Positions 1 to 64,000 of a stretch of DNA of 64,000 bases are shown in pieces. The number at the start of each line of letters is the position of its first letter. Positions within the stretch are counted from its first letter, which is position 1. Location of the stretch: contig CALVHX010000001.1 of the NCBI GenBank assembly GCA_944329195.1, positions 3,562 through 67,561 on the forward strand, given 5' to 3'. The notes below the pieces were generated by a model. That model was not told the origin of the DNA. It saw only the letters and a program-made list of their open reading frames with translations, and searched no databases. This DNA comes from an uncultured Bacilli bacterium. Its GTDB lineage: Bacteria > Bacillota_I > Bacilli_A > RF39 > UBA660. A program made the translations under genes and the position numbers.

Positions 1-582
1 AATAAATTTTCTACGTATGCTACTTGGTGGATAAGACAAGCTATTACAAGAAGTATTTCCGACAAATCATCTCTTGTTCGAATTCCAGTACATATTGGTG
101 AAACTTTAAAAAGATATGAGAGAGCTCAAAGACAACTGTCCGCGGTATTGGGTAGAGATCCTTCAAATAAGGAAATTGCAGATTTTTTAAAGATGAATAT
201 AGAAACAATAAATGAAATAAGCAAATTATCCGCAATGAGCCTTCCTTTATCTTTAGAAACTCCTTCTTCGCAAGACGATGGATCCAAAACAATTGGAGAC
301 TTTATTCCGGCAAATACACCAGATCCAGAAGAAGTAACTATAAAAAGACTAAAGACAGAACGTTTGATAAAAGAGTTAAATAAATTAGATCCTAAATATA
401 GATATATTCTAGAGGCAAGATTTGGTATTAACGATGAAGAGCCAAAAACATTGAATGAAATTGGAGAACAATTGGGAATTACTAGAGAACGGGTAAGACA
501 AATTATAAATAAATCTATAAGAATACTTAAAAGAAGATTAGAAACAAACGGCTCTTTGTTAGATAGAGGTGTTAGAAAATAA
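1..582 (+). CDS. rpoD: RNA polymerase sigma-70 factor (SigA/RpoD), 5'-truncated at window edge
   Basis: Frame 1 is open from base 1 (NKFSTYATWWIRQAITRSISDKSSLVRIPVHIGE... = sigma-70 region 2.4/3). The C-terminal LNEIGEQLGITRERVRQI is the region 4 helix-turn-helix. Confidence 0.8.
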   Translation, partial: NKFSTYATWWIRQAITRSISDKSSLVRIPVHIGETLKRYERAQRQLSAVLGRDPSNKEIADFLKMNIETINEISKLSAMSLPLSLETPSSQDDGSKTIGDFIPANTPDPEEVTIKRLKTERLIKELNKLDPKYRYILEARFGINDEEPKTLNEIGEQLGITRERVRQIINKSIRILKRRLETNGSLLDRGVRK

Positions 583-585
583 TTT

Positions 586-640
586 GATACAGACGATTTT
601 GTTTTGTATCTTTTTCTTTTGTTTTGTATCTTTTTCTTTT
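586..640 (+). terminator. rho-independent terminator after rpoD, overlapping a 2x 20-bp tandem direct repeat (gttttgtatctttttctttt at 601-620 and 621-640)
   Basis: Inverted repeat GATACA(586-591)...TGTATC(605-610) followed by a T-rich run. The 20-mer is exactly duplicated. Confidence 0.45.
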
Positions 641-695
641 GTTATTTTCAAAATTTAATAAAAGTGATATAATTAACTAGGAAATGAGGAATAAT

Positions 696-1457
696 ATGTT
701 AGTAATAAAAAACCTTAATGTGACTGCAAATAATAAGAAAATACTTAATGATTTTAATTTAACTATTAATGATGGAGAAATACATGCTATTATGGGACCT
801 AATGGTGTTGGAAAGTCAACTTTATCAAGAGTTATGATGGGAGACGCTAATTATGAAATCACTTCTGGAGAAATGTACTTTAATAATGATAATTTACTTC
901 CTTTATCAACTGACGAAAGAGCAAAAAAGGGAATCTTTTTAGCTATGCAATATCCTATGGAAATTGAAGGAGTATCTAATCAAGATTTTTTAAGAACCGC
1001 TATTTCCTCTATTAATAATAAGAGAATTGGTTTATATGACTTTATTTTAAAATGTGAAAAAGGCGCAGAAGAATTATCGATGAATAAAGAGTTGATTCAT
1101 AGAAATTTAAATGTTGGATTTTCTGGAGGAGAAAAGAAGAAAAATGAAGTTTTACAGATTAAATTGTTAATGCCAAAATTTATTATTTTGGATGAGCTAG
1201 ACTCCGGACTTGATGTTGATAATTTGAAAATTGTAGGAGAAAACATAAAAAAATATAAAGATGATAATAAAAATACATCTATCTTGATAATTACGCACCA
1301 TCCTAAAATTTTAGAGTACTTGAATCCCGACTATGTACATATAATGGAAAATGGTAAAATTACTAAATCTGGTGATTATAATCTTGCTATAGAAATAGAA
1401 AAATTTGGATATGTAAATAGGGATAAAGACTTAACTGAAGAGGAAAAATATGAATAA
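696..1457 (+). CDS. sufC: Fe-S cluster assembly ATPase SufC
   Basis: MLVIKNLNV...GPNGVGKSTLS Walker A, ABC signature FSGGEKKK, ILDELDSGLD Walker B. The first ATG at 684 lacks RBS spacing, so 696 is the preferred start. Confidence 0.85.
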   Translation: MLVIKNLNVTANNKKILNDFNLTINDGEIHAIMGPNGVGKSTLSRVMMGDANYEITSGEMYFNNDNLLPLSTDERAKKGIFLAMQYPMEIEGVSNQDFLRTAISSINNKRIGLYDFILKCEKGAEELSMNKELIHRNLNVGFSGGEKKKNEVLQIKLLMPKFIILDELDSGLDVDNLKIVGENIKKYKDDNKNTSILIITHHPKILEYLNPDYVHIMENGKITKSGDYNLAIEIEKFGYVNRDKDLTEEEKYE

Positions 1458-2217
1458 AATAAATGTAGTAAACAACATGATTATTCCTTTTATTGACAAT
1501 AATGTCATTATTAATGGTAATTCTGTTGATTTTTTAGGTAATGGCGACTATTTTATCGAGTATATTGAATGCGATAATGTAGAAATTGAATTTAATATTA
1601 AAAGTAATGTTTGTATTCAATTATTTGAATTTTCAGGTAACAAAGATCTTTCTATTAATGTTAAGTATAGCTTAAACGATAACTCTTCGATAATTGTAAA
1701 TAAATTTTATGGAAATAGAAATACTGACGAGACTGTCAATATTTATTTAAAAGGGAGCAAAGCTAATATTAAATATAATTTTTCAAGTATTAGTAGTAAT
1801 GCTGATAACTATTTGATTAATATTTATCATTTAGATAATAGAACTAAATCTGATATTTTCAATAGAACTGTTGCTAAAGAGGGAAGCTCTAACTTCTTTG
1901 ATATTAATAGTTATGTCGAAAATGGTATTTACGATTGTTATTTAAATCAAAGCACAAAAATAGCCACCCTTGGTGAATCAAATAATAGAATTAATCCTAA
2001 TATGTTTATCAGTGAGAATAGTACTACCGCTATTCACTCGTCTGTTATTGGTAGTATTAGCGGAGATGATCTATTTTACCTGATGTCAAGAGGAATTACT
2101 TATGATGATGCCATTAATTTGATTATTAAAGGAATGCTTCTTTCAAATATTAACAACAATATGGAAATTAGGGAAAAAATTCTTAAAATTTTAGAAAATA
2201 GGGAGGTGAATAGATGA
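1450..2217 (+). CDS. sufD: short SufD/SufB-family Fe-S assembly protein (255 aa, C-terminal SufBD domain only)
   Basis: C-terminal GDDLFYLMSRGITYDDAINLIIKGML motif typical of SufB/SufD. Translationally coupled between sufC and sufS. Confidence 0.6.
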   Translation: MNKINVVNNMIIPFIDNNVIINGNSVDFLGNGDYFIEYIECDNVEIEFNIKSNVCIQLFEFSGNKDLSINVKYSLNDNSSIIVNKFYGNRNTDETVNIYLKGSKANIKYNFSSISSNADNYLINIYHLDNRTKSDIFNRTVAKEGSSNFFDINSYVENGIYDCYLNQSTKIATLGESNNRINPNMFISENSTTAIHSSVIGSISGDDLFYLMSRGITYDDAINLIIKGMLLSNINNNMEIREKILKILENREVNR

Positions 2218-3410
2218 ACAGAGAAGACTTTGAAATATTACGTAATGGGATTATATATTTCGATAATGGAGCTACTACTTTAAAACCAAAATGTGTACGA
2301 GACGCTATAATCAAATACTATGATGAATATTCTGCCAATGCACACAGAGGTGATTATAAGATAAGTAGTATTGTCGATAGTTTATATGAAGAAACTAGGG
2401 AAAAAGTAAAAAATTTAATTGGAGCTAAAGAAAGCTCTGAAATTGTCTTTACTAGTGGTACCACTAATAGCATGAATATGATTGTTTTTGGATTCTTTAA
2501 GAATTATTTAAAAAAAGATGACGAAGTTTTAATTACTTTAAGTGAACATGCCGCAAATATTATACCTTGGTTTATTTTACAAAAAGAAATTGGTATTAAA
2601 GTAAAATATATTGATTTGGATGACAACTACGAAGTTTCAATAAAAAATTTCGAGAAAGCGATTAGTGATAAAACGAGAGTTGTATCTCTTGCACATATTA
2701 CTAACGTTGTTGGCGATGAAAGACCTATTAGAGAAATTAGCAAAATTGCTCATAATAATAATATTTTGGTTGTTGTTGATGCTGCACAATCGATTGCCCA
2801 TAAAAAAATTGATGTTCAAAATGATGATATTGATTTTTTGGCTTTTTCTGGCCATAAAATGTATGGTCCTACGGGAATAGGTGTATTATATGGAAAGTTC
2901 GATTTGCTTGATAAGATGACTCCTATTAATTATGGTGGTGGAATGAACGCTATGTTTACAAAGGATGGTTATGTCGAACTAAGAGAAATTCCTACGAGAC
3001 TTGAAGGCGGAACCCCTAATATTGAAGGAGTATTAGGTCTTAATGCTGCTATTTCTTTTATCGAAGATATTGGACTAGATGTAATTAATACTTACGAAAA
3101 AAAATTAAGAAACTATTTGATAAATGAATTATCAAAATTAGATTTTATTGAATTATATAATAAAAATGTCAATTCTAACATTGTTGTCTTTAATATTAAA
3201 GGAGTATTTGCTCAAGATACAGCTATATATTTGGATAAGTACAACATATGTGTAAGAGCGGGCAATCATTGTGCAAAAATTCTCGATAGCATCTTTAAAG
3301 TGGGTAATACGGTAAGAATTAGTCTCAGCTTCTATAATAGTAAAGAAGAGGTCGATTTACTCATAAATGTTCTTAAAAATAGTGAAAATATATGGAAGGA
3401 AATAATATAA
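2214..3410 (+). CDS. sufS: cysteine desulfurase SufS (class V aminotransferase)
   Basis: PLP lysine motif SGHKMYGPTGIGVLYG and active-site RAGNHCA. Start overlaps the sufD stop. Confidence 0.85.
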   Translation: MNREDFEILRNGIIYFDNGATTLKPKCVRDAIIKYYDEYSANAHRGDYKISSIVDSLYEETREKVKNLIGAKESSEIVFTSGTTNSMNMIVFGFFKNYLKKDDEVLITLSEHAANIIPWFILQKEIGIKVKYIDLDDNYEVSIKNFEKAISDKTRVVSLAHITNVVGDERPIREISKIAHNNNILVVVDAAQSIAHKKIDVQNDDIDFLAFSGHKMYGPTGIGVLYGKFDLLDKMTPINYGGGMNAMFTKDGYVELREIPTRLEGGTPNIEGVLGLNAAISFIEDIGLDVINTYEKKLRNYLINELSKLDFIELYNKNVNSNIVVFNIKGVFAQDTAIYLDKYNICVRAGNHCAKILDSIFKVGNTVRISLSFYNSKEEVDLLINVLKNSENIWKEII

Positions 3411-3832
3411 TGGATAAAGATATTAAAAGAAGTATTATTTTAGATAATTATCAAAATCCCAATAAAAAGAAAACGAGTGGTGATGATTATATTAAAATTA
3501 ATACAAGAAATGTCAGTTGTATCGATAACTTGGATATTTATTTGAAAGTTAAAAATGGTATTGTCGAAGATGCTACATTTGAAGGAGAAGCTTGTGTTAT
3601 TAGTATATCATCTACTAATATTCTTATTAATCTAATTGTGGGAAAAAATAAAAATGAAGCTATTAACATTATTGATAATTATCTAAAAATGATAAATGAA
3701 GAAGATTACGATAAAGATTTGTTAAAAGAACTTAATGTTTTTGATGATACTGGTAGACAACCATCGCGAATTAAATGTGCTACATTAAGTGCATGTGGGA
3801 TAAGAGATTTCTTGAGTAAAGATAATCACTAA
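3410..3832 (+). CDS. sufU: Fe-S cluster scaffold SufU/IscU-like
   Basis: MDKDIKRSIILDNYQNP, GEACVISISS and the C-terminal RIKCATLSACG cysteine motifs. RBS GGAAGGA lies 8 nt upstream of ATG 3410 (alternative ATG at 3392). Confidence 0.75.
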   Translation: MDKDIKRSIILDNYQNPNKKKTSGDDYIKINTRNVSCIDNLDIYLKVKNGIVEDATFEGEACVISISSTNILINLIVGKNKNEAINIIDNYLKMINEEDYDKDLLKELNVFDDTGRQPSRIKCATLSACGIRDFLSKDNH

Positions 3833-3991
3833 AATTCTAAAAGTGGTTATCTTTTATTCTTTTTTATCAACTTTTTTGTAATTTAAAGGTGTAAATATTT
3901 TATATCTAATTTTATTTGTAAAACTTATGTAAAAATATTTAATTTAGTTTTTTTTTTTGATAGAATAATAGTTAGGAAGTTTGGTGGTAGC

Positions 3992-6900
3992 ATGCAGGAA
4001 AAAATGAAAAAATTACTCGATCAGATTGGAATGAAAAACGATTTTCTAGAAAATAGTGATATTAAAAAAGTTTTTGTTTATGATAGTGATAAAACGTGGC
4101 ATTTCATAATAGAAAATGATGCTATTTTACCTCTTCATATCTATAATGAATTTTTAGATAAACTTAAATGTACATTTAGCGAGGTTAAAGAAATTAGACT
4201 TACTATCGTAGTAAGTAATGTTGATGATAAATACTTAGATGATTATTTTAGCATGCTTATAAATAAATTTAGTAATGAAAGTTATAAATATAGAGTCTTT
4301 TTGGATAGAACACTAAAAGTCACAGATAGTTGTTATGTATTTGAAGTTGATAATAAGGCTGAATATTCTTACTTGATAGAAAAAATTGAATATATTAATT
4401 CTCATTTACGTGATTTTGGATTTAATAAAAAAATTGAAATTGTCATAACTACAGATAGAGAGAAGGAATTACTTAATAGAATCGAAAGTGAAAAGATAAT
4501 GGAAATTCCTAATTCTTCTTTAGAAAGAAGTGTTAAGAATGAAATGAAAAAAGATGAAAAAAAGAGTTTTAGGCCTAAAAAAGATACTAGTGTTACTCCT
4601 ATTAAAGATATTTTATATGAGGTTGATAATATTACTATTGAAGGAATGATATTTGGAATAGAGATGTTTGAAGCAAAAAGTGGCTATAAAATTATTACAA
4701 TAAAAGTTACAGATAATAGTGATAGTATTTATGTCAAAATGTTTACTAAAGATGATGAAGAATATGCCATGATAAAGAAATTATTAAAAGAAGGCTCTTG
4801 GTATAACTTTTATGGGAAAGTGCAAATGGATAGATTTGCTAATGAACTTACTTTCACTACTAGGTATAAAGATGTTGAAAGAATTGAAGGCCCTCCTGTT
4901 CAGAAAATTGAAGATAACGAAGAAGTTAAAAGGGTCGAACTTCATGCTCATACAATGATGAGTCAAATGGATGGTATTACTAAAATAGACCTAAATAAAC
5001 ATACATGTGAACTAGTAAGTAAATGTATTGAAATGGGTTATAAAGGTGTTGCTATTACTGATCATAATGGTTGTCAGGCATTTCCTATCGCCTATGGTAT
5101 TATTTCTTCTTATAATAAAAAACAAGATGATCCTAGTAAGAAATTCAAAGGACTTTACGGTACTGAACTTACTTTGGTAGATGATACCGTAAACATTGTT
5201 ATTAGACCTGATGATAGAGATCTTGCTTCTTCGACATATGTAGTATTTGATACTGAAACTACTGGATTTAATGCCGGTGGTGGAGATGTTATGATTGAAA
5301 TAGGAGCTGTTAAAATTAAAGAAGGGAATATTATTGATAGATTTGATGAACTTATTGATCCTAAAAGACATATCCCAGATAGAATAACGGAGCTTACTTG
5401 TATTACTGATGAGATGGTTAAAGGAAAGGATGACGAAGAGACTGTAACAAAAAAGTTTTTGAAATGGGCCGGAGATTGTCCTATGGTTGCTCACAATGCG
5501 AAATTTGATATTTCTTTTATAGAAATGGCTATGAAAAAATATGATTTGGGAGAATTTAATAATACTGTTATCGATACTTTAGAACTTTCTAGAGCAATCG
5601 ATACGGGATATGCTAGACACAGTTTATCTGCTCTTGTTAAAAGATACAATGTTCCATGGGATGAAGATGCTCATCATAGAGCAGACTATGACGCCGAAGG
5701 AACCGCTCAAGTATTTTATAAGATGATTAGTAAGCTTACGATGCAAAATTTTAATAAAATAAGTGACTTAGATAAATTGATTTCAAAAGATGAAATATAC
5801 AAATTTGGTAGAACATATCATTTTAATGCCATTGCTTTAAATAAAAAAGGTCTTAAGAACTTATTTAAAATAATATCACTTGCTAATACTACCTATCTTT
5901 ATAAAACACCTAGAATACTTAGAAGTAAACTTAATGAACTTCGTGAGGGTCTTTTAATTAGTAGTGGCTGCTACGAAAGTGAAGTATTTATTGAAAGTAG
6001 AAGCAAAGAAGGAGAAGAGCTTACTAATATTATTAATTTTTATGATTTTGTTGAAGTACAGCCTCCAGAAGTTTATAATCATTTGATTCAAACTAGCGAT
6101 TTTAAAAATGAGGATGAACTTAAGGCGCATATTAAAAAAATTATTAATGCCACAAAAGAAGCTGGAAAAATTATTGTCGCTACTGGCGATGTGCATCATT
6201 TTAGAAAAGAAGATAAAATATATAGAGAGATTATTGTCAATCAAAAAGTTCCTGGTGGCGGAAGGCATCCTTTAGCAAAAAGTAGTATTACTAATATTCC
6301 ATCTCAACATTTTAGAACTACTAGAGAAATGCTAAATGATTTTGCATTTTTAGGAGAGGAATTAGCTTACGAAATTGTTGTCAGTAATACTAATAAAGTT
6401 TTAGAGATGGCTGATGAGATTGAAGTTATTATTGATACTGGTGGTATTCCTTTTTCTCCAAGGATTAAAAGTGATGATGGAAAATCCTATCTAGATTGTC
6501 CAAGTGTTGTTACTGACCTGGTATTTGCTAAAGCTAAAGATTGGTATGGCGAAAATTTACCACATAATATTGAGGAAAGAATTGCTACAGAATTATATGG
6601 AAATATTGTGTATAAATGTTGGGAAGAAAAGATTAAGGAAGAATATTCTGATCTTTCTACAAGTGAACTAGAAGAAAAATTATTTGAAAATTTACATAAA
6701 ACATTGGTAGAAGGATTTGATTGTGTTAAAGGTTTAGTAAAAGAATATGTTAAAAAACATTGGAGTGAAGAAGATGGCTTACTAGAAGATGAAACTATCG
6801 ATAAAAAAGTTAAAAAAGAACTTGGTGGTATTATTGGCGGTGGATTTGATCCGATATATTTGATTGCACAAAGATTGGTTAAACATTCTAACGATGATGG

Positions 6901-8614
6901 ATATTTAGTTGGTTCTAGAGGGAGTGTCGGTAGTAGTTTTGTTGCCACTATGATGGGAATTACTGAAGTTAATCCCCTTCCTGCCCACTATAGATGTCTG
7001 AACTGTAAAGCAAGTATCTTTAAAGATGAAAATGGAAAAGATTTGGGTGCTACTTATTCATGCGGATTTGACTTACCAGATAAGAAATGTCCTAATTGTG
7101 GCAGTGATCTTTATAAGGATGGACAAGATATGCCTTTTGCTACATTTCTGGGATTTAATGCTGATAAAGTTCCTGATATTGATCTTAACTTTTCTGCTTT
7201 GAATCAAGCTTCTGCACATGAATATACAAAAGTGTTGTTTGGCGTAGATAATGTTTATAGGGCGGGAACTATTGGTACTGTTGCAGAAAAAACTGCTTTT
7301 GGTTTTGTCAAGGGATATTTCGAAGATAAAGGAATTACTAACAAAAGAAATTGCGAGATAGAAAGATTGGCAATAGGTTGTACTGGAGTTAAAAGGACAA
7401 CTGGACAACATCCTGGCGGTATTGTTGTTGTTCCTGATTATATGGATGTGTTTGATTTTACTCCTTTTCAATTTCCTGCTGAAGATTCTAGTAGTGCATG
7501 GCGAACAACGCATTTTGACTATCATGCTATAGACCAAGATCTATTAAAACTGGATATTTTAGGGCATTCAGATCCAACACAGCTTAGATTGATTCAAGAG
7601 CTTTCTGGTACTGATGTGTTGAAAGTTCCTATGGATGATAAGGATACTATGAGTATTTTTACTTCTACGAAAGTCCTTGGAGTTACTAACGAGCAAATTA
7701 TGTGTGACACTGGTACTCTTGGTATACCTGAATTTGGTACACCATTTACTATTAGTTTAGTATATGAAACTAAACCAACTACCTTTGCTGAACTAATCAA
7801 GATATCTGGTCTTTCTCATGGTACTGATGTGTGGGTCGGCAATGCTCAAGAACTGATTAGAAAAAATATTGTTCCATTTAAAGATGTTATTGGTTGTCGT
7901 GATGATATAATGGTTTATTTAATGTATCGAGGTGTCGAACCAATAAAGGCGTTTAAAATAATGGAATTTGTTCGTAAAGGAAAAGCTAGTAAGGATGCCG
8001 AAACTTGGGCAAAACACAAGGAAACTATGAAAAAAGCGGGTATTGATGATTGGTTTATCGATAGTTGTTATAAGATTAAATATATGTTTCCAAAAGCACA
8101 TGCAGCAGCCTATGTCATTAGCGCATTTAGAATTGCTTGGTATAAAGTGCATATGCCTGTTTACTTTTATGCTAGCTGGTTCTCTACTAAAGCTACTGAT
8201 TTTAATATCGATGTCATGATAAAAGGATATGATGATATTAGGAACGCTCTTATAGAAATAGAAAATAAAGGATTCGAAGCTTCAAACCAAGAAAACGGAG
8301 TATCTGAATGTTTAAAAGTTGCTTTAGAAATGAGTGCTAGAGGAATTAAAATTGCTAAATATGATTTATATAAGAGTAGAGGGATGATATTTACTGTCGA
8401 AAATGATAATACTATTAATCCACCTTTTAAGGCTATTGATGGCTTAGGCGACGTCGTTGCTAAAAATATTGAAAATGAAGCTAAAAAAGCCCCTTTTATT
8501 AGTATTGAAGATTTTCAGACAAGATGTAAAGTATCGCAAACGCTTATTGAAAAAATGCGTTCGATGGGTATTTTTGATGGTATGCCTGAGACTAGTCAGT
8601 TAACTTTATTTTAA
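3992..8614 (+). CDS. polC: DNA polymerase III alpha subunit, PolC type (with 3'-5' exonuclease domain)
   Basis: 1540 aa; PHP domain (HAHTMMSQMDG), DnaQ-like exonuclease (VVFDTETTG...HNAKFDISF), polymerase core and zinc module CLNC...CPNC. Confidence 0.9.
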   Translation: MQEKMKKLLDQIGMKNDFLENSDIKKVFVYDSDKTWHFIIENDAILPLHIYNEFLDKLKCTFSEVKEIRLTIVVSNVDDKYLDDYFSMLINKFSNESYKYRVFLDRTLKVTDSCYVFEVDNKAEYSYLIEKIEYINSHLRDFGFNKKIEIVITTDREKELLNRIESEKIMEIPNSSLERSVKNEMKKDEKKSFRPKKDTSVTPIKDILYEVDNITIEGMIFGIEMFEAKSGYKIITIKVTDNSDSIYVKMFTKDDEEYAMIKKLLKEGSWYNFYGKVQMDRFANELTFTTRYKDVERIEGPPVQKIEDNEEVKRVELHAHTMMSQMDGITKIDLNKHTCELVSKCIEMGYKGVAITDHNGCQAFPIAYGIISSYNKKQDDPSKKFKGLYGTELTLVDDTVNIVIRPDDRDLASSTYVVFDTETTGFNAGGGDVMIEIGAVKIKEGNIIDRFDELIDPKRHIPDRITELTCITDEMVKGKDDEETVTKKFLKWAGDCPMVAHNAKFDISFIEMAMKKYDLGEFNNTVIDTLELSRAIDTGYARHSLSALVKRYNVPWDEDAHHRADYDAEGTAQVFYKMISKLTMQNFNKISDLDKLISKDEIYKFGRTYHFNAIALNKKGLKNLFKIISLANTTYLYKTPRILRSKLNELREGLLISSGCYESEVFIESRSKEGEELTNIINFYDFVEVQPPEVYNHLIQTSDFKNEDELKAHIKKIINATKEAGKIIVATGDVHHFRKEDKIYREIIVNQKVPGGGRHPLAKSSITNIPSQHFRTTREMLNDFAFLGEELAYEIVVSNTNKVLEMADEIEVIIDTGGIPFSPRIKSDDGKSYLDCPSVVTDLVFAKAKDWYGENLPHNIEERIATELYGNIVYKCWEEKIKEEYSDLSTSELEEKLFENLHKTLVEGFDCVKGLVKEYVKKHWSEEDGLLEDETIDKKVKKELGGIIGGGFDPIYLIAQRLVKHSNDDGYLVGSRGSVGSSFVATMMGITEVNPLPAHYRCLNCKASIFKDENGKDLGATYSCGFDLPDKKCPNCGSDLYKDGQDMPFATFLGFNADKVPDIDLNFSALNQASAHEYTKVLFGVDNVYRAGTIGTVAEKTAFGFVKGYFEDKGITNKRNCEIERLAIGCTGVKRTTGQHPGGIVVVPDYMDVFDFTPFQFPAEDSSSAWRTTHFDYHAIDQDLLKLDILGHSDPTQLRLIQELSGTDVLKVPMDDKDTMSIFTSTKVLGVTNEQIMCDTGTLGIPEFGTPFTISLVYETKPTTFAELIKISGLSHGTDVWVGNAQELIRKNIVPFKDVIGCRDDIMVYLMYRGVEPIKAFKIMEFVRKGKASKDAETWAKHKETMKKAGIDDWFIDSCYKIKYMFPKAHAAAYVISAFRIAWYKVHMPVYFYASWFSTKATDFNIDVMIKGYDDIRNALIEIENKGFEASNQENGVSECLKVALEMSARGIKIAKYDLYKSRGMIFTVENDNTINPPFKAIDGLGDVVAKNIENEAKKAPFISIEDFQTRCKVSQTLIEKMRSMGIFDGMPETSQLTLF

Positions 8615-8628
8615 AATATTTCCCAGAT

Positions 8629-8644
8629 TATTTCCCGGGAAATA
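8629..8644. promoter_or_regulatory. NBS-like palindrome TATTTCCCGGGAAATA (copy 1), preceded by a direct half-site TATTTCCC at 8617-8624; 15 bp after the polC stop
   Basis: Exact 16-mer. CCCGGG is otherwise absent from this AT-rich window. Confidence 0.6.
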
Positions 8645-8723
8645 TTTTATTTAAATTAATTTATATTTATTTATGGAACAGTATACATATATTTAATTTA
8701 TCATAAATTAAGAAGGATAAAAT

Positions 8724-8739
8724 TATTTCCCGGGAAATA
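8724..8739. promoter_or_regulatory. NBS-like palindrome (copy 2), within the perfect 22-bp palindrome AATTATTTCCCGGGAAATAATT plus T5; about 100 bp upstream of polA
   Basis: Exact 16-mer TATTTCCCGGGAAATA. Confidence 0.6.
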
Positions 8740-8836
8740 ATTTTTATGATAAATAAAAAATAATTACGTGGTAAGATATGATAAATTGCTTTATTTTAAA
8801 TTTTTTGGTAAAATTGTCATAGAAAGACTTGGTGAT

Positions 8837-11422
8837 ATGATGAAAAAAATAGTTTTGGTGGATGGTAATAACTTGTTATTTAGAAGTTATTATGCTACAG
8901 CCTATAATGGGAATATTATGAGAAATAGAGAAGGATTTCCTACTAATGGGATATATGGTTTTGTAAATATGATGAACAAAATAATTCATGAAGAAAAACC
9001 AGAATATATAATGGTAGCTTTTGATGTTGGAAAAACTTTTAGGCACGAAAAATATGAGAAATACAAAGATGGCCGCAGGGAAACTCCAGAAGAACTTAAA
9101 ATGCAATTTCCTGTAGTTAAAAAGATTTTAAATGCTATGGGTATCAAACATTTGGAATGTGCTGGTTACGAAGCTGATGATATTATTGGTACTATATCAT
9201 TATGGTGTGAAAATGATCCTAATTATGAGGCGTTGATTGTCAGCAGTGATAAAGATTTACTACAGCTTATTAGTGATGAGACTGTTGTTAAACTTCTAAA
9301 AAGTAAAGATTATATTATGATGGACAAAAAAATGTTTGAAAATACTTATGGTTTCGAACCAATAAAAATGATTGATTTAAAAGCTCTAATGGGTGATTCT
9401 TCAGATAATATTCCGGGTGTTAAAGGAATTGGAGAAAAAGGGGCAATTAAGCTATTAAATGAATATGAATCTTTAGATGATATTTATAAAAATATAGATA
9501 ATATAAAAGGAAGTATAAAAACAAAATTAATTGAAGGTAAAGATGATGCTTACTATAGTAGAGAATTAGTAACTATCTGTAGAGAAGTTCCGTTAGATAT
9601 ATCTTTTGATGAATTGATATACAGAGGTGAAAATTCTGATGAATTAATTGATATTTACAATGACTTGGGATTTTATTCTTTATTAAAAAATATTAATACA
9701 AATAGTGAAATTTTATATAATGATGTCAAAAAAAATGATATTAGAATTGTTACTGATATAAAAGATGTTGTTATTGATGAAGATACATCTATTTACATAG
9801 ATACAACTAGTGGTAATTATCATGATGCTGTAATTAATGGTATTTCACTTTATAACAGCAAGGTTTCTTATTATATTCCTTTTGATATTATAAAAGATAA
9901 TATTAGTGTGCTAAACAGTAGTTATATTAAGTTTACATATGATTTGAAAAAACTAGTTGTTATGTTCAATAAATATAATGTAAATTTTGAAAATATTTAT
10001 TTTGATGCAATGATTAGTGGTTATTTACTTAATTATAACGTAAAAGATGACATTTGCTATTTAGCAAAAGATCTTGATTTTAATATCCCTTTCTATAATA
10101 AAAAGGAGATTTTAGATATTGACGAAATTGCTAGAAGAGATGTTTTAAAAGCCAAGTTTATATATGAAATAAAAAATAAGTTTTATGAAGAAATGATAAA
10201 AGAAGAATCTATCGACTTATTTGAAAAAATAGAAATGCCTTTAGCTAGAGTTCTTGCTAAAATGGAAATAGAAGGTATTTTAGTTAATAGAGCCGTATTA
10301 GAAGATATGGGAAAAGAAATTAAAAATAAACTTCAAATTATTACACGTGATATTTATAATTATGCGGGTATTGAATTTAATATTAATTCTCCGAGACAAC
10401 TGGGTGAAGTTCTATTTGATAAATTGAAACTTCCGTTTGCTAAAAAAAACAAAATAGGATATGTTACAGATATTGATATACTAAAGAAATTAGCTAATTA
10501 TCCGATCGTGAGCAAAATTTTAGAATATAGAAGTCTATCAAAACTTTATTCTACCTATATAGAAGGAATTATAAACTGTATTAGAGAAGATGGTAAAATT
10601 CATACTATTTTTACACAGACACTTACTAGGACGGGTAGGTTGTCTTCAATTGAACCTAATTTACAAAATATTCCTATGAAAAGTGAATATGGTAGATTAA
10701 TTAGAAAAGCTTTCATACCAGAAGAAGATTCTGTCATTATGTCTTCTGACTATTCGCAAATAGAACTTAGAGTCTTTGCCCATTTATCGGGAGTTAAAGA
10801 TTTAATTGACGCTTTTAATAAAAATGATGATATTCATATGAGAACCGCTATGGACATATTTGGTGTGATTGAAGAAGACGTCACAAAGAATATGAGAAGA
10901 CAGGCTAAAGCAGTTAATTTTGGGATTCTTTACGGTATCAGTAGCTTTGGTTTATCGGAAGATCTTGGAATTTCTGTTAAAGAGGCAAAAGATTTTATTG
11001 ATAAATATTTTGAAACATATCCCGGCGTAAGAGATTATATGGATAAAGAAATAAAAGATGCTACTAAAAATGGTTTTGTTAAAACAATTATGAATAGAAA
11101 AAGAATTATTGAAGAACTTAAAAATTCTAATCGCAATATTAGAAGTATGGGGGAAAGGATGGCTCTTAATACTCCTATTCAAGGATCGGCTGCAGATATA
11201 TTAAAAAAAGCGATGGTAGAAATTGATGAGGAATTTAAAAAGCAATCTATCAAAAGTAAAATGTTACTTCAAGTTCATGATGAACTTATATTTAATGTAT
11301 ATAATGACGAAATTGATAAAGTTAAGGATATTGTGTATGATATTATGACTAATACCTATAAACTTTTAGTACCTCTTGATGTTGATATTGAAATGGGAAA
11401 TAGTTGGTATGAGGCTAAATAG
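8837..11422 (+). CDS. polA: DNA polymerase I
   Basis: 5'-3' exonuclease N-terminus (MMKKIVLVDGNNLLFRSYYA), 3'-5' exonuclease-like middle domain, polymerase motifs RRQAKAVNFGILYG and LQVHDELIF. The ORF is open from GTG 8768, but ATG 8837 follows a GGTGA RBS. Confidence 0.85.
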   Translation: MMKKIVLVDGNNLLFRSYYATAYNGNIMRNREGFPTNGIYGFVNMMNKIIHEEKPEYIMVAFDVGKTFRHEKYEKYKDGRRETPEELKMQFPVVKKILNAMGIKHLECAGYEADDIIGTISLWCENDPNYEALIVSSDKDLLQLISDETVVKLLKSKDYIMMDKKMFENTYGFEPIKMIDLKALMGDSSDNIPGVKGIGEKGAIKLLNEYESLDDIYKNIDNIKGSIKTKLIEGKDDAYYSRELVTICREVPLDISFDELIYRGENSDELIDIYNDLGFYSLLKNINTNSEILYNDVKKNDIRIVTDIKDVVIDEDTSIYIDTTSGNYHDAVINGISLYNSKVSYYIPFDIIKDNISVLNSSYIKFTYDLKKLVVMFNKYNVNFENIYFDAMISGYLLNYNVKDDICYLAKDLDFNIPFYNKKEILDIDEIARRDVLKAKFIYEIKNKFYEEMIKEESIDLFEKIEMPLARVLAKMEIEGILVNRAVLEDMGKEIKNKLQIITRDIYNYAGIEFNINSPRQLGEVLFDKLKLPFAKKNKIGYVTDIDILKKLANYPIVSKILEYRSLSKLYSTYIEGIINCIREDGKIHTIFTQTLTRTGRLSSIEPNLQNIPMKSEYGRLIRKAFIPEEDSVIMSSDYSQIELRVFAHLSGVKDLIDAFNKNDDIHMRTAMDIFGVIEEDVTKNMRRQAKAVNFGILYGISSFGLSEDLGISVKEAKDFIDKYFETYPGVRDYMDKEIKDATKNGFVKTIMNRKRIIEELKNSNRNIRSMGERMALNTPIQGSAADILKKAMVEIDEEFKKQSIKSKMLLQVHDELIFNVYNDEIDKVKDIVYDIMTNTYKLLVPLDVDIEMGNSWYEAK

Positions 11423-11429
11423 CAAAAAT

Positions 11430-11445
11430 TATTTCCCGGGAAATA
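11430..11445. promoter_or_regulatory. NBS-like palindrome (copy 3) with an adjacent duplicated right half-site GGGAAATA at 11450-11457; between polA and mutM
   Basis: Exact 16-mer, 8 bp after the polA stop and 38 bp before the mutM start. Confidence 0.6.
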
Positions 11446-11482
11446 ATTTGGGAAATAATTAATTAGAAGGAAGTGGATAATT

Positions 11483-12304
11483 ATGCCAGAACTACCTGAA
11501 GTAGAAACAGTAAAAGAAGCTTTGAAAGCTAAATTAATAAATAAAAAAATTATTGGAATAAATATTTTATACGATAATATTATTGCTTATCCATCAAAAG
11601 AAAAATTTATTTATGAAATTCAAAATCAAACTATCAATGATATGAAAAGAAGAGGAAAATTTTTGATTTTTGACTTAGATGATTATTATTTATTATCCCA
11701 TCTTAGAATGGAAGGTAAATATTTCTTTAAAAATAATAATCAGAGTATTGAAAAACATGAACATATTATTTTTAAATTAAATGATAACGAGGAATTAAGG
11801 TACATGGATACAAGAAAATTTGGAAAAATGTACCTTATCGAAAAAAATAACATTGATAATATTGGTCCGCTTAAAAGTTTAGGTCTTGAACCTTGGGATG
11901 ATAAATTAACTAGCAAATATCTTTTAGACAAATACAAAAGTAAAGGCATTCCTGTAAAGACAGCATTATTAGAACAAGATATTATTGCCGGTATTGGGAA
12001 TATATATGCAGATGAAATTTTATTTTTAAGTAAAATTAATCCTTTGAAAAAATGTAATTTAATTACTGAAAAAGAAACTAAAAATATTATAAAATATACG
12101 AGAGAAGTACTAGAAAACGCCATAACAAAGGGAGGAACTACTATTAGAAGCTATAGCTCTGTAGATGGAGTACATGGTCTTTTTCAACAGGAACTGTTAG
12201 TTCATGGAAAAGATAAAGAGAAGTGTCCTTATTGCTCTTCACAAATAAATAAGATTAAAGTTGGGGGAAGAGGTACTTACTATTGTCCACTTTGTCAAAA
12301 ATAA
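11483..12304 (+). CDS. mutM: formamidopyrimidine-DNA glycosylase (Fpg/MutM)
   Basis: N-terminal MPELPEVETV (catalytic Pro2/Glu3) and C-terminal zinc finger CPYC...CPLCQ. Confidence 0.85.
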   Translation: MPELPEVETVKEALKAKLINKKIIGINILYDNIIAYPSKEKFIYEIQNQTINDMKRRGKFLIFDLDDYYLLSHLRMEGKYFFKNNNQSIEKHEHIIFKLNDNEELRYMDTRKFGKMYLIEKNNIDNIGPLKSLGLEPWDDKLTSKYLLDKYKSKGIPVKTALLEQDIIAGIGNIYADEILFLSKINPLKKCNLITEKETKNIIKYTREVLENAITKGGTTIRSYSSVDGVHGLFQQELLVHGKDKEKCPYCSSQINKIKVGGRGTYYCPLCQK

Positions 12305-12332
12305 TCATTTACAATAAATTTACATAACTTTT

Positions 12333-12365
12333 GTAACCTATTTGGTTACATTTTTCTTTTTTTGT
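12333..12365 (+). terminator. rho-independent terminator after mutM
   Basis: TGTAACC-tattt-GGTTACA hairpin followed by TTTTTCTTTTTTT. Confidence 0.55.
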
Positions 12366-12408
12366 TGACTTTAATAATATTGTGTGATAGGTTAAATTTG
12401 GTGATATA

Positions 12409-12819
12409 ATGAATGATGAATGCTTTAGAAAATCTCTCATCGAAATTACTGATAAAAATTTATTAAATAACTTTGTCAATGAAATTTTTGGTTATGATTT
12501 AAAAAATGATCAATACGTTTATATTCAATATAAGATTGTTCATGAAAACATTGTAATTAATATATATGATAATAGTTATAATAATAGATTTAAAGCTTTT
12601 ATTTTTACAACTAATAGTAATTTAGAAAGCAATGGAGATATTAAATATATTAATATTAATCATTGCTATAATTCTTATAAAAATAATGTAATTGATAGTA
12701 AATTGGACTTAATTGGTTCATTACTTATTTCAAAAAGTAATGATGAAAAAAAAGAGATTATTTCTAAGCTATTCGATAATGATATAAAAAATATTTTATT
12801 TAAATACTTTATTACTTAA
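12409..12819 (+). CDS. hypothetical protein (136 aa, Asn/Ile-rich, no recognisable domain)
   Basis: ORF only. Convergent with tmcAL and very AT-rich. Confidence 0.3.
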   Translation: MNDECFRKSLIEITDKNLLNNFVNEIFGYDLKNDQYVYIQYKIVHENIVINIYDNSYNNRFKAFIFTTNSNLESNGDIKYININHCYNSYKNNVIDSKLDLIGSLLISKSNDEKKEIISKLFDNDIKNILFKYFIT

Positions 12820-13959
12820 TTATTTATACCTTGTTATTATTGGTCTTTTTTCATATTCTCTTTTTATTAAATTAGAGTCTGTTTCTAAGGAATATATTTT
12901 TGTTGCTACAAGTTCTATATCTAGTATTTTAGATATATTTTTTTTATAACTTGTTATTATAGGGATAGTTATTTGTTTCTTTATTTTATTTAAATATTCT
13001 TGTCCTTTTTTGGAAAAGCCTAAGATCCGAAGATAATCTATATCTAACTGCCTAACTGACTCTTTAGTAAGACCAATGAGAATATGCAGAAGCATACGAG
13101 AAATTTTATTATAAGTATATCTTTTTGTCTTTACTTTCATTATTAAATCAGTGTAATTTTCTGCAAATTCTATATTTTTCAAAATTCGATTTTCTATTCC
13201 TTCGTCTACTGTCTGATATTTTCTAATCATCTTGTCTTCTAGTAATATTTTATATTTTAAATAAGGAAAATAATTATTCATTGCTACTTTATATAGGTAT
13301 TTTTCGGAATATGGTATTAGTTTGTCTATTTTTTTTCCATTTAAAAATCTTTTTCTAATAGCTGTAGCAGAGGCTATATTACCTTTAATTTTTGTACTAT
13401 GATAATTATTTGTTCTTGGAATATTTTTTATTTCTATTTTTTTATTTGAAAGCATTATTTGTTTTATGTAAGATAATGCTAAAAGATCATTTGGACTATC
13501 TATCCTTACTCCTATTAGATCTTCAATTGCTTTATTAGCCGCTGTTGGATAACTTATTCCTTTATTTAAATATTCTTTAAGTCTTTTATCATACTCTTTA
13601 TTATTTAACTGAAAAGTGGCAGCTTGTTTTATTTTTTCTATTGAAAGCGATTCTGTGCCGAATACTAATGTATCTATCTTTAGTTTTTCTAATATTGATA
13701 TTGCTCCTTTTGCAAATACATCAGATGATTGTACTGCATAGACAAAAGGGAGCTCTAAAACAATATCGATTCCGTTATCTAAAGCAATTTTTGTTTTATC
13801 CCACTTATTAAGAACTGAAATTTCCCCACGCTGTGTAAAAGAAGTTGCTAAAACTGCTATTATTATACTATCTTGATATATTTTTTTTATTTCGTTTATT
13901 TGATATAAATGTCCATTATGAAAAGGGTTATATTCCGCTACTAAACCTATTATGCGCAT
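12820..13959 (-). CDS. tmcAL: tRNA(Met) cytidine acetate ligase TmcAL (YlbM/UPF0348 nucleotidyltransferase)
   Basis: MRIIGLVAEYNPFHNGH (HxGH nucleotidyltransferase motif) and the YlbM-like body. GGTGA RBS before ATG 13959; the ORF extends to 14004. Confidence 0.65.
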   Translation of the reverse strand: MRIIGLVAEYNPFHNGHLYQINEIKKIYQDSIIIAVLATSFTQRGEISVLNKWDKTKIALDNGIDIVLELPFVYAVQSSDVFAKGAISILEKLKIDTLVFGTESLSIEKIKQAATFQLNNKEYDKRLKEYLNKGISYPTAANKAIEDLIGVRIDSPNDLLALSYIKQIMLSNKKIEIKNIPRTNNYHSTKIKGNIASATAIRKRFLNGKKIDKLIPYSEKYLYKVAMNNYFPYLKYKILLEDKMIRKYQTVDEGIENRILKNIEFAENYTDLIMKVKTKRYTYNKISRMLLHILIGLTKESVRQLDIDYLRILGFSKKGQEYLNKIKKQITIPIITSYKKNISKILDIELVATKIYSLETDSNLIKREYEKRPIITRYK

Positions 13960-14078
13960 ATTTATCACCAAATATATAATATCATAGTTGGCTTGATAAT
14001 GCAAAATTAATATTGCAGTTAAGCTGTTTCATATGATATAATATGCATATATTATTTGAAGTGAGGAAGTTATAAGTT

Positions 14079-15596
14079 ATGTTTAATTTTTTAAATATAT
14101 TTGAAGAAATTATTATTGATGTTGGAAAAGCATATCCTGATTGGAAAAATGTCTATAATATTATAGGTAATGTTATTACTATGATGCTTGCATACAAAAC
14201 TATTTATTGGATTATTGGCGTTTTTTTTACAAGAAAATTTAAACCTGCTAAAAATAAGCATACGTATGCTATTGTTATTCCAGCAAGAAATGAAAAAAAT
14301 GTTATTGGTAATCTTCTTGATAGCATTAAAAAACAGGACTATCCTAAAGAGTTACTTACTGTTTTTGTCATAGCGGATAACTGTACTGACAATACGGCAG
14401 AAATTGCTAGAAGTCATGGAGCTATTTGCTACGAAAGATTTGATGATGAACATAAGACTAAAGGGTTTGCTCTTCAATATTTATTTGAAAAGATCGAAGA
14501 AGATTATGGATGTATGTCATTTGAAGGGTACTTTGTATTTGATGCTGATAACTTATTAAAAAGTGATTATATTTCTCGAATGAATGATGCCTTCGATGCT
14601 GGTGAAAAAATAATTACTTCGTATAGAAATACTAAAAACTTTGATGAAAATTGGATTGCATCCACTTATGCTCTACATTGGATTAGATCTATTAGAAGTA
14701 ATCATAGAGCAAGATCAGTACTTAGACTTGCCACTAATATACAGGGAACTGGTTTTTTATTTACAAATGAAATTGTAAAAAATGGATGGAAATATACTTC
14801 GTTAACTGAAGATAGAGCCTTAACTGCGGACGCCGTGGCGCAAGGTTACAAGATTTCTTATCAGGATGCTGCTGAATTTTATGATGAACAGCCAACTAAT
14901 TTAAAAGTTGCTCTAAGACAACGTACTAGATGGTCAAAAGGTCATTTGATGGCTTTTGTCGAAACTGGTCCTTATTTATTATTAAATATATTCACTGGTA
15001 AATTATTTTTGAAAACTAGATGGAAAGAAAAAGAAGAAAAAAAACAAAAAAAGAGTTTTAAGGATATCGTACTTGCTATTATTGAATCTATAAGACACCG
15101 CTTTGCTTCTTTTGATACACTATTACAACTTACTCCTTTCTCGGTATTTAATTTGGCTAGATGGTTTATTGTGTGCGTTGTAATGTATGGTTGTTTTTGT
15201 TATAGTAATGGTATTGATAGTAGTAATTTGTTTGGTGGGGGAACTTATTTGGCAAAACTACTTAGAAGTTTATTTGAAATAAAAATATCTACTGTTCCCG
15301 GTATTAATGCTCTTTTTGTCGGTATGCTTGTATCTATATGGCTTAGAATTTTTTATAGAATTGGTATGTATATTCAAAATATGTGGATGGCTATATATTT
15401 ATTTATTATAGAAAGAAAAAGAATTAAAAAGATTCCTTTAAGAAAAAAAATTTTATATACTTTGACATGGCCGACATTTGATATTATTGGTAGATATACT
15501 ACATACGCGGCACTATTTATGAAGGTTACTTGGAAACCGATTCCTCACGATAGTAAAGTTACAATTGATGATATTAGCAAAGAAAAAAGTGAATAA
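14079..15596 (+). CDS. processive family-2 glycosyltransferase, membrane-bound (QxxRW motif)
   Basis: IVIPARNE, D-x-D FDADN and QRTRWSKGH motifs as in cellulose synthase/IcaA/NodC-type GT2. C-terminal transmembrane segments. Confidence 0.65.
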   Translation: MFNFLNIFEEIIIDVGKAYPDWKNVYNIIGNVITMMLAYKTIYWIIGVFFTRKFKPAKNKHTYAIVIPARNEKNVIGNLLDSIKKQDYPKELLTVFVIADNCTDNTAEIARSHGAICYERFDDEHKTKGFALQYLFEKIEEDYGCMSFEGYFVFDADNLLKSDYISRMNDAFDAGEKIITSYRNTKNFDENWIASTYALHWIRSIRSNHRARSVLRLATNIQGTGFLFTNEIVKNGWKYTSLTEDRALTADAVAQGYKISYQDAAEFYDEQPTNLKVALRQRTRWSKGHLMAFVETGPYLLLNIFTGKLFLKTRWKEKEEKKQKKSFKDIVLAIIESIRHRFASFDTLLQLTPFSVFNLARWFIVCVVMYGCFCYSNGIDSSNLFGGGTYLAKLLRSLFEIKISTVPGINALFVGMLVSIWLRIFYRIGMYIQNMWMAIYLFIIERKRIKKIPLRKKILYTLTWPTFDIIGRYTTYAALFMKVTWKPIPHDSKVTIDDISKEKSE

Positions 15597-15609
15597 AGTT
15601 ATTCGCTTT

Positions 15610-17565
15610 TTATATACTCTTATCATCTTTATTTTTTATTGTTTTAAAATAATTGTACTTCAGTGTTAAATCGTTTTTTCTTATAAGATAATTTATATAA
15701 TAATTTTTATCTTCGAGATTTATTTGATTAATATTTTTATTATTTGTAACTATTCCTCCATCGACATAAACATTTCCGTCATACCAAGAGTAATCACTAA
15801 AGAAGACAATACCTTGATAATTGTTATTTAGGGCATCAGCACCAATATAGTAATTCGGATGATATTCATTACCAAACAAATTTAATAATGTTGGTAAAAT
15901 ATTTAATTGTGATGTTACTTCTTTTACTGTTTTTTTATCAATATTGTTTTTCCATATGAAGAAAGGAGTTTTGTTTATTAAATTATTATTTGTCTCTTTA
16001 TATTTTTCTAAAATTGTTTGATCAGATAAAGTATACAAATAATGATCGGTAAACACCGCTATTACAGTGTTATCAAGAATACCTTCTTCTTCTAATTTTT
16101 TCAATAGTAATTCAATCATGTAGTCTGTTTCTTTAGCTTGTCTTCTAGCACAATCTTCTTCTGTCATAATAGGAAGTATAGTGTCTTCTGGTAACTCTTC
16201 AAGATTGTTTTCTTTTTTTATATCTTCTTCAACTAATATTTTACATACTCCTCTTTCAGTAGTAAACGGCATGTGAGCAGAATAAGTTATAATATAATTG
16301 ACAAATTTTTCTTCACTGAACATTTTTTCAGAAAATTCTTCATTAAGTATTAGTTCTCGGTCTAACGTATAACTTTCATCTGTATACGTTTCTAGATCTT
16401 GCAGTCCATAGTAATTGTCATATCCCCAATTTTTGTAGTTTGTTCCGCGCGAATAGTACTCACTAGTATTCATATGAAAAGCATTAACTGTATATCCTTC
16501 TTTTTTAAAAAGATGGGCCAAAGAATATGTAAATTCATTCTTGTTAAAAGAATATGCATTTTGTGTGTACGATAATGGTGTTATGAATCCTGTATTAACT
16601 GCAAATTCAGAATTAAATGTTGAACCGCCTCCATTATAATATGAATAATGATTGGAAAAATTAATAGAATTGTTCATCATGTTATACAGCGTTGGGGTAT
16701 CTTCTTCCGTTATAAGCCAATTATCTATTCCTTCTAACTGGATTATTATTAAATTATTATCTTTAAACATACCTGTATATTTATTTGAATAGTTTTCTTC
16801 TGTACTACTATATACTTCTTCTAAAAAAGTTAATTCTTCTTCGTTAACTGTTTTCTTTGACTTGATAAAAGTAATATAAAAATTTCTTACTGTATACTCA
16901 TATAGACCACTTATTCGCATACTTTTATTATTATCATTAAAATTTATATATATATTACGTGGATTTCTCCATGTGCTCCACGTTAATTCTGAATCCGGGC
17001 TTCCTAATAAAAATGGTATTATAAAATGAGCTATAAGAAATATAAAAAATACTCTTATTATATTTTTTAAATTAGTTTTCTTTCTTTTCGGAAAATATTT
17101 AATTCCTACTATAAAGGACATTATTATTATTAGTGAAGAAATATAAACCCATATATTACAATTTACAATGGCGTCAAATATATATTCTGAACCTTCACTT
17201 GTCATTAAAAGCAAGCTAAAATCAAAAAATGAATCAGTCATAGAATAATATATATTGTTTGTTAAAAAGAAAAGAAAGAAAAGAAAAAAGAAGAATATAT
17301 AGTAAATTTTTCCCTTTTTTTTCTCTGTAAATAAACATATTCCTAATATTAAAAAAACCCATACTAGAGTAAATAAATTAGGTACTAAACTTAATATGTG
17401 GAAAAAGTTTATTTTACTTCCTATTATCCTAGTAATAATATCCATTAATATAAATGGCAGTGCTACTAATAATATATAATAATATTTACCTAACAATTTT
17501 TTAATTGTGGAAATTATTTTCATATTTTTTACTTTTTTTACTACTTTTTTCAAGACAATCACCAT
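15610..17565 (-). CDS. ltaS: LtaS-family lipoteichoic acid synthase / sulfatase-domain membrane protein
   Basis: Five N-terminal TM helices, then an extracellular sulfatase domain (LEGIDNWLI, YNGGGSTFNSEFAVNTG). Confidence 0.7.
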   Translation of the reverse strand: MVIVLKKVVKKVKNMKIISTIKKLLGKYYYILLVALPFILMDIITRIIGSKINFFHILSLVPNLFTLVWVFLILGICLFTEKKKGKIYYIFFFFLFFLFFLTNNIYYSMTDSFFDFSLLLMTSEGSEYIFDAIVNCNIWVYISSLIIIMSFIVGIKYFPKRKKTNLKNIIRVFFIFLIAHFIIPFLLGSPDSELTWSTWRNPRNIYINFNDNNKSMRISGLYEYTVRNFYITFIKSKKTVNEEELTFLEEVYSSTEENYSNKYTGMFKDNNLIIIQLEGIDNWLITEEDTPTLYNMMNNSINFSNHYSYYNGGGSTFNSEFAVNTGFITPLSYTQNAYSFNKNEFTYSLAHLFKKEGYTVNAFHMNTSEYYSRGTNYKNWGYDNYYGLQDLETYTDESYTLDRELILNEEFSEKMFSEEKFVNYIITYSAHMPFTTERGVCKILVEEDIKKENNLEELPEDTILPIMTEEDCARRQAKETDYMIELLLKKLEEEGILDNTVIAVFTDHYLYTLSDQTILEKYKETNNNLINKTPFFIWKNNIDKKTVKEVTSQLNILPTLLNLFGNEYHPNYYIGADALNNNYQGIVFFSDYSWYDGNVYVDGGIVTNNKNINQINLEDKNYYINYLIRKNDLTLKYNYFKTIKNKDDKSI

Positions 17566-17755
17566 CTCCTCTTGATTATACTATATATTTATTTTTTTGT
17601 AAATAGACATATTTGATTGTGTAAACATGTGTTTTTAAAGGATAAAATAGATATCTTTTGTTTTGAATAAGCTTTGAGTAAAAGAAATATAAAAATTATT
17701 TATTTTTTACTAATTTTCTGATATAATTTATTTAGAATAGAAGGAAGGGGTATTT

Positions 17756-19516
17756 ATGTTTAAAGAAATACTTGCCATAACTAAAAATTATGCTATTGTT
17801 AAAATTGATGGTGTCGTCAGTGATGACTTACTTAATTTAAATGTTATTTTTGAAGAAACAAACAAAAAAATATTGGGGGAAATTGAAGAAATAATTAATA
17901 ACGAAGCTAAAATTAATTTTTTGGGAGAATTTCAAGGTAATAGATTTTATGATGGAATCATACGAAAACCTAGTGTATCCTCTTCTATTAGGATAATCAA
18001 TGCTGACGAATTAAAAGAACTTACTGGTAACAATGATCCTTATAGTATGATGCTTGGGCTTTCTCCTCTATATAATAATTCTCCAATAAAAATAAACATC
18101 GATGATATGTGGAGTAATCATAGTGCAATTTTTGGTAACACTGGGTCTGGTAAGACTTATGGTGTTGCTAGACTTGTACAAAATTTATTTACAATGTCTA
18201 ATTACATTCCTTTTAATAGCATAATCTTTATATTTAATAATACAGATGAATATGATAATGCTTTTAATTCTATTAGTAATTATAATTTAAATTTTAATTA
18301 TAAGTTATTTACTACTGATACTGAAAGTAGTAATAATTTACTTAAACTTCCTTTGTGGCTTCTATCTGTTGATGATTATGCTAATATTTTAGATGTTAGC
18401 GAGTATTCTCAAATTATGATTATTGAAAAAATGCTTGTCTATGTTTCTCTCTTTGCAAAGAACGATGAAGAAAGTAATAAATATAAAAATCATTTAATTG
18501 CTAAGGCAATTGTTTCTGTTTTGTATTCTAATCAAGTTTCTGCTAGGATAAGAGATCAAATTTTTTCTATTTTAACTGATTGTTATACGAAGGAATTAAA
18601 TTTAGATGTTGAAGTACCCGGTGTTGGGTATACAAGATCATTTAGAAAGTGTTTTGATATTGATAGCAAAGGTGAATTTGTCGAAAGGATTCTCATTACG
18701 GAATATATTAATAAATTTATTGACAATACTATCGAGTGGAAAGAAGAGTATACCCCTACTTATTTTACGATAGATGATTTAGAGATTGCACTTAATTTTA
18801 CGCTAATCTCTGAAGGTCTATTACTAAATGAAAAGTCATATAGTGAGGCTACTGCTTTAAAAGTTAAACTTCATACTATTGCTAATAGTTCGATGAGAAA
18901 ATTTTTTGAGGTTGAAAATTTTATTTCAATAAATGATTTTATATCAAGTTTAATTCTAATTGGCAATAATAAAAGGGCACAAATTATAAATTTTGTTCTT
19001 GAAAGTATTGATGATAGATTTGCTAAAAATTTAGTGAAGGTATATTCTAGGTTATTATTTAATTTTTTAAAAACTTTACCTACGAGAGGTAGTATGCCTA
19101 TTCACATTATGCTTGAAGAGGCACACAGATATGTACAAAAAGATAACGATATTAATATTCTAGGATATAATATTTTTGAAAGAATAGCTAAAGAGGGAAG
19201 AAAATTTGGTGTGGTTTTAGATTTAATTACTCAAAGACCAACCGAACTTTCTGAAACTGTTATATCACAATGTAGTAACTTTTTAATTTTTAAAATTAAC
19301 CATCCTAGTGATCTGGAGTATATTGAAAAAATGGTTCCTAACATTAGCAGTGATGTTATAGAAAAACAAAAGTCCCTACAATCTGGTACTTGTGTTGCTT
19401 TTGGTAGAATGATGAAAATACCAATGATTGTAAAAATGGAAATACCTAATCCTCCTCCACAAAGTTCTAATGCTAAAGTATTTGATAAGTGGATGATACA
19501 GTGGAAAAATAACTAA
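17756..19516 (+). CDS. HerA-like (DUF87/COG0433) FtsK-HerA superfamily ATPase, stand-alone
   Basis: N-terminal HAS-barrel-like region, Walker A GNTGSGKTY, Walker B IMLEEAHRY, and the ITQRPTEL sensor motif typical of HerA/VirB4/FtsK. Confidence 0.65.
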   Translation: MFKEILAITKNYAIVKIDGVVSDDLLNLNVIFEETNKKILGEIEEIINNEAKINFLGEFQGNRFYDGIIRKPSVSSSIRIINADELKELTGNNDPYSMMLGLSPLYNNSPIKINIDDMWSNHSAIFGNTGSGKTYGVARLVQNLFTMSNYIPFNSIIFIFNNTDEYDNAFNSISNYNLNFNYKLFTTDTESSNNLLKLPLWLLSVDDYANILDVSEYSQIMIIEKMLVYVSLFAKNDEESNKYKNHLIAKAIVSVLYSNQVSARIRDQIFSILTDCYTKELNLDVEVPGVGYTRSFRKCFDIDSKGEFVERILITEYINKFIDNTIEWKEEYTPTYFTIDDLEIALNFTLISEGLLLNEKSYSEATALKVKLHTIANSSMRKFFEVENFISINDFISSLILIGNNKRAQIINFVLESIDDRFAKNLVKVYSRLLFNFLKTLPTRGSMPIHIMLEEAHRYVQKDNDINILGYNIFERIAKEGRKFGVVLDLITQRPTELSETVISQCSNFLIFKINHPSDLEYIEKMVPNISSDVIEKQKSLQSGTCVAFGRMMKIPMIVKMEIPNPPPQSSNAKVFDKWMIQWKNN

Positions 19517-19552
19517 AGGAAAGGCTTATAAATAAAGTCTTGCCTTTTTTTT

Positions 19553-19669
19553 CGACAATATCAACAGGTCTGTTGAAAAAAATATAAACACTTGTTATTT
19601 AAAGTTATCAACATCATTGTTGATAACTTTAATATTTCCTTTAATTATATATGCTTATGTTGTTGATAA
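19553..19669. promoter_or_regulatory. oriC left DnaA-box cluster (TTATCAACA / ATATCAACA variants, including an inverted pair at 19605-19627) plus the dnaA promoter
   Basis: ATATCAACA at 19556-19564, TTATCAACA at 19605-19613, TGTTGATAA at 19619-19627, TGTTGATAA at 19661-19669. The TTGATT...TATAAT promoter follows. Confidence 0.7.
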
Positions 19670-19777
19670 ATTGTTTATATGTTGTTATTTTAATTGTTAT
19701 TAAAAAAATGACTAGACAAAATTGATTTTTGCGTTATAATAAATTTAAGTGAACTTTAAGACAAGGAGGTTTAGGTA

Positions 19778-21145
19778 ATGAACACAGAAATGTTATGGAA
19801 TAGTTTTTTAAGTAGAATAAAAGAACGAATCTCTCCTTTATCTTATGATACTTGGTTTAAAGATACTAAACTTTATAAAATTGAAAAAAATATAGCTATC
19901 ATTATCGTACCAATGATTCTTCATAAAAAACATTTGGAAGAAAACTATAAAGATGAAATAGAAGAAATTTTTAATTCTATTACAGGAACAAATTTTTCCT
20001 TTCAGTTTAAACTAGAAAACGAACTGACTGAAAACAATAATAAAGAAGATTTAAATGGTAATATAATTAATACGATTGGTGGAGTACCTTATCAAAGCAG
20101 TATAAGTGCTAATTTAAAAAGCGAATATACTTTTGATAACTTTATTGTCGGTGATTCTAATAGGTTTGCTTTTACAGCGGCGAGAGCAGTGGCAGAAAAA
20201 CCTGGAAAAGCTTATAATCCCTTATTTTTATATGGAAAAAGTGGTCTTGGTAAAACACATTTAATGCATTCTATTGGTAACTATATAATTGAAAATTCTA
20301 ATAAAAGAGTTTTATATGTTTCTAGCGAACAATTTGTAAATGACTACATTACTGCGGTAAGAAATAATGACAAATCTAATTTTGATAGGATTGATTCGTT
20401 TAAAAGTAAATATCGAAATATTGATGTGCTAATTATTGATGATATACAATTTTTAGGTACCGCTACTAAAGGACAAGAAGAATTTTTTCATACTTTTAAT
20501 CAACTACATGATTCTAATAAACAAATAATTATTGCTTCTGATAGATCTGTCGATGATTTAAAAATGCTTGAAGATAGATTAATTACGAGATTTAATTGGG
20601 GACTTACCGCAAATATTACACCTCCTGATTTTAATTTAAGAGTGAGTATTATTAAGAAAAAAATATCTCATCAAGAAGCAGCAGAAGATATTCCTTTGGA
20701 AGTTATCGAATATATTGCTAATATCAATGACTCTGATGTTAGACAGCTAGAGGGTGCTATTACTAGGGTTTTTGCTTATTCTCTAATGATGAATAAAGGA
20801 AAAGTTACTTTAGATGTAGCTGTTGAAGCATTAAAAGATAAAGTTAATGATAGGAGTGTTTATAAAAATGATGTTCATAGAATACAAAGAATTGTATGTG
20901 AATATTTCAAAATTGACATAGAAGATTTAAAGGGAAAGAAGAGGAGTAAAGATGTAAATTACCCAAGACAAATTGCTATTTATCTTTGTAGAATTATGAC
21001 TAATGAATCTTTTCCTAAGATGGGAACTTATTTTGGTGGCAGGGATCATTCAACTATTATAAGTGCATATCAAAAAATAGAAAAAGATCTAAAGATAAAT
21101 AGTCAGTTACAAACGGTAATAAAAGAACTCAAAAGTAAGATATAG
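19778..21145 (+). CDS. dnaA: chromosomal replication initiator DnaA
   Basis: AAA+ Walker A GKSGLGKTHL and the C-terminal DNA-binding domain (KDVNYPRQIAIYLCR...GGRDHSTI). Confidence 0.95.
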   Translation: MNTEMLWNSFLSRIKERISPLSYDTWFKDTKLYKIEKNIAIIIVPMILHKKHLEENYKDEIEEIFNSITGTNFSFQFKLENELTENNNKEDLNGNIINTIGGVPYQSSISANLKSEYTFDNFIVGDSNRFAFTAARAVAEKPGKAYNPLFLYGKSGLGKTHLMHSIGNYIIENSNKRVLYVSSEQFVNDYITAVRNNDKSNFDRIDSFKSKYRNIDVLIIDDIQFLGTATKGQEEFFHTFNQLHDSNKQIIIASDRSVDDLKMLEDRLITRFNWGLTANITPPDFNLRVSIIKKKISHQEAAEDIPLEVIEYIANINDSDVRQLEGAITRVFAYSLMMNKGKVTLDVAVEALKDKVNDRSVYKNDVHRIQRIVCEYFKIDIEDLKGKKRSKDVNYPRQIAIYLCRIMTNESFPKMGTYFGGRDHSTIISAYQKIEKDLKINSQLQTVIKELKSKI

Positions 21146-21272
21146 TTGATATTTAAATAAATATCAACAGTCTTTGTGGAAAAGAAAAGCTTTATAAATA
21201 AAGGAAAAAAGTCAATTATTAACAATATCAACAGTATAATAATAATAATAATTAAAGAAAGAGGATGATAAA
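21146..21272. promoter_or_regulatory. oriC right part: DnaA boxes and AT-rich unwinding element between dnaA and dnaN
   Basis: AATATCAACAG at 21160-21170 and 21222-21233, inverted GTTGATATT at 21146-21154, TGTGGAAAA (reverse complement of TTTTCCACA) around 21175, then TATAATAATAATAATTAAAG. Confidence 0.65.
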
Positions 21273-22385
21273 ATGAAATTTATAGTAAAAAAAGAAATAT
21301 TGATGGATTGTTTAAATAATACAGCTAGAGCAATATCTACAAAAAATTTGATACCAATACTAACAGGAATTAAATTTGAATTAACAAAAAATGGATTGTA
21401 TTTATATGCAAGTGATACTGATATTTCGATTAGAACATTTATATCTAAAGAAAAACTTACTGATATAAAAGAAGAAGGTAGCATTGTCATCGTAGGAAAG
21501 TATATAGTAGAGATAGTTAGAAAAATGCCTAATACAGATATTACGATGGAAGTAATAGATGGATATAAGTTAATTATTAGTACTGATAATACTGAATTTA
21601 ATCTAAATGGTATTAATCCTAATGAATTTCCTAATTTAGATTTAGATGAAACAAGAGAGCCTATTATTATTAATAATAATGTTTTTAAGGAGATTATTAA
21701 TCAAACAGTATTTGCTACATCGCAAAATGAATCTAGACCTTTACTTACTGGCATTAATTTTATAATTGATAATAATAAATTAGAGGTATTAGCAACAGAT
21801 TCTTATAGGTTAGCTAGGAAGTTGGTATTTATTGATAAAGAAATTGATAATAAAGTTAATATTGTCATTCCTGGTAAGAATTTAATTGAACTTTCAAAAA
21901 TGTTAGATGATAAAGGATTTATTGAAATGCACCTATTTAGTAATAAGGTTTTATTTAAATATGATAACATGGTATTCTTAACTAGACTTTTGAGTGGTAC
22001 TTATCCTACTACTTCTAATATTATTCCAAAAGATTTTAATATTGAGTTGGAATGCAATTTTAATGACTTGTTTAATATGATCGATAGAGCTTCATTACTT
22101 ACTTCTGATAGAGAGAAAAATACAATAAAGTTATCTTTGGATAAAAATGAATTGATGATTTCATCAAATAGTCCTGAAATTGGTAGAGTAGAAGAAAAAG
22201 TTGAGGTAGTTTCTGATAAGAAAATAGACATTTCGTTTAGCTCTAAATTTATGCTTGATGCTATTAAAAGTTTTAATAAAGAAAAAATTATCATTTGTAT
22301 GAACACTGAAAGTTCTCCAATTGTTATTAAATCATCAGAGGATGACTCTTTAATACAACTAGTTTTACCTATAAAAACTTGTTAA
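21273..22385 (+). CDS. dnaN: DNA polymerase III beta sliding clamp
   Basis: 370 aa, three-domain clamp (MKFIVKKEILMDCLNN...). Confidence 0.9.
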   Translation: MKFIVKKEILMDCLNNTARAISTKNLIPILTGIKFELTKNGLYLYASDTDISIRTFISKEKLTDIKEEGSIVIVGKYIVEIVRKMPNTDITMEVIDGYKLIISTDNTEFNLNGINPNEFPNLDLDETREPIIINNNVFKEIINQTVFATSQNESRPLLTGINFIIDNNKLEVLATDSYRLARKLVFIDKEIDNKVNIVIPGKNLIELSKMLDDKGFIEMHLFSNKVLFKYDNMVFLTRLLSGTYPTTSNIIPKDFNIELECNFNDLFNMIDRASLLTSDREKNTIKLSLDKNELMISSNSPEIGRVEEKVEVVSDKKIDISFSSKFMLDAIKSFNKEKIIICMNTESSPIVIKSSEDDSLIQLVLPIKTC

Positions 22386-22549
22386 AAATTTAATTTATTA
22401 TTTTGTTTTTAACTATTAGCAATTTTTCTTGTTAATAGTTTTTATTTTTTTATATTTTTTTATATATTCGACAAAAAGAGACTTTTTTCGACATTTTTTT
22501 GTGTTTTAATATTTTCTACATATTTTTATATGTGGAAAGGGGGATTTTT

Positions 22550-23005
22550 ATGGATAATTACATTATTAATGAAAATACTTTATGTTTTACTCAAGATATT
22601 GATAATACTGATGAAATTCTTGTGATAGAGAAGAAAAGAAAATTTAATATTAAAATGAAATGTCTTAAGTTTATCAACAAAAGCTGTTGTTGTTATGGTC
22701 ACTCGTATAATGTACAAAGACAAATTATTATTGATAATTTTAATTTTTATATTAAAACTCCTATAGTTGTATCTGAGTATAACATGTTTATTTTCTTTCC
22801 TACATCTTCTCCAAGTTCAAATGAATGTATTTGGATTTCTTATAATAATGTTGATAGGTATGTTAAGGAAGATAATTATACTAAAATTTATTTTAAGGGT
22901 GGAAAGATTTTAAATATTAGTGCTAAATATACTACGATTGATAGTCAAATAACAAAATGTATTAAGATAGAACGTTATTTAAATAATTTAAAGGTAAAAA
23001 GGTAG
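22550..23005 (+). CDS. comK: ComK-family competence transcription factor-like protein
   Basis: MFIFFPTSSPSSNECIWISYNNV aligns with B. subtilis ComK IFLFPTLSSTRPQCGWISHVHV, with similar overall length and upstream cysteines. RBS GGAAAGGGGGA before ATG 22550. Confidence 0.55.
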   Translation: MDNYIINENTLCFTQDIDNTDEILVIEKKRKFNIKMKCLKFINKSCCCYGHSYNVQRQIIIDNFNFYIKTPIVVSEYNMFIFFPTSSPSSNECIWISYNNVDRYVKEDNYTKIYFKGGKILNISAKYTTIDSQITKCIKIERYLNNLKVKR

Positions 23006-23116
23006 ATTTTCTATCATTTTATCTTTTTTTTGTGGTTATTTTATGATATAATTATATATGTATAGGGGTACATAAAATTGAAAAAGGTGGATTTATGAGT
23101 CAAAAAATAGTTTTAA

Positions 23117-24208
23117 ATGAAAATTAAAAATATTAGATTAAAAAATTATCGTAATTATGATAATTTAAATATTTCTTTTTGCGATAATTTAAATATTATA
23201 ATTGGAGATAATGCTCAAGGTAAGACTAATCTTCTGGAAGCAATTTATGTACTTGCTGTTACTAAATCTTTTTTATCGATTAACGACCACAATTTAATAA
23301 AATTTGGTAATAAATGTTCTTTTATTGAAGGATTAATCGAAAAGAAAAATTCAACTCTAGATTTGGAAATATTACTCAATGATAATGGAAAATTTGTTAA
23401 AATTAACCATAAAGAAATTAAAAAATTAAGTGAGTATATTTCGAAGATGAACGTTATTATTTTTAGTGCTGATTCTATTAGAATGCTTAAAGAAAGTCCC
23501 TCTACTAGGAGAAAATATTTTAATATTCAAATAAGTCAGATAAATAAAAGATACTTAAAAATGTTAACGGATTATAATATTATTTTAAGGCAGAGAAATG
23601 AATTCTTAAAAATTATTGATATGAATAAAAAAACTGATACTGACTATTTAGAAATAATTAATGACAAATATGTTGATTTATCGCTTAAAATATATAATTT
23701 TAGAGATGAATATGTTAAAAATATTAATAGTTATTTAGGAAATATGTTTTTTTCTATTACTGGTTTTGATGGACTTAAATTAAAGTATATTTCTAATATT
23801 GATAATAGTAGAGATAATTTATTAGAGAAGTTAAATAAAAATATAAATAAAGAAATTCAGTATAAAATGACTTTAATTGGTCCTAATAGAGATGATTTTT
23901 GTTTTTATTTGAATGATAAAAATTTATCTCTATATGGTTCTCAGGGTCAGATGAGAAGTGCGATAATTGCTCTTAAAATGTCTGAAGTATTCTTATTTAC
24001 TGATAAAGTTGGGGATAGTCCAATACTTCTATTAGATGATATGTTTAGTGAATTAGATATTAATAAAAGAAATAATATACTTGCTAATTTAACTCATGAT
24101 GTACAAACTATAATAACAACTACTGATATAGATAATATTAATGAGAATATTAGAAAAAAAGCAAATGTTTATGAAATAAAAGATGGAAAATTATTTCCCG
24201 GGAAATAA
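23117..24208 (+). CDS. recF: DNA replication and repair protein RecF
   Basis: Walker A GDNAQGKTNLLEA, SMC-like signature and LLLDDMFSELD Walker B. The last codons and stop (KLFPGK*) are supplied by NBS palindrome copy 4. Confidence 0.85.
   Translation: MKIKNIRLKNYRNYDNLNISFCDNLNIIIGDNAQGKTNLLEAIYVLAVTKSFLSINDHNLIKFGNKCSFIEGLIEKKNSTLDLEILLNDNGKFVKINHKEIKKLSEYISKMNVIIFSADSIRMLKESPSTRRKYFNIQISQINKRYLKMLTDYNIILRQRNEFLKIIDMNKKTDTDYLEIINDKYVDLSLKIYNFRDEYVKNINSYLGNMFFSITGFDGLKLKYISNIDNSRDNLLEKLNKNINKEIQYKMTLIGPNRDDFCFYLNDKNLSLYGSQGQMRSAIIALKMSEVFLFTDKVGDSPILLLDDMFSELDINKRNNILANLTHDVQTIITTTDIDNINENIRKKANVYEIKDGKLFPGK
24192..24207. promoter_or_regulatory. NBS-like palindrome (copy 4), overlapping the recF stop codon; 26 bp upstream of gyrB
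   Basis: Exact TATTTCCCGGGAAATA within AATTATTTCCCGGGAAATAATT. Confidence 0.6.
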
Positions 24209-24232
24209 TTTTGAACAGGAAGGGTGATTTAA

Positions 24233-26149
24233 ATGAATAATAATGAACATTATGATGCTTCAGATATTCAGGTTCTTGAAGGATTGGAAGCTGTTAGAAA
24301 AAGACCAGGTATGTATATTGGTTCTACAAGTGTTAAAGGTCTTCATCATTTAGTTTGGGAAATAGTGGATAATGCTATTGATGAGGCTCTAGCTGGTTAT
24401 TGTGATGATATTGAAATAATAGTAAATAAAGATGGTTCTATTACTGTTAAAGATGATGGTAGAGGTATACCCGTAGAAGTTCATCCTAAGACTGGTTTAT
24501 CTACAGTAGAAACTGTGTATACTGTTTTACATGCTGGTGGCAAATTTGGTGGTGGAGGATACAAAGTTTCTGGTGGTTTACATGGTGTTGGAGCCTCTGT
24601 TGTTAATGCACTTAGTAAATGGGTTGAGGTAATGGTATACAAAGAAGGTAAAGTTTACTACATCAAGTTTGCAAATGGTGGTAAAACGATTGAACCTTTA
24701 AAAGTAATTGGACAATGTAGTGAAGATAGGACTGGTACTACTGTTTCTTTTATGCCCGATGATCAGATATTTAAGGAAACAACTACTTTTGACTATGAAA
24801 CTTTAAAAACTAGAGTTAGAGAGCTTGCTTTTTTAAATAAAGGACTTAAAATTACTTTGATGGATGATAGGGATAGTAAAAAGGATTCTTTTGTCTATGA
24901 AGGAGGTATAAAAGAATTTGTAGAATATTTGAATCAGAATAGAAATCCTATTCACGATGATATTGTATATGTTGAGGGAATGGAAAATGACATTTCTATT
25001 GAGGTGGCTTTACAATATAATGATGGTTATAATTCTACAGTTTATTCTTTTGTTAATAATATTATTACTCCAGAAGGTGGTACTCACGAAGACGGTGTTA
25101 AACTTGCACTTACTAGAATAATTAATAATTATGCAAAAAATAATAAAATATTGAAAGATAACGATGAACCTTTAAGTGGTGATGATGTTAGGGAAGGTAT
25201 TACGATGATAATATCTGCTAAGGTTCCTGAACCACAATTTGAAGGGCAAACAAAAACTAAACTAGGGAATAGCGAGGTTAGAAAAATTGCGGCAAGTATC
25301 TTTGCTAAAGATTTTGAAAGGTTTTTGATGGAGCATCCTAATGACGCTAGGATAATTATTGATAAGTCAATGACCGCTGCTAGAGCTAGAGTGGCTGCTA
25401 AAAGAGCAAGGGAACTTACGAGAAGAAAAGGTGGTCTAGAAATTACTAATTATTGGGGAAAGCTTACGGACTGTTCTTCTAAAGATGCTACTATTTCTGA
25501 AATGTTTATAGTAGAGGGAGATAGTGCGGCAGGTTCTGCTAAAATGGGAAGGGATCCAATTACTCAAGCAATACTTCCTATTCGTGGTAAGATTCTTAAT
25601 GTCGAAAAGGCTAGATTAGATAAAATTCTTGCTAATGAAGAAATTAGAACTATGATTACTGCACTTGGTACAGGAATCGGTGATGAATTTGATATTAATA
25701 AGCTTAGATATTATAAAATTGTTATTATGACTGATGCTGATGTTGATGGTGCGCATATTAGAACGTTGTTATTAACTTTGTTTTATAGGTATTTTAAGCC
25801 GCTTATTGAAAATGGCCATATTTATGCTGCTCAACCACCTTTATATTCAATTAAGCATGGTAAAACTATTAAATATGTGTTAGACGATGATGAAAGAGAT
25901 AAATATTTGTCTACTTTGCCTGCTAATACTAAATATGAAATTGGTAGAATGAAAGGTTTAGGTGAAATGGATCCAGAAGAACTTAGGGAAACTACAATGG
26001 GTATTGATAACAGAATTTTAAAACAAATTACTATGGATGATGCTATACTTGCAGATGAGACTTTTCAATTACTTATGGGAGAAGAAGTCGAACCTAGAAG
26101 AAAATTTATTGAAGATAATGCATTGTTTGTTGAAAATTTAGATATATAG
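24233..26149 (+). CDS. gyrB: DNA gyrase subunit B
   Basis: GHKL ATPase ([15 protein letters not shown]), TOPRIM (EGDSAGGSAK) and [12 protein letters not shown]. Confidence 0.95.
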
Positions 26150-26162
26150 GAGGTTTTAAGGT

Positions 26163-28694
26163 ATGGAAGAAGAATTAGAGTTTGAAAGAGATAGAAAAGT
26201 ACCTGTTAATATAGTTGGAGAGATGAGGAAGTCTTTTCTTGATTATTCGATGAGTGTTATTGTTGCTAGAGCTTTACCAGATGTTAGGGATGGTCTTAAG
26301 CCTGTTCATAGAAGAATTTTATATACCCTGTATGAAGAGGGCATGACTCCTGATAAAAAATATCAGAAAAGTGCTAATGCTGTTGGTGCAGTAATGGGTC
26401 ATTATCATCCACATGGGGATGCCGCTATTTATGATTCAATGGTACGCATGGCACAGGATTTTACTTATAGGCACGTTCTTGTTGATGGGCATGGTAATTT
26501 CGGTTCTATCGATGGGGATGGACCTGCTGCAAGTCGTTATACGGAAGCAAGACTTGCTAAAGTATCTATGGAACTTTTAAGGGATCTGAATAAGGATACT
26601 GTTGATTTTTCAGATAATTATGATGGGCAAAGAAAAGAACCTTCAGTACTTCCAAGTAGATTTCCTAATATATTAGTTAATGGTAATATGGGAATTGCCG
26701 TTGGTATGGCCACTAATATACCACCACATAATTTAGGTGAAGTAATAGATGGCTGTATTGCTTATATAGAAAATCATGATATTAGTGTTACTGATTTAAT
26801 GCAATATGTTAAAGGACCTGATTTTCCTACAGCTGGAGTAATTCTTGGCAATAGCGGTATAAAAAAAGCTTATGAAACGGGTCGTGGTTCTATTACTATT
26901 AGAGGAATGGCTAAAGTTGAAGAACACCATGGTAAAGAAAGAATTGTTATTACAGAAATTCCTTATCAGATTAATAAGAAAGCTTTGATTACCCGAATTG
27001 GTGAACTTGTCAGAGATAAAATTATCGATGGCATTTCTAATTTGAGCGATGAATCGGCTTTGGAAGGTATTAAGATTGTTATTGATGTTAAGAAGGAAGC
27101 TAATGCTAATGTTGTCTTGAATAATCTATACAAGCATACGCCACTTCAAACATCTTATGGTATAAATTTTTTAATGCTTGTTGATGGTAGTCCTAGAACT
27201 TTGGGATTAAAAGCTATATTTGAAAAGTATGTTGAACATCAGAAACATGTTATTTATCGAAGATGTCAATTTGATTTAAAGAGATATAAGGATAGATTAC
27301 ATATATTAGATGGTTTGAAGATTGCTTTAGATAATATTGATAGGGTTATTAAAATTATTAGAGAATCTCAGGACGATGAAGAAGCTAAAGTCGGTTTAAT
27401 AACTAATTTTGGTCTAACTGATGTACAAGCACAAGCAATACTTGATATGAGACTTAAGCGTTTAACAGGTTTGGAAAAATCAAAGATAGAAGAGGAAATT
27501 GATGAACTTGAAAAACTGGTGAAAGAATTAGAGGAAATATTGGGAAGTGAAGATCGTATTCTTGGTGTTATAAAGAAGGAAATGCTTGAGATTAAAGAAA
27601 AATATGCAGATGAAAGAAGAACCCACATTGATATGACCGCTATTGATTATATTGAGGATGAATCTTTAATTCCTATGCAAAATGTTGTTATAACTCTTAC
27701 TAATAATGGATATATTAAAAGATTGACGACGGATACTTATAAGACTCAAAATAGAGGTGGTATGGGTGTTAAAGGAATGGCCACTAATGAAGAGGATTTT
27801 GTGGAACATTTAATTAATGCAACTTCTCATGATTATATTTTGATGTTTACTAATAAGGGTAAAGTTTATAGAATTAAAGGTTATGAGATTCCTGAATTTA
27901 ATAGACAATCAAAGGGGTTGCCAATTATTAATTTGTTAAATTTAGAAAAAGGCGAAAAGGTTAATTCTTTGCTTAAGGTATCAAAAGATGATAACTATAA
28001 ATACTTAATATTTGCTACAAAGAGTGGTCTAATTAAAAGAACTGATATATCTGAATTTGATAGTATTAGGAATAATGGTAAGAAATTTATTACTTTGAAA
28101 GATGATGATGAAATTGTTTCTGTCAAAAAGACTACTGGCAATGATGAGATTTTAATGGCTTCATCGAATGGTAGGATGGTAAGATTTAATGAAAGTACTG
28201 TTAGAGTAATGGGTAGAAGCGCTTCTGGTGTTAGGGGTATTAATATAGGTGAAGGTGTATTAGTTGGTATGGAAGTAGCATCTAATAACGGACTTATTTT
28301 AGTTGTTACTGAAAAGGGATATGGCAAAAAGACTCCTATACAAGAGTATAGAATTACAAATAGAGGTGGAAAAGGGGTTAAAACTGTTAATATTACTGAA
28401 AAAAATGGTGCTATTGTTGCCTTTAAAACTGTTGATAATGATAAAGATGTTATGATTATTACTGATTCGGGTATTATTATTAGACTTGATGCTAATCAAA
28501 TTTCTACTATGAGTAGAGTTACTCAGGGTGTTAAACTTATTAATCTTAAAGAGCATAGTGTTGTTAGTTCTGTTTCTGTTGTTGAGAAAGAAGAAACGGA
28601 TATTTCTGAAGATGATGCGATTGTTGATAATAATATCGAAGACACAGAAAGTATTTCAATAGGAGATGATTCAGTCAAAGAAAGTGATACTTAA
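26163..28694 (+). CDS. gyrA: DNA gyrase subunit A
   Basis: Active-site region AAMRYTE-like (ASRYTEARL), QRDR HPHGDAAIYDSM, and C-terminal beta-pinwheel repeats. Confidence 0.95.
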   Translation: MEEELEFERDRKVPVNIVGEMRKSFLDYSMSVIVARALPDVRDGLKPVHRRILYTLYEEGMTPDKKYQKSANAVGAVMGHYHPHGDAAIYDSMVRMAQDFTYRHVLVDGHGNFGSIDGDGPAASRYTEARLAKVSMELLRDLNKDTVDFSDNYDGQRKEPSVLPSRFPNILVNGNMGIAVGMATNIPPHNLGEVIDGCIAYIENHDISVTDLMQYVKGPDFPTAGVILGNSGIKKAYETGRGSITIRGMAKVEEHHGKERIVITEIPYQINKKALITRIGELVRDKIIDGISNLSDESALEGIKIVIDVKKEANANVVLNNLYKHTPLQTSYGINFLMLVDGSPRTLGLKAIFEKYVEHQKHVIYRRCQFDLKRYKDRLHILDGLKIALDNIDRVIKIIRESQDDEEAKVGLITNFGLTDVQAQAILDMRLKRLTGLEKSKIEEEIDELEKLVKELEEILGSEDRILGVIKKEMLEIKEKYADERRTHIDMTAIDYIEDESLIPMQNVVITLTNNGYIKRLTTDTYKTQNRGGMGVKGMATNEEDFVEHLINATSHDYILMFTNKGKVYRIKGYEIPEFNRQSKGLPIINLLNLEKGEKVNSLLKVSKDDNYKYLIFATKSGLIKRTDISEFDSIRNNGKKFITLKDDDEIVSVKKTTGNDEILMASSNGRMVRFNESTVRVMGRSASGVRGINIGEGVLVGMEVASNNGLILVVTEKGYGKKTPIQEYRITNRGGKGVKTVNITEKNGAIVAFKTVDNDKDVMIITDSGIIIRLDANQISTMSRVTQGVKLINLKEHSVVSSVSVVEKEETDISEDDAIVDNNIEDTESISIGDDSVKESDT

Positions 28695-28753
28695 TAAAAT
28701 TACTTTCTTTTTTTAATATTGCAAAGTGTATATAATTTTTAAATGTGCAAAAT

Positions 28754-28769
28754 TATTTCCCGGGAAATA
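28754..28769. promoter_or_regulatory. NBS-like palindrome (copy 5), 60 bp after the gyrA stop
   Basis: Exact 16-mer within AATTATTTCCCGGGAAATAATT. Confidence 0.6.
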
Positions 28770-28836
28770 ATTAGTAAACAAATGTTCGCTATTGCTAAAA
28801 TTCTTGAAATATATGTTAAAACATGTTATTATACTG

Positions 28837-28919
28837 TTGATACAACATTAATTAGTGGAACCAAGTCAGGATCGGAAGATAGCAGCTTTAACACTTTATT
28901 AATGTGTGTATCTTTTTTT
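28837..28919 (+). ncRNA. ffs: signal recognition particle RNA (small 4.5S/scr type)
   Basis: AAGUCAGGAUCGGAAGAUAGCAGC matches the SRP domain IV consensus AGGUCAGGUCCGGAAGGAAGCAGC. The 5' and 3' arms are complementary (GATACAACATTAATTAGTG / CACTTTATTAATGTGTGTATC). Promoter TTGAAA(28804)-17-TATTAT(28827), T7 run at the 3' end. Confidence 0.6.
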
Positions 28920-28965
28920 AATATTTTAAAAAATAGATTGTTGATAGATTAAATTAATATTTTTA

Positions 28966-28981
28966 TGTTTCACGTGGAACA
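28966..28981. promoter_or_regulatory. parS-like site 1 (TGTTTCACGTGGAACA)
   Basis: One mismatch from the ParB/Spo0J consensus. Confidence 0.65.
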
Positions 28982-29075
28982 TAAAAATATATAGTGTTGT
29001 GGGAATTAATTTTAATTATAAAATTTAAAATTTGAAACAAATTATTTTATTAATATTTAAATAGATAACGTCTAA

Positions 29076-29091
29076 TGTTCCACGTGAAACA
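29076..29091. promoter_or_regulatory. parS-like site 2 (TGTTCCACGTGAAACA)
   Basis: Identical to the B. subtilis parS consensus. Confidence 0.7.
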
Positions 29092-29188
29092 TGTCTTTTA
29101 AAATTAAAATTGGGTGATTATAAAAATATAATCAGTTTAGAAAAAGTAGTTTAAAAATAGATTTTATTATTTGCGTATAATCAATTCA

Positions 29189-29204
29189 TGTTTCACGTGG
29201 AACA
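29189..29204. promoter_or_regulatory. parS-like site 3 (TGTTTCACGTGGAACA), start of duplicated unit 1
   Basis: Followed by the DnaA-box-like TTATCAACA at 29208-29216. Confidence 0.65.
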
Positions 29205-29389
29205 TATTATTTATCAACAGTTTAACATATCTTTTAATGGAAAGTGTTTTAAAAAAATATCAAGATAAAAGTATATCAAAATTTTAATTTATTTTTTTCT
29301 TAATGTATAACTTTAAATTTTTAAATAGTTTATGTTATTTAACTTGAAATTTATAATAAATAAGATTTATTTAAATTTAGATAAATACA

Positions 29390-29405
29390 TGTTCCACGTG
29401 GAACA
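29390..29405. promoter_or_regulatory. parS-like site 4 (TGTTCCACGTGGAACA), centre of the perfect 22-bp palindrome ACATGTTCCACGTGGAACATGT
   Basis: Perfect palindrome, two symmetric changes from the consensus. Confidence 0.65.
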
Positions 29406-29482
29406 TGTATTTATAACTATTGTATTAAAAAAATACTTAATATGTGTATGTTTGAATATTTACTTATAATTAATTAGTTTAA

Positions 29483-29498
29483 TGTTTCACGTGGAACA
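29483..29498. promoter_or_regulatory. parS-like site 5 (duplicate of site 3)
   Basis: Start of tandem unit 2. Confidence 0.65.
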
Positions 29499-29683
29499 TA
29501 TTATTTATCAACAGTTTAACATATCTTTTAATGGAAAGTGTTTTAAAAAAATATCAAGATAAAAGCATATTAAAATTTTAATTTATTTTATTCTTAATGT
29601 ATAAGTTTAAATTTTTAAATAGTTTATATTATTTAACTTGAAATTTATAATAAATAAGATTTATTTAAATTCAGATAAATACA

Positions 29684-29699
29684 TGTTCCACGTGGAACA
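29684..29699. promoter_or_regulatory. parS-like site 6 (duplicate of site 4)
   Basis: Within tandem unit 2. Confidence 0.65.
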
Positions 29700-29772
29700 T
29701 GTATTTTTAACTGTATTAAAAAGAATTTAATATGTGTATGTTTGAATATTTACTTATAATTAATTAGTTTAA

Positions 29773-29788
29773 TGTTTCACGTGAAACA
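29773..29788. promoter_or_regulatory. parS site 7 (TGTTTCACGTGAAACA, exact consensus)
   Basis: Exact 16-bp palindrome. Confidence 0.7.
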
Positions 29789-29875
29789 TTAATAATATTA
29801 ACAGTAATCAGTCATTTATTGATATATTAGTATAATTATATTGTTGTAAATAGGTATTTTATATGGTAATATGTT

Positions 29876-29891
29876 TATGTTTCACGTGAAA
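29876..29891. promoter_or_regulatory. parS site 8 (exact consensus), immediately upstream of and overlapping the tadA 5' region and RBS
   Basis: Exact 16-bp palindrome ending 4 nt before the GGAG RBS of tadA. Confidence 0.7.
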
Positions 29892-29909
29892 CATGGAGTT
29901 TGTGATAAT

Positions 29910-30338
29910 ATGATTGATAATGATAGAATGTTGATGGCATTAGAACAAGCAAAAAAAGCATATGAATTGGATGAAATACCTGTTGGTTGTGTTATTTTTA
30001 GAAAAAATGAGTTGGTGAGTTGTGGATTTAATAGAAAAGAGAGCAAATGTAATTCTGTTATGCATGCTGAAATGATTGCTATTAACGCTGCTTGTGAAAA
30101 GCTTGGACGTTGGAGGCTTGACGACTGTTGTTTATATGTGACTTTAAAACCTTGTATGATGTGTATGGGTGCTATAATTGAAAGTAGAATTAAAAAAGTG
30201 TATTATGGAACTGAAAATAATGTCGAACAAATGTACGATATAAGTAAAATTTCAAAGTTTGTTAATCTTTATAATCTTGAAAATAACGATTGTTCTAAAA
30301 TATTGTCAGATTTTTTTAAAAACAAAAGAAAAAAGTGA
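29910..30338 (+). CDS. tadA: tRNA-specific adenosine deaminase TadA
   Basis: CDA zinc motifs HAEMIAI and PCMMCMGAI. The ORF is open from ATG 29871, which lies inside parS site 8, but GGAG precedes ATG 29910. Confidence 0.8.
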   Translation: MIDNDRMLMALEQAKKAYELDEIPVGCVIFRKNELVSCGFNRKESKCNSVMHAEMIAINAACEKLGRWRLDDCCLYVTLKPCMMCMGAIIESRIKKVYYGTENNVEQMYDISKISKFVNLYNLENNDCSKILSDFFKNKRKK

Positions 30339-30383
30339 AATTTTCACTTGTTTTTGTGCTATAATATTGTCGATAGGAGGCAT

Positions 30384-32054
30384 ATGGTGAGTTATTTAGC
30401 TTTGTATAGAAAATATAGGCCGAATAATTTTGATGATGTAAGTGGTCAAGAAAAAGTAGTAGCTGTTATTAAAAATGCGATTGTTAATAATAAAGTTTCT
30501 CATGCATATTTATTTAGTGGACCTAGGGGAACTGGTAAGACTACTATTGCTAAAATATTGGCTCGACTTGTTAATTGTGAAAATTTATCTTCAGATGGCA
30601 AACCTTGTGGAAAATGTTATAGTTGTGTTAATTATTTTAATAGTAACGATATTGTTGAAATTGATGCAGCTTCTAATAATGGTGTTGATGAAATTAGAGA
30701 ACTTAGGGATAAGATTAATTTAGTGCCAAGTAATTCTAAATATAAGGTATACATAATTGATGAGGTACACATGCTTACAACGCAAGCTTTTAATGCTTTG
30801 TTAAAAACTTTAGAAGAACCTCCATCTCACATTATATTTATTTTAGCTACTACTGATCCGCAAAAGGTTCCTTTGACTATATCTTCTAGATGTCAAAAAT
30901 TTCAGTTTTCTAAATTGGATGTTACGAAGATTGTTGAGAGATTAGAACAAATTGTCAATTCTGAAAATATTGATATTGAAAATGACGCACTGTTCGAAAT
31001 TGCAAGACTAGCGGAAGGTGGCATGCGAGATGCTATCAATATATTAGACCAGCTAGTTGCTTATAAAAACGATAAAATTACCTTGGAAGATGTTTATTTA
31101 GTTAATGGCTCGATTTCATATGATGATGTTTTAAAGTTGATGAATGCTATTAGATTAAATGATAAAATTGAAATAATTAAATTTATTGATTTTTTTGATA
31201 ATAGTGGTAAAGAGGTCAATAAATTTGTTCAAGAATTAATTGTTTTTTTAAAAGATGTTATTTTGTATAAAAATACTGGCATTTTGACTGGTATTGAAGT
31301 TAAAAATAGTTGTGTTAAATCCGTTGCTGATCTATATGATGATATTATTTTATATAATTTTATAGAAGATTTGAATGAGACTAGCAATAGAATAAAATTT
31401 TCTTCTCATTCTTCGATAATTTTTATGACAGCAGTTCTAAAATTTTCAAATAATTATTTTTGTGAGGGTACTGAAAATATTTCCCGGGAAATAATTAAAA
31501 AGAGTTTTGATAATAAAAAAGAGCAAAATAAAAAAGAACAACTAAAAGAAAATATTTCCCGGGAAATAATTAAGGCCAATGAAGCTTCTTCTATGTCCGA
31601 CAAAGAAATAAAAGTAAGAATAAATAATTCGCTTGCCTTAGCTTCTAAATCTTTTTTGCAAGAATTAAAGAGTAATTGGAATAGAATAGATGATTATATT
31701 TATGATGATAGTTTTTCTGTGGTGAGTGGTCTGCTTAAGGATTCTGTGCCTGTTGTTGGATCTTCTACTAATTTAATTATTGTCAATAGGCTTGATTCTG
31801 TTGTTAATAGAATTAATGAAAATATATTGTTGATAGAAAAGTTGTTGAAAAAAATATTTAATTATAATATGCAAGTTGTTGCCATTGATGAGGATACTTG
31901 GTGTGAGGAAAAAAATAAATATATTATTAATTTAAAAAAGGGAATTAAGTATGAAATTATTGATTCTAAAGAAAAAAATACCGAGAGAAAGGTAAAAAAT
32001 TCTGTTGATGAACTTATTGGTTTGATTGGTGAAAGTGTTATTGAGTATAAATAA
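30384..32054 (+). CDS. dnaX: DNA polymerase III subunit gamma/tau
   Basis: RYRPNNFDDVSGQ, GPRGTGKTT, zinc module CGKCYSC, DEVHML. Carries two in-frame NBS palindromes that encode ENISREIIK twice. ATG 30384 follows an AGGAGG RBS. Confidence 0.85.
   Translation: MVSYLALYRKYRPNNFDDVSGQEKVVAVIKNAIVNNKVSHAYLFSGPRGTGKTTIAKILARLVNCENLSSDGKPCGKCYSCVNYFNSNDIVEIDAASNNGVDEIRELRDKINLVPSNSKYKVYIIDEVHMLTTQAFNALLKTLEEPPSHIIFILATTDPQKVPLTISSRCQKFQFSKLDVTKIVERLEQIVNSENIDIENDALFEIARLAEGGMRDAINILDQLVAYKNDKITLEDVYLVNGSISYDDVLKLMNAIRLNDKIEIIKFIDFFDNSGKEVNKFVQELIVFLKDVILYKNTGILTGIEVKNSCVKSVADLYDDIILYNFIEDLNETSNRIKFSSHSSIIFMTAVLKFSNNYFCEGTENISREIIKKSFDNKKEQNKKEQLKENISREIIKANEASSMSDKEIKVRINNSLALASKSFLQELKSNWNRIDDYIYDDSFSVVSGLLKDSVPVVGSSTNLIIVNRLDSVVNRINENILLIEKLLKKIFNYNMQVVAIDEDTWCEEKNKYIINLKKGIKYEIIDSKEKNTERKVKNSVDELIGLIGESVIEYK
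31478..31493. promoter_or_regulatory. NBS-like palindrome (copy 6) inside the dnaX coding sequence, in frame
   Basis: Exact 16-mer, part of the 26-bp direct repeat GAAAATATTTCCCGGGAAATAATTAA. Confidence 0.6.
31553..31568. promoter_or_regulatory. NBS-like palindrome (copy 7) inside the dnaX coding sequence, in frame, 75 bp after copy 6
   Basis: Exact 16-mer. Second copy of the 26-bp direct repeat. Confidence 0.6.
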
Positions 32055-32074
32055 GAAAGGGAGAGTGTTTATAA

Positions 32075-32371
32075 ATGAATATGCAAAATTTAATGATGCA
32101 AGCTAAAAAAATGCAAAATGATATTATGAAAGTTCAAGGTGAACTTGAAAAAAAGGTTTACGAAGGCAAATCTCAATTGGTAGTGGCTAGTGTAAATGGA
32201 AAAGGGAGAGTTTTATCTGTCGATATTGATTCTTCTATAATTTCTTCTGAAGATAAAGAGGTTCTTGAAGATATGGTTCTTCTTGCTATAAATAATGCTT
32301 TAGAAAAAATGGAAGCTGATAAGGAAGAAAAACTTGGAAAATATGGTAAAATGTTTAATGGTTTGATGTGA
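32075..32371 (+). CDS. ebfC: nucleoid-associated protein YbaB/EbfC
   Basis: 98 aa; MNMQNLMMQAKKMQNDIMKVQGELE; conserved position after dnaX. Confidence 0.8.
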   Translation: MNMQNLMMQAKKMQNDIMKVQGELEKKVYEGKSQLVVASVNGKGRVLSVDIDSSIISSEDKEVLEDMVLLAINNALEKMEADKEEKLGKYGKMFNGLM

Positions 32372-32372
32372 T

Positions 32373-32966
32373 ATGTATCCAGAGTGTTTAAAAAAAGTAA
32401 TTGAATGTTTAAAGGATTTACCTGGTATTGGTGAAAAAACAGCGGAAAGACTGGCATTTTCTTTGGTGAATTTTAGTAAAGAAAGACTTACTGTATTTTC
32501 AAATTCGATTATTGATTTGCGCGATAAAATATCTAATTGTAGTATTTGTGGCAACATTACCGATAATGATATATGTTCTATTTGCTCTGATTCTAATCGA
32601 AATGGTAAAATTATTTTTGTTGTTGAAAAAGCTAAAGATATTTCGCTTTTTGAAAAGATTAATGTATATAATGGCAAGTATCATGTTTTAGGAGGACTTA
32701 TATCGCCTCTCGAAGGGATCGGTCCAGAAGATATTAATATAAATAGTTTGTTAGATAGAATAAAGAAAAATGATATTGAAGAAATAATATTAGCGCTTAA
32801 GCCTTCTATTGAAGGTGAAACTACTATGCAATACATTAAAAAAATTTTGGAAAATAGTAATGTTAAAATTACTAAAATTGCGACAGGTATACCTATTGGT
32901 ACGGATATTGAGTATATTGATGCTATGACTTTAGAATTTGCTTTGGAGGGAAGAAAAGACATATAA
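32373..32966 (+). CDS. recR: recombination protein RecR
   Basis: HhH LPGIGEKTAERLAF, C4 zinc finger CSICGNITDNDICSICSD, Toprim domain. Confidence 0.9.
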   Translation: MYPECLKKVIECLKDLPGIGEKTAERLAFSLVNFSKERLTVFSNSIIDLRDKISNCSICGNITDNDICSICSDSNRNGKIIFVVEKAKDISLFEKINVYNGKYHVLGGLISPLEGIGPEDININSLLDRIKKNDIEEIILALKPSIEGETTMQYIKKILENSNVKITKIATGIPIGTDIEYIDAMTLEFALEGRKDI

Positions 32967-32989
32967 AGTTATTATATTCATATATTTTA

Positions 32990-33190
32990 TTGGGTGAAAT
33001 TATGATTAAAAAAATATTTAATTTAATTAAGAAGTTTGTATTGGCAGTTTTATTTATTTATGGTTATAATGTTATTGTTTCTCCTATTAATACAACTATG
33101 CCTATTAATTTTTTGACTATTTTGCTTGTTACTTTCTTTGGACTTCCTGCTGTTATTGGTTATTGTCTTTTTTCTTTATTTGTTTTTTGA
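32990..33190 (+). CDS. bofA: BofA-family small membrane protein (pro-sigmaK processing inhibitor-like)
   Basis: MPINFLTILLVTFFGLPAVIGYCLF resembles B. subtilis BofA VPINLVTTAISGILGIPGIAALVV. Same position downstream of recR as in Bacillus. Confidence 0.45.
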   Translation: MGEIMIKKIFNLIKKFVLAVLFIYGYNVIVSPINTTMPINFLTILLVTFFGLPAVIGYCLFSLFVF

Positions 33191-33203
33191 TGAGGTGGAA
33201 AAT

Positions 33204-34136
33204 ATGCTAGATACTTATAAAAATGGACAACCTGTTGCTTATAACATCATGATTAATGCAATAAATAATGATAAGTTATCTCATGCTTACTTATTTAATA
33301 CAAATGATAATGATGATGCTATCGATATTATTTTTTCCTTTGTTAAAGAGATTATTTGTAATTATCGTGATTTGAACGAGAGAGAAAATATAATTAAGAG
33401 AATTGATGATGGTAATTATCTTGATGTTAAAGTTATTGAACCAGATGGTATCTGGATAAAAAAAGAACAGATGTTAGAATTACAAAACGAATTTAGTAAA
33501 AAGTCTATTGAAGGTAAAAAAAAAATATATATAATTAAATCGGCTGAAAAAATGAATGTGCAGACAGCTAATTCTTTACTTAAGTTTTTAGAAGAACCTA
33601 TCGATGATATTATTGCTATTTTAGTTACAAATAATATTAATTTAATACTGCCTACTATTATATCAAGATGTCAAGTTATTAAATTGAATAAAAAAAATTT
33701 TTTTGATAGTACGATAGAAAATTTTTCATCATTACTTAAACGTTTTCAAATTTTTTTAAGTTTAGAGGAAAAAGAAAAATTTATAAATGATGTGGTTAAT
33801 TTTATTAATTACCTTGAAAAAAATGGGATTGATTTACTTATTTATACAAGAAATATGTGGCACAATAATTTTAAAAATAGGGAGAGTAATATATTAGCCA
33901 TAGAAGTCATGATTTACTTTTATTATGATGTATTAAAATTGAAAATGAATGATGATGTGAATTTCTTTAAAGATAGAATTGATGATGTAAAAGATGTTAG
34001 TGATACTAATTCTTTGGAAATTTTACTTAAAAAAATTGAATATTTAGATGATGCTGAATATAATTTAAAACGAAATTTGAATATTAATTTACTTATTGAT
34101 AAACTTATTTTAGATATGTGTGGTGATGAGTTATGA
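33204..34136 (+). CDS. holB: DNA polymerase III delta' subunit
   Basis: AAA+ clamp-loader fold (LSHAYLFN...IEGKKKIYIIKSAEKMN, SRCQVIKL). GAGGTGG RBS before ATG 33204. Confidence 0.75.
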   Translation: MLDTYKNGQPVAYNIMINAINNDKLSHAYLFNTNDNDDAIDIIFSFVKEIICNYRDLNERENIIKRIDDGNYLDVKVIEPDGIWIKKEQMLELQNEFSKKSIEGKKKIYIIKSAEKMNVQTANSLLKFLEEPIDDIIAILVTNNINLILPTIISRCQVIKLNKKNFFDSTIENFSSLLKRFQIFLSLEEKEKFINDVVNFINYLEKNGIDLLIYTRNMWHNNFKNRESNILAIEVMIYFYYDVLKLKMNDDVNFFKDRIDDVKDVSDTNSLEILLKKIEYLDDAEYNLKRNLNINLLIDKLILDMCGDEL

Positions 34137-34909
34137 AAATTGTTGGTATTAAGATAAATGATGTTGGTAAGGTATATTATTTTGATAGTAATGGTCTTGA
34201 TTTGAAGATTAATTTAACTGTAATTGTCGATACGGATAGGGGCCTTCAGTTTGGTAAAGTTGTGGAGTTAAATGTATCTATTGATGATGATACTTCTTAT
34301 AAAAAGGTTATTAGAATTGCTACTAAAAAAGATTATTTACAGCATTTAAAAAATATTGAAGATTCGGAAAAGGCGATTATTAAGTGTAAGGACTTGATTA
34401 AAAAGTATAACCTTAACATGTCAATAATTGATGCAAATTATAATTTTGATAGGAGTCAGTTACTTTTTAGATTTGTATCGGAAGAAAGAGTTGATTTTAG
34501 ACAACTTGCTAAGGAATTGGGATCAAAACTTAAAACTAGAATTGAGTTAAGACAAATTGGTATAAGAGATAAAGCAAAGGAGGTAGGTGGAATTGGTCCG
34601 TGTGGAAGGTTTTTATGTTGTAACACTTTTTTGACTAATTTTAATACGGTATCTATAAATATGGCTAAAAATCAAGGTTTGGCTCTGAATCCCACTAAAA
34701 TTAATGGTGTTTGCGGAAGACTTCTTTGTTGTTTGAATTATGAAAATGATCAATATCTTAAGTTAAAAAAGAATTTACCTTTAATTGGCGATAAAGTTAT
34801 TATAAATGATACTGAGGGAAAAGTAATTTCTATCGAACCTTTACTTGGTAAGTATAAGGTTTTGATTAATGGTAGTGAAATTATTGAATTTAATGAAAAT
34901 GATAGTTAA
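34133..34909 (+). CDS. ricT: PSP1-domain protein RicT/YaaT
   Basis: PSP1 C-terminal cysteine clusters CGRFLCC and CGRLLCCLNYE. Position after holB as in B. subtilis. Confidence 0.75.
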   Translation: MKIVGIKINDVGKVYYFDSNGLDLKINLTVIVDTDRGLQFGKVVELNVSIDDDTSYKKVIRIATKKDYLQHLKNIEDSEKAIIKCKDLIKKYNLNMSIIDANYNFDRSQLLFRFVSEERVDFRQLAKELGSKLKTRIELRQIGIRDKAKEVGGIGPCGRFLCCNTFLTNFNTVSINMAKNQGLALNPTKINGVCGRLLCCLNYENDQYLKLKKNLPLIGDKVIINDTEGKVISIEPLLGKYKVLINGSEIIEFNENDS

Positions 34910-35621
34910 AAATAGATTATTAAATTTTAAAGATGCTTATATATATCAAGATACGGAATATTTTAAAATGTCTCTTGATTCTCTTTTGCTTGCTAATTTT
35001 GTTACGATTAATTTTAGAGATAAAAAAATTTTAGATATTGCTACTGGTAATGCTCCTATTCCTATGCTGCTTTTTTATCGGACAAAGGCTGAAATATATG
35101 GGATTGAACTTCAAAAAGAAATCTACTTGTTAGGTAGGCTTTCAATAAAAGAAAATAGAATGACTGATAGGATTCATTTAATTAATGACGATGCTATTAA
35201 TTTACCAAATCTGTTTGATATAGAAAGCTTTGATGTTATTACGTGTAATCCTCCTTATTTTAAAACTAACAATGAAAAATTTGAAAATCGTAATAAAATT
35301 AAAGCATTAGCGCGCCATGAAAAAATGTTAACTTTGGATAAGCTTATAGTTTTAAGTAAAAAAATGCTTAAAAATAATGGTAGATTTGCTATGGTTCATA
35401 GAACCGATAGATTGATGGAAATTATTGATATTATGAAAAAAAATCATATTGAGCCAAAGAAAATTAGATTTATTTATCCTAATAATAAAAAAAATAGCGA
35501 TTTATTATTAATTGAAGGTATTAAAAATGGTAAACCGGGGCTTAAATTGTTGCCGCCTTTATTTGTTTATGATGAGAATAATAAATATACTAAAGAAATC
35601 AGTGATATGTTTGGAGAGTGA
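34893..35621 (+). CDS. class I SAM-dependent methyltransferase YabB/TrmN6-like (tRNA m6A37 MTase family)
   Basis: SAM motif ILDIATGNAP and catalytic NPPY. Start chosen at ATG 34893 (the ORF opens at 34869 and overlaps ricT). Confidence 0.6.
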   Translation: MKMIVKNRLLNFKDAYIYQDTEYFKMSLDSLLLANFVTINFRDKKILDIATGNAPIPMLLFYRTKAEIYGIELQKEIYLLGRLSIKENRMTDRIHLINDDAINLPNLFDIESFDVITCNPPYFKTNNEKFENRNKIKALARHEKMLTLDKLIVLSKKMLKNNGRFAMVHRTDRLMEIIDIMKKNHIEPKKIRFIYPNNKKNSDLLLIEGIKNGKPGLKLLPPLFVYDENNKYTKEISDMFGE

Positions 35622-35626
35622 ATTTT

Positions 35627-36466
35627 ATGAGACAAGATAGTTATGATGGTAGTGCTACTTTGTTTTTGATATCTACTCCTATTGGTAATTTGGATGATAT
35701 TACTTATAGGTCTATTAGAGTACTAAAGGAAGTTGATGCTATTTTTTCTGAAGATACTAGAGTTACTCTTAATTTACTTAATAGTTTAAACATAAAGAAA
35801 AAGCTTATTTCACTTCATGAGCATAACGAAGAAAGTGTTAAGGAAAAGGTTTTGAATTATTTAAAAAATAATAATTCTGTGGCTCTAGTTACGGATAGAG
35901 GGACTCCTATTATTAGTGATCCTGGCTTTAAGACTGTAAAATACGTTATTGAAAATAATTATAATGTTGTAGCGTTACCTGGTGCAACTGCTTTAATTCC
36001 GGCTCTTATTACTTCTGGTATTTCTCCTCAGCCTTTTTTATTTTATGGTTTCTTAAATAGCAAAGAAAATAAGAAAAGAGAAGAATTAGTTAAGTTAAGT
36101 AGTAGGAAAGAGACAATGATTTTTTATGAGGCGCCTCATCGAATTAAAAATACTCTGTCTCTAATGTATGAAATATTTGGTAATAGAATTATTAGTGTTT
36201 CAAGGGAATTAACTAAGAAATTTGAAACTATTTATAGAGGGGATATTAAATCTATTGTTGATTTGATTGATGAGAAAGGTGAATTTGTTATTGTTGTTGA
36301 GGGAAATAAGAAGACAGATGAGATATCTGATGTTCCTATAAAAGATGCAGTTGAATTTTATATTAATTCTGGACTAGATACTATGTCTGCGATTAAAAAG
36401 GTAGCTAAAGAAAGAAATTTAGTTAAAAATGATGTTTATATGGAATATCATAGGGAGAGTGAATAA
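35627..36466 (+). CDS. rsmI: 16S rRNA (cytidine1402-2'-O)-methyltransferase RsmI
   Basis: Tetrapyrrole-methylase fold LFLISTPIGNLDDITYRSIRVLKEVDAIFSEDTR. Confidence 0.8.
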   Translation: MRQDSYDGSATLFLISTPIGNLDDITYRSIRVLKEVDAIFSEDTRVTLNLLNSLNIKKKLISLHEHNEESVKEKVLNYLKNNNSVALVTDRGTPIISDPGFKTVKYVIENNYNVVALPGATALIPALITSGISPQPFLFYGFLNSKENKKREELVKLSSRKETMIFYEAPHRIKNTLSLMYEIFGNRIISVSRELTKKFETIYRGDIKSIVDLIDEKGEFVIVVEGNKKTDEISDVPIKDAVEFYINSGLDTMSAIKKVAKERNLVKNDVYMEYHRESE

Positions 36467-37038
36467 TGAAATTGATAGTGGGTCTTGGTAATCCGGGAAA
36501 ACAATATGAAAAAACAAGACATAATGTTGGTTATGAACTTATTGACTTTATTGCGGATGAATATGATTTGGTTTTTAAAAGCAGTAAAAAATTTAATTCT
36601 CTATATTCTGAAATAAACTTCAATAATGAAAAAATTATTTTAGTTAAGCCTTTGTCTTATATGAATTTGTCTGGTGATGTTGTCAGTAAATATATTAAAT
36701 TTTACAACATTAATACTTGTGATCTTTTAGTTTTTCAGGATGATTTAGATATGGACCTTGGAAAAATTAGAATACTTTATAATAGTTCCAGCGGTGGTCA
36801 TAATGGTATCAAAGATATAGAAAGAAAGCTTGGGACAAGAGAGTTTGTTAGACTTAAAATAGGTATTTCTAATGATAGAAATATAGATACTAAAGATTAT
36901 GTACTTAGTAAATTTAGTGATGATGAAAATGAAATTTTAAGTAAAACGTATTTTAAAATAAAAAATATACTTGAAGATTTTGCTGTCTATGATGTTAATA
37001 AATTGAAACAAATATATAATAGTAAAAATAATGAATAA
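36466..37038 (+). CDS. pth: peptidyl-tRNA hydrolase
   Basis: MKLIVGLGNPGKQYEKTRHNVG and GGHNGIKD. Confidence 0.9.
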   Translation: MKLIVGLGNPGKQYEKTRHNVGYELIDFIADEYDLVFKSSKKFNSLYSEINFNNEKIILVKPLSYMNLSGDVVSKYIKFYNINTCDLLVFQDDLDMDLGKIRILYNSSSGGHNGIKDIERKLGTREFVRLKIGISNDRNIDTKDYVLSKFSDDENEILSKTYFKIKNILEDFAVYDVNKLKQIYNSKNNE

Positions 37039-37081
37039 GTATATTTTAAGTGTGTCTTTTTTTAGAAAGGATTGATCAGTA

Positions 37082-40000
37082 GTGAGATTTTTTGATAATT
37101 TATTTGAAGTTGATTTAAGCGATAATTACTTGGTTTCTGGTTTGAATAGAGAACTAAATTGTATATATATTTATGAGTTTTTTTTAAAGAAGAAAACAAG
37201 TACTCTTGTCGTTGCTAATTCGTTATATGAAGCTAATAATCTTTATAATAGACTTTTATGTTATACAGATAAAGTCTTGTTTTTTCCTATGGATGATTTT
37301 ATTGCTAGCGAAGCAACACTGATTAGTCCGGAATTTAAAATTGAGAGATTGGCTACTTTAAATAAATTGATATTCGAAGGAAAATATATAGTTGTCACAA
37401 ATCTAACTGGTTTATTAAGATATCTTCCGAGCAAAAAATTATATGCTAGCAAAGTTATTAATATCAAGAAGGATGCTGATATTGATAGAGATGAATTTAT
37501 TTCTAGTTTATATGATCTAGGGTATGAAAAAGTTCCTATCGTTACTAAAACAGGAGAATTTGCCATTCGAGGGTATGTCATCGATATTTTTCCAATTGAT
37601 TATATTAATCCTTTTCGAATTGAGTTTTGGGGAGATACGATAGATAGTATTAAATATTTTGATTTAGAAAGTCAAATTTCTAATGATGAAGTAACTGATA
37701 TTTTGATATATCCTTTTACTGAGTTTCTAGTTGATAATATTGAAGTAGAAGATAAGTTTAGAAAACAAAAATATTTACTTAATTATTCTAAAGAAGTCGG
37801 TAGCATTTTAAATTATTTTGATTCTTTTACTTTATTTTATTATGATTATAATCAAATTATTACTAGTTATAAATTACTTAGAGAAACGATTATTTCCTAC
37901 GATAAAGAAATAGAAGAGACTATTAAGACTAATTACATGTGGGATATTTTAGATGTTAATGCGGAAAGTTGTGTTTATGTTATGGAAATTGATAGTTTAC
38001 CTCTTTTGGATATTAGAAAAGAATATAACTATCTATCTTTTAATATTGAAAACTATAGTGGTAATTTTGAAAAAATTAAAAATGATATTGAAAAATTTCT
38101 TAATAAAGGGAAAACAATTATTTTTTGTATAGAAAATGAAAGTGTTATCAAGAGGGTTGTTAGTTATTTGGATATTTCGGATGATATAATTTTTACTAAT
38201 GAAACAGAAATTATTTCTAATAAAGTTAATATTTTGAGAAAATTTATTTATAATGGTTTTATCTTCAATGATTATATTGTTATTTCTTCTAATGATTTAT
38301 TTGGTAGAGTTGAGGAACGGAAAAAAATTAAAAATAAATTTAAGGTAGGTACGAAGATTAGTAATATTAATAATTTGGAAAAGGGAGATTATATTGTTCA
38401 TATAGATCATGGAATTGGTAGATATGTGGAAATTTGTACTTTGACGAAAAATGGTTTAAAGAAGGATTATATTAAACTTGTCTACGCAGATGATGACATT
38501 CTTTATTTACCGGTGGAAAAGATTGAAAAAATTAGTAAGTTTTCTGGTAATGAGGGAGCAATTGTAAAACTTGATAAACTGGGAAGTAGTAATTGGGAAA
38601 AGAGAAAGGCTAGAGTTAGAAAACAACTTGAAAGTATTGCTGGCGATTTGATTAGAGTGTCTGCAGAAAGAGAGTCTATGAAAGGTTATGCTTTTTCGCT
38701 AGATGATGAAAATCAATTATTATTTGAAAGTAAATTTAAATACGAGGCAACTTCAGATCAACTTAAGGCTTCTGAAATTATAAAAAAAGAAATGGAGAAA
38801 AGTAAGCCAATGGATATGCTTTTATGCGGGGATGTTGGATATGGAAAAACAGAGGTTGCATTTAGAGCTATTTTTAAAGCTGTTAATGATGGTAAGCAGG
38901 TTGCATATTTGTGTCCTACTACTATACTATCTAATCAGCAATATAATTCTGCTCTACAAAGATTTGTGGATTTTCCTGTTAATATAGCATTACTTAATAG
39001 ATTTACTTCTTTTAAGGATCAAAATGTCATATTGGAAGGATTGAGCAAAGGAAAAATTGATATTCTTTTTGGTACTCATAAAATACTTAATGAAAAAATT
39101 AAGTTTAAAGATTTAGGATTGCTTGTCATTGATGAAGAGCAGAGATTTGGTGTTGTTCACAAAGAAAAAATTAAACAATATAAAAATAATGTCGATGTGC
39201 TTACTTTATCTGCAACTCCTATTCCTAGAACTCTTCAGATGTCAATGTCTGGAATTCGTGGTCTTGCTTTAATTGAAACTCCACCTGAAAAAAGATGTCC
39301 TATTCAAACATATGTTATTCCAGAAAACAAAAATATTATTAAGGATGCTATTTATAAAGAACTATCGAGAAATGGTCAGGTTTTTATTCTATACAACAAT
39401 ATTGAGAAAATTGATAGTAAACTTAATGAAATAAAGAGCTTGGTTCCCGATGCAAGAGTTCGTTATGCGCATGGAAGAATGACTAAAATAGAACTTGAAA
39501 ACATAATGAATGATTTTATTAATTATGAATTTGATATTTTACTTTGTACTACTATTATTGAGACGGGAATAGATATTCCTAATGTTAATACTTTAATTAT
39601 TTTTGAAGCAGATCATTTTGGTTTATCTCAACTTTATCAAATAAGAGGTAGGATAGGAAGAAGTGATCGCATTGGTTATGCATACTTAATGTATAGTGGA
39701 AAAAAACAGCTTACTGATTTAGCAGTGAAGAGACTTAATACTATAAAAGAGTTTACAGACCTTGGCAGTGGCTTTAAAATTGCTATGAGGGATTTGTCAA
39801 TAAGAGGTGCTGGAAACATTCTTGGTAGTGAACAATCTGGATTTATTGATAGTATAGGTATTGATTTATATCTTAAAATGTTAAAAGAAGAGGTCGATAA
39901 ATTGAAGGGTGTTAAAGAAATTAAAAGTGATAGGGAAGATAATAAGCCATTATTGGAAGTAGAAACACATATTTCTGATGATTATGTTCCAGATGATGAA

Positions 40001-40396
40001 ATTAAAATGGAGATCCATAAGAAGATCAATGAAGTTAGTTCGTTAAAAGATATTGATACGATAAGGGAAGAATTAGAAAATAGATTTGGTAAAATAACTG
40101 AGGAAATGCTTGTTTATATGCATGAAGAATGGTTTGAAAAGCAGGCTAAAGTATTAGATGTAGCTGAAGTTAATCAAACAAAAACATATGTTGAAATTAT
40201 TTTGTCTTCTGATATGTCAAAAAAGATAGATGGTGATAAATTATTCTTTTTAGCTTATGATATTTCTAAATATTTTAGATTTTTATACAAAAATAATAGG
40301 ATTCACATTTTAATTGATACTGTTAAACTTGATAAACACTTTATTTACTATTTAAATACTTTGTTTTCTAAAATGGCGGAAGTTTTTAAAAATTAA
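37082..40396 (+). CDS. mfd: transcription-repair coupling factor Mfd
   Basis: UvrB-homology N-terminus, RNAP-interaction domain, superfamily 2 translocase motifs (LCGDVGYGKTEVA, DEEQRFG, QLYQIRGRIGRS), TRG motif. Confidence 0.9.
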   Translation: MRFFDNLFEVDLSDNYLVSGLNRELNCIYIYEFFLKKKTSTLVVANSLYEANNLYNRLLCYTDKVLFFPMDDFIASEATLISPEFKIERLATLNKLIFEGKYIVVTNLTGLLRYLPSKKLYASKVINIKKDADIDRDEFISSLYDLGYEKVPIVTKTGEFAIRGYVIDIFPIDYINPFRIEFWGDTIDSIKYFDLESQISNDEVTDILIYPFTEFLVDNIEVEDKFRKQKYLLNYSKEVGSILNYFDSFTLFYYDYNQIITSYKLLRETIISYDKEIEETIKTNYMWDILDVNAESCVYVMEIDSLPLLDIRKEYNYLSFNIENYSGNFEKIKNDIEKFLNKGKTIIFCIENESVIKRVVSYLDISDDIIFTNETEIISNKVNILRKFIYNGFIFNDYIVISSNDLFGRVEERKKIKNKFKVGTKISNINNLEKGDYIVHIDHGIGRYVEICTLTKNGLKKDYIKLVYADDDILYLPVEKIEKISKFSGNEGAIVKLDKLGSSNWEKRKARVRKQLESIAGDLIRVSAERESMKGYAFSLDDENQLLFESKFKYEATSDQLKASEIIKKEMEKSKPMDMLLCGDVGYGKTEVAFRAIFKAVNDGKQVAYLCPTTILSNQQYNSALQRFVDFPVNIALLNRFTSFKDQNVILEGLSKGKIDILFGTHKILNEKIKFKDLGLLVIDEEQRFGVVHKEKIKQYKNNVDVLTLSATPIPRTLQMSMSGIRGLALIETPPEKRCPIQTYVIPENKNIIKDAIYKELSRNGQVFILYNNIEKIDSKLNEIKSLVPDARVRYAHGRMTKIELENIMNDFINYEFDILLCTTIIETGIDIPNVNTLIIFEADHFGLSQLYQIRGRIGRSDRIGYAYLMYSGKKQLTDLAVKRLNTIKEFTDLGSGFKIAMRDLSIRGAGNILGSEQSGFIDSIGIDLYLKMLKEEVDKLKGVKEIKSDREDNKPLLEVETHISDDYVPDDEIKMEIHKKINEVSSLKDIDTIREELENRFGKITEEMLVYMHEEWFEKQAKVLDVAEVNQTKTYVEIILSSDMSKKIDGDKLFFLAYDISKYFRFLYKNNRIHILIDTVKLDKHFIYYLNTLFSKMAEVFKN

Positions 40397-40480
40397 GGAA
40401 AATTTTCTTAATTTTTTTTCTTTGTTTGTATAATTCTTTATTAAAGTGATAAAAATATTAAGGAAAGTATAGGTGATAAT

Positions 40481-41011
40481 TTGAAAACAACAGGTGTTAT
40501 TAGGAGAATTGATGAACTTGGTAGGATTGTTATTCCGAAGGAAATAAGAAAAAACTTGAGAGTAAAAAATGGTGAGAGTTTAGAAATATTTGTAGAGAGT
40601 GATTCTATTATATTAAAAAAGTTTTCACAAATAGAAAGTTTGGAGGATGTTTCTGTTAATTATGTTGAGGCCTTTAATCAGATAATAAAGCATAATATTA
40701 TAGTTACTGATAGGGATAAGGTAATTGCGGTAGCGGGTCCTCTTAAGAAAAAGTATCTAGGAAAGAATATCAATGAGTTTACTGAAAGATCAATCGAAAG
40801 AAGAGATAGTTTTTCAGATAAGCAAAAGAGAAATTTTAAAATAATAGAAGATGAAGAGGAACTTGGGTATTTTTCATTTTCTTCTATTGTTGATAATGGC
40901 GATGCTATAGGCAGTGTTATTATTGTTTCAACTGATACTCCTATTACTGATATGGAAGATAAACTAGTAGTAGTTCTTTCTAAATTATTGAGTAATAGTT
41001 TACCGCAGTAG
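40481..41011 (+). CDS. spoVT: SpoVT/AbrB-family transcriptional regulator (SpoVT-like: AbrB N-domain plus GAF-like C-domain)
   Basis: GVIRRIDELGRIVIPKEIRKNL swapped-hairpin AbrB domain. 176 aa and the position after mfd match B. subtilis spoVT. TTG start. Confidence 0.7.
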   Translation: MKTTGVIRRIDELGRIVIPKEIRKNLRVKNGESLEIFVESDSIILKKFSQIESLEDVSVNYVEAFNQIIKHNIIVTDRDKVIAVAGPLKKKYLGKNINEFTERSIERRDSFSDKQKRNFKIIEDEEELGYFSFSSIVDNGDAIGSVIIVSTDTPITDMEDKLVVVLSKLLSNSLPQ

Positions 41012-41019
41012 TTATTTCA

Positions 41020-41048
41020 TAGATTCATTCTATGTTTTTTTTAGGAAA
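41020..41048 (+). terminator. rho-independent terminator after spoVT
   Basis: CATAGA-ttcat-TCTATG hairpin followed by T8. Confidence 0.55.
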
Positions 41049-41099
41049 ATTTATAAAAATTATTGAAATGTTTGTAAATGTATGGTAGAATTGTTTTTG

Positions 41100-41320
41100 T
41101 AAAGCGAAGAAGGAAAGAGTAATAGATTAGTATTTTATAGAGAGTCTATGATGGTGTAAAGTAGATAAAGAACGCTATTACAAATGGTTCTGGAGCAGTT
41201 ATATCTAATAGGTATAGACGGTGGTTACGTTATAGCTTAATGAGTGTATAATTTATAAAATAAGGTGGTACCACGGATTTTAGTTCGTCCTTTGGTTCTA
41301 TCTTATTTTTTTTGGAGGGA
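41100..41320 (+). promoter_or_regulatory. T-box riboswitch leader upstream of dut-metG
   Basis: T-box sequence AATAAGGTGGTACCACGG (consensus AATTAGGGTGGTACCGCGG) around 41262-41279. Stem-I-like AGTA and AGAGAG elements are present. A T-run lies just before the RBS. Promoter TTGAAA-17-TAGAAT upstream. Confidence 0.5.
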
Positions 41321-41329
41321 TATTATAGT

Positions 41330-41791
41330 ATGAGAAAATTTGAAAAGATTAGTTTTGAACAGTTTAGTAAGGATATTAGTAATGATAAAGAATTGTATTT
41401 GGGTTATGAGATGCCTATTAGGGCGACTAAGTATGCTGCTGGATATGATTTTTATGCTATTGAGGGATTTGAGATTAAGCCTGGTGAGATTAAGAAAATA
41501 CCTACGGGAATAAAAGCTAGTATGGAAGATGATGATGTATTACTTCTAATTGAAAGAAGCAGTATGGGATTTAAATATAATGTGAGGTTAACTAATCAAG
41601 TTGGAGTAATTGATGCGGATTATTATAATAATCAAGATAATGAGGGACATATGTGGATTAGTTTACAAAATGAAGGTAAAGAAAATTATGTGGTAAATAA
41701 AGGTGAAGTTTTTTGTCAAGGTTTGTTTATTAAATATTTAAAAATTGATAATGAAGCTAATGACTTCGTAGATAGAACAAGTAATTATTAG
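41330..41791 (+). CDS. dut: dUTP diphosphatase-like (Dut)
   Basis: dUTPase motifs AAGYDFYA, IPTGIKA, IERSSMG, GVIDADYYN. Lacks a clear C-terminal motif 5. GGAGGGA RBS before ATG 41330. Confidence 0.6.
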   Translation: MRKFEKISFEQFSKDISNDKELYLGYEMPIRATKYAAGYDFYAIEGFEIKPGEIKKIPTGIKASMEDDDVLLLIERSSMGFKYNVRLTNQVGVIDADYYNNQDNEGHMWISLQNEGKENYVVNKGEVFCQGLFIKYLKIDNEANDFVDRTSNY

Positions 41792-41803
41792 GAGATGATT
41801 TTA

Positions 41804-43339
41804 ATGAAGGAAAAGAAAAAATTTTATGTTACAACGCCTATATATTATCCTAGTGCTAATTTTCATATAGGTCATTGCTATACAACAATAATAGGGGATG
41901 CTATTGCTAGATATAAGAGACTATGTGGTTATGATGTGTTTTATTTAACTGGAACTGATGAACATGGTCAAAAAATACAGAAAAAGGCTGAGGAAGCAGG
42001 GGTTAGTCCACAGGAATATGTTGATAAAATAGTTGCAAATGCGAAAGATCTATGGAAGACTTTAAATATTAGTTATGATAAATTTATTAGAACTACTGAT
42101 AGTGAACATGTCTTATGTGTCCAGAAAATATTTAAAAAGCTATACGATAATGGAGATATTTACAAAGGTGTTTATAAAGGACTATATTGTACGCCTTGTG
42201 AATCTTTTTGGACGGAAACGCAGCTTGTAGATGGAAAGTGTCCTGATTGTGGAAGAGAGGTTTCAGAAGTATCAGAGGAAGCTTATTTTTTTAAGTTATC
42301 TAAATATCAAGATAGGTTAATGAAGTATTATGAAGATAATCCTACTTTTATAGAACCTCAATCAAGAAAAAATGAGATGATTAATAACTTTATAAAACCT
42401 GGACTAGAAGATTTATGTGTGTCTAGAACAAGTTTTAATTGGGGAATTCCTGTTTCTTTTGATGATAAACATGTTGTATATGTTTGGTTAGATGCTCTTA
42501 GTAACTATATCTCTGCTTTAGGTTATTTAACTGAAAATGACGATCTATTTAAGAAATATTGGCCTTGTGATTTACATATTGTTGGTAAAGAAATTGTTAG
42601 ATTTCATACTATTGTTTGGCCAATTATGCTTATGGCATTAGACCTACCACTTCCAAAAAAGGTATTTGGTCACGGTTGGCTTGTGATCAATGGTGGTAAA
42701 ATATCAAAAAGTATTGGTAATTATAAGGATCCTAGAAATTATGTCGATACTTATGGTGTCGATGCGGTTAGGTATTTTGTTCTAAGAGAGGTCCCATTTG
42801 GAAGTGATGGCTCTTTCTCAGAGGATGCTCTTATAAATAGGACAAATGGTGATTTAGCTAATATATTGGGCAATTTAGTTAATAGGACTATTGGTATGGC
42901 TAATAAGTATTTTGATGGTATTATTGAGGATAAAAAAACTAGTGAAGATTTAGATAATAAATTAAAAGTAGAAGCTATTGAACTTAAAGATAAAGTGGAT
43001 AAATATATGGAAAAACTTGAAATATCTAAAGCCTTGGAGGTTATTTTTGATCTACTTAGATCTTGTAATAAATATATAGATGATACAATGCCATGGATAC
43101 TTGCCAAAGATGAAAATAAGAAAGATAGGCTATCTACTGTTTTATATAATTTAATGGAATGTATTCGAATTGCTACTGTATTACTTCAAGCTTTTATTCC
43201 TGATACTGCAAGTAAGATTTTTTATCAAATTAACACTAATATTATTTCTTATGATAGTATTTCTTCTTTTGGTGGATATGAATCTGGAAATAAGGTTAAT
43301 AAATCTGAAGTTTTATTTCAAAGAGTGGAGTATAAGTAA
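41804..43339 (+). CDS. metG: methionyl-tRNA synthetase (short form, no C-terminal tRNA-binding domain)
   Basis: HIGH motif ANFHIGH, zinc knuckle CTPCESF...CPDCG, KMSKS motif KISKS. Confidence 0.9.
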   Translation: MKEKKKFYVTTPIYYPSANFHIGHCYTTIIGDAIARYKRLCGYDVFYLTGTDEHGQKIQKKAEEAGVSPQEYVDKIVANAKDLWKTLNISYDKFIRTTDSEHVLCVQKIFKKLYDNGDIYKGVYKGLYCTPCESFWTETQLVDGKCPDCGREVSEVSEEAYFFKLSKYQDRLMKYYEDNPTFIEPQSRKNEMINNFIKPGLEDLCVSRTSFNWGIPVSFDDKHVVYVWLDALSNYISALGYLTENDDLFKKYWPCDLHIVGKEIVRFHTIVWPIMLMALDLPLPKKVFGHGWLVINGGKISKSIGNYKDPRNYVDTYGVDAVRYFVLREVPFGSDGSFSEDALINRTNGDLANILGNLVNRTIGMANKYFDGIIEDKKTSEDLDNKLKVEAIELKDKVDKYMEKLEISKALEVIFDLLRSCNKYIDDTMPWILAKDENKKDRLSTVLYNLMECIRIATVLLQAFIPDTASKIFYQINTNIISYDSISSFGGYESGNKVNKSEVLFQRVEYK

Positions 43340-43536
43340 TTATAATGTTTTTGTGAAGGTTTTATCTGTAATTTATGGGTAAATCCTTTTTATTTTTATT
43401 AATAATTTTAATAAATAAATTTAAAATTAATAATTAAAACAAATTTGTAAAGTTGCAATTTTTAACTTTACTAATTATTTAAAATATGTTATAGTGATTT
43501 TTGTAGTATTGCAGTATATGGTAAAGGAGAAAAGCA

Positions 43537-43704
43537 ATGCTTAAAACTAAAAATCAAGAAGTATTATTCAAGATTGTATCTTGTATTTTTGCTGTTTTAA
43601 TGGTAGTTTTAGTTTTAATGGCTAAAAAGGTTATTGATTTAATTTATTTAGGAGTGATATTAATTATTGTTTTTAAATTTTTAATTCAGTGCGATAAAAA
43701 ATAA
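43537..43704 (+). CDS. hypothetical small membrane peptide (55 aa)
   Basis: AAAGGAGA RBS 6 nt before the ATG. Single hydrophobic helix. Not in the supplied ORF track because it is under 60 aa. Confidence 0.3.
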   Translation: MLKTKNQEVLFKIVSCIFAVLMVVLVLMAKKVIDLIYLGVILIIVFKFLIQCDKK

Positions 43705-43757
43705 TTATACTATCCTTAGGTATGATTTTTTTATTATAAGAAATAGGAGGATTTAAT

Positions 43758-44519
43758 ATGTTTATTGATAATCATTGTCATGTTTTTAGTGAATATTATA
43801 ATGATATTGATGCTGTTATTAAAAATTGTAAACTACATAATATTAATAAAATTATTATTAGTGGTACTGATATTAGTTCTAATATGGAGGTTTTGGAATT
43901 AGTTAATAAGTATGATATTGTCTATGGTACTATTGGGTTTCATCCTACAGAGTTGGATGATTTTAAAGATTCATATTTTGATTGGTTAGAAAGTAATATT
44001 GATAATAATAAAATTATTGGAATTGGAGAAATTGGACTTGACTATCATTACGACAATACTGATAAAAATAAGCAAATAGAAGTTTTTAAAAGACAACTAT
44101 GTATAGCAGAAAAACATGGTATGCCTATTATAGTTCATAGTAGAGATTCGATGGGAGATACATATAATATATTAGAAAGGTATAAATTAAATGGTGTTAT
44201 TCATTGTTTTAGCGGCTCAGTAGAAATGGCTAGAGAATTTACAAAAATTGGATATTATATTGGTGTTGGTGGTATAATTACTTATAAAAATGCTAAAACT
44301 ATAAAAGAAGTAGTAAAAGATATCTCTTTATCATATATTTTGTTAGAAACAGATTCTCCATATTTGTCTCCAGAACCATTTAGAGGGAAGGTGAATTATC
44401 CTTCAAATATACCTTTAATTGCAAAAGCAATAGCGGACATTAAAAGTGTTTCTATCACAGACGTAGCAAGGGTCACGACCTCAAATAGTGAGTCGGTATT
44501 TGACTTTTTTAGAAAATGA
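43758..44519 (+). CDS. tatD: TatD-family metal-dependent DNase/hydrolase (YabD)
   Basis: MFIDNHCHV and the HxH/E/H/H/D metal ligands. Position after metG as in B. subtilis. Confidence 0.85.
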   Translation: MFIDNHCHVFSEYYNDIDAVIKNCKLHNINKIIISGTDISSNMEVLELVNKYDIVYGTIGFHPTELDDFKDSYFDWLESNIDNNKIIGIGEIGLDYHYDNTDKNKQIEVFKRQLCIAEKHGMPIIVHSRDSMGDTYNILERYKLNGVIHCFSGSVEMAREFTKIGYYIGVGGIITYKNAKTIKEVVKDISLSYILLETDSPYLSPEPFRGKVNYPSNIPLIAKAIADIKSVSITDVARVTTSNSESVFDFFRK

Positions 44520-44561
44520 TGTTACAATTAATATGCTTAAAATATTAATGAGGTGAAAGAA

Positions 44562-45251
44562 ATGAAAAAAATGGCAGCTAAACTAATAACTATTTCATCG
44601 CAAATATTAGTAGTTTGTCTGTTTTTGATAGTATTATTTAATAATAATACTAAACAAAGTAAAACTATAATTGTAGATAATAATAATTTTAATAAAATGG
44701 CTGATTCGGTGTCTTCGCTTTTTAAAGAGGAAGAAATGATACTTGATTCGGTTGATGATAGTATTATTGATCCTTTATTGGATGAGGATGATGTTGTAGT
44801 TGAACAGGAGGAAGAAGAAAAAGAAGAGGTCGTTACAGAAGTAGAAGATGAGATTTCTCCTACCGTGGAAGAGACACCAAATTTATCAATCGATAAAGAA
44901 CCTATTTCTGTTGTCACTGGTAATTTAACTGGGTATGGTCCTGACTGCAATGGATGTAGTGGTATTACTAATAGTGGATATGATGTTTCTAATACTATAT
45001 ATTATAATGATCATGAATATGGTGATGTTAGAATATTAGCAGCGGATCCTTCGTTTCCCCTGTATTCGATTATAAGAGTTAGTAATGTTCCTAATTTGGA
45101 TTCTTTTATTGCAATTGTTCTAGATAGAGGTGGAAATGTTGGATACGGTAAGGGTACTTTATTTGATTTACTTTTTGCAACAGAGAAGGATCCAAACATT
45201 TTAAGTCTAACTGAAAATGTAACATTTGAACTTTTAAGAAGTGGTAAATAA
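44562..45251 (+). CDS. 3D-domain (RlpA/MltA-like) cell-wall protein, YabE/YuiC-like
   Basis: N-terminal TM anchor, acidic linker, C-terminal 3D domain (DPSFPLYSIIRV...IVLDRGGNVGYGKGTLFDLLF). Confidence 0.6.
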   Translation: MKKMAAKLITISSQILVVCLFLIVLFNNNTKQSKTIIVDNNNFNKMADSVSSLFKEEEMILDSVDDSIIDPLLDEDDVVVEQEEEEKEEVVTEVEDEISPTVEETPNLSIDKEPISVVTGNLTGYGPDCNGCSGITNSGYDVSNTIYYNDHEYGDVRILAADPSFPLYSIIRVSNVPNLDSFIAIVLDRGGNVGYGKGTLFDLLFATEKDPNILSLTENVTFELLRSGK

Positions 45252-45311
45252 CTTCTTTTTTTTCGACATTTTTTTTGTTTCGATCGTCATATAATTGTAT
45301 AGGAGATAGAA

Positions 45312-46238
45312 ATGAAAAAAGTAATTATATTTACAATATTTATTCTTTTTCTTCCTTTTTTGATAGTTAACTTTTATCAAATTAATGAAAAAAAAGAAAT
45401 AAAAATTAATTATGTTTCAAATACTATTATTAGAGTAAAAAGGTTATCTACTGGAAATATTGAATCTCTTCCTTTAGAGGAATATATTGTAGGAGTCCTT
45501 GCTGGAGAAATGCCTATTTATTTTGAAAAAGAAGCTTTTAAAGCTCAAGCTGTGGCGGCAAGAAGTTATGCTCTGAAAAGAATGGAGTACAATAAAGATA
45601 ATGATTATGATGTAGTTGACTCTGTTTTAAATCAAGTTTATTTAGATAACGAATATTTAAAAGAAGCGTGGGGTGATGATTATATTGATAATATTAATAA
45701 GCTAAAAGAAGTTGTCAATGAAACTTCAATGGAATATTTGGATTATAATGGCCAAGTAATTGATGCACTGTTTTTTTCGACAAGTAATGGTTATACAGAA
45801 AGTGCCTCCTTGGTTTTTAATATTGATCTACCGTATTTACAGAGTGTTAAGTCTTCGTGGGATGAGAAGACAAGTTCTGCTTTTAGAGGAAGTATGACGA
45901 TATCTTTAAGTGATTTTTATATAAGACTTGGTATTGAATATAGTAGTGATCTCGATGTTAAAATTTTAAAACGAAGTTCGACAAATAGAGTGCTTAGTTT
46001 AAGTATAAATGGTAATGATTTTTCTGGAAGAACACTATATGATAAATTGGGACTTAAATCTACTGATTTTACAATTGAACAAATAGAAAATAATGTTTTA
46101 ATTAATACTGTTGGTTATGGTCATGGTGTTGGTATGAGTCAGTATGGCGCGGAAGGAATGGCTAAAGAGGGTTATAATTATGTCGATATATTAAAATATT
46201 ATTATACTGGTACTGATATTAAAAAAATTGAAAATTAG
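45312..46238 (+). CDS. spoIID: SpoIID/LytB-domain protein (stage II sporulation protein D-like lytic transglycosylase)
   Basis: N-terminal TM, SpoIID motifs GVLAGEMP, AQAVAARSYAL, FFSTSNGYTESA. Confidence 0.7.
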   Translation: MKKVIIFTIFILFLPFLIVNFYQINEKKEIKINYVSNTIIRVKRLSTGNIESLPLEEYIVGVLAGEMPIYFEKEAFKAQAVAARSYALKRMEYNKDNDYDVVDSVLNQVYLDNEYLKEAWGDDYIDNINKLKEVVNETSMEYLDYNGQVIDALFFSTSNGYTESASLVFNIDLPYLQSVKSSWDEKTSSAFRGSMTISLSDFYIRLGIEYSSDLDVKILKRSSTNRVLSLSINGNDFSGRTLYDKLGLKSTDFTIEQIENNVLINTVGYGHGVGMSQYGAEGMAKEGYNYVDILKYYYTGTDIKKIEN

Positions 46239-46286
46239 TGTATATATTTTATAAATTAGGAAACAATTATAGTAGAGGTGAGAATA

Positions 46287-46928
46287 ATGAATAGTAGAAA
46301 GGTTAAACCGTATGTAATTCCAATAATTTATGGTATATGCGTGATTGCTTTTTTGTTTAGTATGTATTTTTTGGGAGGATTTGTAAATAACATACTTTTT
46401 TCTGAAGATGATAATTTGGAGTATGTTGATGGAGATATTACTGATAATGATGACAATGATATTCCAGTAGTCAGTACCTCTGTAAAAATCGTGAGACCAT
46501 TTTTGGATAGTTCTGTATCTATAGCTAAAACTTTTTATGATTATGAGGGTGAGGCCGAAGAGCAGGAGAATTCAATTCTCTTTTATGAAGATACTTATAT
46601 TCAAAATTCTGGTGTAGATTATGCTAGTACTGATCAGTTTGATGTTATTAGTATTTTGGATGGTACAGTTATTTCTGTCGAAGAAAATGATATACTTGGT
46701 ACAACTGTTGAAATTAGACATTCTAATGATTTGATTTCCATCTATCAAAGTTTATCTGATGTCTCTGTGAAAAAAGATGATCAAATAATTCAAGGACAAA
46801 TAATTGCTAAAAGTGGTGTTTCTAATATTAATAAAGAACTTGGTAATCATTTGCATTTTGAGTTATATTATAAAGGTAAGATTGTTAACCCAGAAGAGTA
46901 TTACAATAAATCAGTAGAAGAATTATAG
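46287..46928 (+). CDS. M23/LytM-family peptidase-domain membrane protein
   Basis: N-terminal TM. M23 domain with HLHFELYYKGKIVNP (HxH motif). Confidence 0.6.
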   Translation: MNSRKVKPYVIPIIYGICVIAFLFSMYFLGGFVNNILFSEDDNLEYVDGDITDNDDNDIPVVSTSVKIVRPFLDSSVSIAKTFYDYEGEAEEQENSILFYEDTYIQNSGVDYASTDQFDVISILDGTVISVEENDILGTTVEIRHSNDLISIYQSLSDVSVKKDDQIIQGQIIAKSGVSNINKELGNHLHFELYYKGKIVNPEEYYNKSVEEL

Positions 46929-46989
46929 GCAGTAATGCCTTTTTTTACATAATTTTTTTCCTAATTAATATGATTATTTAGGGGGATAC

Positions 46990-47247
46990 ATGAATAATAA
47001 AATTTATAATAGAGTTATTGCGGAAGCTAATTATATTTTAAAAACGAATAAAACAATAAGAGAAGTTTCAAAAGTTTTTGGTGTTTCAAAAAGCACCGTA
47101 CATAAAGATATAAAGGAGAAGTTATTTGACATTGACAAAAAAATGTATGATAGAGTGTCAAGTGTATTTGTTTATCATGCTTATATAAAGCACATTAGAG
47201 GTGGAGAGGCTACAAAAAGGAAATTTTTGGAGAAAAAATGTGATTAA
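46990..47247 (+). CDS. spoIIID: SpoIIID-family DNA-binding protein (stage III sporulation protein D-like)
   Basis: 85 aa, HTH TIREVSKVFGVSKSTVHKDI. spoIID-spoIIID-mbl synteny. Confidence 0.7.
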   Translation: MNNKIYNRVIAEANYILKTNKTIREVSKVFGVSKSTVHKDIKEKLFDIDKKMYDRVSSVFVYHAYIKHIRGGEATKRKFLEKKCD

Positions 47248-47296
47248 AACTGTAAAAATTGGTTAAAATATGATAAAATGTAAATAAGGATGGTGA

Positions 47297-48295
47297 TTGC
47301 CAGTGTTTAATAAGGATATCGGTATTGATTTAGGAACTGCTAATGTACTTATATATATTAAGGGTCAAGGTATTGTTTTAAATGAACCATCTGTTGTTGC
47401 TATCGATGCTGAAACAAAGAAGCCTTTAGCTGTTGGTACGGAGGCACATGAGATGTTAGGTAGGACTCCAGGAAAAGTAAAAGCTATTAAACCTATGAAA
47501 GATGGTGTTATTGCTGATTTTGAAACGACTGAGGTTATGCTTAATTATTTTATAAAAAAGGTAAATGGGAAAAGCTTTTTGTCTAGACCAAGGATTTTAA
47601 TTTGTTGTCCTTCTAATATTACACAGGTTGAAAAAAATGCTATTAAAGAAGCTGCTGAAAGGACAGGCGCTAAAAAGGTCTTTTTAGAAGAGGAACCGAA
47701 AGTTGCCTCTATTGGAGCGGGAATGGATATTTCTAAACCTAGTGGGAATATGGTTATCGATATTGGTGGCGGAACTACTGATATTGCTATTTTATCTTTA
47801 GGAGGAATTGTTAATAGTGCCTCTATTAGGATCGCTGGTAATGCTTTTGACAATGATATTGTTAAATATATTAAAGATAAATATAAATTACTAGTGGGAG
47901 AAAGAACAGCCGAAGATATTAAGATTACCATTGGTACGGTCTTTCCTGGCTCTAGAAGTGAAAAGATGGAAGTTAGAGGTAGGGATTTAGTTACCGGTTT
48001 ACCTCATACAATTACACTTACTTCTGAGGAAGTAGAGGAAGCGCTACGGGAAAGTGTCTATACGATTATTCATGCTGTCAAAGGTATTTTGGAGCAGACT
48101 CCACCGGAGCTTTCCGCTGATATTATCGACAAGGGTATTGTGCTTACTGGAGGTGGTGCTATGGTAGATGGGTTTTCCCAAGTGCTTAGCCAAGAACTTA
48201 AAGTTCCTGTATTTATTGCAGAGTCTCCTCTTACTTGTGTAGCTGAAGGTACTGGTATATTACTTGATAATTTGTATATGTTAGAAAGACAATAA
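47297..48295 (+). CDS. mbl: rod-shape-determining actin homologue MreB/Mbl
   Basis: DIGIDLGTANVLIY phosphate-1 motif, actin fold. TTG/GTG start. Confidence 0.85.
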   Translation: MPVFNKDIGIDLGTANVLIYIKGQGIVLNEPSVVAIDAETKKPLAVGTEAHEMLGRTPGKVKAIKPMKDGVIADFETTEVMLNYFIKKVNGKSFLSRPRILICCPSNITQVEKNAIKEAAERTGAKKVFLEEEPKVASIGAGMDISKPSGNMVIDIGGGTTDIAILSLGGIVNSASIRIAGNAFDNDIVKYIKDKYKLLVGERTAEDIKITIGTVFPGSRSEKMEVRGRDLVTGLPHTITLTSEEVEEALRESVYTIIHAVKGILEQTPPELSADIIDKGIVLTGGGAMVDGFSQVLSQELKVPVFIAESPLTCVAEGTGILLDNLYMLERQ

Positions 48296-48392
48296 TTTTT
48301 GTCTTTTTTTGTAAAAAACTATGTAAAATTAGATTGTGGTGTTTTCTTTTTGCTTTGTTTTTGATAAAATTGTTTTGGAGGAAGGTGATATT

Positions 48393-48827
48393 ATGGTGAT
48401 TGGTATTGCTAGTGACCATCGTGGATATAAGGCTAAACTAATGTTAAAAGATTATTTGTATAATTATGAAGTGATTGACTATGGAACTGATAATGAAGAT
48501 TCTGTTGATTTTCCACTGTATGCGAAAAAGCTTGGAAGTGCTATTCAGGCTGGAGAAGTTGACTTAGGTATTGCTATTTGTGGTACTGGAATTGGAATGA
48601 GTATTACTTTGAATAAAATGAAAGGCGTGTATTGTGCCAAAGTTTCTAATGTGAGTGAAGCTACTTTATGTAAAAGTCATAATAATGCTAATGCAATAGC
48701 AATTTCTGAAGATTTGTCTGATGACGAAATGAAAAGAATTGTTACAAAATTTATTGAGACTCCTTTTTCTAATATTAGTAAATATATAAGAAGAAATGAT
48801 GAGATTAAGGAAATAGAAAATGCTTAA
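48393..48827 (+). CDS. rpiB: ribose-5-phosphate isomerase B (RpiB/LacAB family)
   Basis: MVIGIASDHRGY and ICGTGIGMSI. GGAGGAAGGTGA RBS before ATG 48393. Confidence 0.8.
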   Translation: MVIGIASDHRGYKAKLMLKDYLYNYEVIDYGTDNEDSVDFPLYAKKLGSAIQAGEVDLGIAICGTGIGMSITLNKMKGVYCAKVSNVSEATLCKSHNNANAIAISEDLSDDEMKRIVTKFIETPFSNISKYIRRNDEIKEIENA

Positions 48828-49008
48828 ATTTTTTCTTTATTTGATTGTTATTCCTTTAGTTATTTTTGCTGTTGATAGTGTAAATATTAATGGTATATTT
48901 AAAAAAAATAAAGTTTATCAGGCGAGAGTATTTTACATTCTTATAATTTTTTCTGTGTCATATTTGGTATGTAATTTTTTATATGATTTTGTATATGTAG
49001 CAAGTTAA
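48820..49008 (+). CDS. hypothetical small membrane protein (62 aa)
   Basis: ORF with two hydrophobic segments. Overlaps the rpiB stop. Confidence 0.25.
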   Translation: MLKFFLYLIVIPLVIFAVDSVNINGIFKKNKVYQARVFYILIIFSVSYLVCNFLYDFVYVAS

Positions 49009-49064
49009 GTTTATGGAAGAAAATGAATATTTTCTTTTTCTTGTTTGTGGGGAGTGGAAATATG

Positions 49065-50045
49065 TTTAAAATTGGAAATGTTGAATTAAAAAATAATGTT
49101 GTACTAGCTCCGATGGCGGGAGTTTGTAATAGTGCTTTTAGAAAAATAATAAAGGAGATGGGTTGTTCACTAGTATTTGCTGAAATGATTAGTGATAAGG
49201 GACTTATTTATAATAACGAGAAAACAGTAAATATGCTTTATTTTGAAGAATGTGAAAGACCTATTGCTCAGCAGATATTTGGAAGTGATAAAGATACTTT
49301 TGTCAAGGCTGCTAAAATGGTCGAAGAAATTATGCATCCTGACATTATTGACATTAATATGGGATGTCCTGTTCCCAAAGTTGCAATTAGAGCCCAAGCT
49401 GGTTCTGCTTTACTTAAAAATACTGATAAAATAAGGGAAATTGTGGAAGCTGTTGTCAGTTCTGTAAATGTTCCCGTTACTGTCAAAATAAGAAGTGGTT
49501 GGGATAGTAATAGTATTAATGCTGTAGAAGTAGCTAAAGTTTGTGAAGAAGCAGGTGCTAGTGCTATTACTGTTCATGGTAGGACAAGAAGTCAAGGATA
49601 TTCTGGAAATGTTGATTTGGATATTATAAAAAAAGTAAAAGAAGCTGTATCTATTCCTGTTATCGGTAATGGTGATATTACTGATATAGATAGTGCAAAA
49701 AAGATGCTATCTTATACTGGCTGTGATGCGATAATGATAGGAAGAGGAGTTCTTGGGAATCCTTGGCTTATGAAAGAAATTATTACTTACCTAGATACTG
49801 GTGAAAAGATAAGTAAACCTACATATGAAGATAAAATTAACATGTGTTTTCATCATTTGAATTATCTTCTCAAAATTAAGAGTGAAAAAATATCTGTTTT
49901 AGAAATGAGAAGTCATATTGCTTGGTATTTAAAAGGAATTCCTGGTTCTCAGAAAGTCAAAAATGAAATATTTAAAGTTACTACATCTGAAAACTTAAAG
50001 AAAATTCTTGATAACTATTTGAAAGAACTTAAAAATAATGTATAA
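49065..50045 (+). CDS. dusB: tRNA-dihydrouridine synthase (DusB-like)
   Basis: VLAPMAGVCNSAFR, DINMGCP and the TIM-barrel FMN site. GGGGAGTGG RBS before ATG 49065. Confidence 0.8.
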   Translation, partial: FKIGNVELKNNVVLAPMAGVCNSAFRKIIKEMGCSLVFAEMISDKGLIYNNEKTVNMLYFEECERPIAQQIFGSDKDTFVKAAKMVEEIMHPDIIDINMGCPVPKVAIRAQAGSALLKNTDKIREIVEAVVSSVNVPVTVKIRSGWDSNSINAVEVAKVCEEAGASAITVHGRTRSQGYSGNVDLDIIKKVKEAVSIPVIGNGDITDIDSAKKMLSYTGCDAIMIGRGVLGNPWLMKEIITYLDTGEKISKPTYEDKINMCFHHLNYLLKIKSEKISVLEMRSHIAWYLKGIPGSQKVKNEIFKVTTSENLKKILDNYLKELKNNV

Positions 50046-50064
50046 TACTTAATGGGTGATGTAA

Positions 50065-50649
50065 TTGAAATCGTTGTTTTTTAGAAGAGTGTTAGCTTTT
50101 GTCATTGATTTTTTTATTGTTAATATTCTTTTTTCTATTATTACAGTTGGATTTGAATCTAATAGTAGTCTTATTGAAGAAGCTGATGACTTACTTACAA
50201 AATATAACAATCAAGAAATAACTATAGATGTCTATAATGAAAATATACAAAGATTAAATTATGAATTACAAAAGAGTAATATTTCTATCAATATATTGTC
50301 TTTTGTTGTTATTGTAGGTTATTACTTTGTATTTAATTATTTAAATGGTGGTAGAACAATAGGTAAAAAAATATGTAAAATTAAAATAGTAGAAAAGAAT
50401 AATAAACCTAGTATTAAGGCTATTATATTAAGAGGTTTGTTTATATATGGTTCTCTATCAACATTATATAATATTATTTTTGTCTTTGTTTTTGATGTTA
50501 CAAACTTTAGTCGTGGTTATACGATTGTTACTTATATTGAGGCTTTACTTATGATGATTTGCTTGTTTACTATTTTATATAGAAAAGATAAAAGGGGATT
50601 ACATGATATAGTAGCTGGTACAGAAGTTATTGAAGAGGTGAATAGATAA
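50065..50649 (+). CDS. RDD-family membrane protein
   Basis: FRRVLAFVIDFFIV and GGRTIGKKICKIKIV, typical of the RDD domain. Confidence 0.55.
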   Translation: MKSLFFRRVLAFVIDFFIVNILFSIITVGFESNSSLIEEADDLLTKYNNQEITIDVYNENIQRLNYELQKSNISINILSFVVIVGYYFVFNYLNGGRTIGKKICKIKIVEKNNKPSIKAIILRGLFIYGSLSTLYNIIFVFVFDVTNFSRGYTIVTYIEALLMMICLFTILYRKDKRGLHDIVAGTEVIEEVNR

Positions 50650-52115
50650 TGGAAAGAACGGAACAAGAGTTAGTTAGAATTGAAAAATTGAATAAAATAA
50701 AGGAATATTGTAATCCATATCCAGAAAGATATGAAATAACTCATAAAATTAAGGACGCTAGATTATTGGAAGACGGTACTACTGATGTAAGAATCGCTGG
50801 TAGAATTGTATTTATGAGAAAAATGGGCAAGCTAAGTTTTATTAGGATCCGTGATATTGAAGGAGACATGCAACTTGAAATTAAAATAGATTTAGTTGGT
50901 GAAAATAACTATGAGTTTTTTAAGAAATTAATTGATACTGGTGATTTTATTGGTGCTCATGGTGATATATTTACTACGCAAACGGGAGAGAAGACACTTA
51001 GGGTTAGAGAATTTATGTTTTTAGGTAAAGCACTTCGTCCTCTTCCAGAAAAGTTTCATGGTCTATCGGATACTGAAATGAAATATAGGCAGAGATATGT
51101 TGACTTAATTATGAATGAAGAATCTAGAAGAGTTTTTTTAGGGAGAAGTAAATTGTATGCTTTTATTCATAAGTTTTTAGGTGAAAATGGTTTTTTAGAG
51201 GTAGAAACTCCCATTCTTCAAAATGCTGTCAGCGGTGCTTCTGCTAAACCATTTTATACTCATCATAATGCTCTAGATATGGAATGTAATTTAAGAATTG
51301 CTCCAGAAACATATTTAAAACAGTGTGTAGCGGGTGGATATAGTAGAGTTTATGAAATAGCTAAGTGTTTTAGAAATGAAGGAATGGATTCGGAACACTT
51401 ACAAGAATTTACGCAAGTTGAGTGGTATGCTTCTTACTGGAATTTTGAAGATAATATTAAATTTTATCAAAAATTTATTAGAAGTCTTTTAATGGAATTA
51501 ATTGGTACTACAAAAGTTATTTATCAAGATAAAGAAATTGATTTTGGAATTAGTGATTGGAAGAAAATTAACTATGTAGAGGAAATGAGAAAATTACTAG
51601 GTTTTGACTTTTTACCTATTGATGATCCTCAAATATTGAAAGATAAGATTGTAGAGACTGGTTTATTTTCTTATAGTGATTTAGATGATTACAAATCTCT
51701 TAGTCAAATAATTGATTTTTGTTATAAAAGACTTATTAGGGAAAAGATTGTAGAGCCTACGATTATATACAATTATCCTTCTGTGCTTATTCCTCTTGCC
51801 AGAAGGAATGATAATGATGAACGTATTATTGATGTTTTTCAGGTCTTAGTATGTGGAACCGAGCTATGTAAGGCGTATTCTGAATTAGTAAATCCTTTTA
51901 TTCAAAGACAAGCGTTTGAGGATCAACTTAAAGCGAAGGCTCAAGGTGATGATGAAACAATGGATTTGGATGAGAACTTCTTGATGGCTATGGAGCAAGG
52001 AATGCCTCCAATTTCTGGACTTGGTTTTGGAATTGATAGGCTTTTAATGATTATTTTTAATCAGTCATCAGTTAGGGATGTGGTTTTATTCCCACAGATG
52101 AAGGATAAAAGATAG
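50649..52115 (+). CDS. lysS: lysyl-tRNA synthetase, class II
   Basis: OB anticodon-binding domain plus class II motifs (FRNEGMDSEHLQEFTQVEWY, GLGFGIDRL). Confidence 0.9.
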   Translation: MERTEQELVRIEKLNKIKEYCNPYPERYEITHKIKDARLLEDGTTDVRIAGRIVFMRKMGKLSFIRIRDIEGDMQLEIKIDLVGENNYEFFKKLIDTGDFIGAHGDIFTTQTGEKTLRVREFMFLGKALRPLPEKFHGLSDTEMKYRQRYVDLIMNEESRRVFLGRSKLYAFIHKFLGENGFLEVETPILQNAVSGASAKPFYTHHNALDMECNLRIAPETYLKQCVAGGYSRVYEIAKCFRNEGMDSEHLQEFTQVEWYASYWNFEDNIKFYQKFIRSLLMELIGTTKVIYQDKEIDFGISDWKKINYVEEMRKLLGFDFLPIDDPQILKDKIVETGLFSYSDLDDYKSLSQIIDFCYKRLIREKIVEPTIIYNYPSVLIPLARRNDNDERIIDVFQVLVCGTELCKAYSELVNPFIQRQAFEDQLKAKAQGDDETMDLDENFLMAMEQGMPPISGLGFGIDRLLMIIFNQSSVRDVVLFPQMKDKR

Positions 52116-52205
52116 TTGTTGTATCTTTAAATTAAAAGGGAATTTTTTCTCTTTTTTATTTACATTTATTACTTTTGTGATATAATTATTGGTGAGGAGG
52201 TTATT

Positions 52206-53828
52206 ATGAAGAAACATGGTTTGTTCAAAGTTATGTTAGTAATTTTGGGATTATTAGTTGTAACAAGTATTTTTATTCCTGGTAGAAGTGGTGATATTTC
52301 ATATGTACCTGTAGGAGATGAAGCAGTTAATTTTGTTCAAGCATTTTATTACTTCTTTGATACAATGGTATTTTTATTAGTTTTAGGAGCTTTTTATGGA
52401 GTTTTAAATTCGGTTCCAGCTTATAAAAAATTAATTGATAATATTGCTCAAAAACTTAAACCGCATAGTAAATTATTTGTGTTTATTATGACTATTTTAT
52501 TTGCTATTTTGGTTTCTATTACGGGATTAGATTATTGTCTTTTGGTATTTGTGCCATTTGTTATATCAATTATATTAATGCTTGGTTATGATAAGCTAGT
52601 TGCTATTAGTTCGACTGTTGTGGCAATGTTAGTAGGATTTATGGGAGGAATATTTACTACTTTTAGAGACCCTAACAATTATTATGGTTATTCTCCTACA
52701 ACAGTGGATGAACTAGCGGGTTTAGATAAATATGTTAATGTTTGGCCAAAAGTTATTTTACTTATTTTGGGAGTAGCTTTACTTATATTCTTTATAAATA
52801 GACATATTAAGAATGTACAAGATAAAAAAGTAAAATATGAATTAAATGATGGTGCAGATGTTCTTGTATCTGAAGTAAAAGGCGATTATAAGAATATTAA
52901 AACTTGGCCTTTGATGCTTATTTTATCACTAATATTCGTAGTTTTTGTATTAGGTTATTTTCCATGGTATAACTTATTTGGAATTGAAGTATTTAATGAT
53001 TTACACCAGGATTTATTAGAGTTAACTTTTAGTTTTAGAACTGTCTTTATTGTTGGTGGTATTATTCTTCTAGCAATTATTGTCTTTAAGTTTATTAAAA
53101 GAAAGAGTTTTGATACTAAAGATTGGGCTTTAAATTCTATATTTTTAGTTTTGCTATTATGTGTAATATTAAGTTATATTCCTTTAGGTTTTCTTGATAA
53201 ATTTCAAGATTGGTTTACTGCTAAAGAATTAGGATTAAATAGCATTATTTCTAATAGCTTATATGCTCTAGGTAATTGGTCTAGTTTAGGTTCATTCATG
53301 TGCATTATTATGACTTTATTTGTCTTTACATTAATAATTAAATTGATTTACAAAGTTAAATTTAATGATGTTATAGATTCTTTTGTTGAAGGTTCCAAAA
53401 GAATGCTTCCTACTGTATTTTTGATGGCACTTTCTTATACAATTCTTATTTGTTCATATAATAATGGTTTTATTTCTACTATTATAACATGGATTAGTGA
53501 ATCTAGTTTAGGACTTAACGTTGTTACAACTTCATTTGTTACTGCTTTGGGTAGTTTACTTCATGTTGATTTGTATTATACTGCTGCTGGGGTATTTTCA
53601 CCAATATTATCCGCAGTTACTGATGAATCGTTACTTTCAGTTTATACGATGACTTTCCAAAGTATGTATGGATTAATTTCAATTATTGGACCAACTAGCT
53701 TTTTACTTATATTTGTACTTACTTATTTTGATGTTCCTTACACCACATGGGTTAAGTATATTTGGAGATTTATATTAATGTTATTATTACTTGTTATTCT
53801 TGTTTTACTTGTACTTTCATTAATATAA
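52206..53828 (+). CDS. YfcC/DcuC-superfamily polytopic membrane transporter (putative)
   Basis: 540 aa, more than 10 TM helices. N-terminal architecture resembles the YfcC family. Confidence 0.45.
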   Translation: MKKHGLFKVMLVILGLLVVTSIFIPGRSGDISYVPVGDEAVNFVQAFYYFFDTMVFLLVLGAFYGVLNSVPAYKKLIDNIAQKLKPHSKLFVFIMTILFAILVSITGLDYCLLVFVPFVISIILMLGYDKLVAISSTVVAMLVGFMGGIFTTFRDPNNYYGYSPTTVDELAGLDKYVNVWPKVILLILGVALLIFFINRHIKNVQDKKVKYELNDGADVLVSEVKGDYKNIKTWPLMLILSLIFVVFVLGYFPWYNLFGIEVFNDLHQDLLELTFSFRTVFIVGGIILLAIIVFKFIKRKSFDTKDWALNSIFLVLLLCVILSYIPLGFLDKFQDWFTAKELGLNSIISNSLYALGNWSSLGSFMCIIMTLFVFTLIIKLIYKVKFNDVIDSFVEGSKRMLPTVFLMALSYTILICSYNNGFISTIITWISESSLGLNVVTTSFVTALGSLLHVDLYYTAAGVFSPILSAVTDESLLSVYTMTFQSMYGLISIIGPTSFLLIFVLTYFDVPYTTWVKYIWRFILMLLLLVILVLLVLSLI

Positions 53829-53978
53829 TTAAATACCTACATTTGATTGTAGGTTTTTTTTTGTATTTTTTACTGCGCTGAATCATATAAGTTTTATCAA
53901 AAAAAATAGATTATTTGTGTTTAAATTTTGATAATAAATATCATTATATTCATAGAATAATATGAAAGGAGAAATATT

Positions 53979-56291
53979 ATGCTTGGCAATTTTAACGAGG
54001 AAGCTCAAAAAGTATTAATTGATGCAAAAAGAGAGATGAGTGATTTAGGTCATCCTTATATTGGTACGGAGCATTTATTACTTTCTATTTTAAATAATGA
54101 CTATAATATTACATCAAGATTAAAATCTTATAATCTTACTTATAACAATTTTAAGAGTGAATTATGTAAAATCGTAGGTACTACAAGTAAAAAGTCGGAA
54201 TTGTTTTTATATACTCCTTTACTTAGGAAAGTTATTGAATCTGCTATTATGGATAGTAAAGAAAATAATGATGGAGAGGTTACGGCAGAGCATTTATTTT
54301 TTTCAATGCTCGAAGAGGGTGAAGGTATAGCGATTAGAGTACTAATAGGAATGGGTATTGATATTGAAAGTATGTATGATGATTTTTCTTCGAGTCTTAT
54401 AAAGAAAGTTAAAAGGAATAAAAAGAAGAAATTATTAATTGAAGAACTTGGTACTGATATTACTAGTGAAGCCGCTAGAGGAAGTTTAGACCCTGTTATC
54501 GGTAGAGAAAAAGAAGTTAGAAGAGTTATGGAAATACTGTGTCGTAGAAATAAGAATAATCCGATTTTAATTGGAGAAGCAGGTGTTGGTAAAACTGCAA
54601 TTGTCGAAGAGTTATCTAGGCTTATTGCAAATGATAATGTTCCTAGTAATTTAAGTGGTAAAAAAGTTATTTCTTTGGATATGGCTACTATGGTAGCGGG
54701 GACTAAATACCGTGGTGAATTTGAAGAAAGAATGAAAAAGGTTCTTAAAGAAATTGAAGAAAATACGGATATAATTCTTTTTATTGATGAAATTCATACT
54801 CTAGTTGGAGCAGGAGGTGCAGAAGGTGCGATAGATGCTTCTAATATACTTAAACCGGCTTTAGCTAGAGGGAAAATTAGATGTATTGGTGCTACTACAA
54901 CTGAAGAATATAAGAGGTTTATTGAAAAGGATAGTGCTCTAGAAAGAAGGTTTCAAAAAATATTTATTGATGAACCTACTATCGACGAAACGAAAGAAAT
55001 TTTGCTTAAAATTAAACCTATATATGAAAAATATCACAATGTTAATATTTCTGAAGTGATGATTGATTCTATTATTAAATTATCAGAAAAGTATATTTTT
55101 GATAGAAATAGACCAGATAAGGAAATTGATGTTTTAGATGAAGTGTGTTCTATGGTAAGTATGAAAGAGTCTAATGATAATTATAGTGTTAAAAATATTA
55201 GAAGAGAAATAGATAAACTAAATAAAGAAAAAAATAGTTATATTATTGATAATAATATAGAGAAGGCCTTTGATATTAGGAAGAGAGAGACAAAACTTAC
55301 TTCTATACTTAATGAGATAGAATTATCTAGTAATAATTTTAGAAATGAAATTAGTTTGAATGATATTGCAATGGTTATTAATAATAGGACTAATGTGCCA
55401 ATATATGAAATTATTAATCATGATACTAGTTGCATTAGTAACATATACAATAATTTAAAAAGTAAAATTATTGGTCAAGATGCTGTTATTGATAGTTTAA
55501 TTGATATAATAAAAAGAGTTAAGTTCGGTTATAAAGGAAATTGTTATTCTTGTCTATTTGTGGGATCTTCTGGAGTTGGCAAAAGTGCCCTTGCTAAATA
55601 TTTTGCTAATCTTTTAGTTGGTGAAAATAATTTTATTAGACTTGATATGAGTGAATTTTCTGATACTACTTCTGTAAATAAAATACTAGGATCTTCTCCT
55701 GGTTATGTTGGATATGATGATAATAAAAATATTTTAGAAGAAATTAGAAATAAACCAAATTGTGTGATATTGCTCGATGAAATTGATAAGGCTCATCCAA
55801 ATGTTATTAATTTATTTTATCAAATATTGGAAGAGGGTAAAATAAAAGATTCTAAAGGAAACATTGTTAGATTTAATAATGCAATTATTCTTATGACTTC
55901 TAATATTGGTTTTGAAAAAGAGTCTATTGGTTTCAATAAGATTAGAGATAATGTTATTTTATCTGACTTAAAAAATAGATTTAATACTGCTTTTATTAAT
56001 AGAATTGATAATGTTTTAATATTTAATAGATTATCTTTATTTGATATTAAACTTATTATTGAAAGTAGATTAAATGATTTAAATAAAAAATATGAAGATA
56101 TTAAAATATCTTATTCAGATAACATTATAGATGAAATAGCTGATAAATCTGATTACTATGAATTTGGTGCTAGAAAAGTGGAAAAAATTATTTCTAGAAA
56201 TATTGAAAATTTAATTATTGATACAATTATTAATAATAAGACGGAAATAGAGATAACATCTATTTGTCAAGAAAAAACATCACTTTCGTGA
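53979..56291 (+). CDS. clpC: ATP-dependent Clp protease ATP-binding subunit ClpC
   Basis: Clp_N repeats, two AAA+ modules (GEAGVGKTA and GSSGVGKSA), UVR-like middle region. Confidence 0.85.
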
Positions 56292-56297
56292 TGCTTT

Positions 56298-57326
56298 TTA
56301 TGGTATTAATCCCCAGCCTGTTACGACGTATCTTCCTCCTTGTCTTTTGGCCGCTGCTGGAGGATTATTATATAATTCTCCATTGACTGTTAATGATGAT
56401 GATTGTCCACCATCTAAATTGGCAGCATTATATGCTCCATATTTTAACAATATATCCACCATATCTTGTAGTGAAGCTCCATTAATGTAATTTTCTCCAT
56501 CTATTACGAGAAACATAATAATGCCATCTTTTGTTTGAGCAATTGCCACTCTTGGTGCTTGCCCCCATGGATCTCCAACTATTTCGAGCGGTTTTCCATT
56601 TACAATAAGGAAAGGTCCAAAAACTAAGCCATCGTAAACTCCGGCTTCTAATGCCTCATTGGCAGTAGAATTGGACATGAGTTTTAGTTTTCCATCTTTA
56701 GTCATTCCAATAATGTTGTCTCTAGAAGTATCTGCTGTGTCCATCCCCCAAGTTATTTCTCCGTCTTGTATTACTGGTCCAATAGGAATGTCGGAACCGT
56801 ATCCAAAATCAACAAAACCACCACCATTTATGCATACAACACCACCGTAGCGATCGCACATTGTTGTTACTCGTTCTCCTTTTCCTCCAACATTAAATTG
56901 TTTAGTAGAAATGAGTCTTACTTTATCTGGTTCATAGATAGCGACTAAATATCCTTTTGATGAACCTACTTTAATGTCTATTATTTTATATAAATCGTTA
57001 CCTTCATCTCTAGTGAATAGTTCTTCCTCATATTCATCTTTGTATTTTGTCTTTTCTTTGGTATTTATTACAACATCATCAGTATTTGCATCTTCAGTAA
57101 ATGATATAAAATAGTTACTGTCCATTATTCTTTGAACTGTTTTTTCACTATAAAATATATTGGCTAGGTATTGATGGTTCATTGTCTTCATAGCGGTTGT
57201 CACATATAAATTTCGTATCTTATCATATGGCCCGTACATTATAAAGAAACATGCCGCTACTATTATGTCTAAAAATATAAATAATATGGTTGTTTTATAT
57301 ATTTTTTTCTTTTTTCTTTTATTCAT
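56298..57326 (-). CDS. phosphodiester glycosidase (NAGPA/DUF2233)-family membrane-anchored protein
   Basis: N-terminal TM. C-terminal YNAANLDGGQSSSLTVNGELYNNP is typical of the phosphodiester glycosidase family. Confidence 0.55.
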   Translation of the reverse strand: MNKRKKKKIYKTTILFIFLDIIVAACFFIMYGPYDKIRNLYVTTAMKTMNHQYLANIFYSEKTVQRIMDSNYFISFTEDANTDDVVINTKEKTKYKDEYEEELFTRDEGNDLYKIIDIKVGSSKGYLVAIYEPDKVRLISTKQFNVGGKGERVTTMCDRYGGVVCINGGGFVDFGYGSDIPIGPVIQDGEITWGMDTADTSRDNIIGMTKDGKLKLMSNSTANEALEAGVYDGLVFGPFLIVNGKPLEIVGDPWGQAPRVAIAQTKDGIIMFLVIDGENYINGASLQDMVDILLKYGAYNAANLDGGQSSSLTVNGELYNNPPAAAKRQGGRYVVTGWGLIP

Positions 57327-58672
57327 TATTGCACCTCATATGGACTATCAATGCTTCCATTTCCTTTGGTTAGTATATCTTTTCTTATAGAAATAACGGG
57401 TATTATTTTCAAATCTGATGTGGCTATTTTGGTATATAATCTAAAATCATTTTGCATAACGTATACTAAATTACTTTCAGTGGAAATACCAGTAGAAGTA
57501 TAGTAGTTTGTAGCGACTGGATTTAAAAATATGTCACCTATACTTAATACTGTTACTTTGGTTGGAACAGTTTGTGAAAGGGTTTTACTGTAATCATAAT
57601 CGTTGTTACTTCCGTATATTCCATTTGAGTATTCTACTTCGTTTACATAGTCATTATAGCTTAACTGTGATAGATAGGTGTTTTTTAAGTAATATGCTAA
57701 CGTATCTCTAGTGGTGTCATTATGATAATAGCCGTTGTTCGAGTATTTGTAAGTTACTTCTTGATCATTTATTTTTAAGTATGAATCAAGTGATAACTTA
57801 ATATTATCTCCGTCGACTTGGTATATTCGCCAAATATCGTTTCCTAGTTTTACGTAACTACCAAACAATCCTCTTTCATCTTCTATAATATAAGGATTTT
57901 CTTTAGTACCGTCTCCTTCTATTTCACTTATTGTGCTTTTTATTGTTATTACTGGTTTTACACCAATTATGTCAGTACCATTACTTGTACTTATTTTTCC
58001 TTCGTTGTCAACATACCATACTTTGTCTTTTGAATTATTGTTTATTAGGTAAAAGTTTTCTTCATTATTCATGAAACTATCGCTACTTCCTGTATTAACA
58101 TAGTCATTTATTGACGGTGTTGTTATGTATATTTCATCAGTAGTTTCTTTGCAAGAAATGTTTCCGGTATCTTCTATATTGTCTTTACAAGTATTAGTAA
58201 AAGTTAAGTACTGACTTGGGTTATTTAAGCTGTTTTGTAGGATGCCTGTATAATCTTCATCATTATCGTTTAACCATTTGTAAAGATATGAGTTTTCAAA
58301 ATTTTGGTTTTCTCCACTTGCTAGTGCTGTAAGTGAATTGTCCGCTATTAAAGTGATGCTTTCATCATTATTTATTCTAATAATTCTCCATATTAAATTA
58401 GAATAGGTTAAATAATTTTTTTCGGCGTTTCCTGTAAAATAATAACTGCCATTAATACTTTTAAAGTTATCACTATTTTTATTATTATTTATTATGTTAT
58501 CTGCTAATGTTTTTATTTCTTCTGTTTTATTATTTTCAATATAAAATTTTATAAATCTACTGCCATAGAAAATACAGCAGGCTAAAATGAACGTGAAACT
58601 TACTAAATTAAATATTTTTTGAACATTTAATTTTCTTTTCTTTTTTACTTCTCTTTTTACTTCTTTACTCAC
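57326..58672 (-). CDS. hypothetical membrane-anchored extracellular protein (448 aa, Asn/Tyr/Ser-rich, two internal repeats ending ...ENPYIIE / ...DSPYEVQ)
   Basis: N-terminal TM only. Co-oriented and overlapping with the downstream glycosidase gene. Confidence 0.4.
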   Translation of the reverse strand: MSKEVKREVKKKRKLNVQKIFNLVSFTFILACCIFYGSRFIKFYIENNKTEEIKTLADNIINNNKNSDNFKSINGSYYFTGNAEKNYLTYSNLIWRIIRINNDESITLIADNSLTALASGENQNFENSYLYKWLNDNDEDYTGILQNSLNNPSQYLTFTNTCKDNIEDTGNISCKETTDEIYITTPSINDYVNTGSSDSFMNNEENFYLINNNSKDKVWYVDNEGKISTSNGTDIIGVKPVITIKSTISEIEGDGTKENPYIIEDERGLFGSYVKLGNDIWRIYQVDGDNIKLSLDSYLKINDQEVTYKYSNNGYYHNDTTRDTLAYYLKNTYLSQLSYNDYVNEVEYSNGIYGSNNDYDYSKTLSQTVPTKVTVLSIGDIFLNPVATNYYTSTGISTESNLVYVMQNDFRLYTKIATSDLKIIPVISIRKDILTKGNGSIDSPYEVQ

Positions 58673-58804
58673 TAAATCATCCCTTTTCTATCTTCTATAT
58701 TATAACAAATATATATTTTTTTTACAAGGGAGCTAAAAATATATTTATTAATAATTTACTAAATGTAAAATAAATGCTATAATATAGAATATGGAAGTGG
58801 TCGT

Positions 58805-58999
58805 GTGAAATATAATTTGAACGATGTTGTTGTATTAAAAAAAACTCATCCTTGCGGGTGTAATGAATTTGAAGTGATTAGATTAGGAGTGGATATTAAG
58901 GTTAAGTGTAGTAAGTGTGGAAGAGTTATTATGATTCCTCGAGTTGAACTTAATAAAAAAATTAAAAAGGTGATTGAATATGAAAAAAAAGAAAATTAG
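58805..58999 (+). CDS. DUF951-like zinc-ribbon small protein
   Basis: CGC...CSKCG cysteine pairs in 64 aa. GTG start. Confidence 0.4.
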   Translation: MKYNLNDVVVLKKTHPCGCNEFEVIRLGVDIKVKCSKCGRVIMIPRVELNKKIKKVIEYEKKEN

Positions 59000-60515
59000 A
59001 CTTCATCCAGCATTAGTATTTCTAATACTTACATTGGTTATTATGATTATTAGTAGTATTGGAAGTATACTGGATTTGGAGGCTAGTTATTATGTTGTCA
59101 ATGAAGCTACTGGAGACTTAACAACACAAGTTGTTACTATTAATAATTTATTTAATAGAACAGGACTTCAGTATTTGATAAGTAATATGTTAAATAACTT
59201 TTTAGAGTTTGCTCCACTTGGAAATTTGATTGTTGGACTTCTTGGTGTAGGAGTTGCTTATAAATCTGGTTTTTTAAATTCTTTATTTAAGATGATTGGT
59301 CAAAAAGTTCCAAAAAAGGTTTTAACTTTTTTAACTGTTTTATTAGGAATTATTTTTTCTATGTTTTATGAAGTTGGCTATGTTATTTTAATTCCTCTAG
59401 CTGCTATACTATTTATGAATTTAGGAAGACATCCTTCTGCTGGAATATGTTCAGCGTTTTCTGGAATTACCTTTGGTTATGGAGCTAATATTGTGGTTAA
59501 TAGATTGGATAGTATGCTTGCTGAATATACTAGTAAAGCGGTTTCTATATTAGATACTTCTTATAATGTTAATTTGTATGGTAATATTATTTTTACAATT
59601 ATTAGTACTTTTTTAATTGCCTATTTGGGGATGATTGTTACCGAAAGGTTTATTATTCCTAAACTAGGGAAATACAATTTTGACTCGGAAGAACCATCAC
59701 AAAGTGATACTGTTGGTAAAAAAGAAAAAAAAGGGGTTATTATTGCTTTTGGTGCAAGTTTAATTGCTACTCTTATATTAATTTATTGTATTATTAAGGG
59801 ACTTCCATTTTCTGGATTGCTTCTCGATCTTAGTAAGTCTAATTATGTTGATATGCTATTTGGTGAGGGGTCATATTTTTATCAAGGATCAGTAACTATA
59901 TTTTCATTTATGTTAATTTTTAGTTCATTAATATATGGTATTAGAGTGAAAACAATAGATGATAATAGAGATTTAGTTGATGGAATGAGTTATTATTTAA
60001 AGGATGTTGCGTCAATACTTGTTTTAATATTTTTTGCTTCGCAATTTTGTTTGATATTTAGACAAACAAACATAGGTTTATTTATTGTTGCTTCTTTATC
60101 GGAACTACTTAATGGTATGCAACTGTCTGGCTTATTACTGGTAATAGTAACTTTTATAGTCGTTGCTATTTCGACATTTTTTGTTCCAGCTGCTTCTACT
60201 AAATGGGCTATGTTATCTCCTGTTATTGTTCCAATGTTTATGCAAAGTTCTATGTCTGCTGAATTTTCGGAAGCTGTCTTTAGAGCGGCAGATTCTAGCA
60301 TGAAAGGAATTACTCCTTTATTTACTTATTTTGTTATTTTAATTGGGTTTTTACATATTTACAATAAGAGAAAAAATGATGTAATTACGATTACTGATGC
60401 TATGAGTTTAATGGTTCCTTATGCTATAGCTTTTACTGTTTTATGGTTTATTATTATTTTAGGATTCTATATTATTGGTATTCCTATTGGTATTGATACT
60501 GGTGTTATGTTATAA
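58980..60515 (+). CDS. abgT: AbgT-family (p-aminobenzoyl-glutamate) transporter
   Basis: FAPLGNLIVGLLGVGVA, GRHPSAG, FSGITFGYGANIV and the C-terminal GIPIGIDTG align with E. coli AbgT motifs. Confidence 0.7.
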   Translation: MKKKKIRLHPALVFLILTLVIMIISSIGSILDLEASYYVVNEATGDLTTQVVTINNLFNRTGLQYLISNMLNNFLEFAPLGNLIVGLLGVGVAYKSGFLNSLFKMIGQKVPKKVLTFLTVLLGIIFSMFYEVGYVILIPLAAILFMNLGRHPSAGICSAFSGITFGYGANIVVNRLDSMLAEYTSKAVSILDTSYNVNLYGNIIFTIISTFLIAYLGMIVTERFIIPKLGKYNFDSEEPSQSDTVGKKEKKGVIIAFGASLIATLILIYCIIKGLPFSGLLLDLSKSNYVDMLFGEGSYFYQGSVTIFSFMLIFSSLIYGIRVKTIDDNRDLVDGMSYYLKDVASILVLIFFASQFCLIFRQTNIGLFIVASLSELLNGMQLSGLLLVIVTFIVVAISTFFVPAASTKWAMLSPVIVPMFMQSSMSAEFSEAVFRAADSSMKGITPLFTYFVILIGFLHIYNKRKNDVITITDAMSLMVPYAIAFTVLWFIIILGFYIIGIPIGIDTGVML

Positions 60516-60600
60516 ATAAATTATTTATAATTAATAAAGAAAAACTATTGAAAGTAAAAGTAAACTATGTTATAATTCTTATTGTAAGATAGGAGGATGT

Positions 60601-61998
60601 ATGAAAAATAGGTTTAGAATTTGTTGCTATTTGGTTTTTTCTATATTTATAGGTTTATTTGTTTTTAGTGAGTATGAAGCTATGACTGCTGCTGATGATA
60701 ATGTTGGAACATCTGATGAAAATTTATCTTGTACTGTTTATACTAATAGGTATTTCTTTATTGAAATTAACAGTAATGATATTTATGAAATAAGAGTTGC
60801 CGATGGTGCTGTTTGGGATAGACATCATGGTACTTATTTTCCAGCTTTGGGGGCATCAACTGCTTTAAATGAGAGAGATATTTGTTTGAAGCGTAATGCT
60901 GATGATACGACTACTTGTGCTAGTTTTGATAGCTCTGATCAGATGACTTTGGAAGATTTTTATATTAGTTATCAAAAAGTTGCTACTGAAGGTACGGAAG
61001 TAACGTTTAGTATACCAGATGGCAGCGGAACTACTACGGCGAAAGTTTATGAGTATACTGGTGCGGAATTTTCTGGTAAGAAGAGTGTATTTAGAGATTT
61101 TACGCATGGCAGTTGGTTTAATACTTCTGACGAAGGTGTAGTCGGTGAAATTAATGATGAGAGTGTTGACTTGAGTAGTTCACAAATTGAGGCAATGGTT
61201 AATGCTAGTGCTTTACCTCATTATATTCAGTTTTCATCTTCTAATGAGAGTGAATTTTTTTACATGACTATTCGTAGGCAAATAGAAGCAGCGCAAAATG
61301 GTAATGATAGCGTTACACCATTTGATGTTATTTGGAAAGAAGGTGGAAATGCTGTTTCATCTATTGTATCTCCAGCTTTGTATGTTATAACTTATGAAGT
61401 TTGTGAAGAGATACCTGTTCCTGTTAAATATAATGCTACTATTGATTATTTTTATGCTGGAACTGAAAAAAGAGTTGAATTTGGTGATGATGTTGCTAAT
61501 CCTTGGACTAAATCTGATTTAGAGGATAATTATACTGAAACTGTTACATCTCCTTCATTGGAAAATTGTACTTTTGATAAGGAACAAGTTGAGGTAAAGA
61601 TTGAAGGAAAAGATTTCTATGATGTGGTTTATTATACTTGTGAGGAAGAAGTTAAGTTTAATGCTACTATAGATTATTTTTATGAAGGTACTACTGAAAG
61701 AGTTGAGTTTGATGATGAAGAGGATAATCCTTGGAAAAAAACTGATTTAGAGGATAAATATACAGAGACAGTTACTTCTCCATCTAAAAAGAATTGTACT
61801 CCAGATAAAGAAAAAGTAAATGTTAGTATTAATGGTAAAGACTTTTATGATGTGGTTTACTATGCTTGTGAAGAAGTTGAAAATCCTGTAACTGGTACTG
61901 CTTTCATAATTGTTGCTACTGTTGTGGGGGCTGGTGCGATTACTGGTGCTGCCGTGTATTACAATAAGAAAGTAAAGAAAAAGGAAGATAATGTTTAA
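60601..61998 (+). CDS. secreted/surface protein with signal peptide, two tandem ~75-aa MucBP-like repeats and a C-terminal TM anchor
   Basis: Repeats NATIDYFYAGTEKRVEF...DFYDVVYYTCEE and NATIDYFYEGTTERVEF...DFYDVVYYACEE (DNA about 61423-61647 and 61648-61872). C-terminal hydrophobic stretch plus KKVKKKED. Confidence 0.55.
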   Translation: MKNRFRICCYLVFSIFIGLFVFSEYEAMTAADDNVGTSDENLSCTVYTNRYFFIEINSNDIYEIRVADGAVWDRHHGTYFPALGASTALNERDICLKRNADDTTTCASFDSSDQMTLEDFYISYQKVATEGTEVTFSIPDGSGTTTAKVYEYTGAEFSGKKSVFRDFTHGSWFNTSDEGVVGEINDESVDLSSSQIEAMVNASALPHYIQFSSSNESEFFYMTIRRQIEAAQNGNDSVTPFDVIWKEGGNAVSSIVSPALYVITYEVCEEIPVPVKYNATIDYFYAGTEKRVEFGDDVANPWTKSDLEDNYTETVTSPSLENCTFDKEQVEVKIEGKDFYDVVYYTCEEEVKFNATIDYFYEGTTERVEFDDEEDNPWKKTDLEDKYTETVTSPSKKNCTPDKEKVNVSINGKDFYDVVYYACEEVENPVTGTAFIIVATVVGAGAITGAAVYYNKKVKKKEDNV

Positions 61999-62107
61999 AA
62001 ATATGACTATAGACTTATCTTTAGTCTTCTTTGGACAGTATTTAAGATGGTATTGTTAAATACTGTCTTTTTTGCTATAATGTATAGGTAAGAAAGAGGT
62101 GATATAA

Positions 62108-63205
62108 ATGAGTTTGACTGCAGGGATTGTCGGTTTACCTAATGTTGGAAAATCTACTTTATTTAATGCTATTACTAAAAAAAATATTCTAGCGGCTAAT
62201 TATCCGTTTGCTACTATTGATCCTAATGTTGGTGTTGTTACTGTTCCTGATAAAAGAGTTGAAGTATTAGAAAATATGTATATTCCTGAAAGGACAATTC
62301 CTACTACTTATGAATTTATTGATATAGCAGGATTAGTTAAAGGAGCTAGTGTTGGAGAAGGTTTGGGAAACAAATTTTTGTCTCATATAAGGCAAGTTGA
62401 TGCTATAGTTGAAGTTGTCAGATGCTTTGATGATGAAAATATTATTCACGTTGATGGAAGTGTTGATCCTATTAGAGATATTGAAGTTATTAACATTGAA
62501 CTAGTTCTTTCGGATTTAGAAATTATTACATCTAGAATTGGTAAAATAGGTAAAAGGGCAATGACCTCTAAAGATAAAAATGATTTAAAAGAAGTGGAAT
62601 TATTAGAACGAATAAAAGCTTCTTTAGAAAAAAATATTCCTGTTAGAATGTTGCATCTTAGTGATGACGAAAAGAAAATTATTAGTTCTTTTAATTTGAT
62701 TACGTTAAAGCCTATTATTTATGCTGCTAATGTTGGAGAAAAAGATATTTCTTGTGGTAATGAGTATACTAAAAGGGTATTGGAGTATGCTAATAACGAG
62801 GGAAGTGAGTCTGTCATTATATCTGCTAAAATTGAAAGTGAACTTTCTGAGCTTAATGATGACGATAAACAACTTTTTTTAGAAGAATTGGGTATTAGTG
62901 CCAGTGGACTTGACAAACTGATAGATAAGACTTACAAATTGTTGGGATTAGCTACCTTCTTTACTGTGGGATCTGATGAAGTTAGAGCTTGGACTTTTAA
63001 AAAGGGAATGAAAGCTCCGGAATGTGCGGGTATTATTCATTCTGACTTCGAAAGAGGTTTTATTAAAGCGGAAGTTATGTCATATGATGATTTGATAAAA
63101 TATGGTAGCGAAATTAAAGTAAGAGAAAATGGTAAAGTTAGAATTGAAGGTAAAGATTATGTAGTTCAAGATGGTGACATTTGCCATTTTAGATTTAATG
63201 TATGA
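62108..63205 (+). CDS. ychF: ribosome-binding ATPase YchF
   Basis: GLPNVGKSTLFNAIT G1 motif, TGS domain at the C-terminus. Confidence 0.9.
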   Translation: MSLTAGIVGLPNVGKSTLFNAITKKNILAANYPFATIDPNVGVVTVPDKRVEVLENMYIPERTIPTTYEFIDIAGLVKGASVGEGLGNKFLSHIRQVDAIVEVVRCFDDENIIHVDGSVDPIRDIEVINIELVLSDLEIITSRIGKIGKRAMTSKDKNDLKEVELLERIKASLEKNIPVRMLHLSDDEKKIISSFNLITLKPIIYAANVGEKDISCGNEYTKRVLEYANNEGSESVIISAKIESELSELNDDDKQLFLEELGISASGLDKLIDKTYKLLGLATFFTVGSDEVRAWTFKKGMKAPECAGIIHSDFERGFIKAEVMSYDDLIKYGSEIKVRENGKVRIEGKDYVVQDGDICHFRFNV

Positions 63206-63215
63206 AAGGATGAAT

Positions 63216-64000
63216 ATGAGAGAAAGAAATAGTTTGGATGTTAGATATACTTGGGATTTAGAAAAAATATACGATGATATTTCACTTTTTGAAAAAGATT
63301 ATTTAAAAGTTAAGAAACTAATAACTGAATTATCTGATCATGAGGATAAGATGATGAATGACGCTGAAAATTTTTATGAATCGATAAGACTTTCTTATGA
63401 GATCGAAAGGTTATTAGATAAGCTTTCTGTCTATGCAAGTTTATCTTTTGATTTAGATACATCTGATAATGATAAACAGGAGTTAAGTGAAAGGGTTAAT
63501 AATCTTAAAAGTGATTATTTAAAGAAAAGTTATTTTATAGTTCCTAATATTTTAAAGTGTGATTACTCTGTTATTGAAAAATATTATGAGGTTTTTCCTA
63601 AACTTAAAGAATATGAGATATCTTTGAAAAACATATATAGATATAAGAAGCACACTTTGAGTGATAGTGAGGAGAAGGTTTTATCTAGTTTTAATAGAAT
63701 ACTTGGTAAGTGTTATGAAACTTATGAGTTATTTAAGGACTGCGATATGTCTTTTGGGAAAATATTGGATGAAGATGGAAGTGAAGTACAGCTTACTAAT
63801 AGTAGTTATTCTTTATATATTGAAAGTAGAAGTAGAAAAGTTAGAAAGAAGGCCTTTGATACTTTATACGGTGAATATCAGAAATATTCTAATACGTATG
63901 CATCATTATTGGCAACTAATATGAAAGAGCTCTCGACACTAGCTAAAATTAAAAAATATAAATCGGCTATTGAGATGTCACTTTTTGCGGATGATGTACC
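63216..64000 (+). CDS. pepF: oligoendopeptidase F (M3 family), 3'-truncated at window edge
   Basis: MRERNSLDVRYTWDLEKIY... N-terminal PepF-like region, open to the end of the window. AAGGA RBS upstream. Confidence 0.6.
   Translation, partial: MRERNSLDVRYTWDLEKIYDDISLFEKDYLKVKKLITELSDHEDKMMNDAENFYESIRLSYEIERLLDKLSVYASLSFDLDTSDNDKQELSERVNNLKSDYLKKSYFIVPNILKCDYSVIEKYYEVFPKLKEYEISLKNIYRYKKHTLSDSEEKVLSSFNRILGKCYETYELFKDCDMSFGKILDEDGSEVQLTNSSYSLYIESRSRKVRKKAFDTLYGEYQKYSNTYASLLATNMKELSTLAKIKKYKSAIEMSLFADDV

Follow-up and report, generated by a model that had tools for sequence, protein, structure and literature searches.

Noc-type binding sites clustered around dnaA in low-GC gut Bacilli: candidate loading sites for a second ParB-like clamp

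Introduction

Noc is the standard example of a duplicated ParB whose DNA specificity has changed and which has gained a membrane anchor and taken on a different function. The Noc binding site (NBS) used in the Noc-DNA co-crystal is GGATATTTCCCGGGAAATATCC. In this complex the A of position 1 is read by Q173 and the C of position 6 by R201, and a Lys at either 179 or 184 suffices for NBS specificity (PMC7383237). Textbook NBS number about 70 and are spread across most of the chromosome (PMC4331003). Noc without its first 10 residues has no nucleoid-occlusion activity (PMC4331003, PMC8429893).

We analysed a 64-kb window (the whole stretch of DNA under study) together with related loci of low-GC gut Bacilli. 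The lineage shares with the Noc-NBS system of B. subtilis and Staphylococcus aureus the same 16-bp site, a protein of the Noc clade with the recognition residues Q173/K179/R201, ParB boxes and a Noc-like C-terminal domain, and the place of its gene after rsmG, often followed by soj-spo0J. In contrast to that system, the sites in the sampled loci are confined to dnaA-gyrA-dnaX instead of lying chromosome-wide, and tandem arrays alternating with parS are a feature of the lineage. Moreover, the protein comes without the N-terminal membrane-targeting helix, its linker is long and variable (with a whole-protein length of 263-848 aa compared to 283 aa for Noc) and residue 184 is usually Asn, not Lys.

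Like the parS sites of ParB, the NBS described here are palindromic 16-mers near dnaA, occur in multiple copies including intragenic ones, show a centromere-like layout and presumably act as CTP-dependent clamp-loading sites. They differ from parS at two specificity positions per half-site, and the Noc-type protein lacks the N-terminal ParA-interaction motif, which the true ParB of the lineage keeps. The PtoN variants (Jalal et al. 2020) combine Q173/R201 with a single permissive Lys on a ParB scaffold, equal to the Q-K-N-R found here. Those are however engineered Caulobacter ParB, whereas the lineage represents a natural, widespread clade with genomic sites of its own. A non-exhaustive literature search yielded no prior description of origin-clustered NBS, of NBS/parS arrays or of a Noc without the helix.

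Results and Discussion

Seven perfect NBS in the window

The NBS palindrome ATTTCCCGGGAAAT is present in its 16-bp form TATTTCCCGGGAAATA in seven perfect copies between 8629 and 31568, starting at 8629, 8724, 11430, 24192, 28754, 31478 and 31553. The expected count is 0.47 for the 16-mer and likewise 0.47 for CCCGGG, and none of 100 shuffled windows reached seven copies. CCCGGG occurs seven times in the window, each time within the 16-mer, and no further copies of the latter were found there at up to 3 mismatches. The sequence-only reading of this DNA had reported these seven 16-mers with every CCCGGG inside them and had taken them for the NBS consensus. Both statements are borne out, as the 16-mer is exactly identical to the crystallised NBS (comparison with PMC7383237). 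From parS (TGTTTCACGTGAAACA) it deviates at both specificity positions of each half-site. The palindrome extends past 16 bp with the consensus AAAW-16mer-WTTT.

Copy 1 (8629-8644) is located 15 bp past the polC stop (8614) and preceded by the half-site TATTTCCC (8617-8624). Copy 2 (8724-8739) lies 29 bp upstream of the polA ORF (8768) and forms the full 26-bp palindrome AAAATTATTTCCCGGGAAATAATTTT. Both are kept in the conspecific contigs L133 and L134. Copy 3 (11430-11445) follows the polA stop (11422) and precedes the mutM start (11483); it is surrounded by the half-sites GGGAAATA at 11395 and 11450 and is kept in L134. Copy 4 (24192-24207) overlaps the recF stop codon 25 nt ahead of the gyrB ATG, has an extra half-site beside it at 24357 and is kept in six conspecific contigs. 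An NBS at the recF/gyrB junction is also found in L062, the closest other species found (DnaA 89% identical). Copy 5 (28754-28769) follows the gyrA stop by 60 bp and precedes the first parS of an array by 212 bp. Copies 6 (31478-31493) and 7 (31553-31568, 75 bp past copy 6) are located within dnaX in the same frame, both being read as E-N-I-S-R-E-I-I-K. In all conspecific contigs the NBS sites of the window are kept. No NBS copy was found at 31.6-64 kb or in the 10 kb past the right end of the window. These gene positions had been read correctly before, apart from the recF/gyrB spacing, then given as 26.

A structural or selfish palindrome, be it a REP/MITE-like element, an intrinsic terminator or a CCCGGG motif connected with restriction-modification, would fit five intergenic copies, a T-rich stretch after copy 1 and the fact that CCCGGG is a SmaI/XmaI site. 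The terminator scan however flagged none of the seven sites, and hairpins of the motif alone (-3.6 to -7.4 kcal/mol) are not better than those of shuffles, so the earlier proposal that some copies double as bidirectional terminators did not hold up. Two copies lie within an ORF and one between the co-transcribed recF and gyrB, the conserved stretch measures 16-24 bp rather than 6 bp with unrelated flanks outside ~24 bp, and the sites occupy orthologous positions across species in one region. We regard such a palindrome as very improbable. Intrinsic termination as a general property was rejected by pattern scans and folding, which did not yield the stem-loop with U-tract. A REP/MITE-like repeat was rejected as well, the motif being neither dispersed in the sampled loci nor conserved far past the core palindrome. 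Copy 1 together with its upstream half-site might form a hairpin of -11.3 kcal/mol; stronger hairpins appear at copies 1 and 3 only, owing to the adjacent half-sites.

NBS are confined to the dnaA-gyrA-dnaX region in related loci

The 16-mer was searched in 185,579 species genomes, resulting in at least 52 low-GC loci. Among the matches listed, all 52 low-GC loci fall in the dnaA-gyrA-dnaX-mfd block, are syntenic with the dnaA-to-metG block of the window and, in almost all cases, have each CCCGGG within the 16-mer. The most common location in relatives is the gyrA-tadA-dnaX spacers (57 of 95 sites among the loci listed), and up to 6-7 copies are arrayed in one spacer. Further NBS reside in or beside trmN, rsmI, pth, mfd and metG. 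The observation that all copies sit at replication or repair genes is therefore right for the window positions but reflects the neighbourhood of dnaA.

This bears on the idea that the sites are transcription-factor operators of a replication/repair regulon (polC, polA, mutM, recF-gyrBA, dnaX). The window copies do lie at boundaries of such genes, one just upstream of polA and one of gyrB. Nevertheless, two copies are placed deep within dnaX, relatives carry the motif at the other genes named above and as 6-7-copy arrays in single spacers, and the association is one of chromosomal position, not of gene function. In addition, there is a ParB-family protein whose recognition residues fit the motif. 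Regulon operators thus appear rather improbable to us.

Of the related loci listed, 12 carry an NBS within dnaX, with two different frames in use. The intragenic copies use the rare codons TCC and CGG; of the 680 Arg codons in the window just 6 are CGG, and the dnaX NBS copies account for two of them. We count the use of two frames with these codons as support for selection at the DNA level, which such a pattern would suggest.

As an independent control, a sample was picked by the noc gene instead. These noc-centred loci, 726 kb in total, contain one perfect NBS and no perfect parS. In about 50 related species (among the matches listed) NBS are limited to a few tens of kb around dnaA-gyrA-dnaX. 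Sites scattered across most of the chromosome and missing only around the terminus, as known for textbook NBS, were not seen in the 52 listed loci and the 726 kb of noc-centred DNA; like parS, the NBS are clustered close to dnaA/oriC. The term origin-restricted accordingly refers to the listed loci of the species scan and to the loci of the noc-centred control. The sequence-only reading had named a uniform spread without a Noc homologue as the contrary case. We found an uneven spread, and Noc homologues in related species.

The lineage encodes a Noc-clade protein without the membrane-targeting helix

Low-GC gut Bacilli MAGs related to the window encode a Noc-clade protein beside rsmG. The ParB-family gene follows rsmG, often in a noc-soj-spo0J trio, and this rsmG-noc(-soj-spo0J) synteny was observed in relatives only. 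The lineage is uncultured and widespread, falling into 150 or more clusters at 50% identity. Regarding solved structures, Noc is the best homologue (201 bits) ahead of ParB (~164 bits). The protein matches Pfam ParB_N and HTH_ParB, and hence has the ParB-family N-terminal domain and the HTH DNA-binding domain of Noc; the ParB boxes GERR and ENxQR are invariant columns. The specificity residues are Q-K-x-R, of which Q and R do not vary and K (179) hardly does. Residue 184 is mostly Asn, otherwise Ser, Thr or Ala, and not Lys, and QKNR is found in 130 of 152 aligned sequences (150 representatives plus references). Residues Q173/K179/R201 agree with Noc specificity under the one-Lys rule of PMC7383237. 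A separate, parS-type ParB paralogue exhibits R-x-x-G/S and the N-terminus ALGKGLEELF.

The N-terminus is shortened. Only 14-21 residues precede the PNRFQPR box compared to 39 in B. subtilis Noc, and residue 4-5 of the lineage protein aligns with Noc residue 26-27. The lineage proteins begin ~22 residues into Noc and consequently lack helix alpha1 (membrane-targeting) and helix alpha2. In-frame stops are found 0-19 codons upstream of the starts, and no amphipathic membrane-targeting helix is present at the N-terminus. Another membrane or partner contact may reside within the long linker. The NJ tree of the proteins, which has no support values, does not separate ancestral absence from secondary loss of the helix.

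These features matter for classical nucleoid occlusion, in which a membrane-binding Noc would be recruited and would block Z-ring assembly over the DNA, here with sites dense near the origin. The site is identical to that of B. subtilis, the Noc-clade orthologue occupies the canonical rsmG-noc(-soj-spo0J) position, and one member of the lineage carries the NCBI name 'nucleoid occlusion protein'. On the other hand, alpha1 and alpha2 are missing with stops shortly upstream, and the sites are restricted to one region, whereas occlusion over the bulk nucleoid needs sites across most of the chromosome (PMC4331003). We consider classical occlusion unlikely. The interpretation of the window sites as a nucleoid-occlusion signal is doubtful, since the protein has no membrane-targeting N-terminus and the sites are not scattered like textbook NBS. 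The 'nucleoid occlusion protein' annotations in genomes of the lineage may hence be functionally wrong.

Neither noc nor parB was detected in the window by tblastn and by family scans covering essentially every ORF of at least 90 aa, nor in the adjoining 10 kb rightward or 4 kb leftward, where the contigs end. Homology was queried with a 45-aa N-terminal fragment from L117, which returned short fragments, two of them leading to full loci. Two full-length homology searches reached relatives (HerA 72% identical); the window species was not among their matches. Judging from its relatives, the window organism itself probably encodes a Noc-type protein. The NBS/Noc interpretation of the sequence-only reading is supported at the level of the lineage, with a Noc-clade protein and a separate ParB, but the organism's own genes were not found in the window or its flanks.

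Two site classes and two paralogues

Downstream of gyrA the window harbours a parS array (28966-29893) of eight sites in the gyrA-tadA spacer, each with 0-2 mismatches; the last of them lies just within the tadA ORF. The array had been proposed earlier and is real, and both parS and NBS are present around dnaA in the window, as had been stated. At the same position relatives possess mixed NBS/parS arrays, and in many of them NBS and parS strictly alternate in the gyrA-tadA spacer. In 449 kb of loci we counted 102 perfect NBS and 67 perfect parS, and none of these 169 perfect sites is a hybrid. Two discrete site classes match two paralogues.

A single dual-specificity ParB binding parS and NBS as variants of one centromere would account for the interleaving, as 39 of 76 NBS are located within 60 bp of a parS, and laboratory variants of this kind are known (PMC7383237). 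Those variants, however, mostly carry Thr/Ser at 201 and not Q...R (PMC7383237), hybrid sites are missing, and the two paralogues present have contrasting specificity residues. One protein serving both motifs is thus hardly probable.

We favour, with a probability of roughly 0.7, that the seven 16-mers serve to load a second ParB clamp, of Noc type, in the origin region. The protein would nucleate on the 16-mers as one of the CTP-dependent DNA clamps of the ParB family; it retains its ParB boxes as well as the recognition helix and C-terminal domain of Noc. Gln173 and Arg201 would read the A and C that separate NBS from parS, with Lys179 being permissive; binding of the protein to NBS is predicted from these residues. 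The N-terminal amphipathic tethering helix would have been lost or never present, with the long variable linker in its place. The NBS adjoin the parS sites belonging to a distinct, canonical ParB with a Soj partner, and many species show a strict alternation of the two. Clamp loading and spreading at NBS would most likely result in a second ParB-like nucleoprotein complex that occupies the origin-region domain jointly with ParB-parS and would presumably act in origin organisation, segregation or initiation control rather than in chromosome-wide nucleoid occlusion.

More tentatively, this gut Bacilli clade may run two parallel ParB-type systems on one composite NBS/parS centromere, with the anchorless Noc-type protein as a natural intermediate between ParB and Noc or as a distinct module for origin organisation or initiation control. 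We regard this further step as less likely than not. If the intermediate reading were true, the change in DNA specificity would have preceded membrane binding and the chromosome-wide spread of sites. The lineage appears to separate the changes of Noc from each other, as NBS specificity comes without the anchor and the sites are centromere-like and interleaved with parS. It raises the questions of how the same few kb can be shared, or kept insulated, by two related CTP clamps, what the job of a Noc without membrane binding is, and whether origin-restricted NBS are ancestral or derived.

Origin context and fine structure of the array

Three TTATCAACA DnaA-box variants (19605-19669) just upstream of dnaA likely represent an oriC element bracketed by the NBS cluster; DnaA-box matches across the window are weakly above chance. 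The GC skew is positive along the whole window with no sign change, so skew cannot place the origin here. As defined by skew, the origin may be situated to the left of the window, and dnaA-proximal is therefore the safer term for the window species than origin-proximal.

The offsets between NBS and parS of ~24, 36, 48 and 58 bp give a hint of helical phasing; because repeated array units are not independent, no claim is drawn from them. In the parS array of the window the units are too diverged to register in Tandem Repeats Finder, and the sole repeat visible to this program is an internal duplication of ~294 bp.

Noc-binding sites in the window

Exactly seven copies of the 16-mer TATTTCCCGGGAAATA are present in the 64-kb window, all of them perfect, at positions 8629, 8724, 11430, 24192, 28754, 31478 and 31553 (copies 1-7, 16-mer search). 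Every CCCGGG of the window falls within one of these copies and no eighth copy is present in the window, even with up to 3 mismatches allowed. Dinucleotide-preserving shuffles yield an expectation of 0.47, and seven or more copies were reached in 0 of 100 shuffles. The count proposed in the sequence-only reading is thus borne out, and its identification of the motif as Noc-binding site (NBS) is right, since the 22-bp duplex of the Noc-DNA co-crystal, GGATATTTCCCGGGAAATATCC, contains the exact 16-mer (PMC7383237). The palindrome is longer than 16 bp, most window copies reading AAAAT-16mer-ATTT. Isolated half-sites (TATTTCCC or GGGAAATA) at 8617, 11395, 11450 and 24357 flank copies 1, 3 and 4 at a distance of at most 165 bp from a full site; the window holds six extra half-sites against ~2 expected by a rough estimate. 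To the right of 31.6 kb no NBS is found in the rest of the window or in the next 10 kb.

A general role of the NBS as bidirectional terminators, likewise proposed from the sequence, is not supported. None of the seven copies was flagged by a pattern scan, and the folding energy of the palindrome by itself, -3.6 to -7.4 kcal/mol, does not exceed that of shuffled sequences. Stronger hairpins, of -11 to -13.5 kcal/mol, are formed at copies 1 and 3 alone and solely owing to their adjacent half-sites. Two copies inside dnaX (copies 6 and 7) and one between recF and gyrB are also at odds with termination.

The ORFs of the window (G+C 22-34%) agree with the gene map drawn before: sufCDSU, polC, polA, mutM, a few envelope genes, a HerA-like ATPase gene, dnaA, dnaN, comK, recF, gyrB and gyrA are followed by a 1.2-kb spacer and by tadA, dnaX, ybaB, recR, holB, ricT and, further on, mfd, spoVT, metG and ychF. 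GC skew is positive throughout and the skew switch lies outside the window. As the skew never changes sign, 'dnaA-proximal' is the safer term for this species.

Distribution among relatives

The source is an uncultured bacterium of the gut with low GC content. Its RecF protein is identical on many metagenomic contigs, including a 1.68-Mb contig and MAG GCA_947853795.1. Four NBS copies covered by six conspecific contigs are found at the same positions in 6/6, and the copies at polC, polA and mutM are kept in two more. A 16-mer scan of a species-representative genome collection returned at least 120 stretches. About half of the matches listed are higher-GC Firmicutes with a single NBS (Planococcus, Listeria, Lentibacillus, Marinococcus, several Clostridia); they also include scattered ones in unrelated phyla and at least 52 low-GC (≤33%) MAG contigs. 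The latter are labelled uncultured Bacilli, Tenericutes or Mycoplasmatota, Clostridium sp. CAG:628 or, in few and implausible cases, Muribaculaceae. Nearly all low-GC loci contain CCCGGG only within the NBS 16-mer.

A uniform distribution over the genome, as of a dispersed repeat, had been raised as the alternative and was not found: 52/52 low-GC loci among the matches listed are syntenic with the window block that extends from the upstream side of dnaA as far as metG and comprises ~2% of a 1.5-1.7-Mb genome. This confinement, seen on individual loci and contigs, argues against a dispersed repeat and also against a spread as in B. subtilis, where ~70 NBS cover most of the chromosome (PMC4331003). 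Among 95 sites from these low-GC loci, 57 are located in the gyrA-tadA-dnaX spacers, 12 inside dnaX (12 different loci), 7 upstream of dnaA, 5 in trmN, 3 in rsmI, 3 between rsmI and pth, 2 in mfd and 6 elsewhere in the block. The recF-gyrB junction site recurs in L062, the closest other species among the matches listed (DnaA 89% identical). The earlier statement that all copies sit at replication or repair genes holds for their positions in the window but not as a link to gene function: in relatives, genes for tRNA and rRNA modification harbour NBS equally readily, and the apparent link arises because replication and repair genes are encoded near dnaA. Control loci, for which a noc-like gene instead of the motif was the criterion of choice (each at least 9 kb, 726 kb in total, many including dnaA and dnaN), contain a single perfect NBS, and perfect parS is absent.

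Six loci labelled 'uncultured Muribaculaceae' (Bacteroidota; L021, L066, L073, L077, L080, L097) have 24-37% GC and a Firmicute-type gene order (gyrA-tadA-dnaX-recR or dnaA-dnaN-comK-recF); they are probably mis-binned or mislabelled. In two higher-GC Firmicutes a perfect NBS lies within the noc gene itself (L106, a Bacillota bacterium MAG, position 4130; L065, a Peptococcaceae bacterium MAG, position 774). Similarly, parS is often found inside parB.

Composite NBS/parS arrays

In the gyrA-tadA spacer of the window a single NBS precedes a parS array at 28966-29893 with eight parS (0-2 mismatches), the last just within the tadA ORF. In many relatives NBS alternates with parS in this spacer, with 6 NBS and 6 parS in ~126-bp units in the circular 1.52-Mb genome L026 and 7 NBS and 8 parS in locus L113; arrays of this kind are also present in L022, L048, L067, L101, L100, L118 and L011. 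Altogether 449 kb of low-GC sequence contain 102 perfect NBS and 67 perfect parS, and no hybrid site mixing the specificity positions of both. A parS lies within 60 bp for 39 of the 76 NBS having a parS in the same source. Because parS was not used in selecting the loci, the co-occurrence represents a genuine association.

The window array is very dense for chromosomal parS, and pairs 294 bp apart (29189/29483, 29390/29684) indicate an internal duplication. In the 1.68-Mb conspecific contig (L004) an insertion makes the spacer ~1.8 kb longer, and in this one strain an extra 444-aa ORF without Pfam match lies within it (15845-17179). Start-to-start distances between an NBS and its closest parS group at ~23-26, 35-37, 47-48 and 55-59 bp (e.g. 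L026, L113, L022, L048, L067). Such ~11-bp steps could reflect helical phasing, but units repeated within an array do not count as independent.

A Noc-type protein and a ParB paralogue in relatives

The sequence-only reading had pointed to noc and parB and their specificity residues; both paralogues were found, in relatives only. The window and its recovered flanks contain no ParB-family gene, and homology searches and locus look-ups reached relatives without recovering the organism's own noc and parB. The arrangement in relatives is canonical: dnaA lies on one strand and rpmH, rnpA, yidC, jag, mnmE, mnmG, rsmG and then a ParB-family gene on the other. One of these proteins bears the NCBI name 'nucleoid occlusion protein [Clostridium sp. 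CAG:628]'. The best solved-structure matches are Noc of Geobacillus (201 bits) and B. subtilis (185 bits), with ParB/Spo0J chains below (~117-165 bits, constructs of comparable extent).

The four specificity positions are RTAG in ParB and QKKR in Noc, with Q173 reading A and R201 reading C; a single Lys, at either 179 or 184, is permissive (PMC7383237). The lineage shows Q-K-N-R in 130 of 152 sequences compared (150 representatives at 50% identity plus references), Q and R being invariant; GERR and ENxQR are likewise invariant. In a neighbour-joining tree without support values the lineage proteins form a single clade within the Noc branch. At least nine low-GC loci encode a noc-soj-spo0J trio, whose second paralogue (R-(T/M)-x-(G/S), N-terminal ALGKGLEELF motif, ~295-301 aa) is, by its sequence, of the true ParB type. 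A single dual-specificity protein might serve NBS and parS alike, but the two discrete classes of site correspond to two paralogues whose recognition residues contrast, which argues against it. The noc-like gene of locus L132 (10001-11107) is interrupted by an in-frame TAG at a codon that is Ser in relatives; it is either a pseudogene or affected by a sequencing error.

On the best-supported reading, the NBS would serve as loading sites for this Noc-type ParB paralogue, of which we infer both binding and loading from sequence. In the dnaA-gyrA-dnaX region the paralogue would form a second nucleoprotein complex, again based on a clamp and presumably functioning beside the ParB-parS complex. From the layout we infer a centromere-like operation, similar to that of ParB-parS.

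The protein is a member of the Noc clade, but classical nucleoid occlusion is doubtful since the membrane helix is missing. In classical Noc the first ten residues form an amphipathic helix, present in every homologue that Adams et al. examined and required for membrane binding and division occlusion (PMC4331003, PMC8429893). Only 14-21 residues precede the PNRFQPR box in lineage proteins versus 39 in B. subtilis Noc, and lineage residue 4-5 aligns with Noc residue 26-27. In-frame stops are located 0-19 codons upstream of the starts, which are preceded by good ribosome-binding sites. Also different from classical Noc is the long, variable, low-complexity linker between DNA-binding and C-terminal domains (total length 263-848 aa). 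The non-exhaustive literature searched describes neither NBS clustered at the origin nor arrays in which NBS and parS alternate, nor a helix-less Noc.

Intragenic sites

Inside ORFs lie 28 of the 102 NBS, translated as (N/I)ISREI or, in another frame, as YFPGN(N/I); in dnaX both frames are represented, in different species. Both window dnaX copies encode ENISREIIK using the codons TCC (30/1207 Ser codons in window genes) and CGG (6/680 Arg codons, two of these six in the dnaX NBS). Codon and frame usage indicate that selection on the NBS is at the DNA level.

The region around dnaA

Upstream of dnaA (1-19777) the skew is positive and the + strand carries most genes. Here suf, polC, polA, mutM, envelope genes and herA stand in place of the usual rpmH-rnpA-yidC-jag-mnmEG-rsmG-noc block; the origin region of the window species is rearranged relative to the related loci L132, L190 and L215. 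The HerA/DUF87-type ATPase gene (17756-19516) lies directly upstream of dnaA, likewise in L062, L190 and L215; the herA-dnaA interval contains an NBS in these three and none in the window. A comK homologue (22499-23005) is located between dnaN and recF, a position kept in many relatives (L030, L038, L043, L062, L077, L093, L105, L132).

Follow-up and report, generated by a model that had tools for sequence, protein, structure and literature searches.

The window analysed here, a stretch of 64,000 nucleotides from an uncultured Bacilli bacterium, carries on its forward strand (positions 17756-19516) an ORF with an ATG start that encodes a partner-less HerA-family ATPase of 586 aa. It is preceded by a divergent gene for an LtaS-like, sulfatase-family membrane protein (15610-17565, reverse strand; Pfam Sulfatase) and followed by dnaA (19778-21145, forward strand; assigned through Pfam families in orthologous loci), which is transcribed apart from herA. 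The 261-bp spacer between herA and dnaA holds three DnaA-box-like sites, TTATCAACA, clustered at 19599-19669 (no strand assigned), two of them within a 15-bp palindrome. The divergent LtaS gene, as well as the position immediately upstream of dnaA, had been foreseen in the original prediction. The pairing of herA with a divergent sulfatase gene recurs in the clade of 38% identity (L088-L091, Sulfatase on the reverse strand, ∼165 bp, HerA on the forward strand), where the sulfatase proteins show ∼30% identity to the LtaS-like gene of the window; in two further loci (L010, L011), a different LtaS paralogue lies upstream of herA in the same direction.

The expression signals of herA consist of an extended -10 element, TGATATAAT (17719-17727, +), a strong Shine-Dalgarno sequence, GAAGGAAGGGG (17740-17750, +), and an intrinsic terminator made of a hairpin and U8 (19515-19552, +; -10.5 kcal/mol), with a z-score of -3.1 and none of 200 shuffled sequences folding as well. 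The TTTGnTATAAT motif and the Shine-Dalgarno sequence are invariant across eight sister species (alignment A3). Judged from these signals, the promoter is predicted to be of the sigma-A type and constitutive, and the gene to be transcribed constitutively as a single-gene unit. SOS regulation was considered and dismissed, as LexA/Cheo boxes are not enriched upstream of herA (8 of 88 loci, near background).

The assignment to the HerA family relies on several searches. Pfam PF01935 (DUF87, "Helicase HerA central domain") matches with 64.1 bits (cutoff 23.2), ten PADLOC HerA models match below 1e-30 (the best, PDLC04102, at 1e-98), and a PDB sequence search retrieved HerA chains at 1.8e-42 to 2.6e-19. 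The AlphaFold2 model (pLDDT 82.3, pTM 0.81) displays the domains typical of the family, with a HAS beta-barrel, a RecA-like core and a helical-bundle insertion, and all of the top 50 PDB matches found with Foldseek are HerA chains (query-normalised TM 0.54-0.73). The match to PF01580 (FtsK_SpoIIIE) is marginal (24.3 bits, cutoff 24) and restricted to 52 residues around the P-loop; neither a membrane segment or anchor nor an FtsK gamma-type DNA-recognition domain is found in the protein. The NCBIfam equivalogs remain below cutoff, with 150.4 bits (cutoff 850) and 138 bits (cutoff 800) for "anti-phage-associated helicase HerA", 97 for helicase_HerA (cutoff 970), and 97-116 bits for HerA equivalogs with cutoffs of 800-970. 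The original prediction had described this ORF, its motifs GNTGSGKTY, LEEAHRY and ITQRPTEL, a HAS-barrel-like N-terminus and a HerA/DUF87 affiliation; the ORF and motifs are present exactly as given, the barrel is seen in the model, and the HMM searches and structure prediction that it proposed as checks both place the protein among HerA.

The HAS-type barrel occupies aa 1-95 (17756-18040, +), with seven beta-strands modelled over aa 2-80, and is followed by the Walker A motif GNTGSGKTY (aa 127-135; 18134-18160, +), invariant in alignments A1 and A2, whose K133 corresponds to K157 of 8XAU. The helical-bundle insertion (aa 216-400; 18401-18955, +) is modelled as helices over residues 217-400 with a beta-hairpin at 286-295. 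Within it, the alignment columns reveal an invariant basic hairpin, G291-Y-x-R294-x-x-R297, which, as a guess made without superposing the structures, could be the counterpart of the DNA-contacting R284/K287 of 8XAU. The Walker B motif IHIMLEEAHRY (aa 449-459; 19100-19132, +) provides the E454/E455 pair, aligned to E426/E427 of 8XAU. Next come EGRKFG, with the trans-acting arginine-finger pair R482/K483 (R455/K456 in 8XAU), and ITQRPTEL (aa 491-498; 19226-19249), with the sensor Q493; together they span 19193-19249 (+) and are invariant in A1 and A2. K133, E454/E455, R482/K483 and Q493 are thus all invariant, and they align with residues that are functional in 8XAU. Among 151 partner-less ORFs, EGRKxG is found in 147 and QRP in 150, and the acidic pair of Walker B is retained in all nine motif-variant relatives inspected. 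A C-terminal PNPxPxS...W "hook" motif (19445-19492, +) aligns with the C-terminus of the 9c1m HerA, its residues P564, P566, P568, S570 and W579 being invariant; in the DUF4297-HerA system this hook docks onto the adjacent subunit (PMC11291478). From sequence and model, the gene encodes a complete and catalytically intact HerA-family ATPase, and we infer that it would form a hexamer and have DNA as its substrate.

No gene for NurA, SIR2 or DUF4297 was found in the 64-kb window or in ∼160 related loci. Neither spacer flanking herA contains a plausible small partner ORF, and the genes scanned with Pfam (42 of the 47 window ORFs, three far-end ORFs at 58974-63205 being left out) are, apart from herA, all housekeeping; PolC, PolA, Fpg, DnaA, DnaN, RecF, GyrB and GyrA were assigned from Pfam matches precomputed for their orthologues. 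The HMM built for the SIR2 partner, which matches every SIR2-linked locus, gave no match in the window, L001-L095 and L113-L175 (2.27 Mb in all). DUF4297 (Cap4-like nuclease) has no Pfam match in the window or beside the herA genes of relatives, and NurA is found neither in the window nor among the relatives' neighbours. The operon-like neighbours found in relatives (Ldh, acyltransferase, deacetylase, PP-loop enzyme, Bax1-I, PFOR, amino-acid kinase) were rejected as partners, being metabolic or housekeeping and differing from species to species. Two other operon-like neighbours, in L035 (414 aa) and L083 (238 aa), have no Pfam match. Domain fusions in longer relatives were also rejected as a clue, the extensions being low-complexity tails devoid of domains, and a paralogue subclade of HerA has no conserved neighbours. 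The original claim of a stand-alone gene with no partner next to it is borne out by the two flanking spacers and by the Pfam scans of the window.

Relatives of the window HerA fill genomes of uncultured low-GC gut Bacilli/"Tenericutes", all of them MAGs. In a phylogeny built by neighbour joining only, all partner-less genes form a single clade (bootstrap 100/100), which is sister to the P0134-type SIR2-linked clade (100/100) and nested within the SIR2-HerA systems. In the closest outside clades, a SIR2_2 gene abuts or overlaps herA, and 14 of the 15 informative sister loci contain SIR2. Since the partner-less clade is monophyletic and nested within SIR2-HerA, SIR2 was probably lost once in this lineage. 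The N-terminal region differs as well: partner-less proteins have their Walker A motif at aa 127-134, as against 148-173 for the P0134 type and 179-190 for the P0150 type, so that its start in the window HerA (aa 127) precedes that in SIR2-linked relatives by 20-60 aa, and three N-terminal insertions seen in the alignment are confined to P0133-P0135. The partner-less loci are uniformly low in GC and lineage-restricted, whereas SIR2-linked sister loci range from 28 to 50% GC and lie beside restriction-modification genes. A phage origin was rejected: no family member occurs in IMG/VR, whose two matches are SIR2-HerA. We found no description of a partner-less HerA derived from SIR2-HerA in the literature searched.

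The gene is strongly constrained. Its dN/dS ratio is 0.05-0.12, compared to 0.035-0.083 for DnaA, and lower than those of DnaN, LtaS, Fpg and RecF, at a dS of ∼1 that is close to saturation; values above 1 were frame artefacts of the HSP-to-codon mapping and were disregarded. Identity to the window HerA tracks DnaA identity, and the identical protein was recovered in 85 sample blocks. A decaying remnant or pseudogene can be rejected because the motifs are intact and dN/dS is ∼0.05-0.12. At least 80 species-level genomes, all of low GC, carry herA among core genes, in settings such as rpmH|herA-dnaA, ftsY-ylxM-herA-ffh, recA/rny and truA...leuS, with a tight ftsY-TM-ylxM-herA string in ∼29 loci. 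HerA itself would qualify as a core gene, a status drawn from the many genomes that carry it. The original prediction had named as its own refutation a conserved housekeeping gene of known function; the family is conserved and housekeeping-like, but it has no known function.

Taken together, we consider it somewhat more probable than the opposite (roughly 0.55) that the window HerA is a domesticated defence motor that now serves as a housekeeping DNA translocase, with a partner that is unlinked or none. The ancestor of the family would have been the HerA subunit of a SIR2-HerA anti-phage system; its SIR2 effector would have been lost once, the N-terminal effector-docking region shortened, and the partner-less HerA fixed as a single, constitutively transcribed and constrained chromosomal gene in low-GC gut Bacilli. 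Its present role, which we infer to be a housekeeping one, may lie in host genome maintenance, for example at DNA ends or broken forks that need processing. An activating partner might be encoded elsewhere, as in the Deinococcus HerA-RecJ case, or might not be needed. A truly solitary HerA enzyme would be unprecedented, because characterised HerAs are nearly inactive alone and require a docked partner (PMC11291478, PMC11472057). Against domestication, it can be observed that the closest characterised relatives of the window HerA are all defence proteins.

This last observation touches on the possibility that HerA is still an anti-phage protein. It could work together with an effector whose gene lies in another part of the genome, or act alone, for example through ATP depletion or the pumping or stripping of invading DNA. 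Its best matches by profile and by structure are indeed HerAs of defence systems, the family is sister to SIR2-HerA with its catalytic motifs intact, and ATP degradation by HerA has been proposed to contribute to defence (PMC11472057). We nevertheless regard such a role as unlikely: the protein scores far under the NCBIfam equivalog cutoffs (150 versus 850), no SIR2, DUF4297 or nuclease gene accompanies it in the window or the ∼160 related loci, its synteny is conserved and housekeeping with no defence islands, its promoter is predicted to be constitutive, and its GC content and distribution differ from those of the SIR2-linked sisters. A present-day defence role is disfavoured because the gene is retained lineage-wide, under purifying selection equal to that of DnaA and in housekeeping neighbourhoods. 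Of the orphan defence ATPase envisaged earlier, the ancestry holds but the present-day activity is unlikely.

A more far-reaching scenario, which we find doubtful, is that the SIR2-HerA motor was exapted as an essential, partner-independent chromosome-maintenance ATPase replacing a lost FtsK/SpoIIIE-type translocase or AddAB-type end processor in a gut lineage of reduced genomes, possibly tied physically and functionally to the origin region in the clade of the window. Still less probable is a lineage-specific replication or segregation factor, one of the options that the original prediction had drawn from the position of the gene; such a factor would be an FtsK/SftA-like translocase or an origin motor replacing a lost canonical factor. 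At first sight the location is suggestive: in the clade of at least 72% identity, herA adjoins dnaA in 19 of 22 informative loci and in two more with insertions; the equivalent spacer contains 1-12 boxes in 21 of 21 clade loci (background ∼0.6 per kb), with 0-1 upstream of herA; and a conserved array of eight parS sites lies ∼9.5 kb downstream. The DnaA-like constraint and the small genomes (1.2-1.7 Mb) would also fit such a factor. However, the adjacency, although kept within this clade, is found in none of the 62 loci that represent the 49-56% clade, nor in the 38% clade, herA is transcribed separately from dnaA, and the protein has no membrane anchor or FtsK gamma-type domain, its FtsK_SpoIIIE match being marginal and limited to the P-loop. 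In deeper relatives, herA is located in the ylxM-ffh interval, in the recA-rny interval, behind truA or opposite an LtaS-like gene, and the position near the origin is therefore best seen as lineage synteny, giving no evidence of an origin function. The earlier idea that HerA occupies the place of rpmH-rnpA-yidC-jag does not hold either, as sister species keep these genes, herA being an insertion that separates rpmH from the DnaA-box cluster. As for an oriC downstream of herA, it depends on the DnaA boxes solely, since in this window the GC3 skew becomes weaker at dnaA yet does not change sign. If HerA is a domesticated motor, its place beside dnaA and the boxes would represent family-level synteny with no functional link.

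Finally, HerA might act on something other than DNA, in the biogenesis of the envelope or of membrane proteins, as its neighbours LtaS-like sulfatase (divergently paired in the 38% clade as in that of the window, with a paralogue upstream in L010 and L011), FtsY/YlxM/Ffh (the string of ∼29 loci) and YidC could suggest. We consider this highly improbable, as HerA has no predicted membrane segment, its neighbours vary by clade and in reduced genomes nearly any neighbour is housekeeping, and the basic residues of its arginine finger and insert, which are conserved, match those of DNA-translocating HerAs. We know of no HerA-clade enzyme that acts on envelope or membrane-protein substrates.

To our knowledge, all HerAs studied to date are motors of two-part machines, paired with NurA, SIR2 or DUF4297, and show almost no activity by themselves. 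In the present case, an entire bacterial lineage retains a HerA of anti-phage descent with no linked partner and under selection as strict as that on DnaA. If confirmed, domestication would represent a clear example of a defence component moving into housekeeping, opposite to the "capture" by which defence systems are reported to have acquired cellular HerA/FtsK domains, and would offer a natural test of the activity of a lone HerA ring, or of alternative activators. It also calls for caution in the annotation of defence systems, as PADLOC-type HerA models match the window gene at 1e-98.

When compared to known systems, the window HerA belongs to the same superfamily of pumping ATPases as FtsK/SpoIIIE, with which it shares a marginal Pfam match at the P-loop, but it lies outside that clade: where FtsK/SpoIIIE proteins have membrane, linker and gamma domains, it carries a HAS barrel and a helical insert. 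In end-resection systems, a NurA gene adjoins herA, often together with Mre11/Rad50. These HerA-NurA machines (Sulfolobus 4D2I, Thermococcus 9X1L, Deinococcus, Thermus HepA) share the ring translocase architecture, but are more distant (4.7e-27, 2.6e-19), and no NurA gene is adjacent in the window. They nonetheless include a precedent for an unlinked nuclease, as Deinococcus HerA uses RecJ (PMC4663267), and a HerA conserved across a bacterial genus, Thermus HepA, with repair and DNA-transfer phenotypes (PMC5448004). The DUF4297-HerA systems (9C1M, 8XAU, 8ZIQ) rank first in the PDB both in sequence (1.8e-42) and in fold, with nearly the same length (585 versus 586 aa) and the C-terminal hook in common, but identity is just ∼20-23% and no DUF4297 gene lies near the window HerA; in this system, HerA on its own is a split spiral that hydrolyses hardly any ATP (PMC11291478). 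In SIR2-HerA (Paenibacillus sp. 453MF, 8WIV/8WLD; E. coli Nezha, 8J4U), the two ORFs overlap (PMC11472057), whereas the window HerA has no SIR2 gene, a shorter N-terminal region, no counterpart of the ∼120-aa C-terminal arm domain of the Paenibacillus protein, and a housekeeping synteny with DnaA-like constraint instead of a defence island. Yet both have the same fold and domain order and share the Walker A/B, arginine-finger and QRP motifs, and SIR2-HerA constitutes the phylogenetic sister or parent group of the window HerA.

The ORF and the motifs described in the original prediction were all recovered in place: an ATG-initiated gene on the + strand (17756-19516) encodes a protein of 586 aa with the Walker A motif GNTGSGKTY (aa 127-135), the Walker B motif IHIMLEEAHRY (aa 449-459) and the QRP sensor ITQRPTEL (aa 491-498). 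Judging by its promoter element, SD and terminator hairpin, the gene is a transcription unit of its own: it is preceded by an extended -10 (TGATATAAT, 17719-17727) and an SD (GAAGGAAGGGG, 17740-17750), both without variation across eight sister species, and ends in a hairpin followed by U8 (19515-19552, dG -10.5 kcal/mol, z = -3.1). A search for a LexA box near the gene gave no support for SOS control. The divergent LtaS predicted upstream is an LtaS-like, sulfatase-family gene (by Pfam) 190 bp away, and the 261-bp spacer downstream, with three TTATCAACA DnaA-box-like sites, leads into dnaA-dnaN-comK-recF-gyrB-gyrA.

Membership in the HerA/DUF87 family, as originally proposed, was borne out by profile searches and structure prediction. 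The protein matches Pfam DUF87/'HerA central domain' with 64 bits (cutoff 23.2), FtsK_SpoIIIE marginally and at the P-loop only, and the PADLOC HerA models strongly (top 1e-98); all NCBIfam HerA equivalogs (anti-phage and archaeal DSB-repair) score far under cutoff (e.g., 150 versus 850). Among PDB sequences, HerA of DUF4297-HerA comes first (9c1m, 1.8e-42; 8xau, 4e-36), followed by HerA of SIR2-HerA (8wiv, 8j4u, 8yho) and archaeal HerA (4d2i, 9x1l). An AlphaFold2 model (pLDDT 82.3, pTM 0.81), built from 35 aligned sequences of 37-91% identity, predicts an N-terminal beta-barrel, a split RecA-like core, an inserted helical bundle and a C-terminal tail, and its top 50 Foldseek matches in the PDB were all HerA chains. 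The functional residues of 8XAU, K157 (Walker A), E426/E427 (Walker B) and R455/K456 (trans R-finger) (PMC11291478), correspond in sequence alignments to K133, E454/E455 and R482/K483, which are unchanged throughout the family; a PNPxPxS...W hook at the C-terminus is conserved too. Among partner-less ORFs, i.e., those without a linked SIR2, NurA or DUF4297 gene, Walker A is found in 151/151, QRP in 150/151 and EGRKxG in 147/151, and the nine motif variants inspected were conservative changes (e.g., EESH) or pattern-anchoring artefacts. HerA is, in each system characterised, a hexameric dsDNA translocase, near-inactive until a partner docks on the HAS face (PMC11291478, PMC5448004, PMC11472057). 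Since every catalytic and oligomerisation element is kept, we take the window protein to be a probable DNA-pumping ring ATPase. Longer relatives, checked for extra domains, revealed solely disordered S/T/N/P-rich tails (170-360 aa; C-terminal in the proteins P0121, P0123 and P0129, N-terminal in P0126) with repeats (EHNPALDFG three times; LV[STN]F) and a conserved C-terminal ...FI[ED]NM, which could be tethering or partner-binding peptides; the ATPase motifs of P0129 are degenerate.

The lack of an adjacent partner, also part of the original prediction, held as well. Neither flank contains a credible small ORF, and NurA, SIR2 and DUF4297 are absent from the window according to a Pfam scan of 42 of its 47 ORFs (three at 58974-63205 were left out) and to precomputed Pfam results on orthologues, by which the replication genes were named. 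The genes so identified are all housekeeping (SUF, PolC, PolA, Fpg, a TmcAL-type nucleotidyltransferase, GT2, DnaX, RecR, HolB, Mfd, MetRS, MreB, LysRS, ClpC and others). A SIR2-partner HMM run on six-frame ORFs of 176 sequences (2.27 Mb) had no match in the window or any partner-less locus and hit solely SIR2-linked loci of the P0133-P0135 type; genes in operon-like position beside HerA are metabolic and vary by species. Three window ORFs are without Pfam match (12409-12819, 136 aa; 44553-45251, 232 aa; 57326-58672, 447 aa); the first keeps its place between fpg and the TmcAL-type gene in every sister locus.

Homology searches yielded at least ~8000 candidates each, and an exhaustive search of 50%-identity representatives gave, at E <= 1e-30, 177 clusters whose full-length matches reach down to ~33% identity. 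Closest outside the partner-less clade are the P0133-P0135-type proteins (33-39% identity to the window protein), which have an abutting or overlapping SIR2_2 gene (374-446 aa) in 14 of 15 informative loci, and restriction-modification genes nearby; two viral-contig relatives (673 and 681 aa, ~30% identity) each lie directly behind a SIR2_2 gene. In a neighbor-joining tree of 130 sequences, which is distance-based and has several tips known by protein id alone, the partner-less genes form one clade. Bootstrapping on 52 taxa supports this clade (100/100) and its sister position to the P0134-type SIR2-linked clade (100/100), the P0150-type SIR2-linked clade falling outside both; a single loss of SIR2 would thus be the simplest history. 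This loss coincides with a shortened N-terminal region: partner-less proteins begin Walker A at aa 127-134, the two SIR2-linked clades at aa 148-173 and 179-190; effectors dock on the N-terminal region in solved HerA systems (PMC11291478). GC content is uniformly ~27% in partner-less loci versus 28-50% in SIR2-linked sister loci, a wide range that fits the expectation for mobile defence islands. Descent from a SIR2-HerA motor, as read from the tree, bears out the ancestry implied by the 'orphan defence ATPase' alternative originally raised, but continued defence, which would act through an unlinked effector, is in our view unlikely and ranks below a housekeeping role.

A one-genome-per-species scan found HerA in 80 species-level genomes (49-86% identity), all uncultured gut 'Bacilli/Tenericutes/Mollicutes' MAGs, among them a circular genome of 1.2 Mb and Ca. 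Faecisoma merdavium, which NCBI places in Mycoplasmatota incertae sedis. A protein identical to that of the window is present in 85 sample blocks; its contigs are up to 1.68 Mb long, and its context is the same throughout. Within the clade of at least 72% identity, 19 loci have HerA immediately before the DnaA-box spacer and dnaA, and two more carry an insertion before this spacer (locus L009, 2047-5043, 3 kb with four minus-strand ORFs; L010, 11759-12880, 1.1 kb with one ORF), which marks the HerA-dnaA junction as an insertion site; one further locus, L015, lacks dnaA within 4.3 kb. The upstream neighbour is LtaS(-) in the genus of the window, and otherwise the canonical mnmG-mnmE-jag-yidC-rnpA-rpmH(-) block, which puts the HerA insertion between rpmH and the DnaA boxes. 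The gene thus does not replace rpmH-rnpA-yidC-jag, whose usual Firmicutes position it had been said to occupy.

Beyond this clade, the neighbourhood comparison that had been suggested did not extend the dnaA adjacency. HerA is beside dnaA in 0/62 loci of the 49-56% identity clade, where it is found in RNase J(-) followed by ftsY-small TM gene-ylxM-herA-(x)-ffh (~29 loci, gaps of 3-19 bp), in ecfA-ecfA-ecfT-truA-herA-GH31-x-leuS, in rny(-)-herA(+)-recA(-) and in other contexts; the 38% identity clade (including 'Firmicutes bacterium CAG:582') has LtaS-like(-), ~165 bp and herA(+), without dnaA. A role specific to the origin or to segregation, as originally suggested, draws on the adjoining dnaA and DnaA boxes, but is weakened by the shallowness of this adjacency and appears improbable. 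The LtaS and SRP neighbours hint at a role in the envelope, but this is the most doubtful reading, and we give it very little weight. The LtaS-like gene recurs by HerA (window 15610-17565; loci L088-L091, 5795-7837; L010, 7910-9931; L011, 1920-3944): it is divergent in the window and 38% clades, with ~30% identity between their two LtaS genes, and L010 and L011 have a different paralogue (24-26% identity), co-directional and 68 bp upstream of HerA. Two HerA paralogues lie within a few kb in L043, L068, L072 (in tandem) and L083; of the second copies, those of L043, L068 and L083 group with P0124 in a distinct subclade without conserved neighbour.

Between HerA and dnaA, the clade of at least 72% identity has 1-12 DnaA boxes per 200-580 bp, versus a background of ~0.6 per kb, and 0-1 upstream of HerA. 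These boxes agree with the oriC originally placed downstream of the gene, but no inversion of GC skew is seen at dnaA: on the + strand, GC3 skew amounts to +0.47 for + genes and +0.43 for - genes right of dnaA, and to +0.13 and -0.04 left of it, so that it is the DnaA boxes alone that place the putative origin here. There are two readings: oriC lies away from dnaA in this genome, or the left flank was transposed there as a block fairly recently. The GC3 skew change is placed near 17.7-21 kb (window 1-64000), and the large left-flank genes (PolC, PolA, SUF) are all oriented towards dnaA.

A non-coding stretch of ~950 bp between the SRP RNA (28836-28918) and a tadA-like deaminase gene holds eight parS sites (TGTTNCACGTGNAACA, 0-1 mismatch, 28966-29893), for a chance expectation of ~1.5 matches per whole window even at 3 mismatches, and, within this array, two TTATCAACA DnaA-box-like sites; at the equivalent place in sister loci, right after gyrA, 1-5 parS sites are seen before the sequence of the locus runs out. 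A comK-family gene (22499-23005) keeps its position between dnaN and recF throughout the clade of at least 72% identity, with ComK identity down to 32-39% in more distant members. Among L001-L008 and L065 (~16.5-21 kb, locus coordinates), GyrB/GyrA fall into two groups by their identity to the window (92-95%/86% in L003/L006/L008; 69-70%/66-68% in L001/L004/L007) versus a smooth 83-91% for HerA and DnaA, which points to replaced or recombined gyrBA alleles among sister species. A T-box leader (41098-41295, 99 bits) directly precedes a dUTPase-family ORF (41312-41791) abutting metS (41795-43339); an aminoacyl-tRNA synthetase operon under T-box control does not usually begin with such a gene.

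Compared with seven sister loci, HerA has a dN of 0.05-0.15 and a dN/dS of 0.05-0.12, next to dN/dS values of 0.035-0.083 for DnaA, 0.08-0.14 for DnaN, 0.09-0.13 for LtaS and 0.21-0.38 for RecF, ratios that are approximate at a dS of ~1; the dN rank order is robust and agrees with percentage identities. Given the lineage-wide retention, this DnaA-like constraint, a core-gene setting (all genomes compared being MAGs, with 'core' status read from HerA-positive genomes without a denominator of HerA-negative ones), the constitutive promoter and the lack of an effector, we rank as most likely, at a probability of roughly 55%, a housekeeping role in genome maintenance, with an unlinked partner or none. 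The original observation is confirmed and its interpretation partly supported. A precedent for an unlinked partner exists in Deinococcus HerA-RecJ (PMC4663267). The window protein is read here as a partner-less, lineage-fixed descendant of the SIR2-HerA motor.

Follow-up and report, generated by a model that had tools for sequence, protein, structure and literature searches.

Our analysis of this locus concerns eight palindromes of the ParB/Spo0J-binding type, parS, that are crowded into less than one kilobase of DNA in the vicinity of the dnaA gene. In the 64-kb stretch of DNA that we studied (referred to as the window throughout), eight exact copies of TGTTNCACGTGNAACA, the 16-bp palindrome by which parS sites of chromosomal ParABS systems are recognized, start at positions 28966, 29076, 29189, 29390, 29483, 29684, 29773 and 29878, and 100 shuffles yielded none. 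The dense array put forward in the original prediction is thereby borne out, with the small amendment that its last site ends at position 29893 and not at 29891. The array spans 0.93 kb (28966-29893), corresponding to 8.6 parS sites per kb, and the start-to-start spacings of its sites are 110, 113, 201, 93, 201, 89 and 105 bp.

The individual sites, none of which is assigned to a strand, fall into three sequence forms. As had been anticipated, two of them carry the exact consensus TGTTTCACGTGAAACA, namely site 7 (29773..29788) and site 8 (29878..29893). A single site had been assigned to the variant known from Bacillus subtilis, but there are in fact four: site 2 (29076..29091) reads TGTTCCACGTGAAACA, and sites 1 (28966..28981), 3 (29189..29204) and 5 (29483..29498) present the same sequence on the other strand as TGTTTCACGTGGAACA. 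Sites 4 (29390..29405) and 6 (29684..29699) consist of the perfect palindrome TGTTCCACGTGGAACA. All eight are flanked by an A on the left and a T on the right, so that the element is actually an 18-bp palindrome of the form A-TGTT..AACA-T. Around four of the sites the symmetry reaches still further, with a 34-bp near-palindrome enclosing site 1, a perfect 34-bp palindrome centered on site 4, one of 30 bp centered on site 6, and one of 24 bp at site 7.

The gene order surrounding the array, as established by Pfam, is dnaA (19778-21145), dnaN, comK, recF, gyrB, gyrA (26163-28694), ffs, array, tadA, dnaX, ybaB, recR and holB, and spoVT, metG, spoIID, spoIIID and mreB are found further downstream in the window. 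The window has a G+C content of 27%, and its host is a spore-forming, low-GC Firmicute of the gut that belongs to the Bacilli in the broad sense. The ComK-family gene (22499-23005) is positioned between dnaN and recF, where it interrupts the canonical dnaA-dnaN-recF-gyrB-gyrA block, and is present in all strain contigs. Rfam and Pfam together corroborate the predicted placement of the array between the gene for the small SRP RNA, ffs (28836..28918, + strand; RF00169, 54.8 bits), as its left boundary and tadA (29910..30338, + strand), encoding a tRNA adenosine deaminase of 142 amino acids, as its right boundary. The first site lies 7.8 kb downstream of the 3' end of dnaA, in agreement with the distance of about 8 kb given before. 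The most likely start of tadA is the ATG at position 29910, ahead of which a GGAG motif is found at 29895; the resulting 142-aa product was also the choice of the gene callers on six other contigs. With this predicted start codon, site 8 would be part of the tadA leader and lie outside the coding sequence. The array itself harbors no credible open reading frame, as the short ones present are frame artefacts running through the palindromes, and neither Rfam families nor terminators were found inside it.

Outside the array, the 64-kb window contains no further parS site, even when three mismatches to TGTTTCACGTGAAACA are tolerated (0.27 expected), and none was found in approximately 14 kb of flanking DNA from the same species. 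Within the approximately 78 kb of readable sequence, the palindrome is consequently confined to the gyrA-tadA gap; this is not the picture of a generic repeat scattered over the chromosome, an outcome that would have spoken against the original prediction.

Part of the array consists of two adjacent units, unit A of about 294 bp (29185..29482, + strand) and unit B of about 290 bp (29479..29772, + strand), that share a mean column identity of 97% and differ by one 4-nt indel, a deletion in unit B. Unit A contains parS sites 3 and 4, unit B contains sites 5 and 6, and each of them carries one copy of the DnaA-box variant TTATCAACA. Our alignment hence agrees with the predicted tandem duplication in its length, identity and content. 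Tandem Repeats Finder (TRF) reported no tandem repeat in the array, as there are only two long copies. BLAST searches with the unit spacers recovered no further copies in the window or in the loci of related species among the matches listed, and the 294-bp unit is accordingly not a mobile element. What we cannot uphold is the view that the unit was recently amplified. All seven strain-level sequences contain the duplication, the copy number of the unit does not vary among them, and polymorphisms are common to both units in a patchwork that is indicative of gene conversion between the repeats; in one strain (L001), units A and B are nearly identical, the region of the indel included. Judged from these alignments, the duplication is fixed in the species and is being homogenized by gene conversion, and it is not evidently recent.

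Among ENA assemblies, 18 contigs encode the TadA protein, and one of these contigs is 1.675 Mb in length (ERZ21549425, s255.ctg000336l). All six strain loci that we retrieved possess eight parS sites with essentially unchanged spacing. When seven strain sequences are aligned, all 112 columns of the parS cores are invariant, and the three variable parS columns are restricted to the degenerate positions 5 and 12. Position 12 of site 5, for instance, is either G or A, and in strain L003 both sides of site 4 are altered from CC..GG to TC..GA, by which the site becomes TGTTTCACGTGAAACA and its palindromic nature is kept. The spacers contain 36 variable columns, 35 of which fall inside the two 294-bp units. 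This distribution indicates that the target of selection is the 14-base core of each site and not the spacers.

Two differences in length set individual strain contigs apart. The 1.675-Mb contig (L004) carries a 1.8-kb insertion (L004:7065-8866) at a position equivalent to window ~28776-28802, between a Noc-binding site and the promoter of the SRP RNA gene; about 27 bp of target sequence are found on both of its sides, and its 444-aa product, probably an IS transposase, shows weak matches to HTH and integrase-core (rve) domains. An additional stretch of about 1.9 kb (L129:6605-8371 versus window ~60515-60601) is present in some strains and missing from the window. It is located upstream of ychF, between a gene for an ABG-family transporter and a 465-aa gene whose match to the LPXTG anchor is weak and below threshold, and it comprises two open reading frames of 383 and 108 amino acids without a clear family match.

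A scan of one genome per species with a pattern of three parS sites separated by gaps of 70-100 nt matched at least 120 loci. Among them are at least 30 related species, with GyrA proteins 59-78% identical to that of the window, that possess a parS array in the slot it occupies in the window, gyrA-[array]-tadA-dnaX-ybaB-recR. The arrays of the 30 relatives among the matches listed contain between 3 and 15 exact parS sites each, 194 in total, and the base at position -1 is an A in 193 and that at position +1 a T in 191 of these 194 sites. The closest relative among the matches listed (L100) has 14 sites with segmental repeats of its own, and other arrays among these matches are strikingly regular, with 15 sites at 36 bp (L031), 11 sites at 53 bp (L061) and 10 sites at 55 bp (L016). 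We rejected the periodicities of approximately 105, 53 and 36 bp in the relatives' arrays as evidence for a preferred spacing, since the search pattern itself demanded gaps of 70-100 nt and thereby selected for them. A common slot combined with a common core and unrelated spacers implies that the location is old and conserved and that the core is under selection, and the invariance of this core within the species is in keeping with sites that are maintained. Site number and spacing turn over fast through the tandem duplication of multi-site segments.

As a separate observation, parS sites tend to be embedded in longer, site-specific palindromes, both in the window (28966-29893) and in the other arrays (L007-L126). 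In the 194 sites of the relatives among the matches listed, the frequency of complementary bases at flank pairs 2-6 is 40-56% versus 32-35% at control positions, and a similar trend is seen in unrelated phyla among the matches listed. The flanks vary from site to site but match each other at any one site, a pattern suggestive of mutations that perfect the palindrome or of a preference for a symmetric DNA shape, and not of base-specific contacts.

These comparisons bear directly on the idea that the array is a generic repeated palindrome, of the REP or MITE kind, or a relic left behind after ParB was lost. Such an origin could account for the duplication of the 294-bp unit and for the lack of a parB gene in the approximately 78 kb read. 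It is nevertheless highly improbable, as the palindrome does not occur beyond the gap in these approximately 78 kb, as only a core of 16-18 bp is common to the different species with entirely unrelated spacers around it, and as this core is invariant in strains whose spacers vary, when a relic would decay. They also weigh on the possibility that the sites serve as operators from which ParB, or another reader of CACGTG palindromes, represses either tadA-dnaX or the SRP RNA gene. A gap of 16 nt separates the end of site 8 from the likely tadA start codon, the site abuts the ribosome-binding site, with the GGAG motif following after 1 nt, and ParB is known to silence genes adjacent to parS in some species (PMC7022226). 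Yet the remaining seven of the eight sites are distant from any start codon, promoter-like sites are not in excess within the array (16 versus 16.4 expected), and the loss of Spo0J left the expression of genes neighboring parS unchanged in B. subtilis (PMC7022226). Moreover, the SRP RNA gene follows the array in most of the relatives listed, is contained within it in two of them (L112 and L113), and precedes it in the window, so that no fixed promoter geometry is conserved. We therefore regard a primary role of the sites as operators as improbable.

The array had been described as lying next to oriC. Upstream of dnaA we found three copies of TTATCAACA and one of the box variant ATATCAACA, and the region between dnaA and dnaN contains two copies of ATATCAACA, one of TTTTCCACA and an AT-rich TAT(AAT)5 run. 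The boxes flanking dnaA together with the AT-rich run look like a Firmicute oriC. However, neither the GC skew nor the gene orientation switches at dnaA: the skew is positive and the genes are on the + strand over at least the 24 kb preceding dnaA and onward to the end of the window. The DnaA boxes hence speak for the proposed neighborhood and the missing change in polarity speaks against it, and a position next to oriC is, given that no polarity switch is visible, only likely. The array is origin-proximal in so far as it is found 7.8 kb from dnaA in the dnaA-dnaN-recF-gyrB-gyrA block, yet without a skew switch at dnaA. Throughout window positions 1-19700 and the upstream flank (L127/L253), the GC skew is positive and nearly all genes, among them ackA, nrnA, sigA, sufCDSU, polC, polA and fpg, are on the + strand; the usual rpmH-rnpA-yidC-jag-mnmEG-rsmG-noc-soj-spo0J block is absent from the upstream side of dnaA. 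Either oriC lies elsewhere than at dnaA, or a rearrangement has affected the left flank. Independent short-read assemblies end upstream of ackA (L127:1-134, L253:1-147, L255:1-99), and this common break suggests a repeat at that position, possibly an rRNA operon.

The DnaA-box-like element in the repeat units deserves separate consideration. TTATCAACA occurs 11 times as an exact copy in the window versus 1.85 expected. Four exact copies and one near-copy cluster at the array within 1.1 kb (28430, 28622, 28939, 29211 and 29505): two on the + strand, at 29211..29219 and 29505..29513, each follow 6 nt after parS sites 3 and 5, respectively, and two on the - strand, at 28430..28438 and 28622..28630, contribute to the local box cluster from within the 3' end of gyrA. 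The element noted before is thus this organism's enriched box variant and does cluster at the array, whereas the binding of DnaA to it is a prediction. In six relatives among the matches listed (L048, L034, L097, L013, L070 and L055), the arrays contain composite repeat units of a parS site and a DnaA box: a copy of TGTTGATAA or TGTGGATAA, with one mismatch at most, stands 0-8 nt beyond 23 of their 40 parS sites and exclusively on the side facing tadA, compared with a background rate of about 1% per site. The boxes of these relatives are often followed by GTTGTT. No exact box stands beside any of the 557 parS sites of unrelated taxa among the matches listed.

These data raise the possibility of a dual role, in which the array would load ParB and would at the same time, as a cluster of DnaA boxes, bind or titrate the initiator and so couple the control of initiation to the centromere. 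The enrichment of TTATCAACA, its three copies in the dnaA promoter region, the box cluster at the array and the composite units of the six relatives would all fit such a function, and a genetic interaction of spo0J with clusters of DnaA boxes has been described in B. subtilis (PMC3245932). Against it stand the presence of a parS-adjacent box in the window in the two duplicated units only, which amounts to a single independent event, its orientation opposite to that in the six relatives, and the lack of boxes beside parS in the other 24 relatives among the matches listed, L100 included. In addition, boxes with one mismatch number 36 in the window versus 25.8 expected, which is little above chance. 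On balance, a dual role is a tentative and rather doubtful proposal for the window.

If the array loads ParB, the genome should encode a member of this protein family. Neither parB nor noc, parA or smc was found in the window and its flanks of about 4 kb on the left and about 10 kb on the right, approximately 78 kb in total; Pfam searches of all sizeable open reading frames of the window gave no ParB match, and a tblastn search of the window and its same-species flanks, with Spo0J of B. subtilis as the query, gave no match at E<=10. For the extension of the flanks we relied on SufC, NifU, SufS and YchF, and on the left every short-read contig terminates 100-150 bp ahead of ackA. Spo0J as a database query retrieved an overwhelming number of Bacillus sequences and no parB gene of this species. 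A DNA pattern for GERR...ENLQR with AT-biased codons led to noc/parB loci of AT-rich Bacilli-like organisms in metagenomes, and a profile search started from the N-terminal domains of these Noc proteins yielded at least 120 near-equal clusters, none of those listed being on the species' 1.675-Mb contig. It should be kept in mind that some relatives among the Mollicutes (Mycoplasmataceae) lack par genes altogether (PMC7022226).

The clade of Noc-like proteins reached by these searches is very abundant in public assemblies of metagenomes and sequencing runs (at least 120 clusters at 364-392 bits). Three metagenome loci (L152, L187 and L205) encode Noc-like proteins of 514 amino acids, whose N-terminal 200 residues are conserved and 78-82% identical to those of shorter Noc-like proteins; a long low-complexity linker rich in Asn, Gln and Ser follows, and the last ~30 residues are conserved again.

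The window contains seven exact copies of the Noc-binding 16-mer TATTTCCCGGGAAATA versus 0.02 expected (8629-8644, 8724-8739, 11430-11445, 24192-24207, 28754-28769, 31478-31493 and 31553-31568), of which the one at 28754..28769, assigned to no strand, is found directly upstream of the SRP RNA promoter. All of them are enclosed by longer AT-rich palindromes that follow the pattern AAAATTATTTCCCGGGAAATAATTT; dnaX contains two of the copies, and the 3' end of recF contains another. Their density in the window is one per 9 kb. B. subtilis has about 70 Noc-binding sites in 4.2 Mb, and by that measure the density in the window would be much higher. Many of the related loci among the matches listed possess Noc-binding 16-mers close to their parS arrays as well. 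Noc is a paralogue of ParB, and the seven copies of TATTTCCCGGGAAATA consequently suggest that proteins of the ParB/Noc family are encoded in this genome. The conservation of parS across strains and species would be hard to explain without a protein that reads it, and from these considerations we infer the existence of a ParB protein in this organism.

A tandem array of 43-bp iterons constitutes the sopC centromere of the F plasmid, and the compactness of the window array had led to the suggestion of an unusual, plasmid-type centromere. The two are alike in that many palindromes for binding a ParB-family protein are collected in a short non-coding array. Unlike sopC, however, the window array is irregularly spaced, lacks a uniform iteron, is chromosomal and follows the chromosomal parS consensus. 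We rejected an iteron centromere of the sopC type on account of this irregular spacing, the blank TRF result, the chromosomal location, which includes the 1.675-Mb contig, and the absence of an adjacent par operon. Nor is compactness as such exceptional: most bacteria possess one or a few closely placed parS sites, and the scattered sites of B. subtilis represent the exception (PMC8357415), making the earlier contrast with this bacterium one with an atypical comparator. In our scan, with its at least 120 dense arrays from many phyla, at least 25 loci besides this species have eight or more parS sites within 1 kb, at least 21 of them from unrelated taxa that include Planctomycetota, Acidobacteriota, Bdellovibrionota, Patescibacteria, Actinomycetota and Lachnospiraceae, some being cultured isolates. 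Of the 120 matches listed, 44 carry a ParB gene inside the 8-kb locus.

B. subtilis and the host of the window have much in common, as both are spore-forming Firmicutes with Noc-binding sites that use the same parS consensus, and four of the eight window sites correspond to the optimal sequence TGTTCCACGTGAAACA of B. subtilis. They differ in that B. subtilis has 10 sites, eight of them in the ori domain, spread over ~0.75 Mb, whereas the detectable sites of the window all belong to one array. High numbers of parS sites, all in the ori domain, are found in Myxococcus xanthus (22), Streptomyces coelicolor (21) and Corynebacterium glutamicum (10) (PMC7022226). The 22 sites of M. xanthus form a 3-kb cluster 4 kb upstream of parA (PMC3899335), and like the window array, this cluster assembles many consensus-type 16-bp sites in one origin-proximal stretch, at ~7 per kb compared with 8.6 here. 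It is bound by the chromosomal ParB protein. It adjoins the parAB operon, whereas the window array is located in the non-coding DNA between gyrA/ffs and tadA, and parB is absent from at least the 24 kb on its left and the 44 kb on its right. Clustered origin-proximal sites have likewise been described in C. glutamicum (10), Caulobacter crescentus (5), Streptococcus pneumoniae (4) and Pseudomonas aeruginosa (4 near oriC), where they are nucleation sites for ParB and, in the first three of these species, also loading sites for SMC (PMC7022226; PMC8357415). These clusters span ~5-40 kb with sites kilobases apart, whereas those of the window are separated by 89-201 bp within 0.93 kb. Tight clusters being common across bacteria, the compact array, very probably a genuine centromere, adds a further example to a known type.

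The exact match to the consensus, the restriction of the sites to one gap, their conservation among strains and the occupation of the same slot in at least 30 relatives lend themselves to a straightforward interpretation: the eight parS sites in the gyrA-ffs-tadA gap, ~8 kb from dnaA, very probably constitute the chromosomal centromere of this bacterium. The strong ParB-nucleation zone foreseen for this region is likewise well supported by genomic comparison, with its eight sites kept in seven of seven strains and its slot occupied in at least 30 related species. Mechanistically, CTP-bound ParB dimers would load at each 16-bp palindrome, close to form clamps, and slide outward, so that eight loading sites within 930 bp would act as one high-flux nucleation point. 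A single partition complex would then form across gyrA, tadA and dnaX and recruit SMC-ScpAB, as well as ParA/Soj if the genome encodes one, and these would in turn organize and segregate the origin region. Over evolutionary time, as the sequence comparisons show, the array grows and shrinks by tandem duplication of multi-site segments, and gene conversion keeps the copies alike. In vitro, DNA condensation by ParB scales with the number of parS sites, having been observed with 7, 13 and 26 copies and not with 1-4 (PMC8299390), and it has been argued that SMC complexes, which could collide when loaded far apart, are kept from doing so by tight clustering (PMC8357415).

A more far-reaching proposal is that, in a large lineage of uncultured gut Bacilli, the centromere is a stand-alone, fast-evolving array fixed in the gyrA-ffs-tadA gap and far from parAB. 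In part of the lineage, each parS site would be fused to a DnaA box in fixed orientation, yielding composite ParB/DnaA units that couple initiator binding to the segregation complex, and the copies of TTATCAACA beside parS sites 3 and 5 of the window would represent a variant of this arrangement. Taken as a whole, we consider this proposal unlikely.

The array would mark the centromere and probably the point of SMC loading, and is as such useful for modeling the chromosome organization of uncultured gut Bacilli. Sub-kilobase arrays of 8-15 consensus parS sites are widespread across many phyla among the matches listed, and a comparable density is described, in those parts of the literature covered here, for M. 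xanthus alone. Such natural arrays provide a test of why parS sites cluster, be it for the loading flux of ParB, the avoidance of SMC collisions or robustness. Both the lineage-wide conservation of the slot and the units that combine parS with a DnaA box may merit follow-up; if functional, the composite repeats of the six relatives would constitute a direct link, at the level of the DNA, between the initiation of replication and chromosome segregation.

Follow-up and report, generated by a model that had tools for sequence, protein, structure and literature searches.

Noc-binding-site palindromes in the linker region of dnaX, next to a parS array, in an uncultured Bacilli bacterium

Results and discussion

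The dnaX gene and its neighbourhood

The window analysed here is a stretch of 64,000 nucleotides from an uncultured Bacilli bacterium. One part of it holds suf genes, polC, polA, fpg, a HerA-like gene, dnaA (19778) and dnaN; a comK-like gene, recF, gyrB, gyrA, the SRP RNA gene, tadA, dnaX, ebfC, recR and holB are also present, and mfd, spoVT, metG, spoIID, spoIIQ and mreB lie downstream. Three DnaA-box-like repeats are found near dnaA (19605-19669), and GC skew is positive on both sides of dnaA, with no sign switch there. Between the small SRP RNA gene (28836-28918, + strand; Rfam RF00169, 54.8 bits) and tadA lies an array of eight parS sites (TGTTNCACGTGNAACA; 28966-29893), recognised by their match to the consensus parS and containing a duplicated 291-bp unit. 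From this array downstream until after recR, intergenic gaps measure 45 bp or less, and the tadA-dnaX-ebfC-recR stretch is almost entirely coding.

The dnaX gene (30384-32054, + strand) encodes the tau-type clamp-loader subunit of DNA polymerase III, 556 aa long, and was assigned from the open reading frame list, a database protein (P0001), Pfam and its neighbours in the order tadA-dnaX-ebfC-recR-holB. The listed open reading frame spans 30348-32054, but the real start is probably at 30384 (MVSYLALYRKYRP), from which the product is identical to the 556-aa P0001. Three domains were recognised by Pfam: DNA_pol3_delta2, AAA and DNAX_ATPase_lid. In an AlphaFold prediction that drew on 15 homologues, confidence is high over the ATPase domains, domain III and the C-terminal domain and falls (pLDDT below 50) in a single long segment, aa 362-402. 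This segment (31467-31589, + strand) has no secondary structure, with pLDDT values of 25-31, and is flanked by the last helix of domain III (343-359) and a helix of the C-terminal domain (406-418). Both its sequence and its length vary among DnaX homologues, and between L352 and R412 the only conserved alignment columns are I391, S392 and I395. We refer to this hypervariable, predicted-disordered segment as the linker.

Within the linker, a 26-bp unit (GAAAATATTTCCCGGGAAATAATTAA) occurs twice on the + strand and in the frame of the listed open reading frame, at 31473-31498 and 31548-31573. The two copies lie 75 bp apart and are the only exact + strand copies in the window, where shuffled sequences lead one to expect 0.01; a third copy with three mismatches is found at 28749. 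The first copy contains a 16-bp palindrome at 31478-31493 and encodes ENISREIIK at aa 364-372, and the second contains the same palindrome at 31553-31568 and encodes ENISREIIK at aa 389-397. The translation across both copies reads ...TENISREIIKKSFDNKKEQNKKEQLKENISREIIKANE..., and both peptides fall wholly inside the predicted-disordered segment. The spacer between the palindromes contains a 15-bp tandem repeat found by Tandem Repeats Finder (AATAAAAAAGAACAA, two units; 31512-31541, + strand), which encodes NKKEQNKKEQ. The initial annotation had reported two in-frame copies of a 26-bp unit in dnaX, separated by 75 bp, and had placed them in the variable linker region of tau; both the repeat and its location were confirmed, the latter by alignment variability as well as by predicted disorder.

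The palindromes match the NBS consensus throughout the window

The consensus Noc-binding site (NBS) is a 16-bp palindrome, TATTTCCC-GGGAAATA, also given as TATTTCCCGGGAAATA, and is distinct from the consensus parS, TGTTTCAC-GTGAAACA (PMC7383237). The specificity of Noc for NBS is assigned to residues at positions 173, 179, 184 and 201 (PMC7383237). The 14-bp core of the dnaX palindromes, ATTTCCCGGGAAAT, is present in seven exact copies in the window (8630, 8725, 11431, 24193, 28755, 31479 and 31554), whereas shuffled sequences predict 0.16 copies even when up to two mismatches are allowed. With their flanking T and A, all seven, including both in dnaX, agree with the NBS consensus at 16 of 16 positions, bearing out the earlier identification of the dnaX motif as a Noc-binding-site palindrome. 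Every one of the seven CCCGGG hexamers in the window belongs to one of these sites. A single-mismatch variant of the palindrome reads ATTTCCCAGGAAAT.

Outside dnaX, an intergenic pair of sites 95 bp apart separates polC from polA (8629-8739; sites at 8629-8644 and 8724-8739), with an extra half-site before the first; the pair is also present in a strain contig. A single intergenic site between polA and fpg (11430-11445) is followed by an extra half-site, GGGAAATAATT. At 24192-24207 the palindrome coincides with the 3' end of recF, where it overlaps the final four codons plus the stop codon (...LFPGK*) and is read in a second frame. The remaining site, again an exact match, is intergenic between gyrA and the SRP RNA gene (28754-28769), on the upstream side of the parS array. 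Most of the sites in the window are located at the 3' ends of genes or inside a gene rather than at promoters. Within the 64 kb of the window, all seven lie within about 12 kb of dnaA and none between 31.6 and 64 kb; the density is about one site per 9 kb (seven in 64 kb). NBS (seven) and parS (eight) form separate palindrome classes in the window, without intermediates, and the presence of two such sharply distinct classes in one region points to two binding specificities, as would be expected of ParB and Noc.

Conservation of the linker site among relatives

Conservation was assessed in 120 DnaX homologues of 100% to 61% identity, 119 of them full-length, which fall into ten lineages when clustered at 80% identity. 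In nearly all of the 120, the linker cannot be aligned apart from one or two ISREI islands. At least one island is present in 114 of the 119 full-length proteins and in all ten lineages. The two-site state is common to several lineages, with spacings of 19, 25, 26, 33 or 35 aa between the islands, and many lineages carry only one site. Decayed copies read ISQEI, ISWEI, ISHEI, ISRKI or FSREI and reflect mostly transitions at the central CG. In five of the 119 proteins, all strain-level variants, every intact site has been lost, and one lineage retains only a site with one mismatch; the site is therefore dispensable, if perhaps only for short periods.

In some lineages, two complete sites enclose one to four 21-bp units in tandem (GAAAAT-ATTTCCC-AAGATAGA, which encodes ENISQD[RK]), with the half-site intact in each unit. 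These units indicate that the linker region evolves by local slippage. A suggested check for slippage variants between strains found none among about 15 variants of the same species; the number of 21-bp half-site repeats does vary among related lineages.

The same comparison bears on how the palindrome came to lie in dnaX. It had been proposed that the palindrome was inserted twice, and an alignment of orthologues had been suggested to see whether the segment is lineage-specific. The segment is not species-specific, since it is found in all ten lineages and the two-site state recurs elsewhere, and the description as an insertion does not fit an old site whose two copies resemble each other only over the 22-26 bp of the palindrome, with unshared flanks.

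The wider layout is conserved as well. Eighty clade loci were taken from metagenomes with a clade-specific alignment of the C-terminal region. Dozens of clade loci show the order NBS, SRP RNA gene, four to ten parS, tadA and dnaX with NBS, and almost all that extend far enough have an equivalent of the upstream NBS. Across all loci, 69 unique site contexts yield an extended NBS consensus, AAATT-core-AATTT, with T at position -1 in 99%. Some loci hold whole arrays: locus L035 (OZ006970.1) has six NBS in alternation with five parS, repeating about every 125 bp, and L015 has seven NBS that recur every 62-63 bp.

Selection acts on the DNA rather than on the peptide

Conservation of ISREI could result from selection on either the peptide or the underlying DNA. 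In the 80 clade loci, however, every ISREI is encoded by exactly ATTTCCCGGGAAAT, with zero synonymous changes, and every decayed peptide corresponds to the palindrome with one or two mismatches. This is so despite the rarity of the codons involved. In the 46 genes of the window, TCC accounts for 2.4% of Ser codons and CGG for 0.9% of Arg codons; there are six CGG codons in total, two of which are in the dnaX sites. Under the codon usage of the window, the chance of ISREI being encoded with these codons is about 1e-4. Where Ser or Arg is invariant at other positions of these genes, each column shows two to four different codons, and TCC and CGG are never among them.

More distant DnaX served as an outgroup sample, obtained by a contig search with the full-length DnaX alignment; among the matches listed, these proteins have at most 48% identity. 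Among distant uncultured low-GC Bacilli (41-44% DnaX identity), two (L005 and L022) have an exact NBS at the same linker position in another frame, where it encodes YFPGNN. A third (L004) has a copy of the palindrome with one mismatch at the linker position, also in another frame, and in a fourth (L017) an exact NBS at this position is read N-ISREI-K. Three further loci (L008, L050 and L058) have one to three exact parS at the linker position instead, read as [ND]V[SP]R[EG]T, for example VSRET. The presence of NBS in another frame, or of parS, at the same place in the linker argues that selection acts on the DNA. Together with the fixed codons and the overlap with the recF stop codon, these observations make the peptide a passenger of the DNA motif.

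The possibility that ISREI is a functional motif of tau, for instance one that binds a partner, and that its match to a Noc site is incidental has in its favour that ISREI is the sole conserved island of the linker (114 of 119 homologues). It would, however, have to accommodate the lack of synonymous variation at rare TCC and CGG codons, the reading of the same DNA at the same place as YFPGNN and its replacement by parS (VSRET) in other lineages, identical palindromes between genes and at the stop codon of recF, and the predicted disorder of the segment. We therefore regard a peptide motif as strongly disfavoured, to the point of being hardly credible. ISREI peptides lacking the palindrome, the observation named beforehand as evidence against a DNA-level role, were looked for among the orthologues, and all ISREI orthologues carry the exact palindrome. 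The alternative offered alongside mobile spread, selection for the DNA site itself, is supported by the invariant rare codons and by the maintenance of the palindrome across frames.

Alternative explanations at the DNA and RNA level

A palindrome kept for its DNA sequence might be bound by a protein other than Noc, either a diverged member of the ParB family or a transcription factor that co-regulates replication genes. NCBIfam and Pfam scans of 41 of the approximately 46 open reading frames in the window revealed no ParB-family gene (noc or parB), nor did look-ups that extended some 4 kb beyond its left end and 10 kb beyond its right end, and a six-frame scan for the GERRxRA motif in 1.7 Mb of fetched loci detected no ParB or Noc. 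All seven sites also adjoin replication or repair genes (polC, polA, fpg, recF/gyrB, gyrA and dnaX), and the extended consensus exceeds the published 16 bp. Replication genes cluster near oriC anyway, however, so the association is expected from position, and all seven sites fit the Noc consensus at every one of its 16 positions. Arrays of six or seven regularly spaced sites, some interleaved with parS (L015 and L035), are typical of ParB-family loading and not of operators, and most sites lie away from promoters. Binding by a protein other than Noc is thus unlikely. Whether the palindromes might instead act in RNA was considered because the two copies in the dnaX mRNA could pair as a long-range stem that modulates translation, for example by frameshifting to produce a gamma-like DnaX. 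A 16-bp stem between the copies is indeed predicted (MFE -27.4 kcal/mol, z = -2.9), and the first site is followed by ATT AAA AAG AGT TTT GA (31494-31510), a sequence similar to the slippery site of E. coli dnaX, with a stop after two more codons in the -1 frame. Such a stem is automatic for any repeated palindrome, though, and many lineages have a single site. The hairpins of simple single sites in the window are of low stability, at -3 to -7 kcal/mol (z about 0). Relatives do not conserve the slippery-like sequence, which lacks the first A of the heptamer (only T AAA AAG) and is situated within the loop instead of shortly upstream of a structure, and the identical palindrome also occurs in intergenic DNA and in other frames. 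A role in the mRNA is accordingly very improbable. Programmed dnaX frameshifting to gamma was likewise rejected on its own terms: the heptamer is imperfect and unconserved, and some 50 nt separate it from the next downstream element that can form a structure.

Mobility deserves separate mention because mobile-repeat-like spread had been raised for the duplicated palindrome. Multiple identical and mostly intergenic palindromes, the identity of the two dnaX copies over 26 bp and the extra half-sites next to two intergenic copies would all be compatible with a small MITE- or REP-like palindromic repeat that landed twice in dnaX and elsewhere in the window. Against this, the seven copies share no flanks, terminal repeats or target-site duplications beyond the 22-26 bp of the palindrome. 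The dnaX site is at an orthologous position in ten lineages, the most divergent with 61% protein identity, as well as in genomes that are further removed, and is therefore vertically inherited; about 15 strain variants of the species are identical in the region. With unrelated flanks, an orthologous site and no presence/absence polymorphism among strains, a MITE- or REP-like origin was rejected as extremely unlikely. Of the initial interpretation as a whole, then, the NBS identity, the tau linker location and selection on the DNA stand, while insertion and mobile spread do not.

Proposed function of the linker sites

On the evidence of the sequences, the dnaX palindromes are very probably genuine NBS that are kept by purifying selection at the level of the DNA in a tolerant linker, where they would be bound by Noc; by implication, the organism presumably has a Noc protein. 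Noc nucleates at the 16-bp NBS, spreads in a CTP-dependent manner and recruits DNA to the membrane (PMC8429893). The B. subtilis chromosome has about 70 NBS, which are under-represented near the terminus (PMC4726725). S. aureus Noc, which is 48% identical to the B. subtilis protein and has the same consensus, binds origin-proximal sites and spreads over 8-10 kb (PMC5540599). By analogy, the NBS described here would serve as nucleation or loading sites for Noc, a CTP-dependent paralogue of ParB that has a membrane-targeting helix at its N-terminus. Loaded Noc would slide onto adjacent DNA, tether it to the membrane and block division over origin-proximal DNA.

The position of the sites may be understood from the surrounding sequence. 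They are clustered near the replication-initiator gene dnaA, and NBS on both sides of the multi-copy parS array would together with it make up a putative centromere region. The gaps downstream of the array are so short that the DnaX linker may be the nearest DNA able to keep a 16-bp palindrome. In the predicted-disordered stretch that joins domain III to the C-terminal domain, the protein tolerates almost any sequence, and the ENISREIIK peptide is carried along with the DNA motif. We suppose that a unit bearing the site was duplicated locally or multiplied by slippage to give the two-copy state, and that homogenisation followed in this species, possibly through gene conversion; the outcome would be two adjacent nucleation sites. 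The dnaX palindromes are most likely a pair of adjacent sites for the loading of Noc, downstream of the parS array at the flank of the putative centromere region.

A broader and more tentative reading, which we consider possible but doubtful, is that a large uncultured group of low-GC Bacilli uses the DnaX linker as a conserved landing pad where the chromosomal centromere ends. NBS would then be placed on both sides of a parS array of four to ten copies (interleaved with it in L035), and Noc and ParB clamps would load side by side. Such an arrangement could link the segregation of origins with membrane tethering and with nucleoid occlusion, or it could define how far the ParB domain extends. 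In the same frame, the linker site is parS (VSRET) in some lineages and NBS (ISREI) in others, and so it could be a cis-element that switched specificity with the divergence of ParB and Noc.

Relation to known systems

NBS as a kind of element and ParB-family sites inside genes are both already known. The palindrome studied here is identical, over its 14/16 bp, to the TATTTCCCGGGAAATA of B. subtilis and S. aureus (PMC7383237, PMC5540599), and as in those species it is present in multiple chromosomal copies, here within about 12 kb of dnaA. In comparison with B. subtilis, the local density is about seven times the chromosome average (7 in 64 kb versus about 70 in the chromosome; PMC4726725). 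Other differences from both species are the conserved intragenic position in the dnaX linker, in pairs or arrays; the flanking of, or interleaving with, a large parS array; and the symmetrical, extended flanks (AAATT...AATTT). Noc itself is putative here.

ParB-family loading sites within an undisrupted coding sequence have a precedent in intragenic parS. The B. subtilis parS that was discovered first lies within spo0J. In P. aeruginosa, nine of ten parS are intragenic (PMC4368675). The dnaX linker itself holds parS in the three loci described above. The present sites differ from intragenic parS in their NBS (Noc) specificity, in their placement in a disordered linker whose peptide they dictate, and in a frame that differs among lineages. 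The SlmA-binding sites (SBS) of E. coli are likewise palindromic sites for a nucleoid-occlusion factor, but SlmA belongs to the TetR family and its motif is unrelated to Noc and NBS. We know of no link between SBS and parS arrays or dnaX. SBS are scattered round the E. coli chromosome and under-represented near the terminus (PMC4726725).

New in the present case are the conserved placement in the DnaX linker of many lineages, the independence of the linker site from reading frame, its interchange with parS, and a large parS array that is bracketed by NBS or interleaved with them. The locus offers an unusually clean natural case in which a putative protein-binding DNA site dictates amino acids of an essential protein: the palindrome is kept at one spot of dnaX in different frames and with codons that are among the rarest here, as if the DnaX linker were freely writable DNA beside the centromere. 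That uncultured gut Bacilli conserve Noc-type sites side by side with ParB-type sites, with interleaved arrays in one genome, makes the interplay of two paralogous CTP-dependent clamps directly testable, and interest in the locus would increase if this juxtaposition proved functional.

The site of programmed -1 frameshifting in E. coli dnaX, which yields tau and gamma, has the slippery sequence A AAA AAG AGU GA. The window's dnaX shares with it the location just after domain III, the string AAAAAGAGT and a nearby stop in the -1 frame; it differs in that the heptamer is imperfect and not conserved in relatives and in that no suitably placed downstream stimulator is present. The resemblance is probably due to chance in a lysine-rich, AT-rich linker.

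Folding of the palindromes

A role as intrinsic terminators was also considered and rejected: no NBS in the window was called terminator-like, and the simple single-site hairpins have the low stability given above. Folding is stronger at the two sites that have a half-site next to them, with -10.4 kcal/mol (z = -2.9) for 8630 and -13.5 kcal/mol (z = -3.7) for 11431.

Predicted sites in the dnaX linker and in other genes

Exact parS sites, a palindrome class distinct from the 16-bp Noc-binding-site consensus (NBS, with Noc binding predicted from sequence), are found within the dnaX linker of other uncultured Bacilli and Erysipelotrichaceae. Three fetched loci carry them (L008 at 11068 and 11137; L050 at 11101, 11146 and 11191; L058 at 11068), at about amino acids 357-403 of the protein. 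These linker parS sites are translated as [ND]V[SP]R[EG]T, in the same codon phase as the NBS-encoded peptide ISREI of the window. In all, the linker contained a parS or an NBS in 8 of 80 sampled Firmicute dnaX genes, each of these eight being from a locus of 23-34% GC.

Additional intragenic NBS were located downstream of dnaX in distant low-GC Bacilli MAGs. One pair (L004 at 3570, L005 at 13451) occupies orthologous positions in ORFs of 279-289 aa and a second (L007 at 14812, L022 at 14611) in ORFs of 234-239 aa, in both cases in the frame YFPGN, which differs from that of ISREI. Conserved NBS thus occur inside other genes as well as in dnaX.

Within the clade, the linker NBS of dnaX has decayed in several members (e.g., L128, L137 and the DnaX homologues P0031 and P0079). 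Most of the changes are transitions in the central CpG, either C to T or G to A, and the central codon CGG has become CAG, TGG or CAT; in the L135-L143 lineage, the sole linker NBS form remaining is the one-mismatch ATTTCCCAGGAAAT. Cytosine methylation of CCGG or CCCGGG could account for the central-CpG transitions.

The window's linker also contains the string ATT AAA AAG AGT TTT GA (31494-31510), from which a shift to the -1 frame would terminate the protein as ...KKEF*. The string is similar to the -1 frameshift site of Escherichia coli dnaX (A AAA AAG AGU GA). This slippery-like string was not conserved among the dnaX linkers of relatives, and the likeness is therefore probably due to chance.

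parS and mixed arrays

Eight parS sites (TGTTNCACGTGNAACA) are arrayed at 28966-29893, in the approximately 950 bp of non-coding DNA that extends from the SRP RNA gene to tadA. They lie 89-201 bp from site to site, the last one overlapping the start of the tadA ORF (29871), and the array includes a duplicated unit of 291 bp (29185-29475 and 29479-29769, 88% identity). Arrays of 4-10 parS sites are conserved at this position throughout the clade.

In some relatives the two classes are interleaved. L035 (OZ006970.1) has a single array at 8682-9308 in which six NBS alternate with five parS, each class with a period of ~125 bp, and parS-NBS-parS triplets are present in L022 (9353-9406), L025 (9283-9382) and L163 (855-1010 and 1580-1733). 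This interleaving suggests that proteins of the Noc and ParB types may be loaded next to each other by design. A rumen Bacilli MAG (L015) has seven exact NBS upstream of dnaX (46-433) with a period of 62-63 bp, and no parS within the 12.7 kb of this locus that were covered.

Other NBS and the dnaA neighborhood of the window

At the 3' end of recF, an NBS (24192-24207) supplies the last four codons and the stop (...LFPGK*), and is located 25 bp upstream of gyrB. Extra half-sites precede the full intergenic site at 8630 (AATATTTCCC, 8617-8626) and follow that at 11431 (GGGAAATAATT, 11449-11459). Both resemble the half-site tandem repeats in relatives' dnaX linkers, and together with the adjoining full NBS they give stronger predicted hairpins (-10.4 kcal/mol at 8630 and -13.5 kcal/mol at 11431).

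GC skew is positive throughout the window (1-64000), including the 12 kb left of dnaA, where genes are on the + strand, as they are in the contig extension farther left. The skew therefore does not change sign at dnaA, despite DnaA-box-like repeats at 19605-19669. A HerA-like helicase gene (17756-19516) directly upstream of dnaA and a ComK-family gene (22499-23005) inserted between dnaN and recF are unusual neighbors within the dnaA-dnaN-recF-gyrB-gyrA block.
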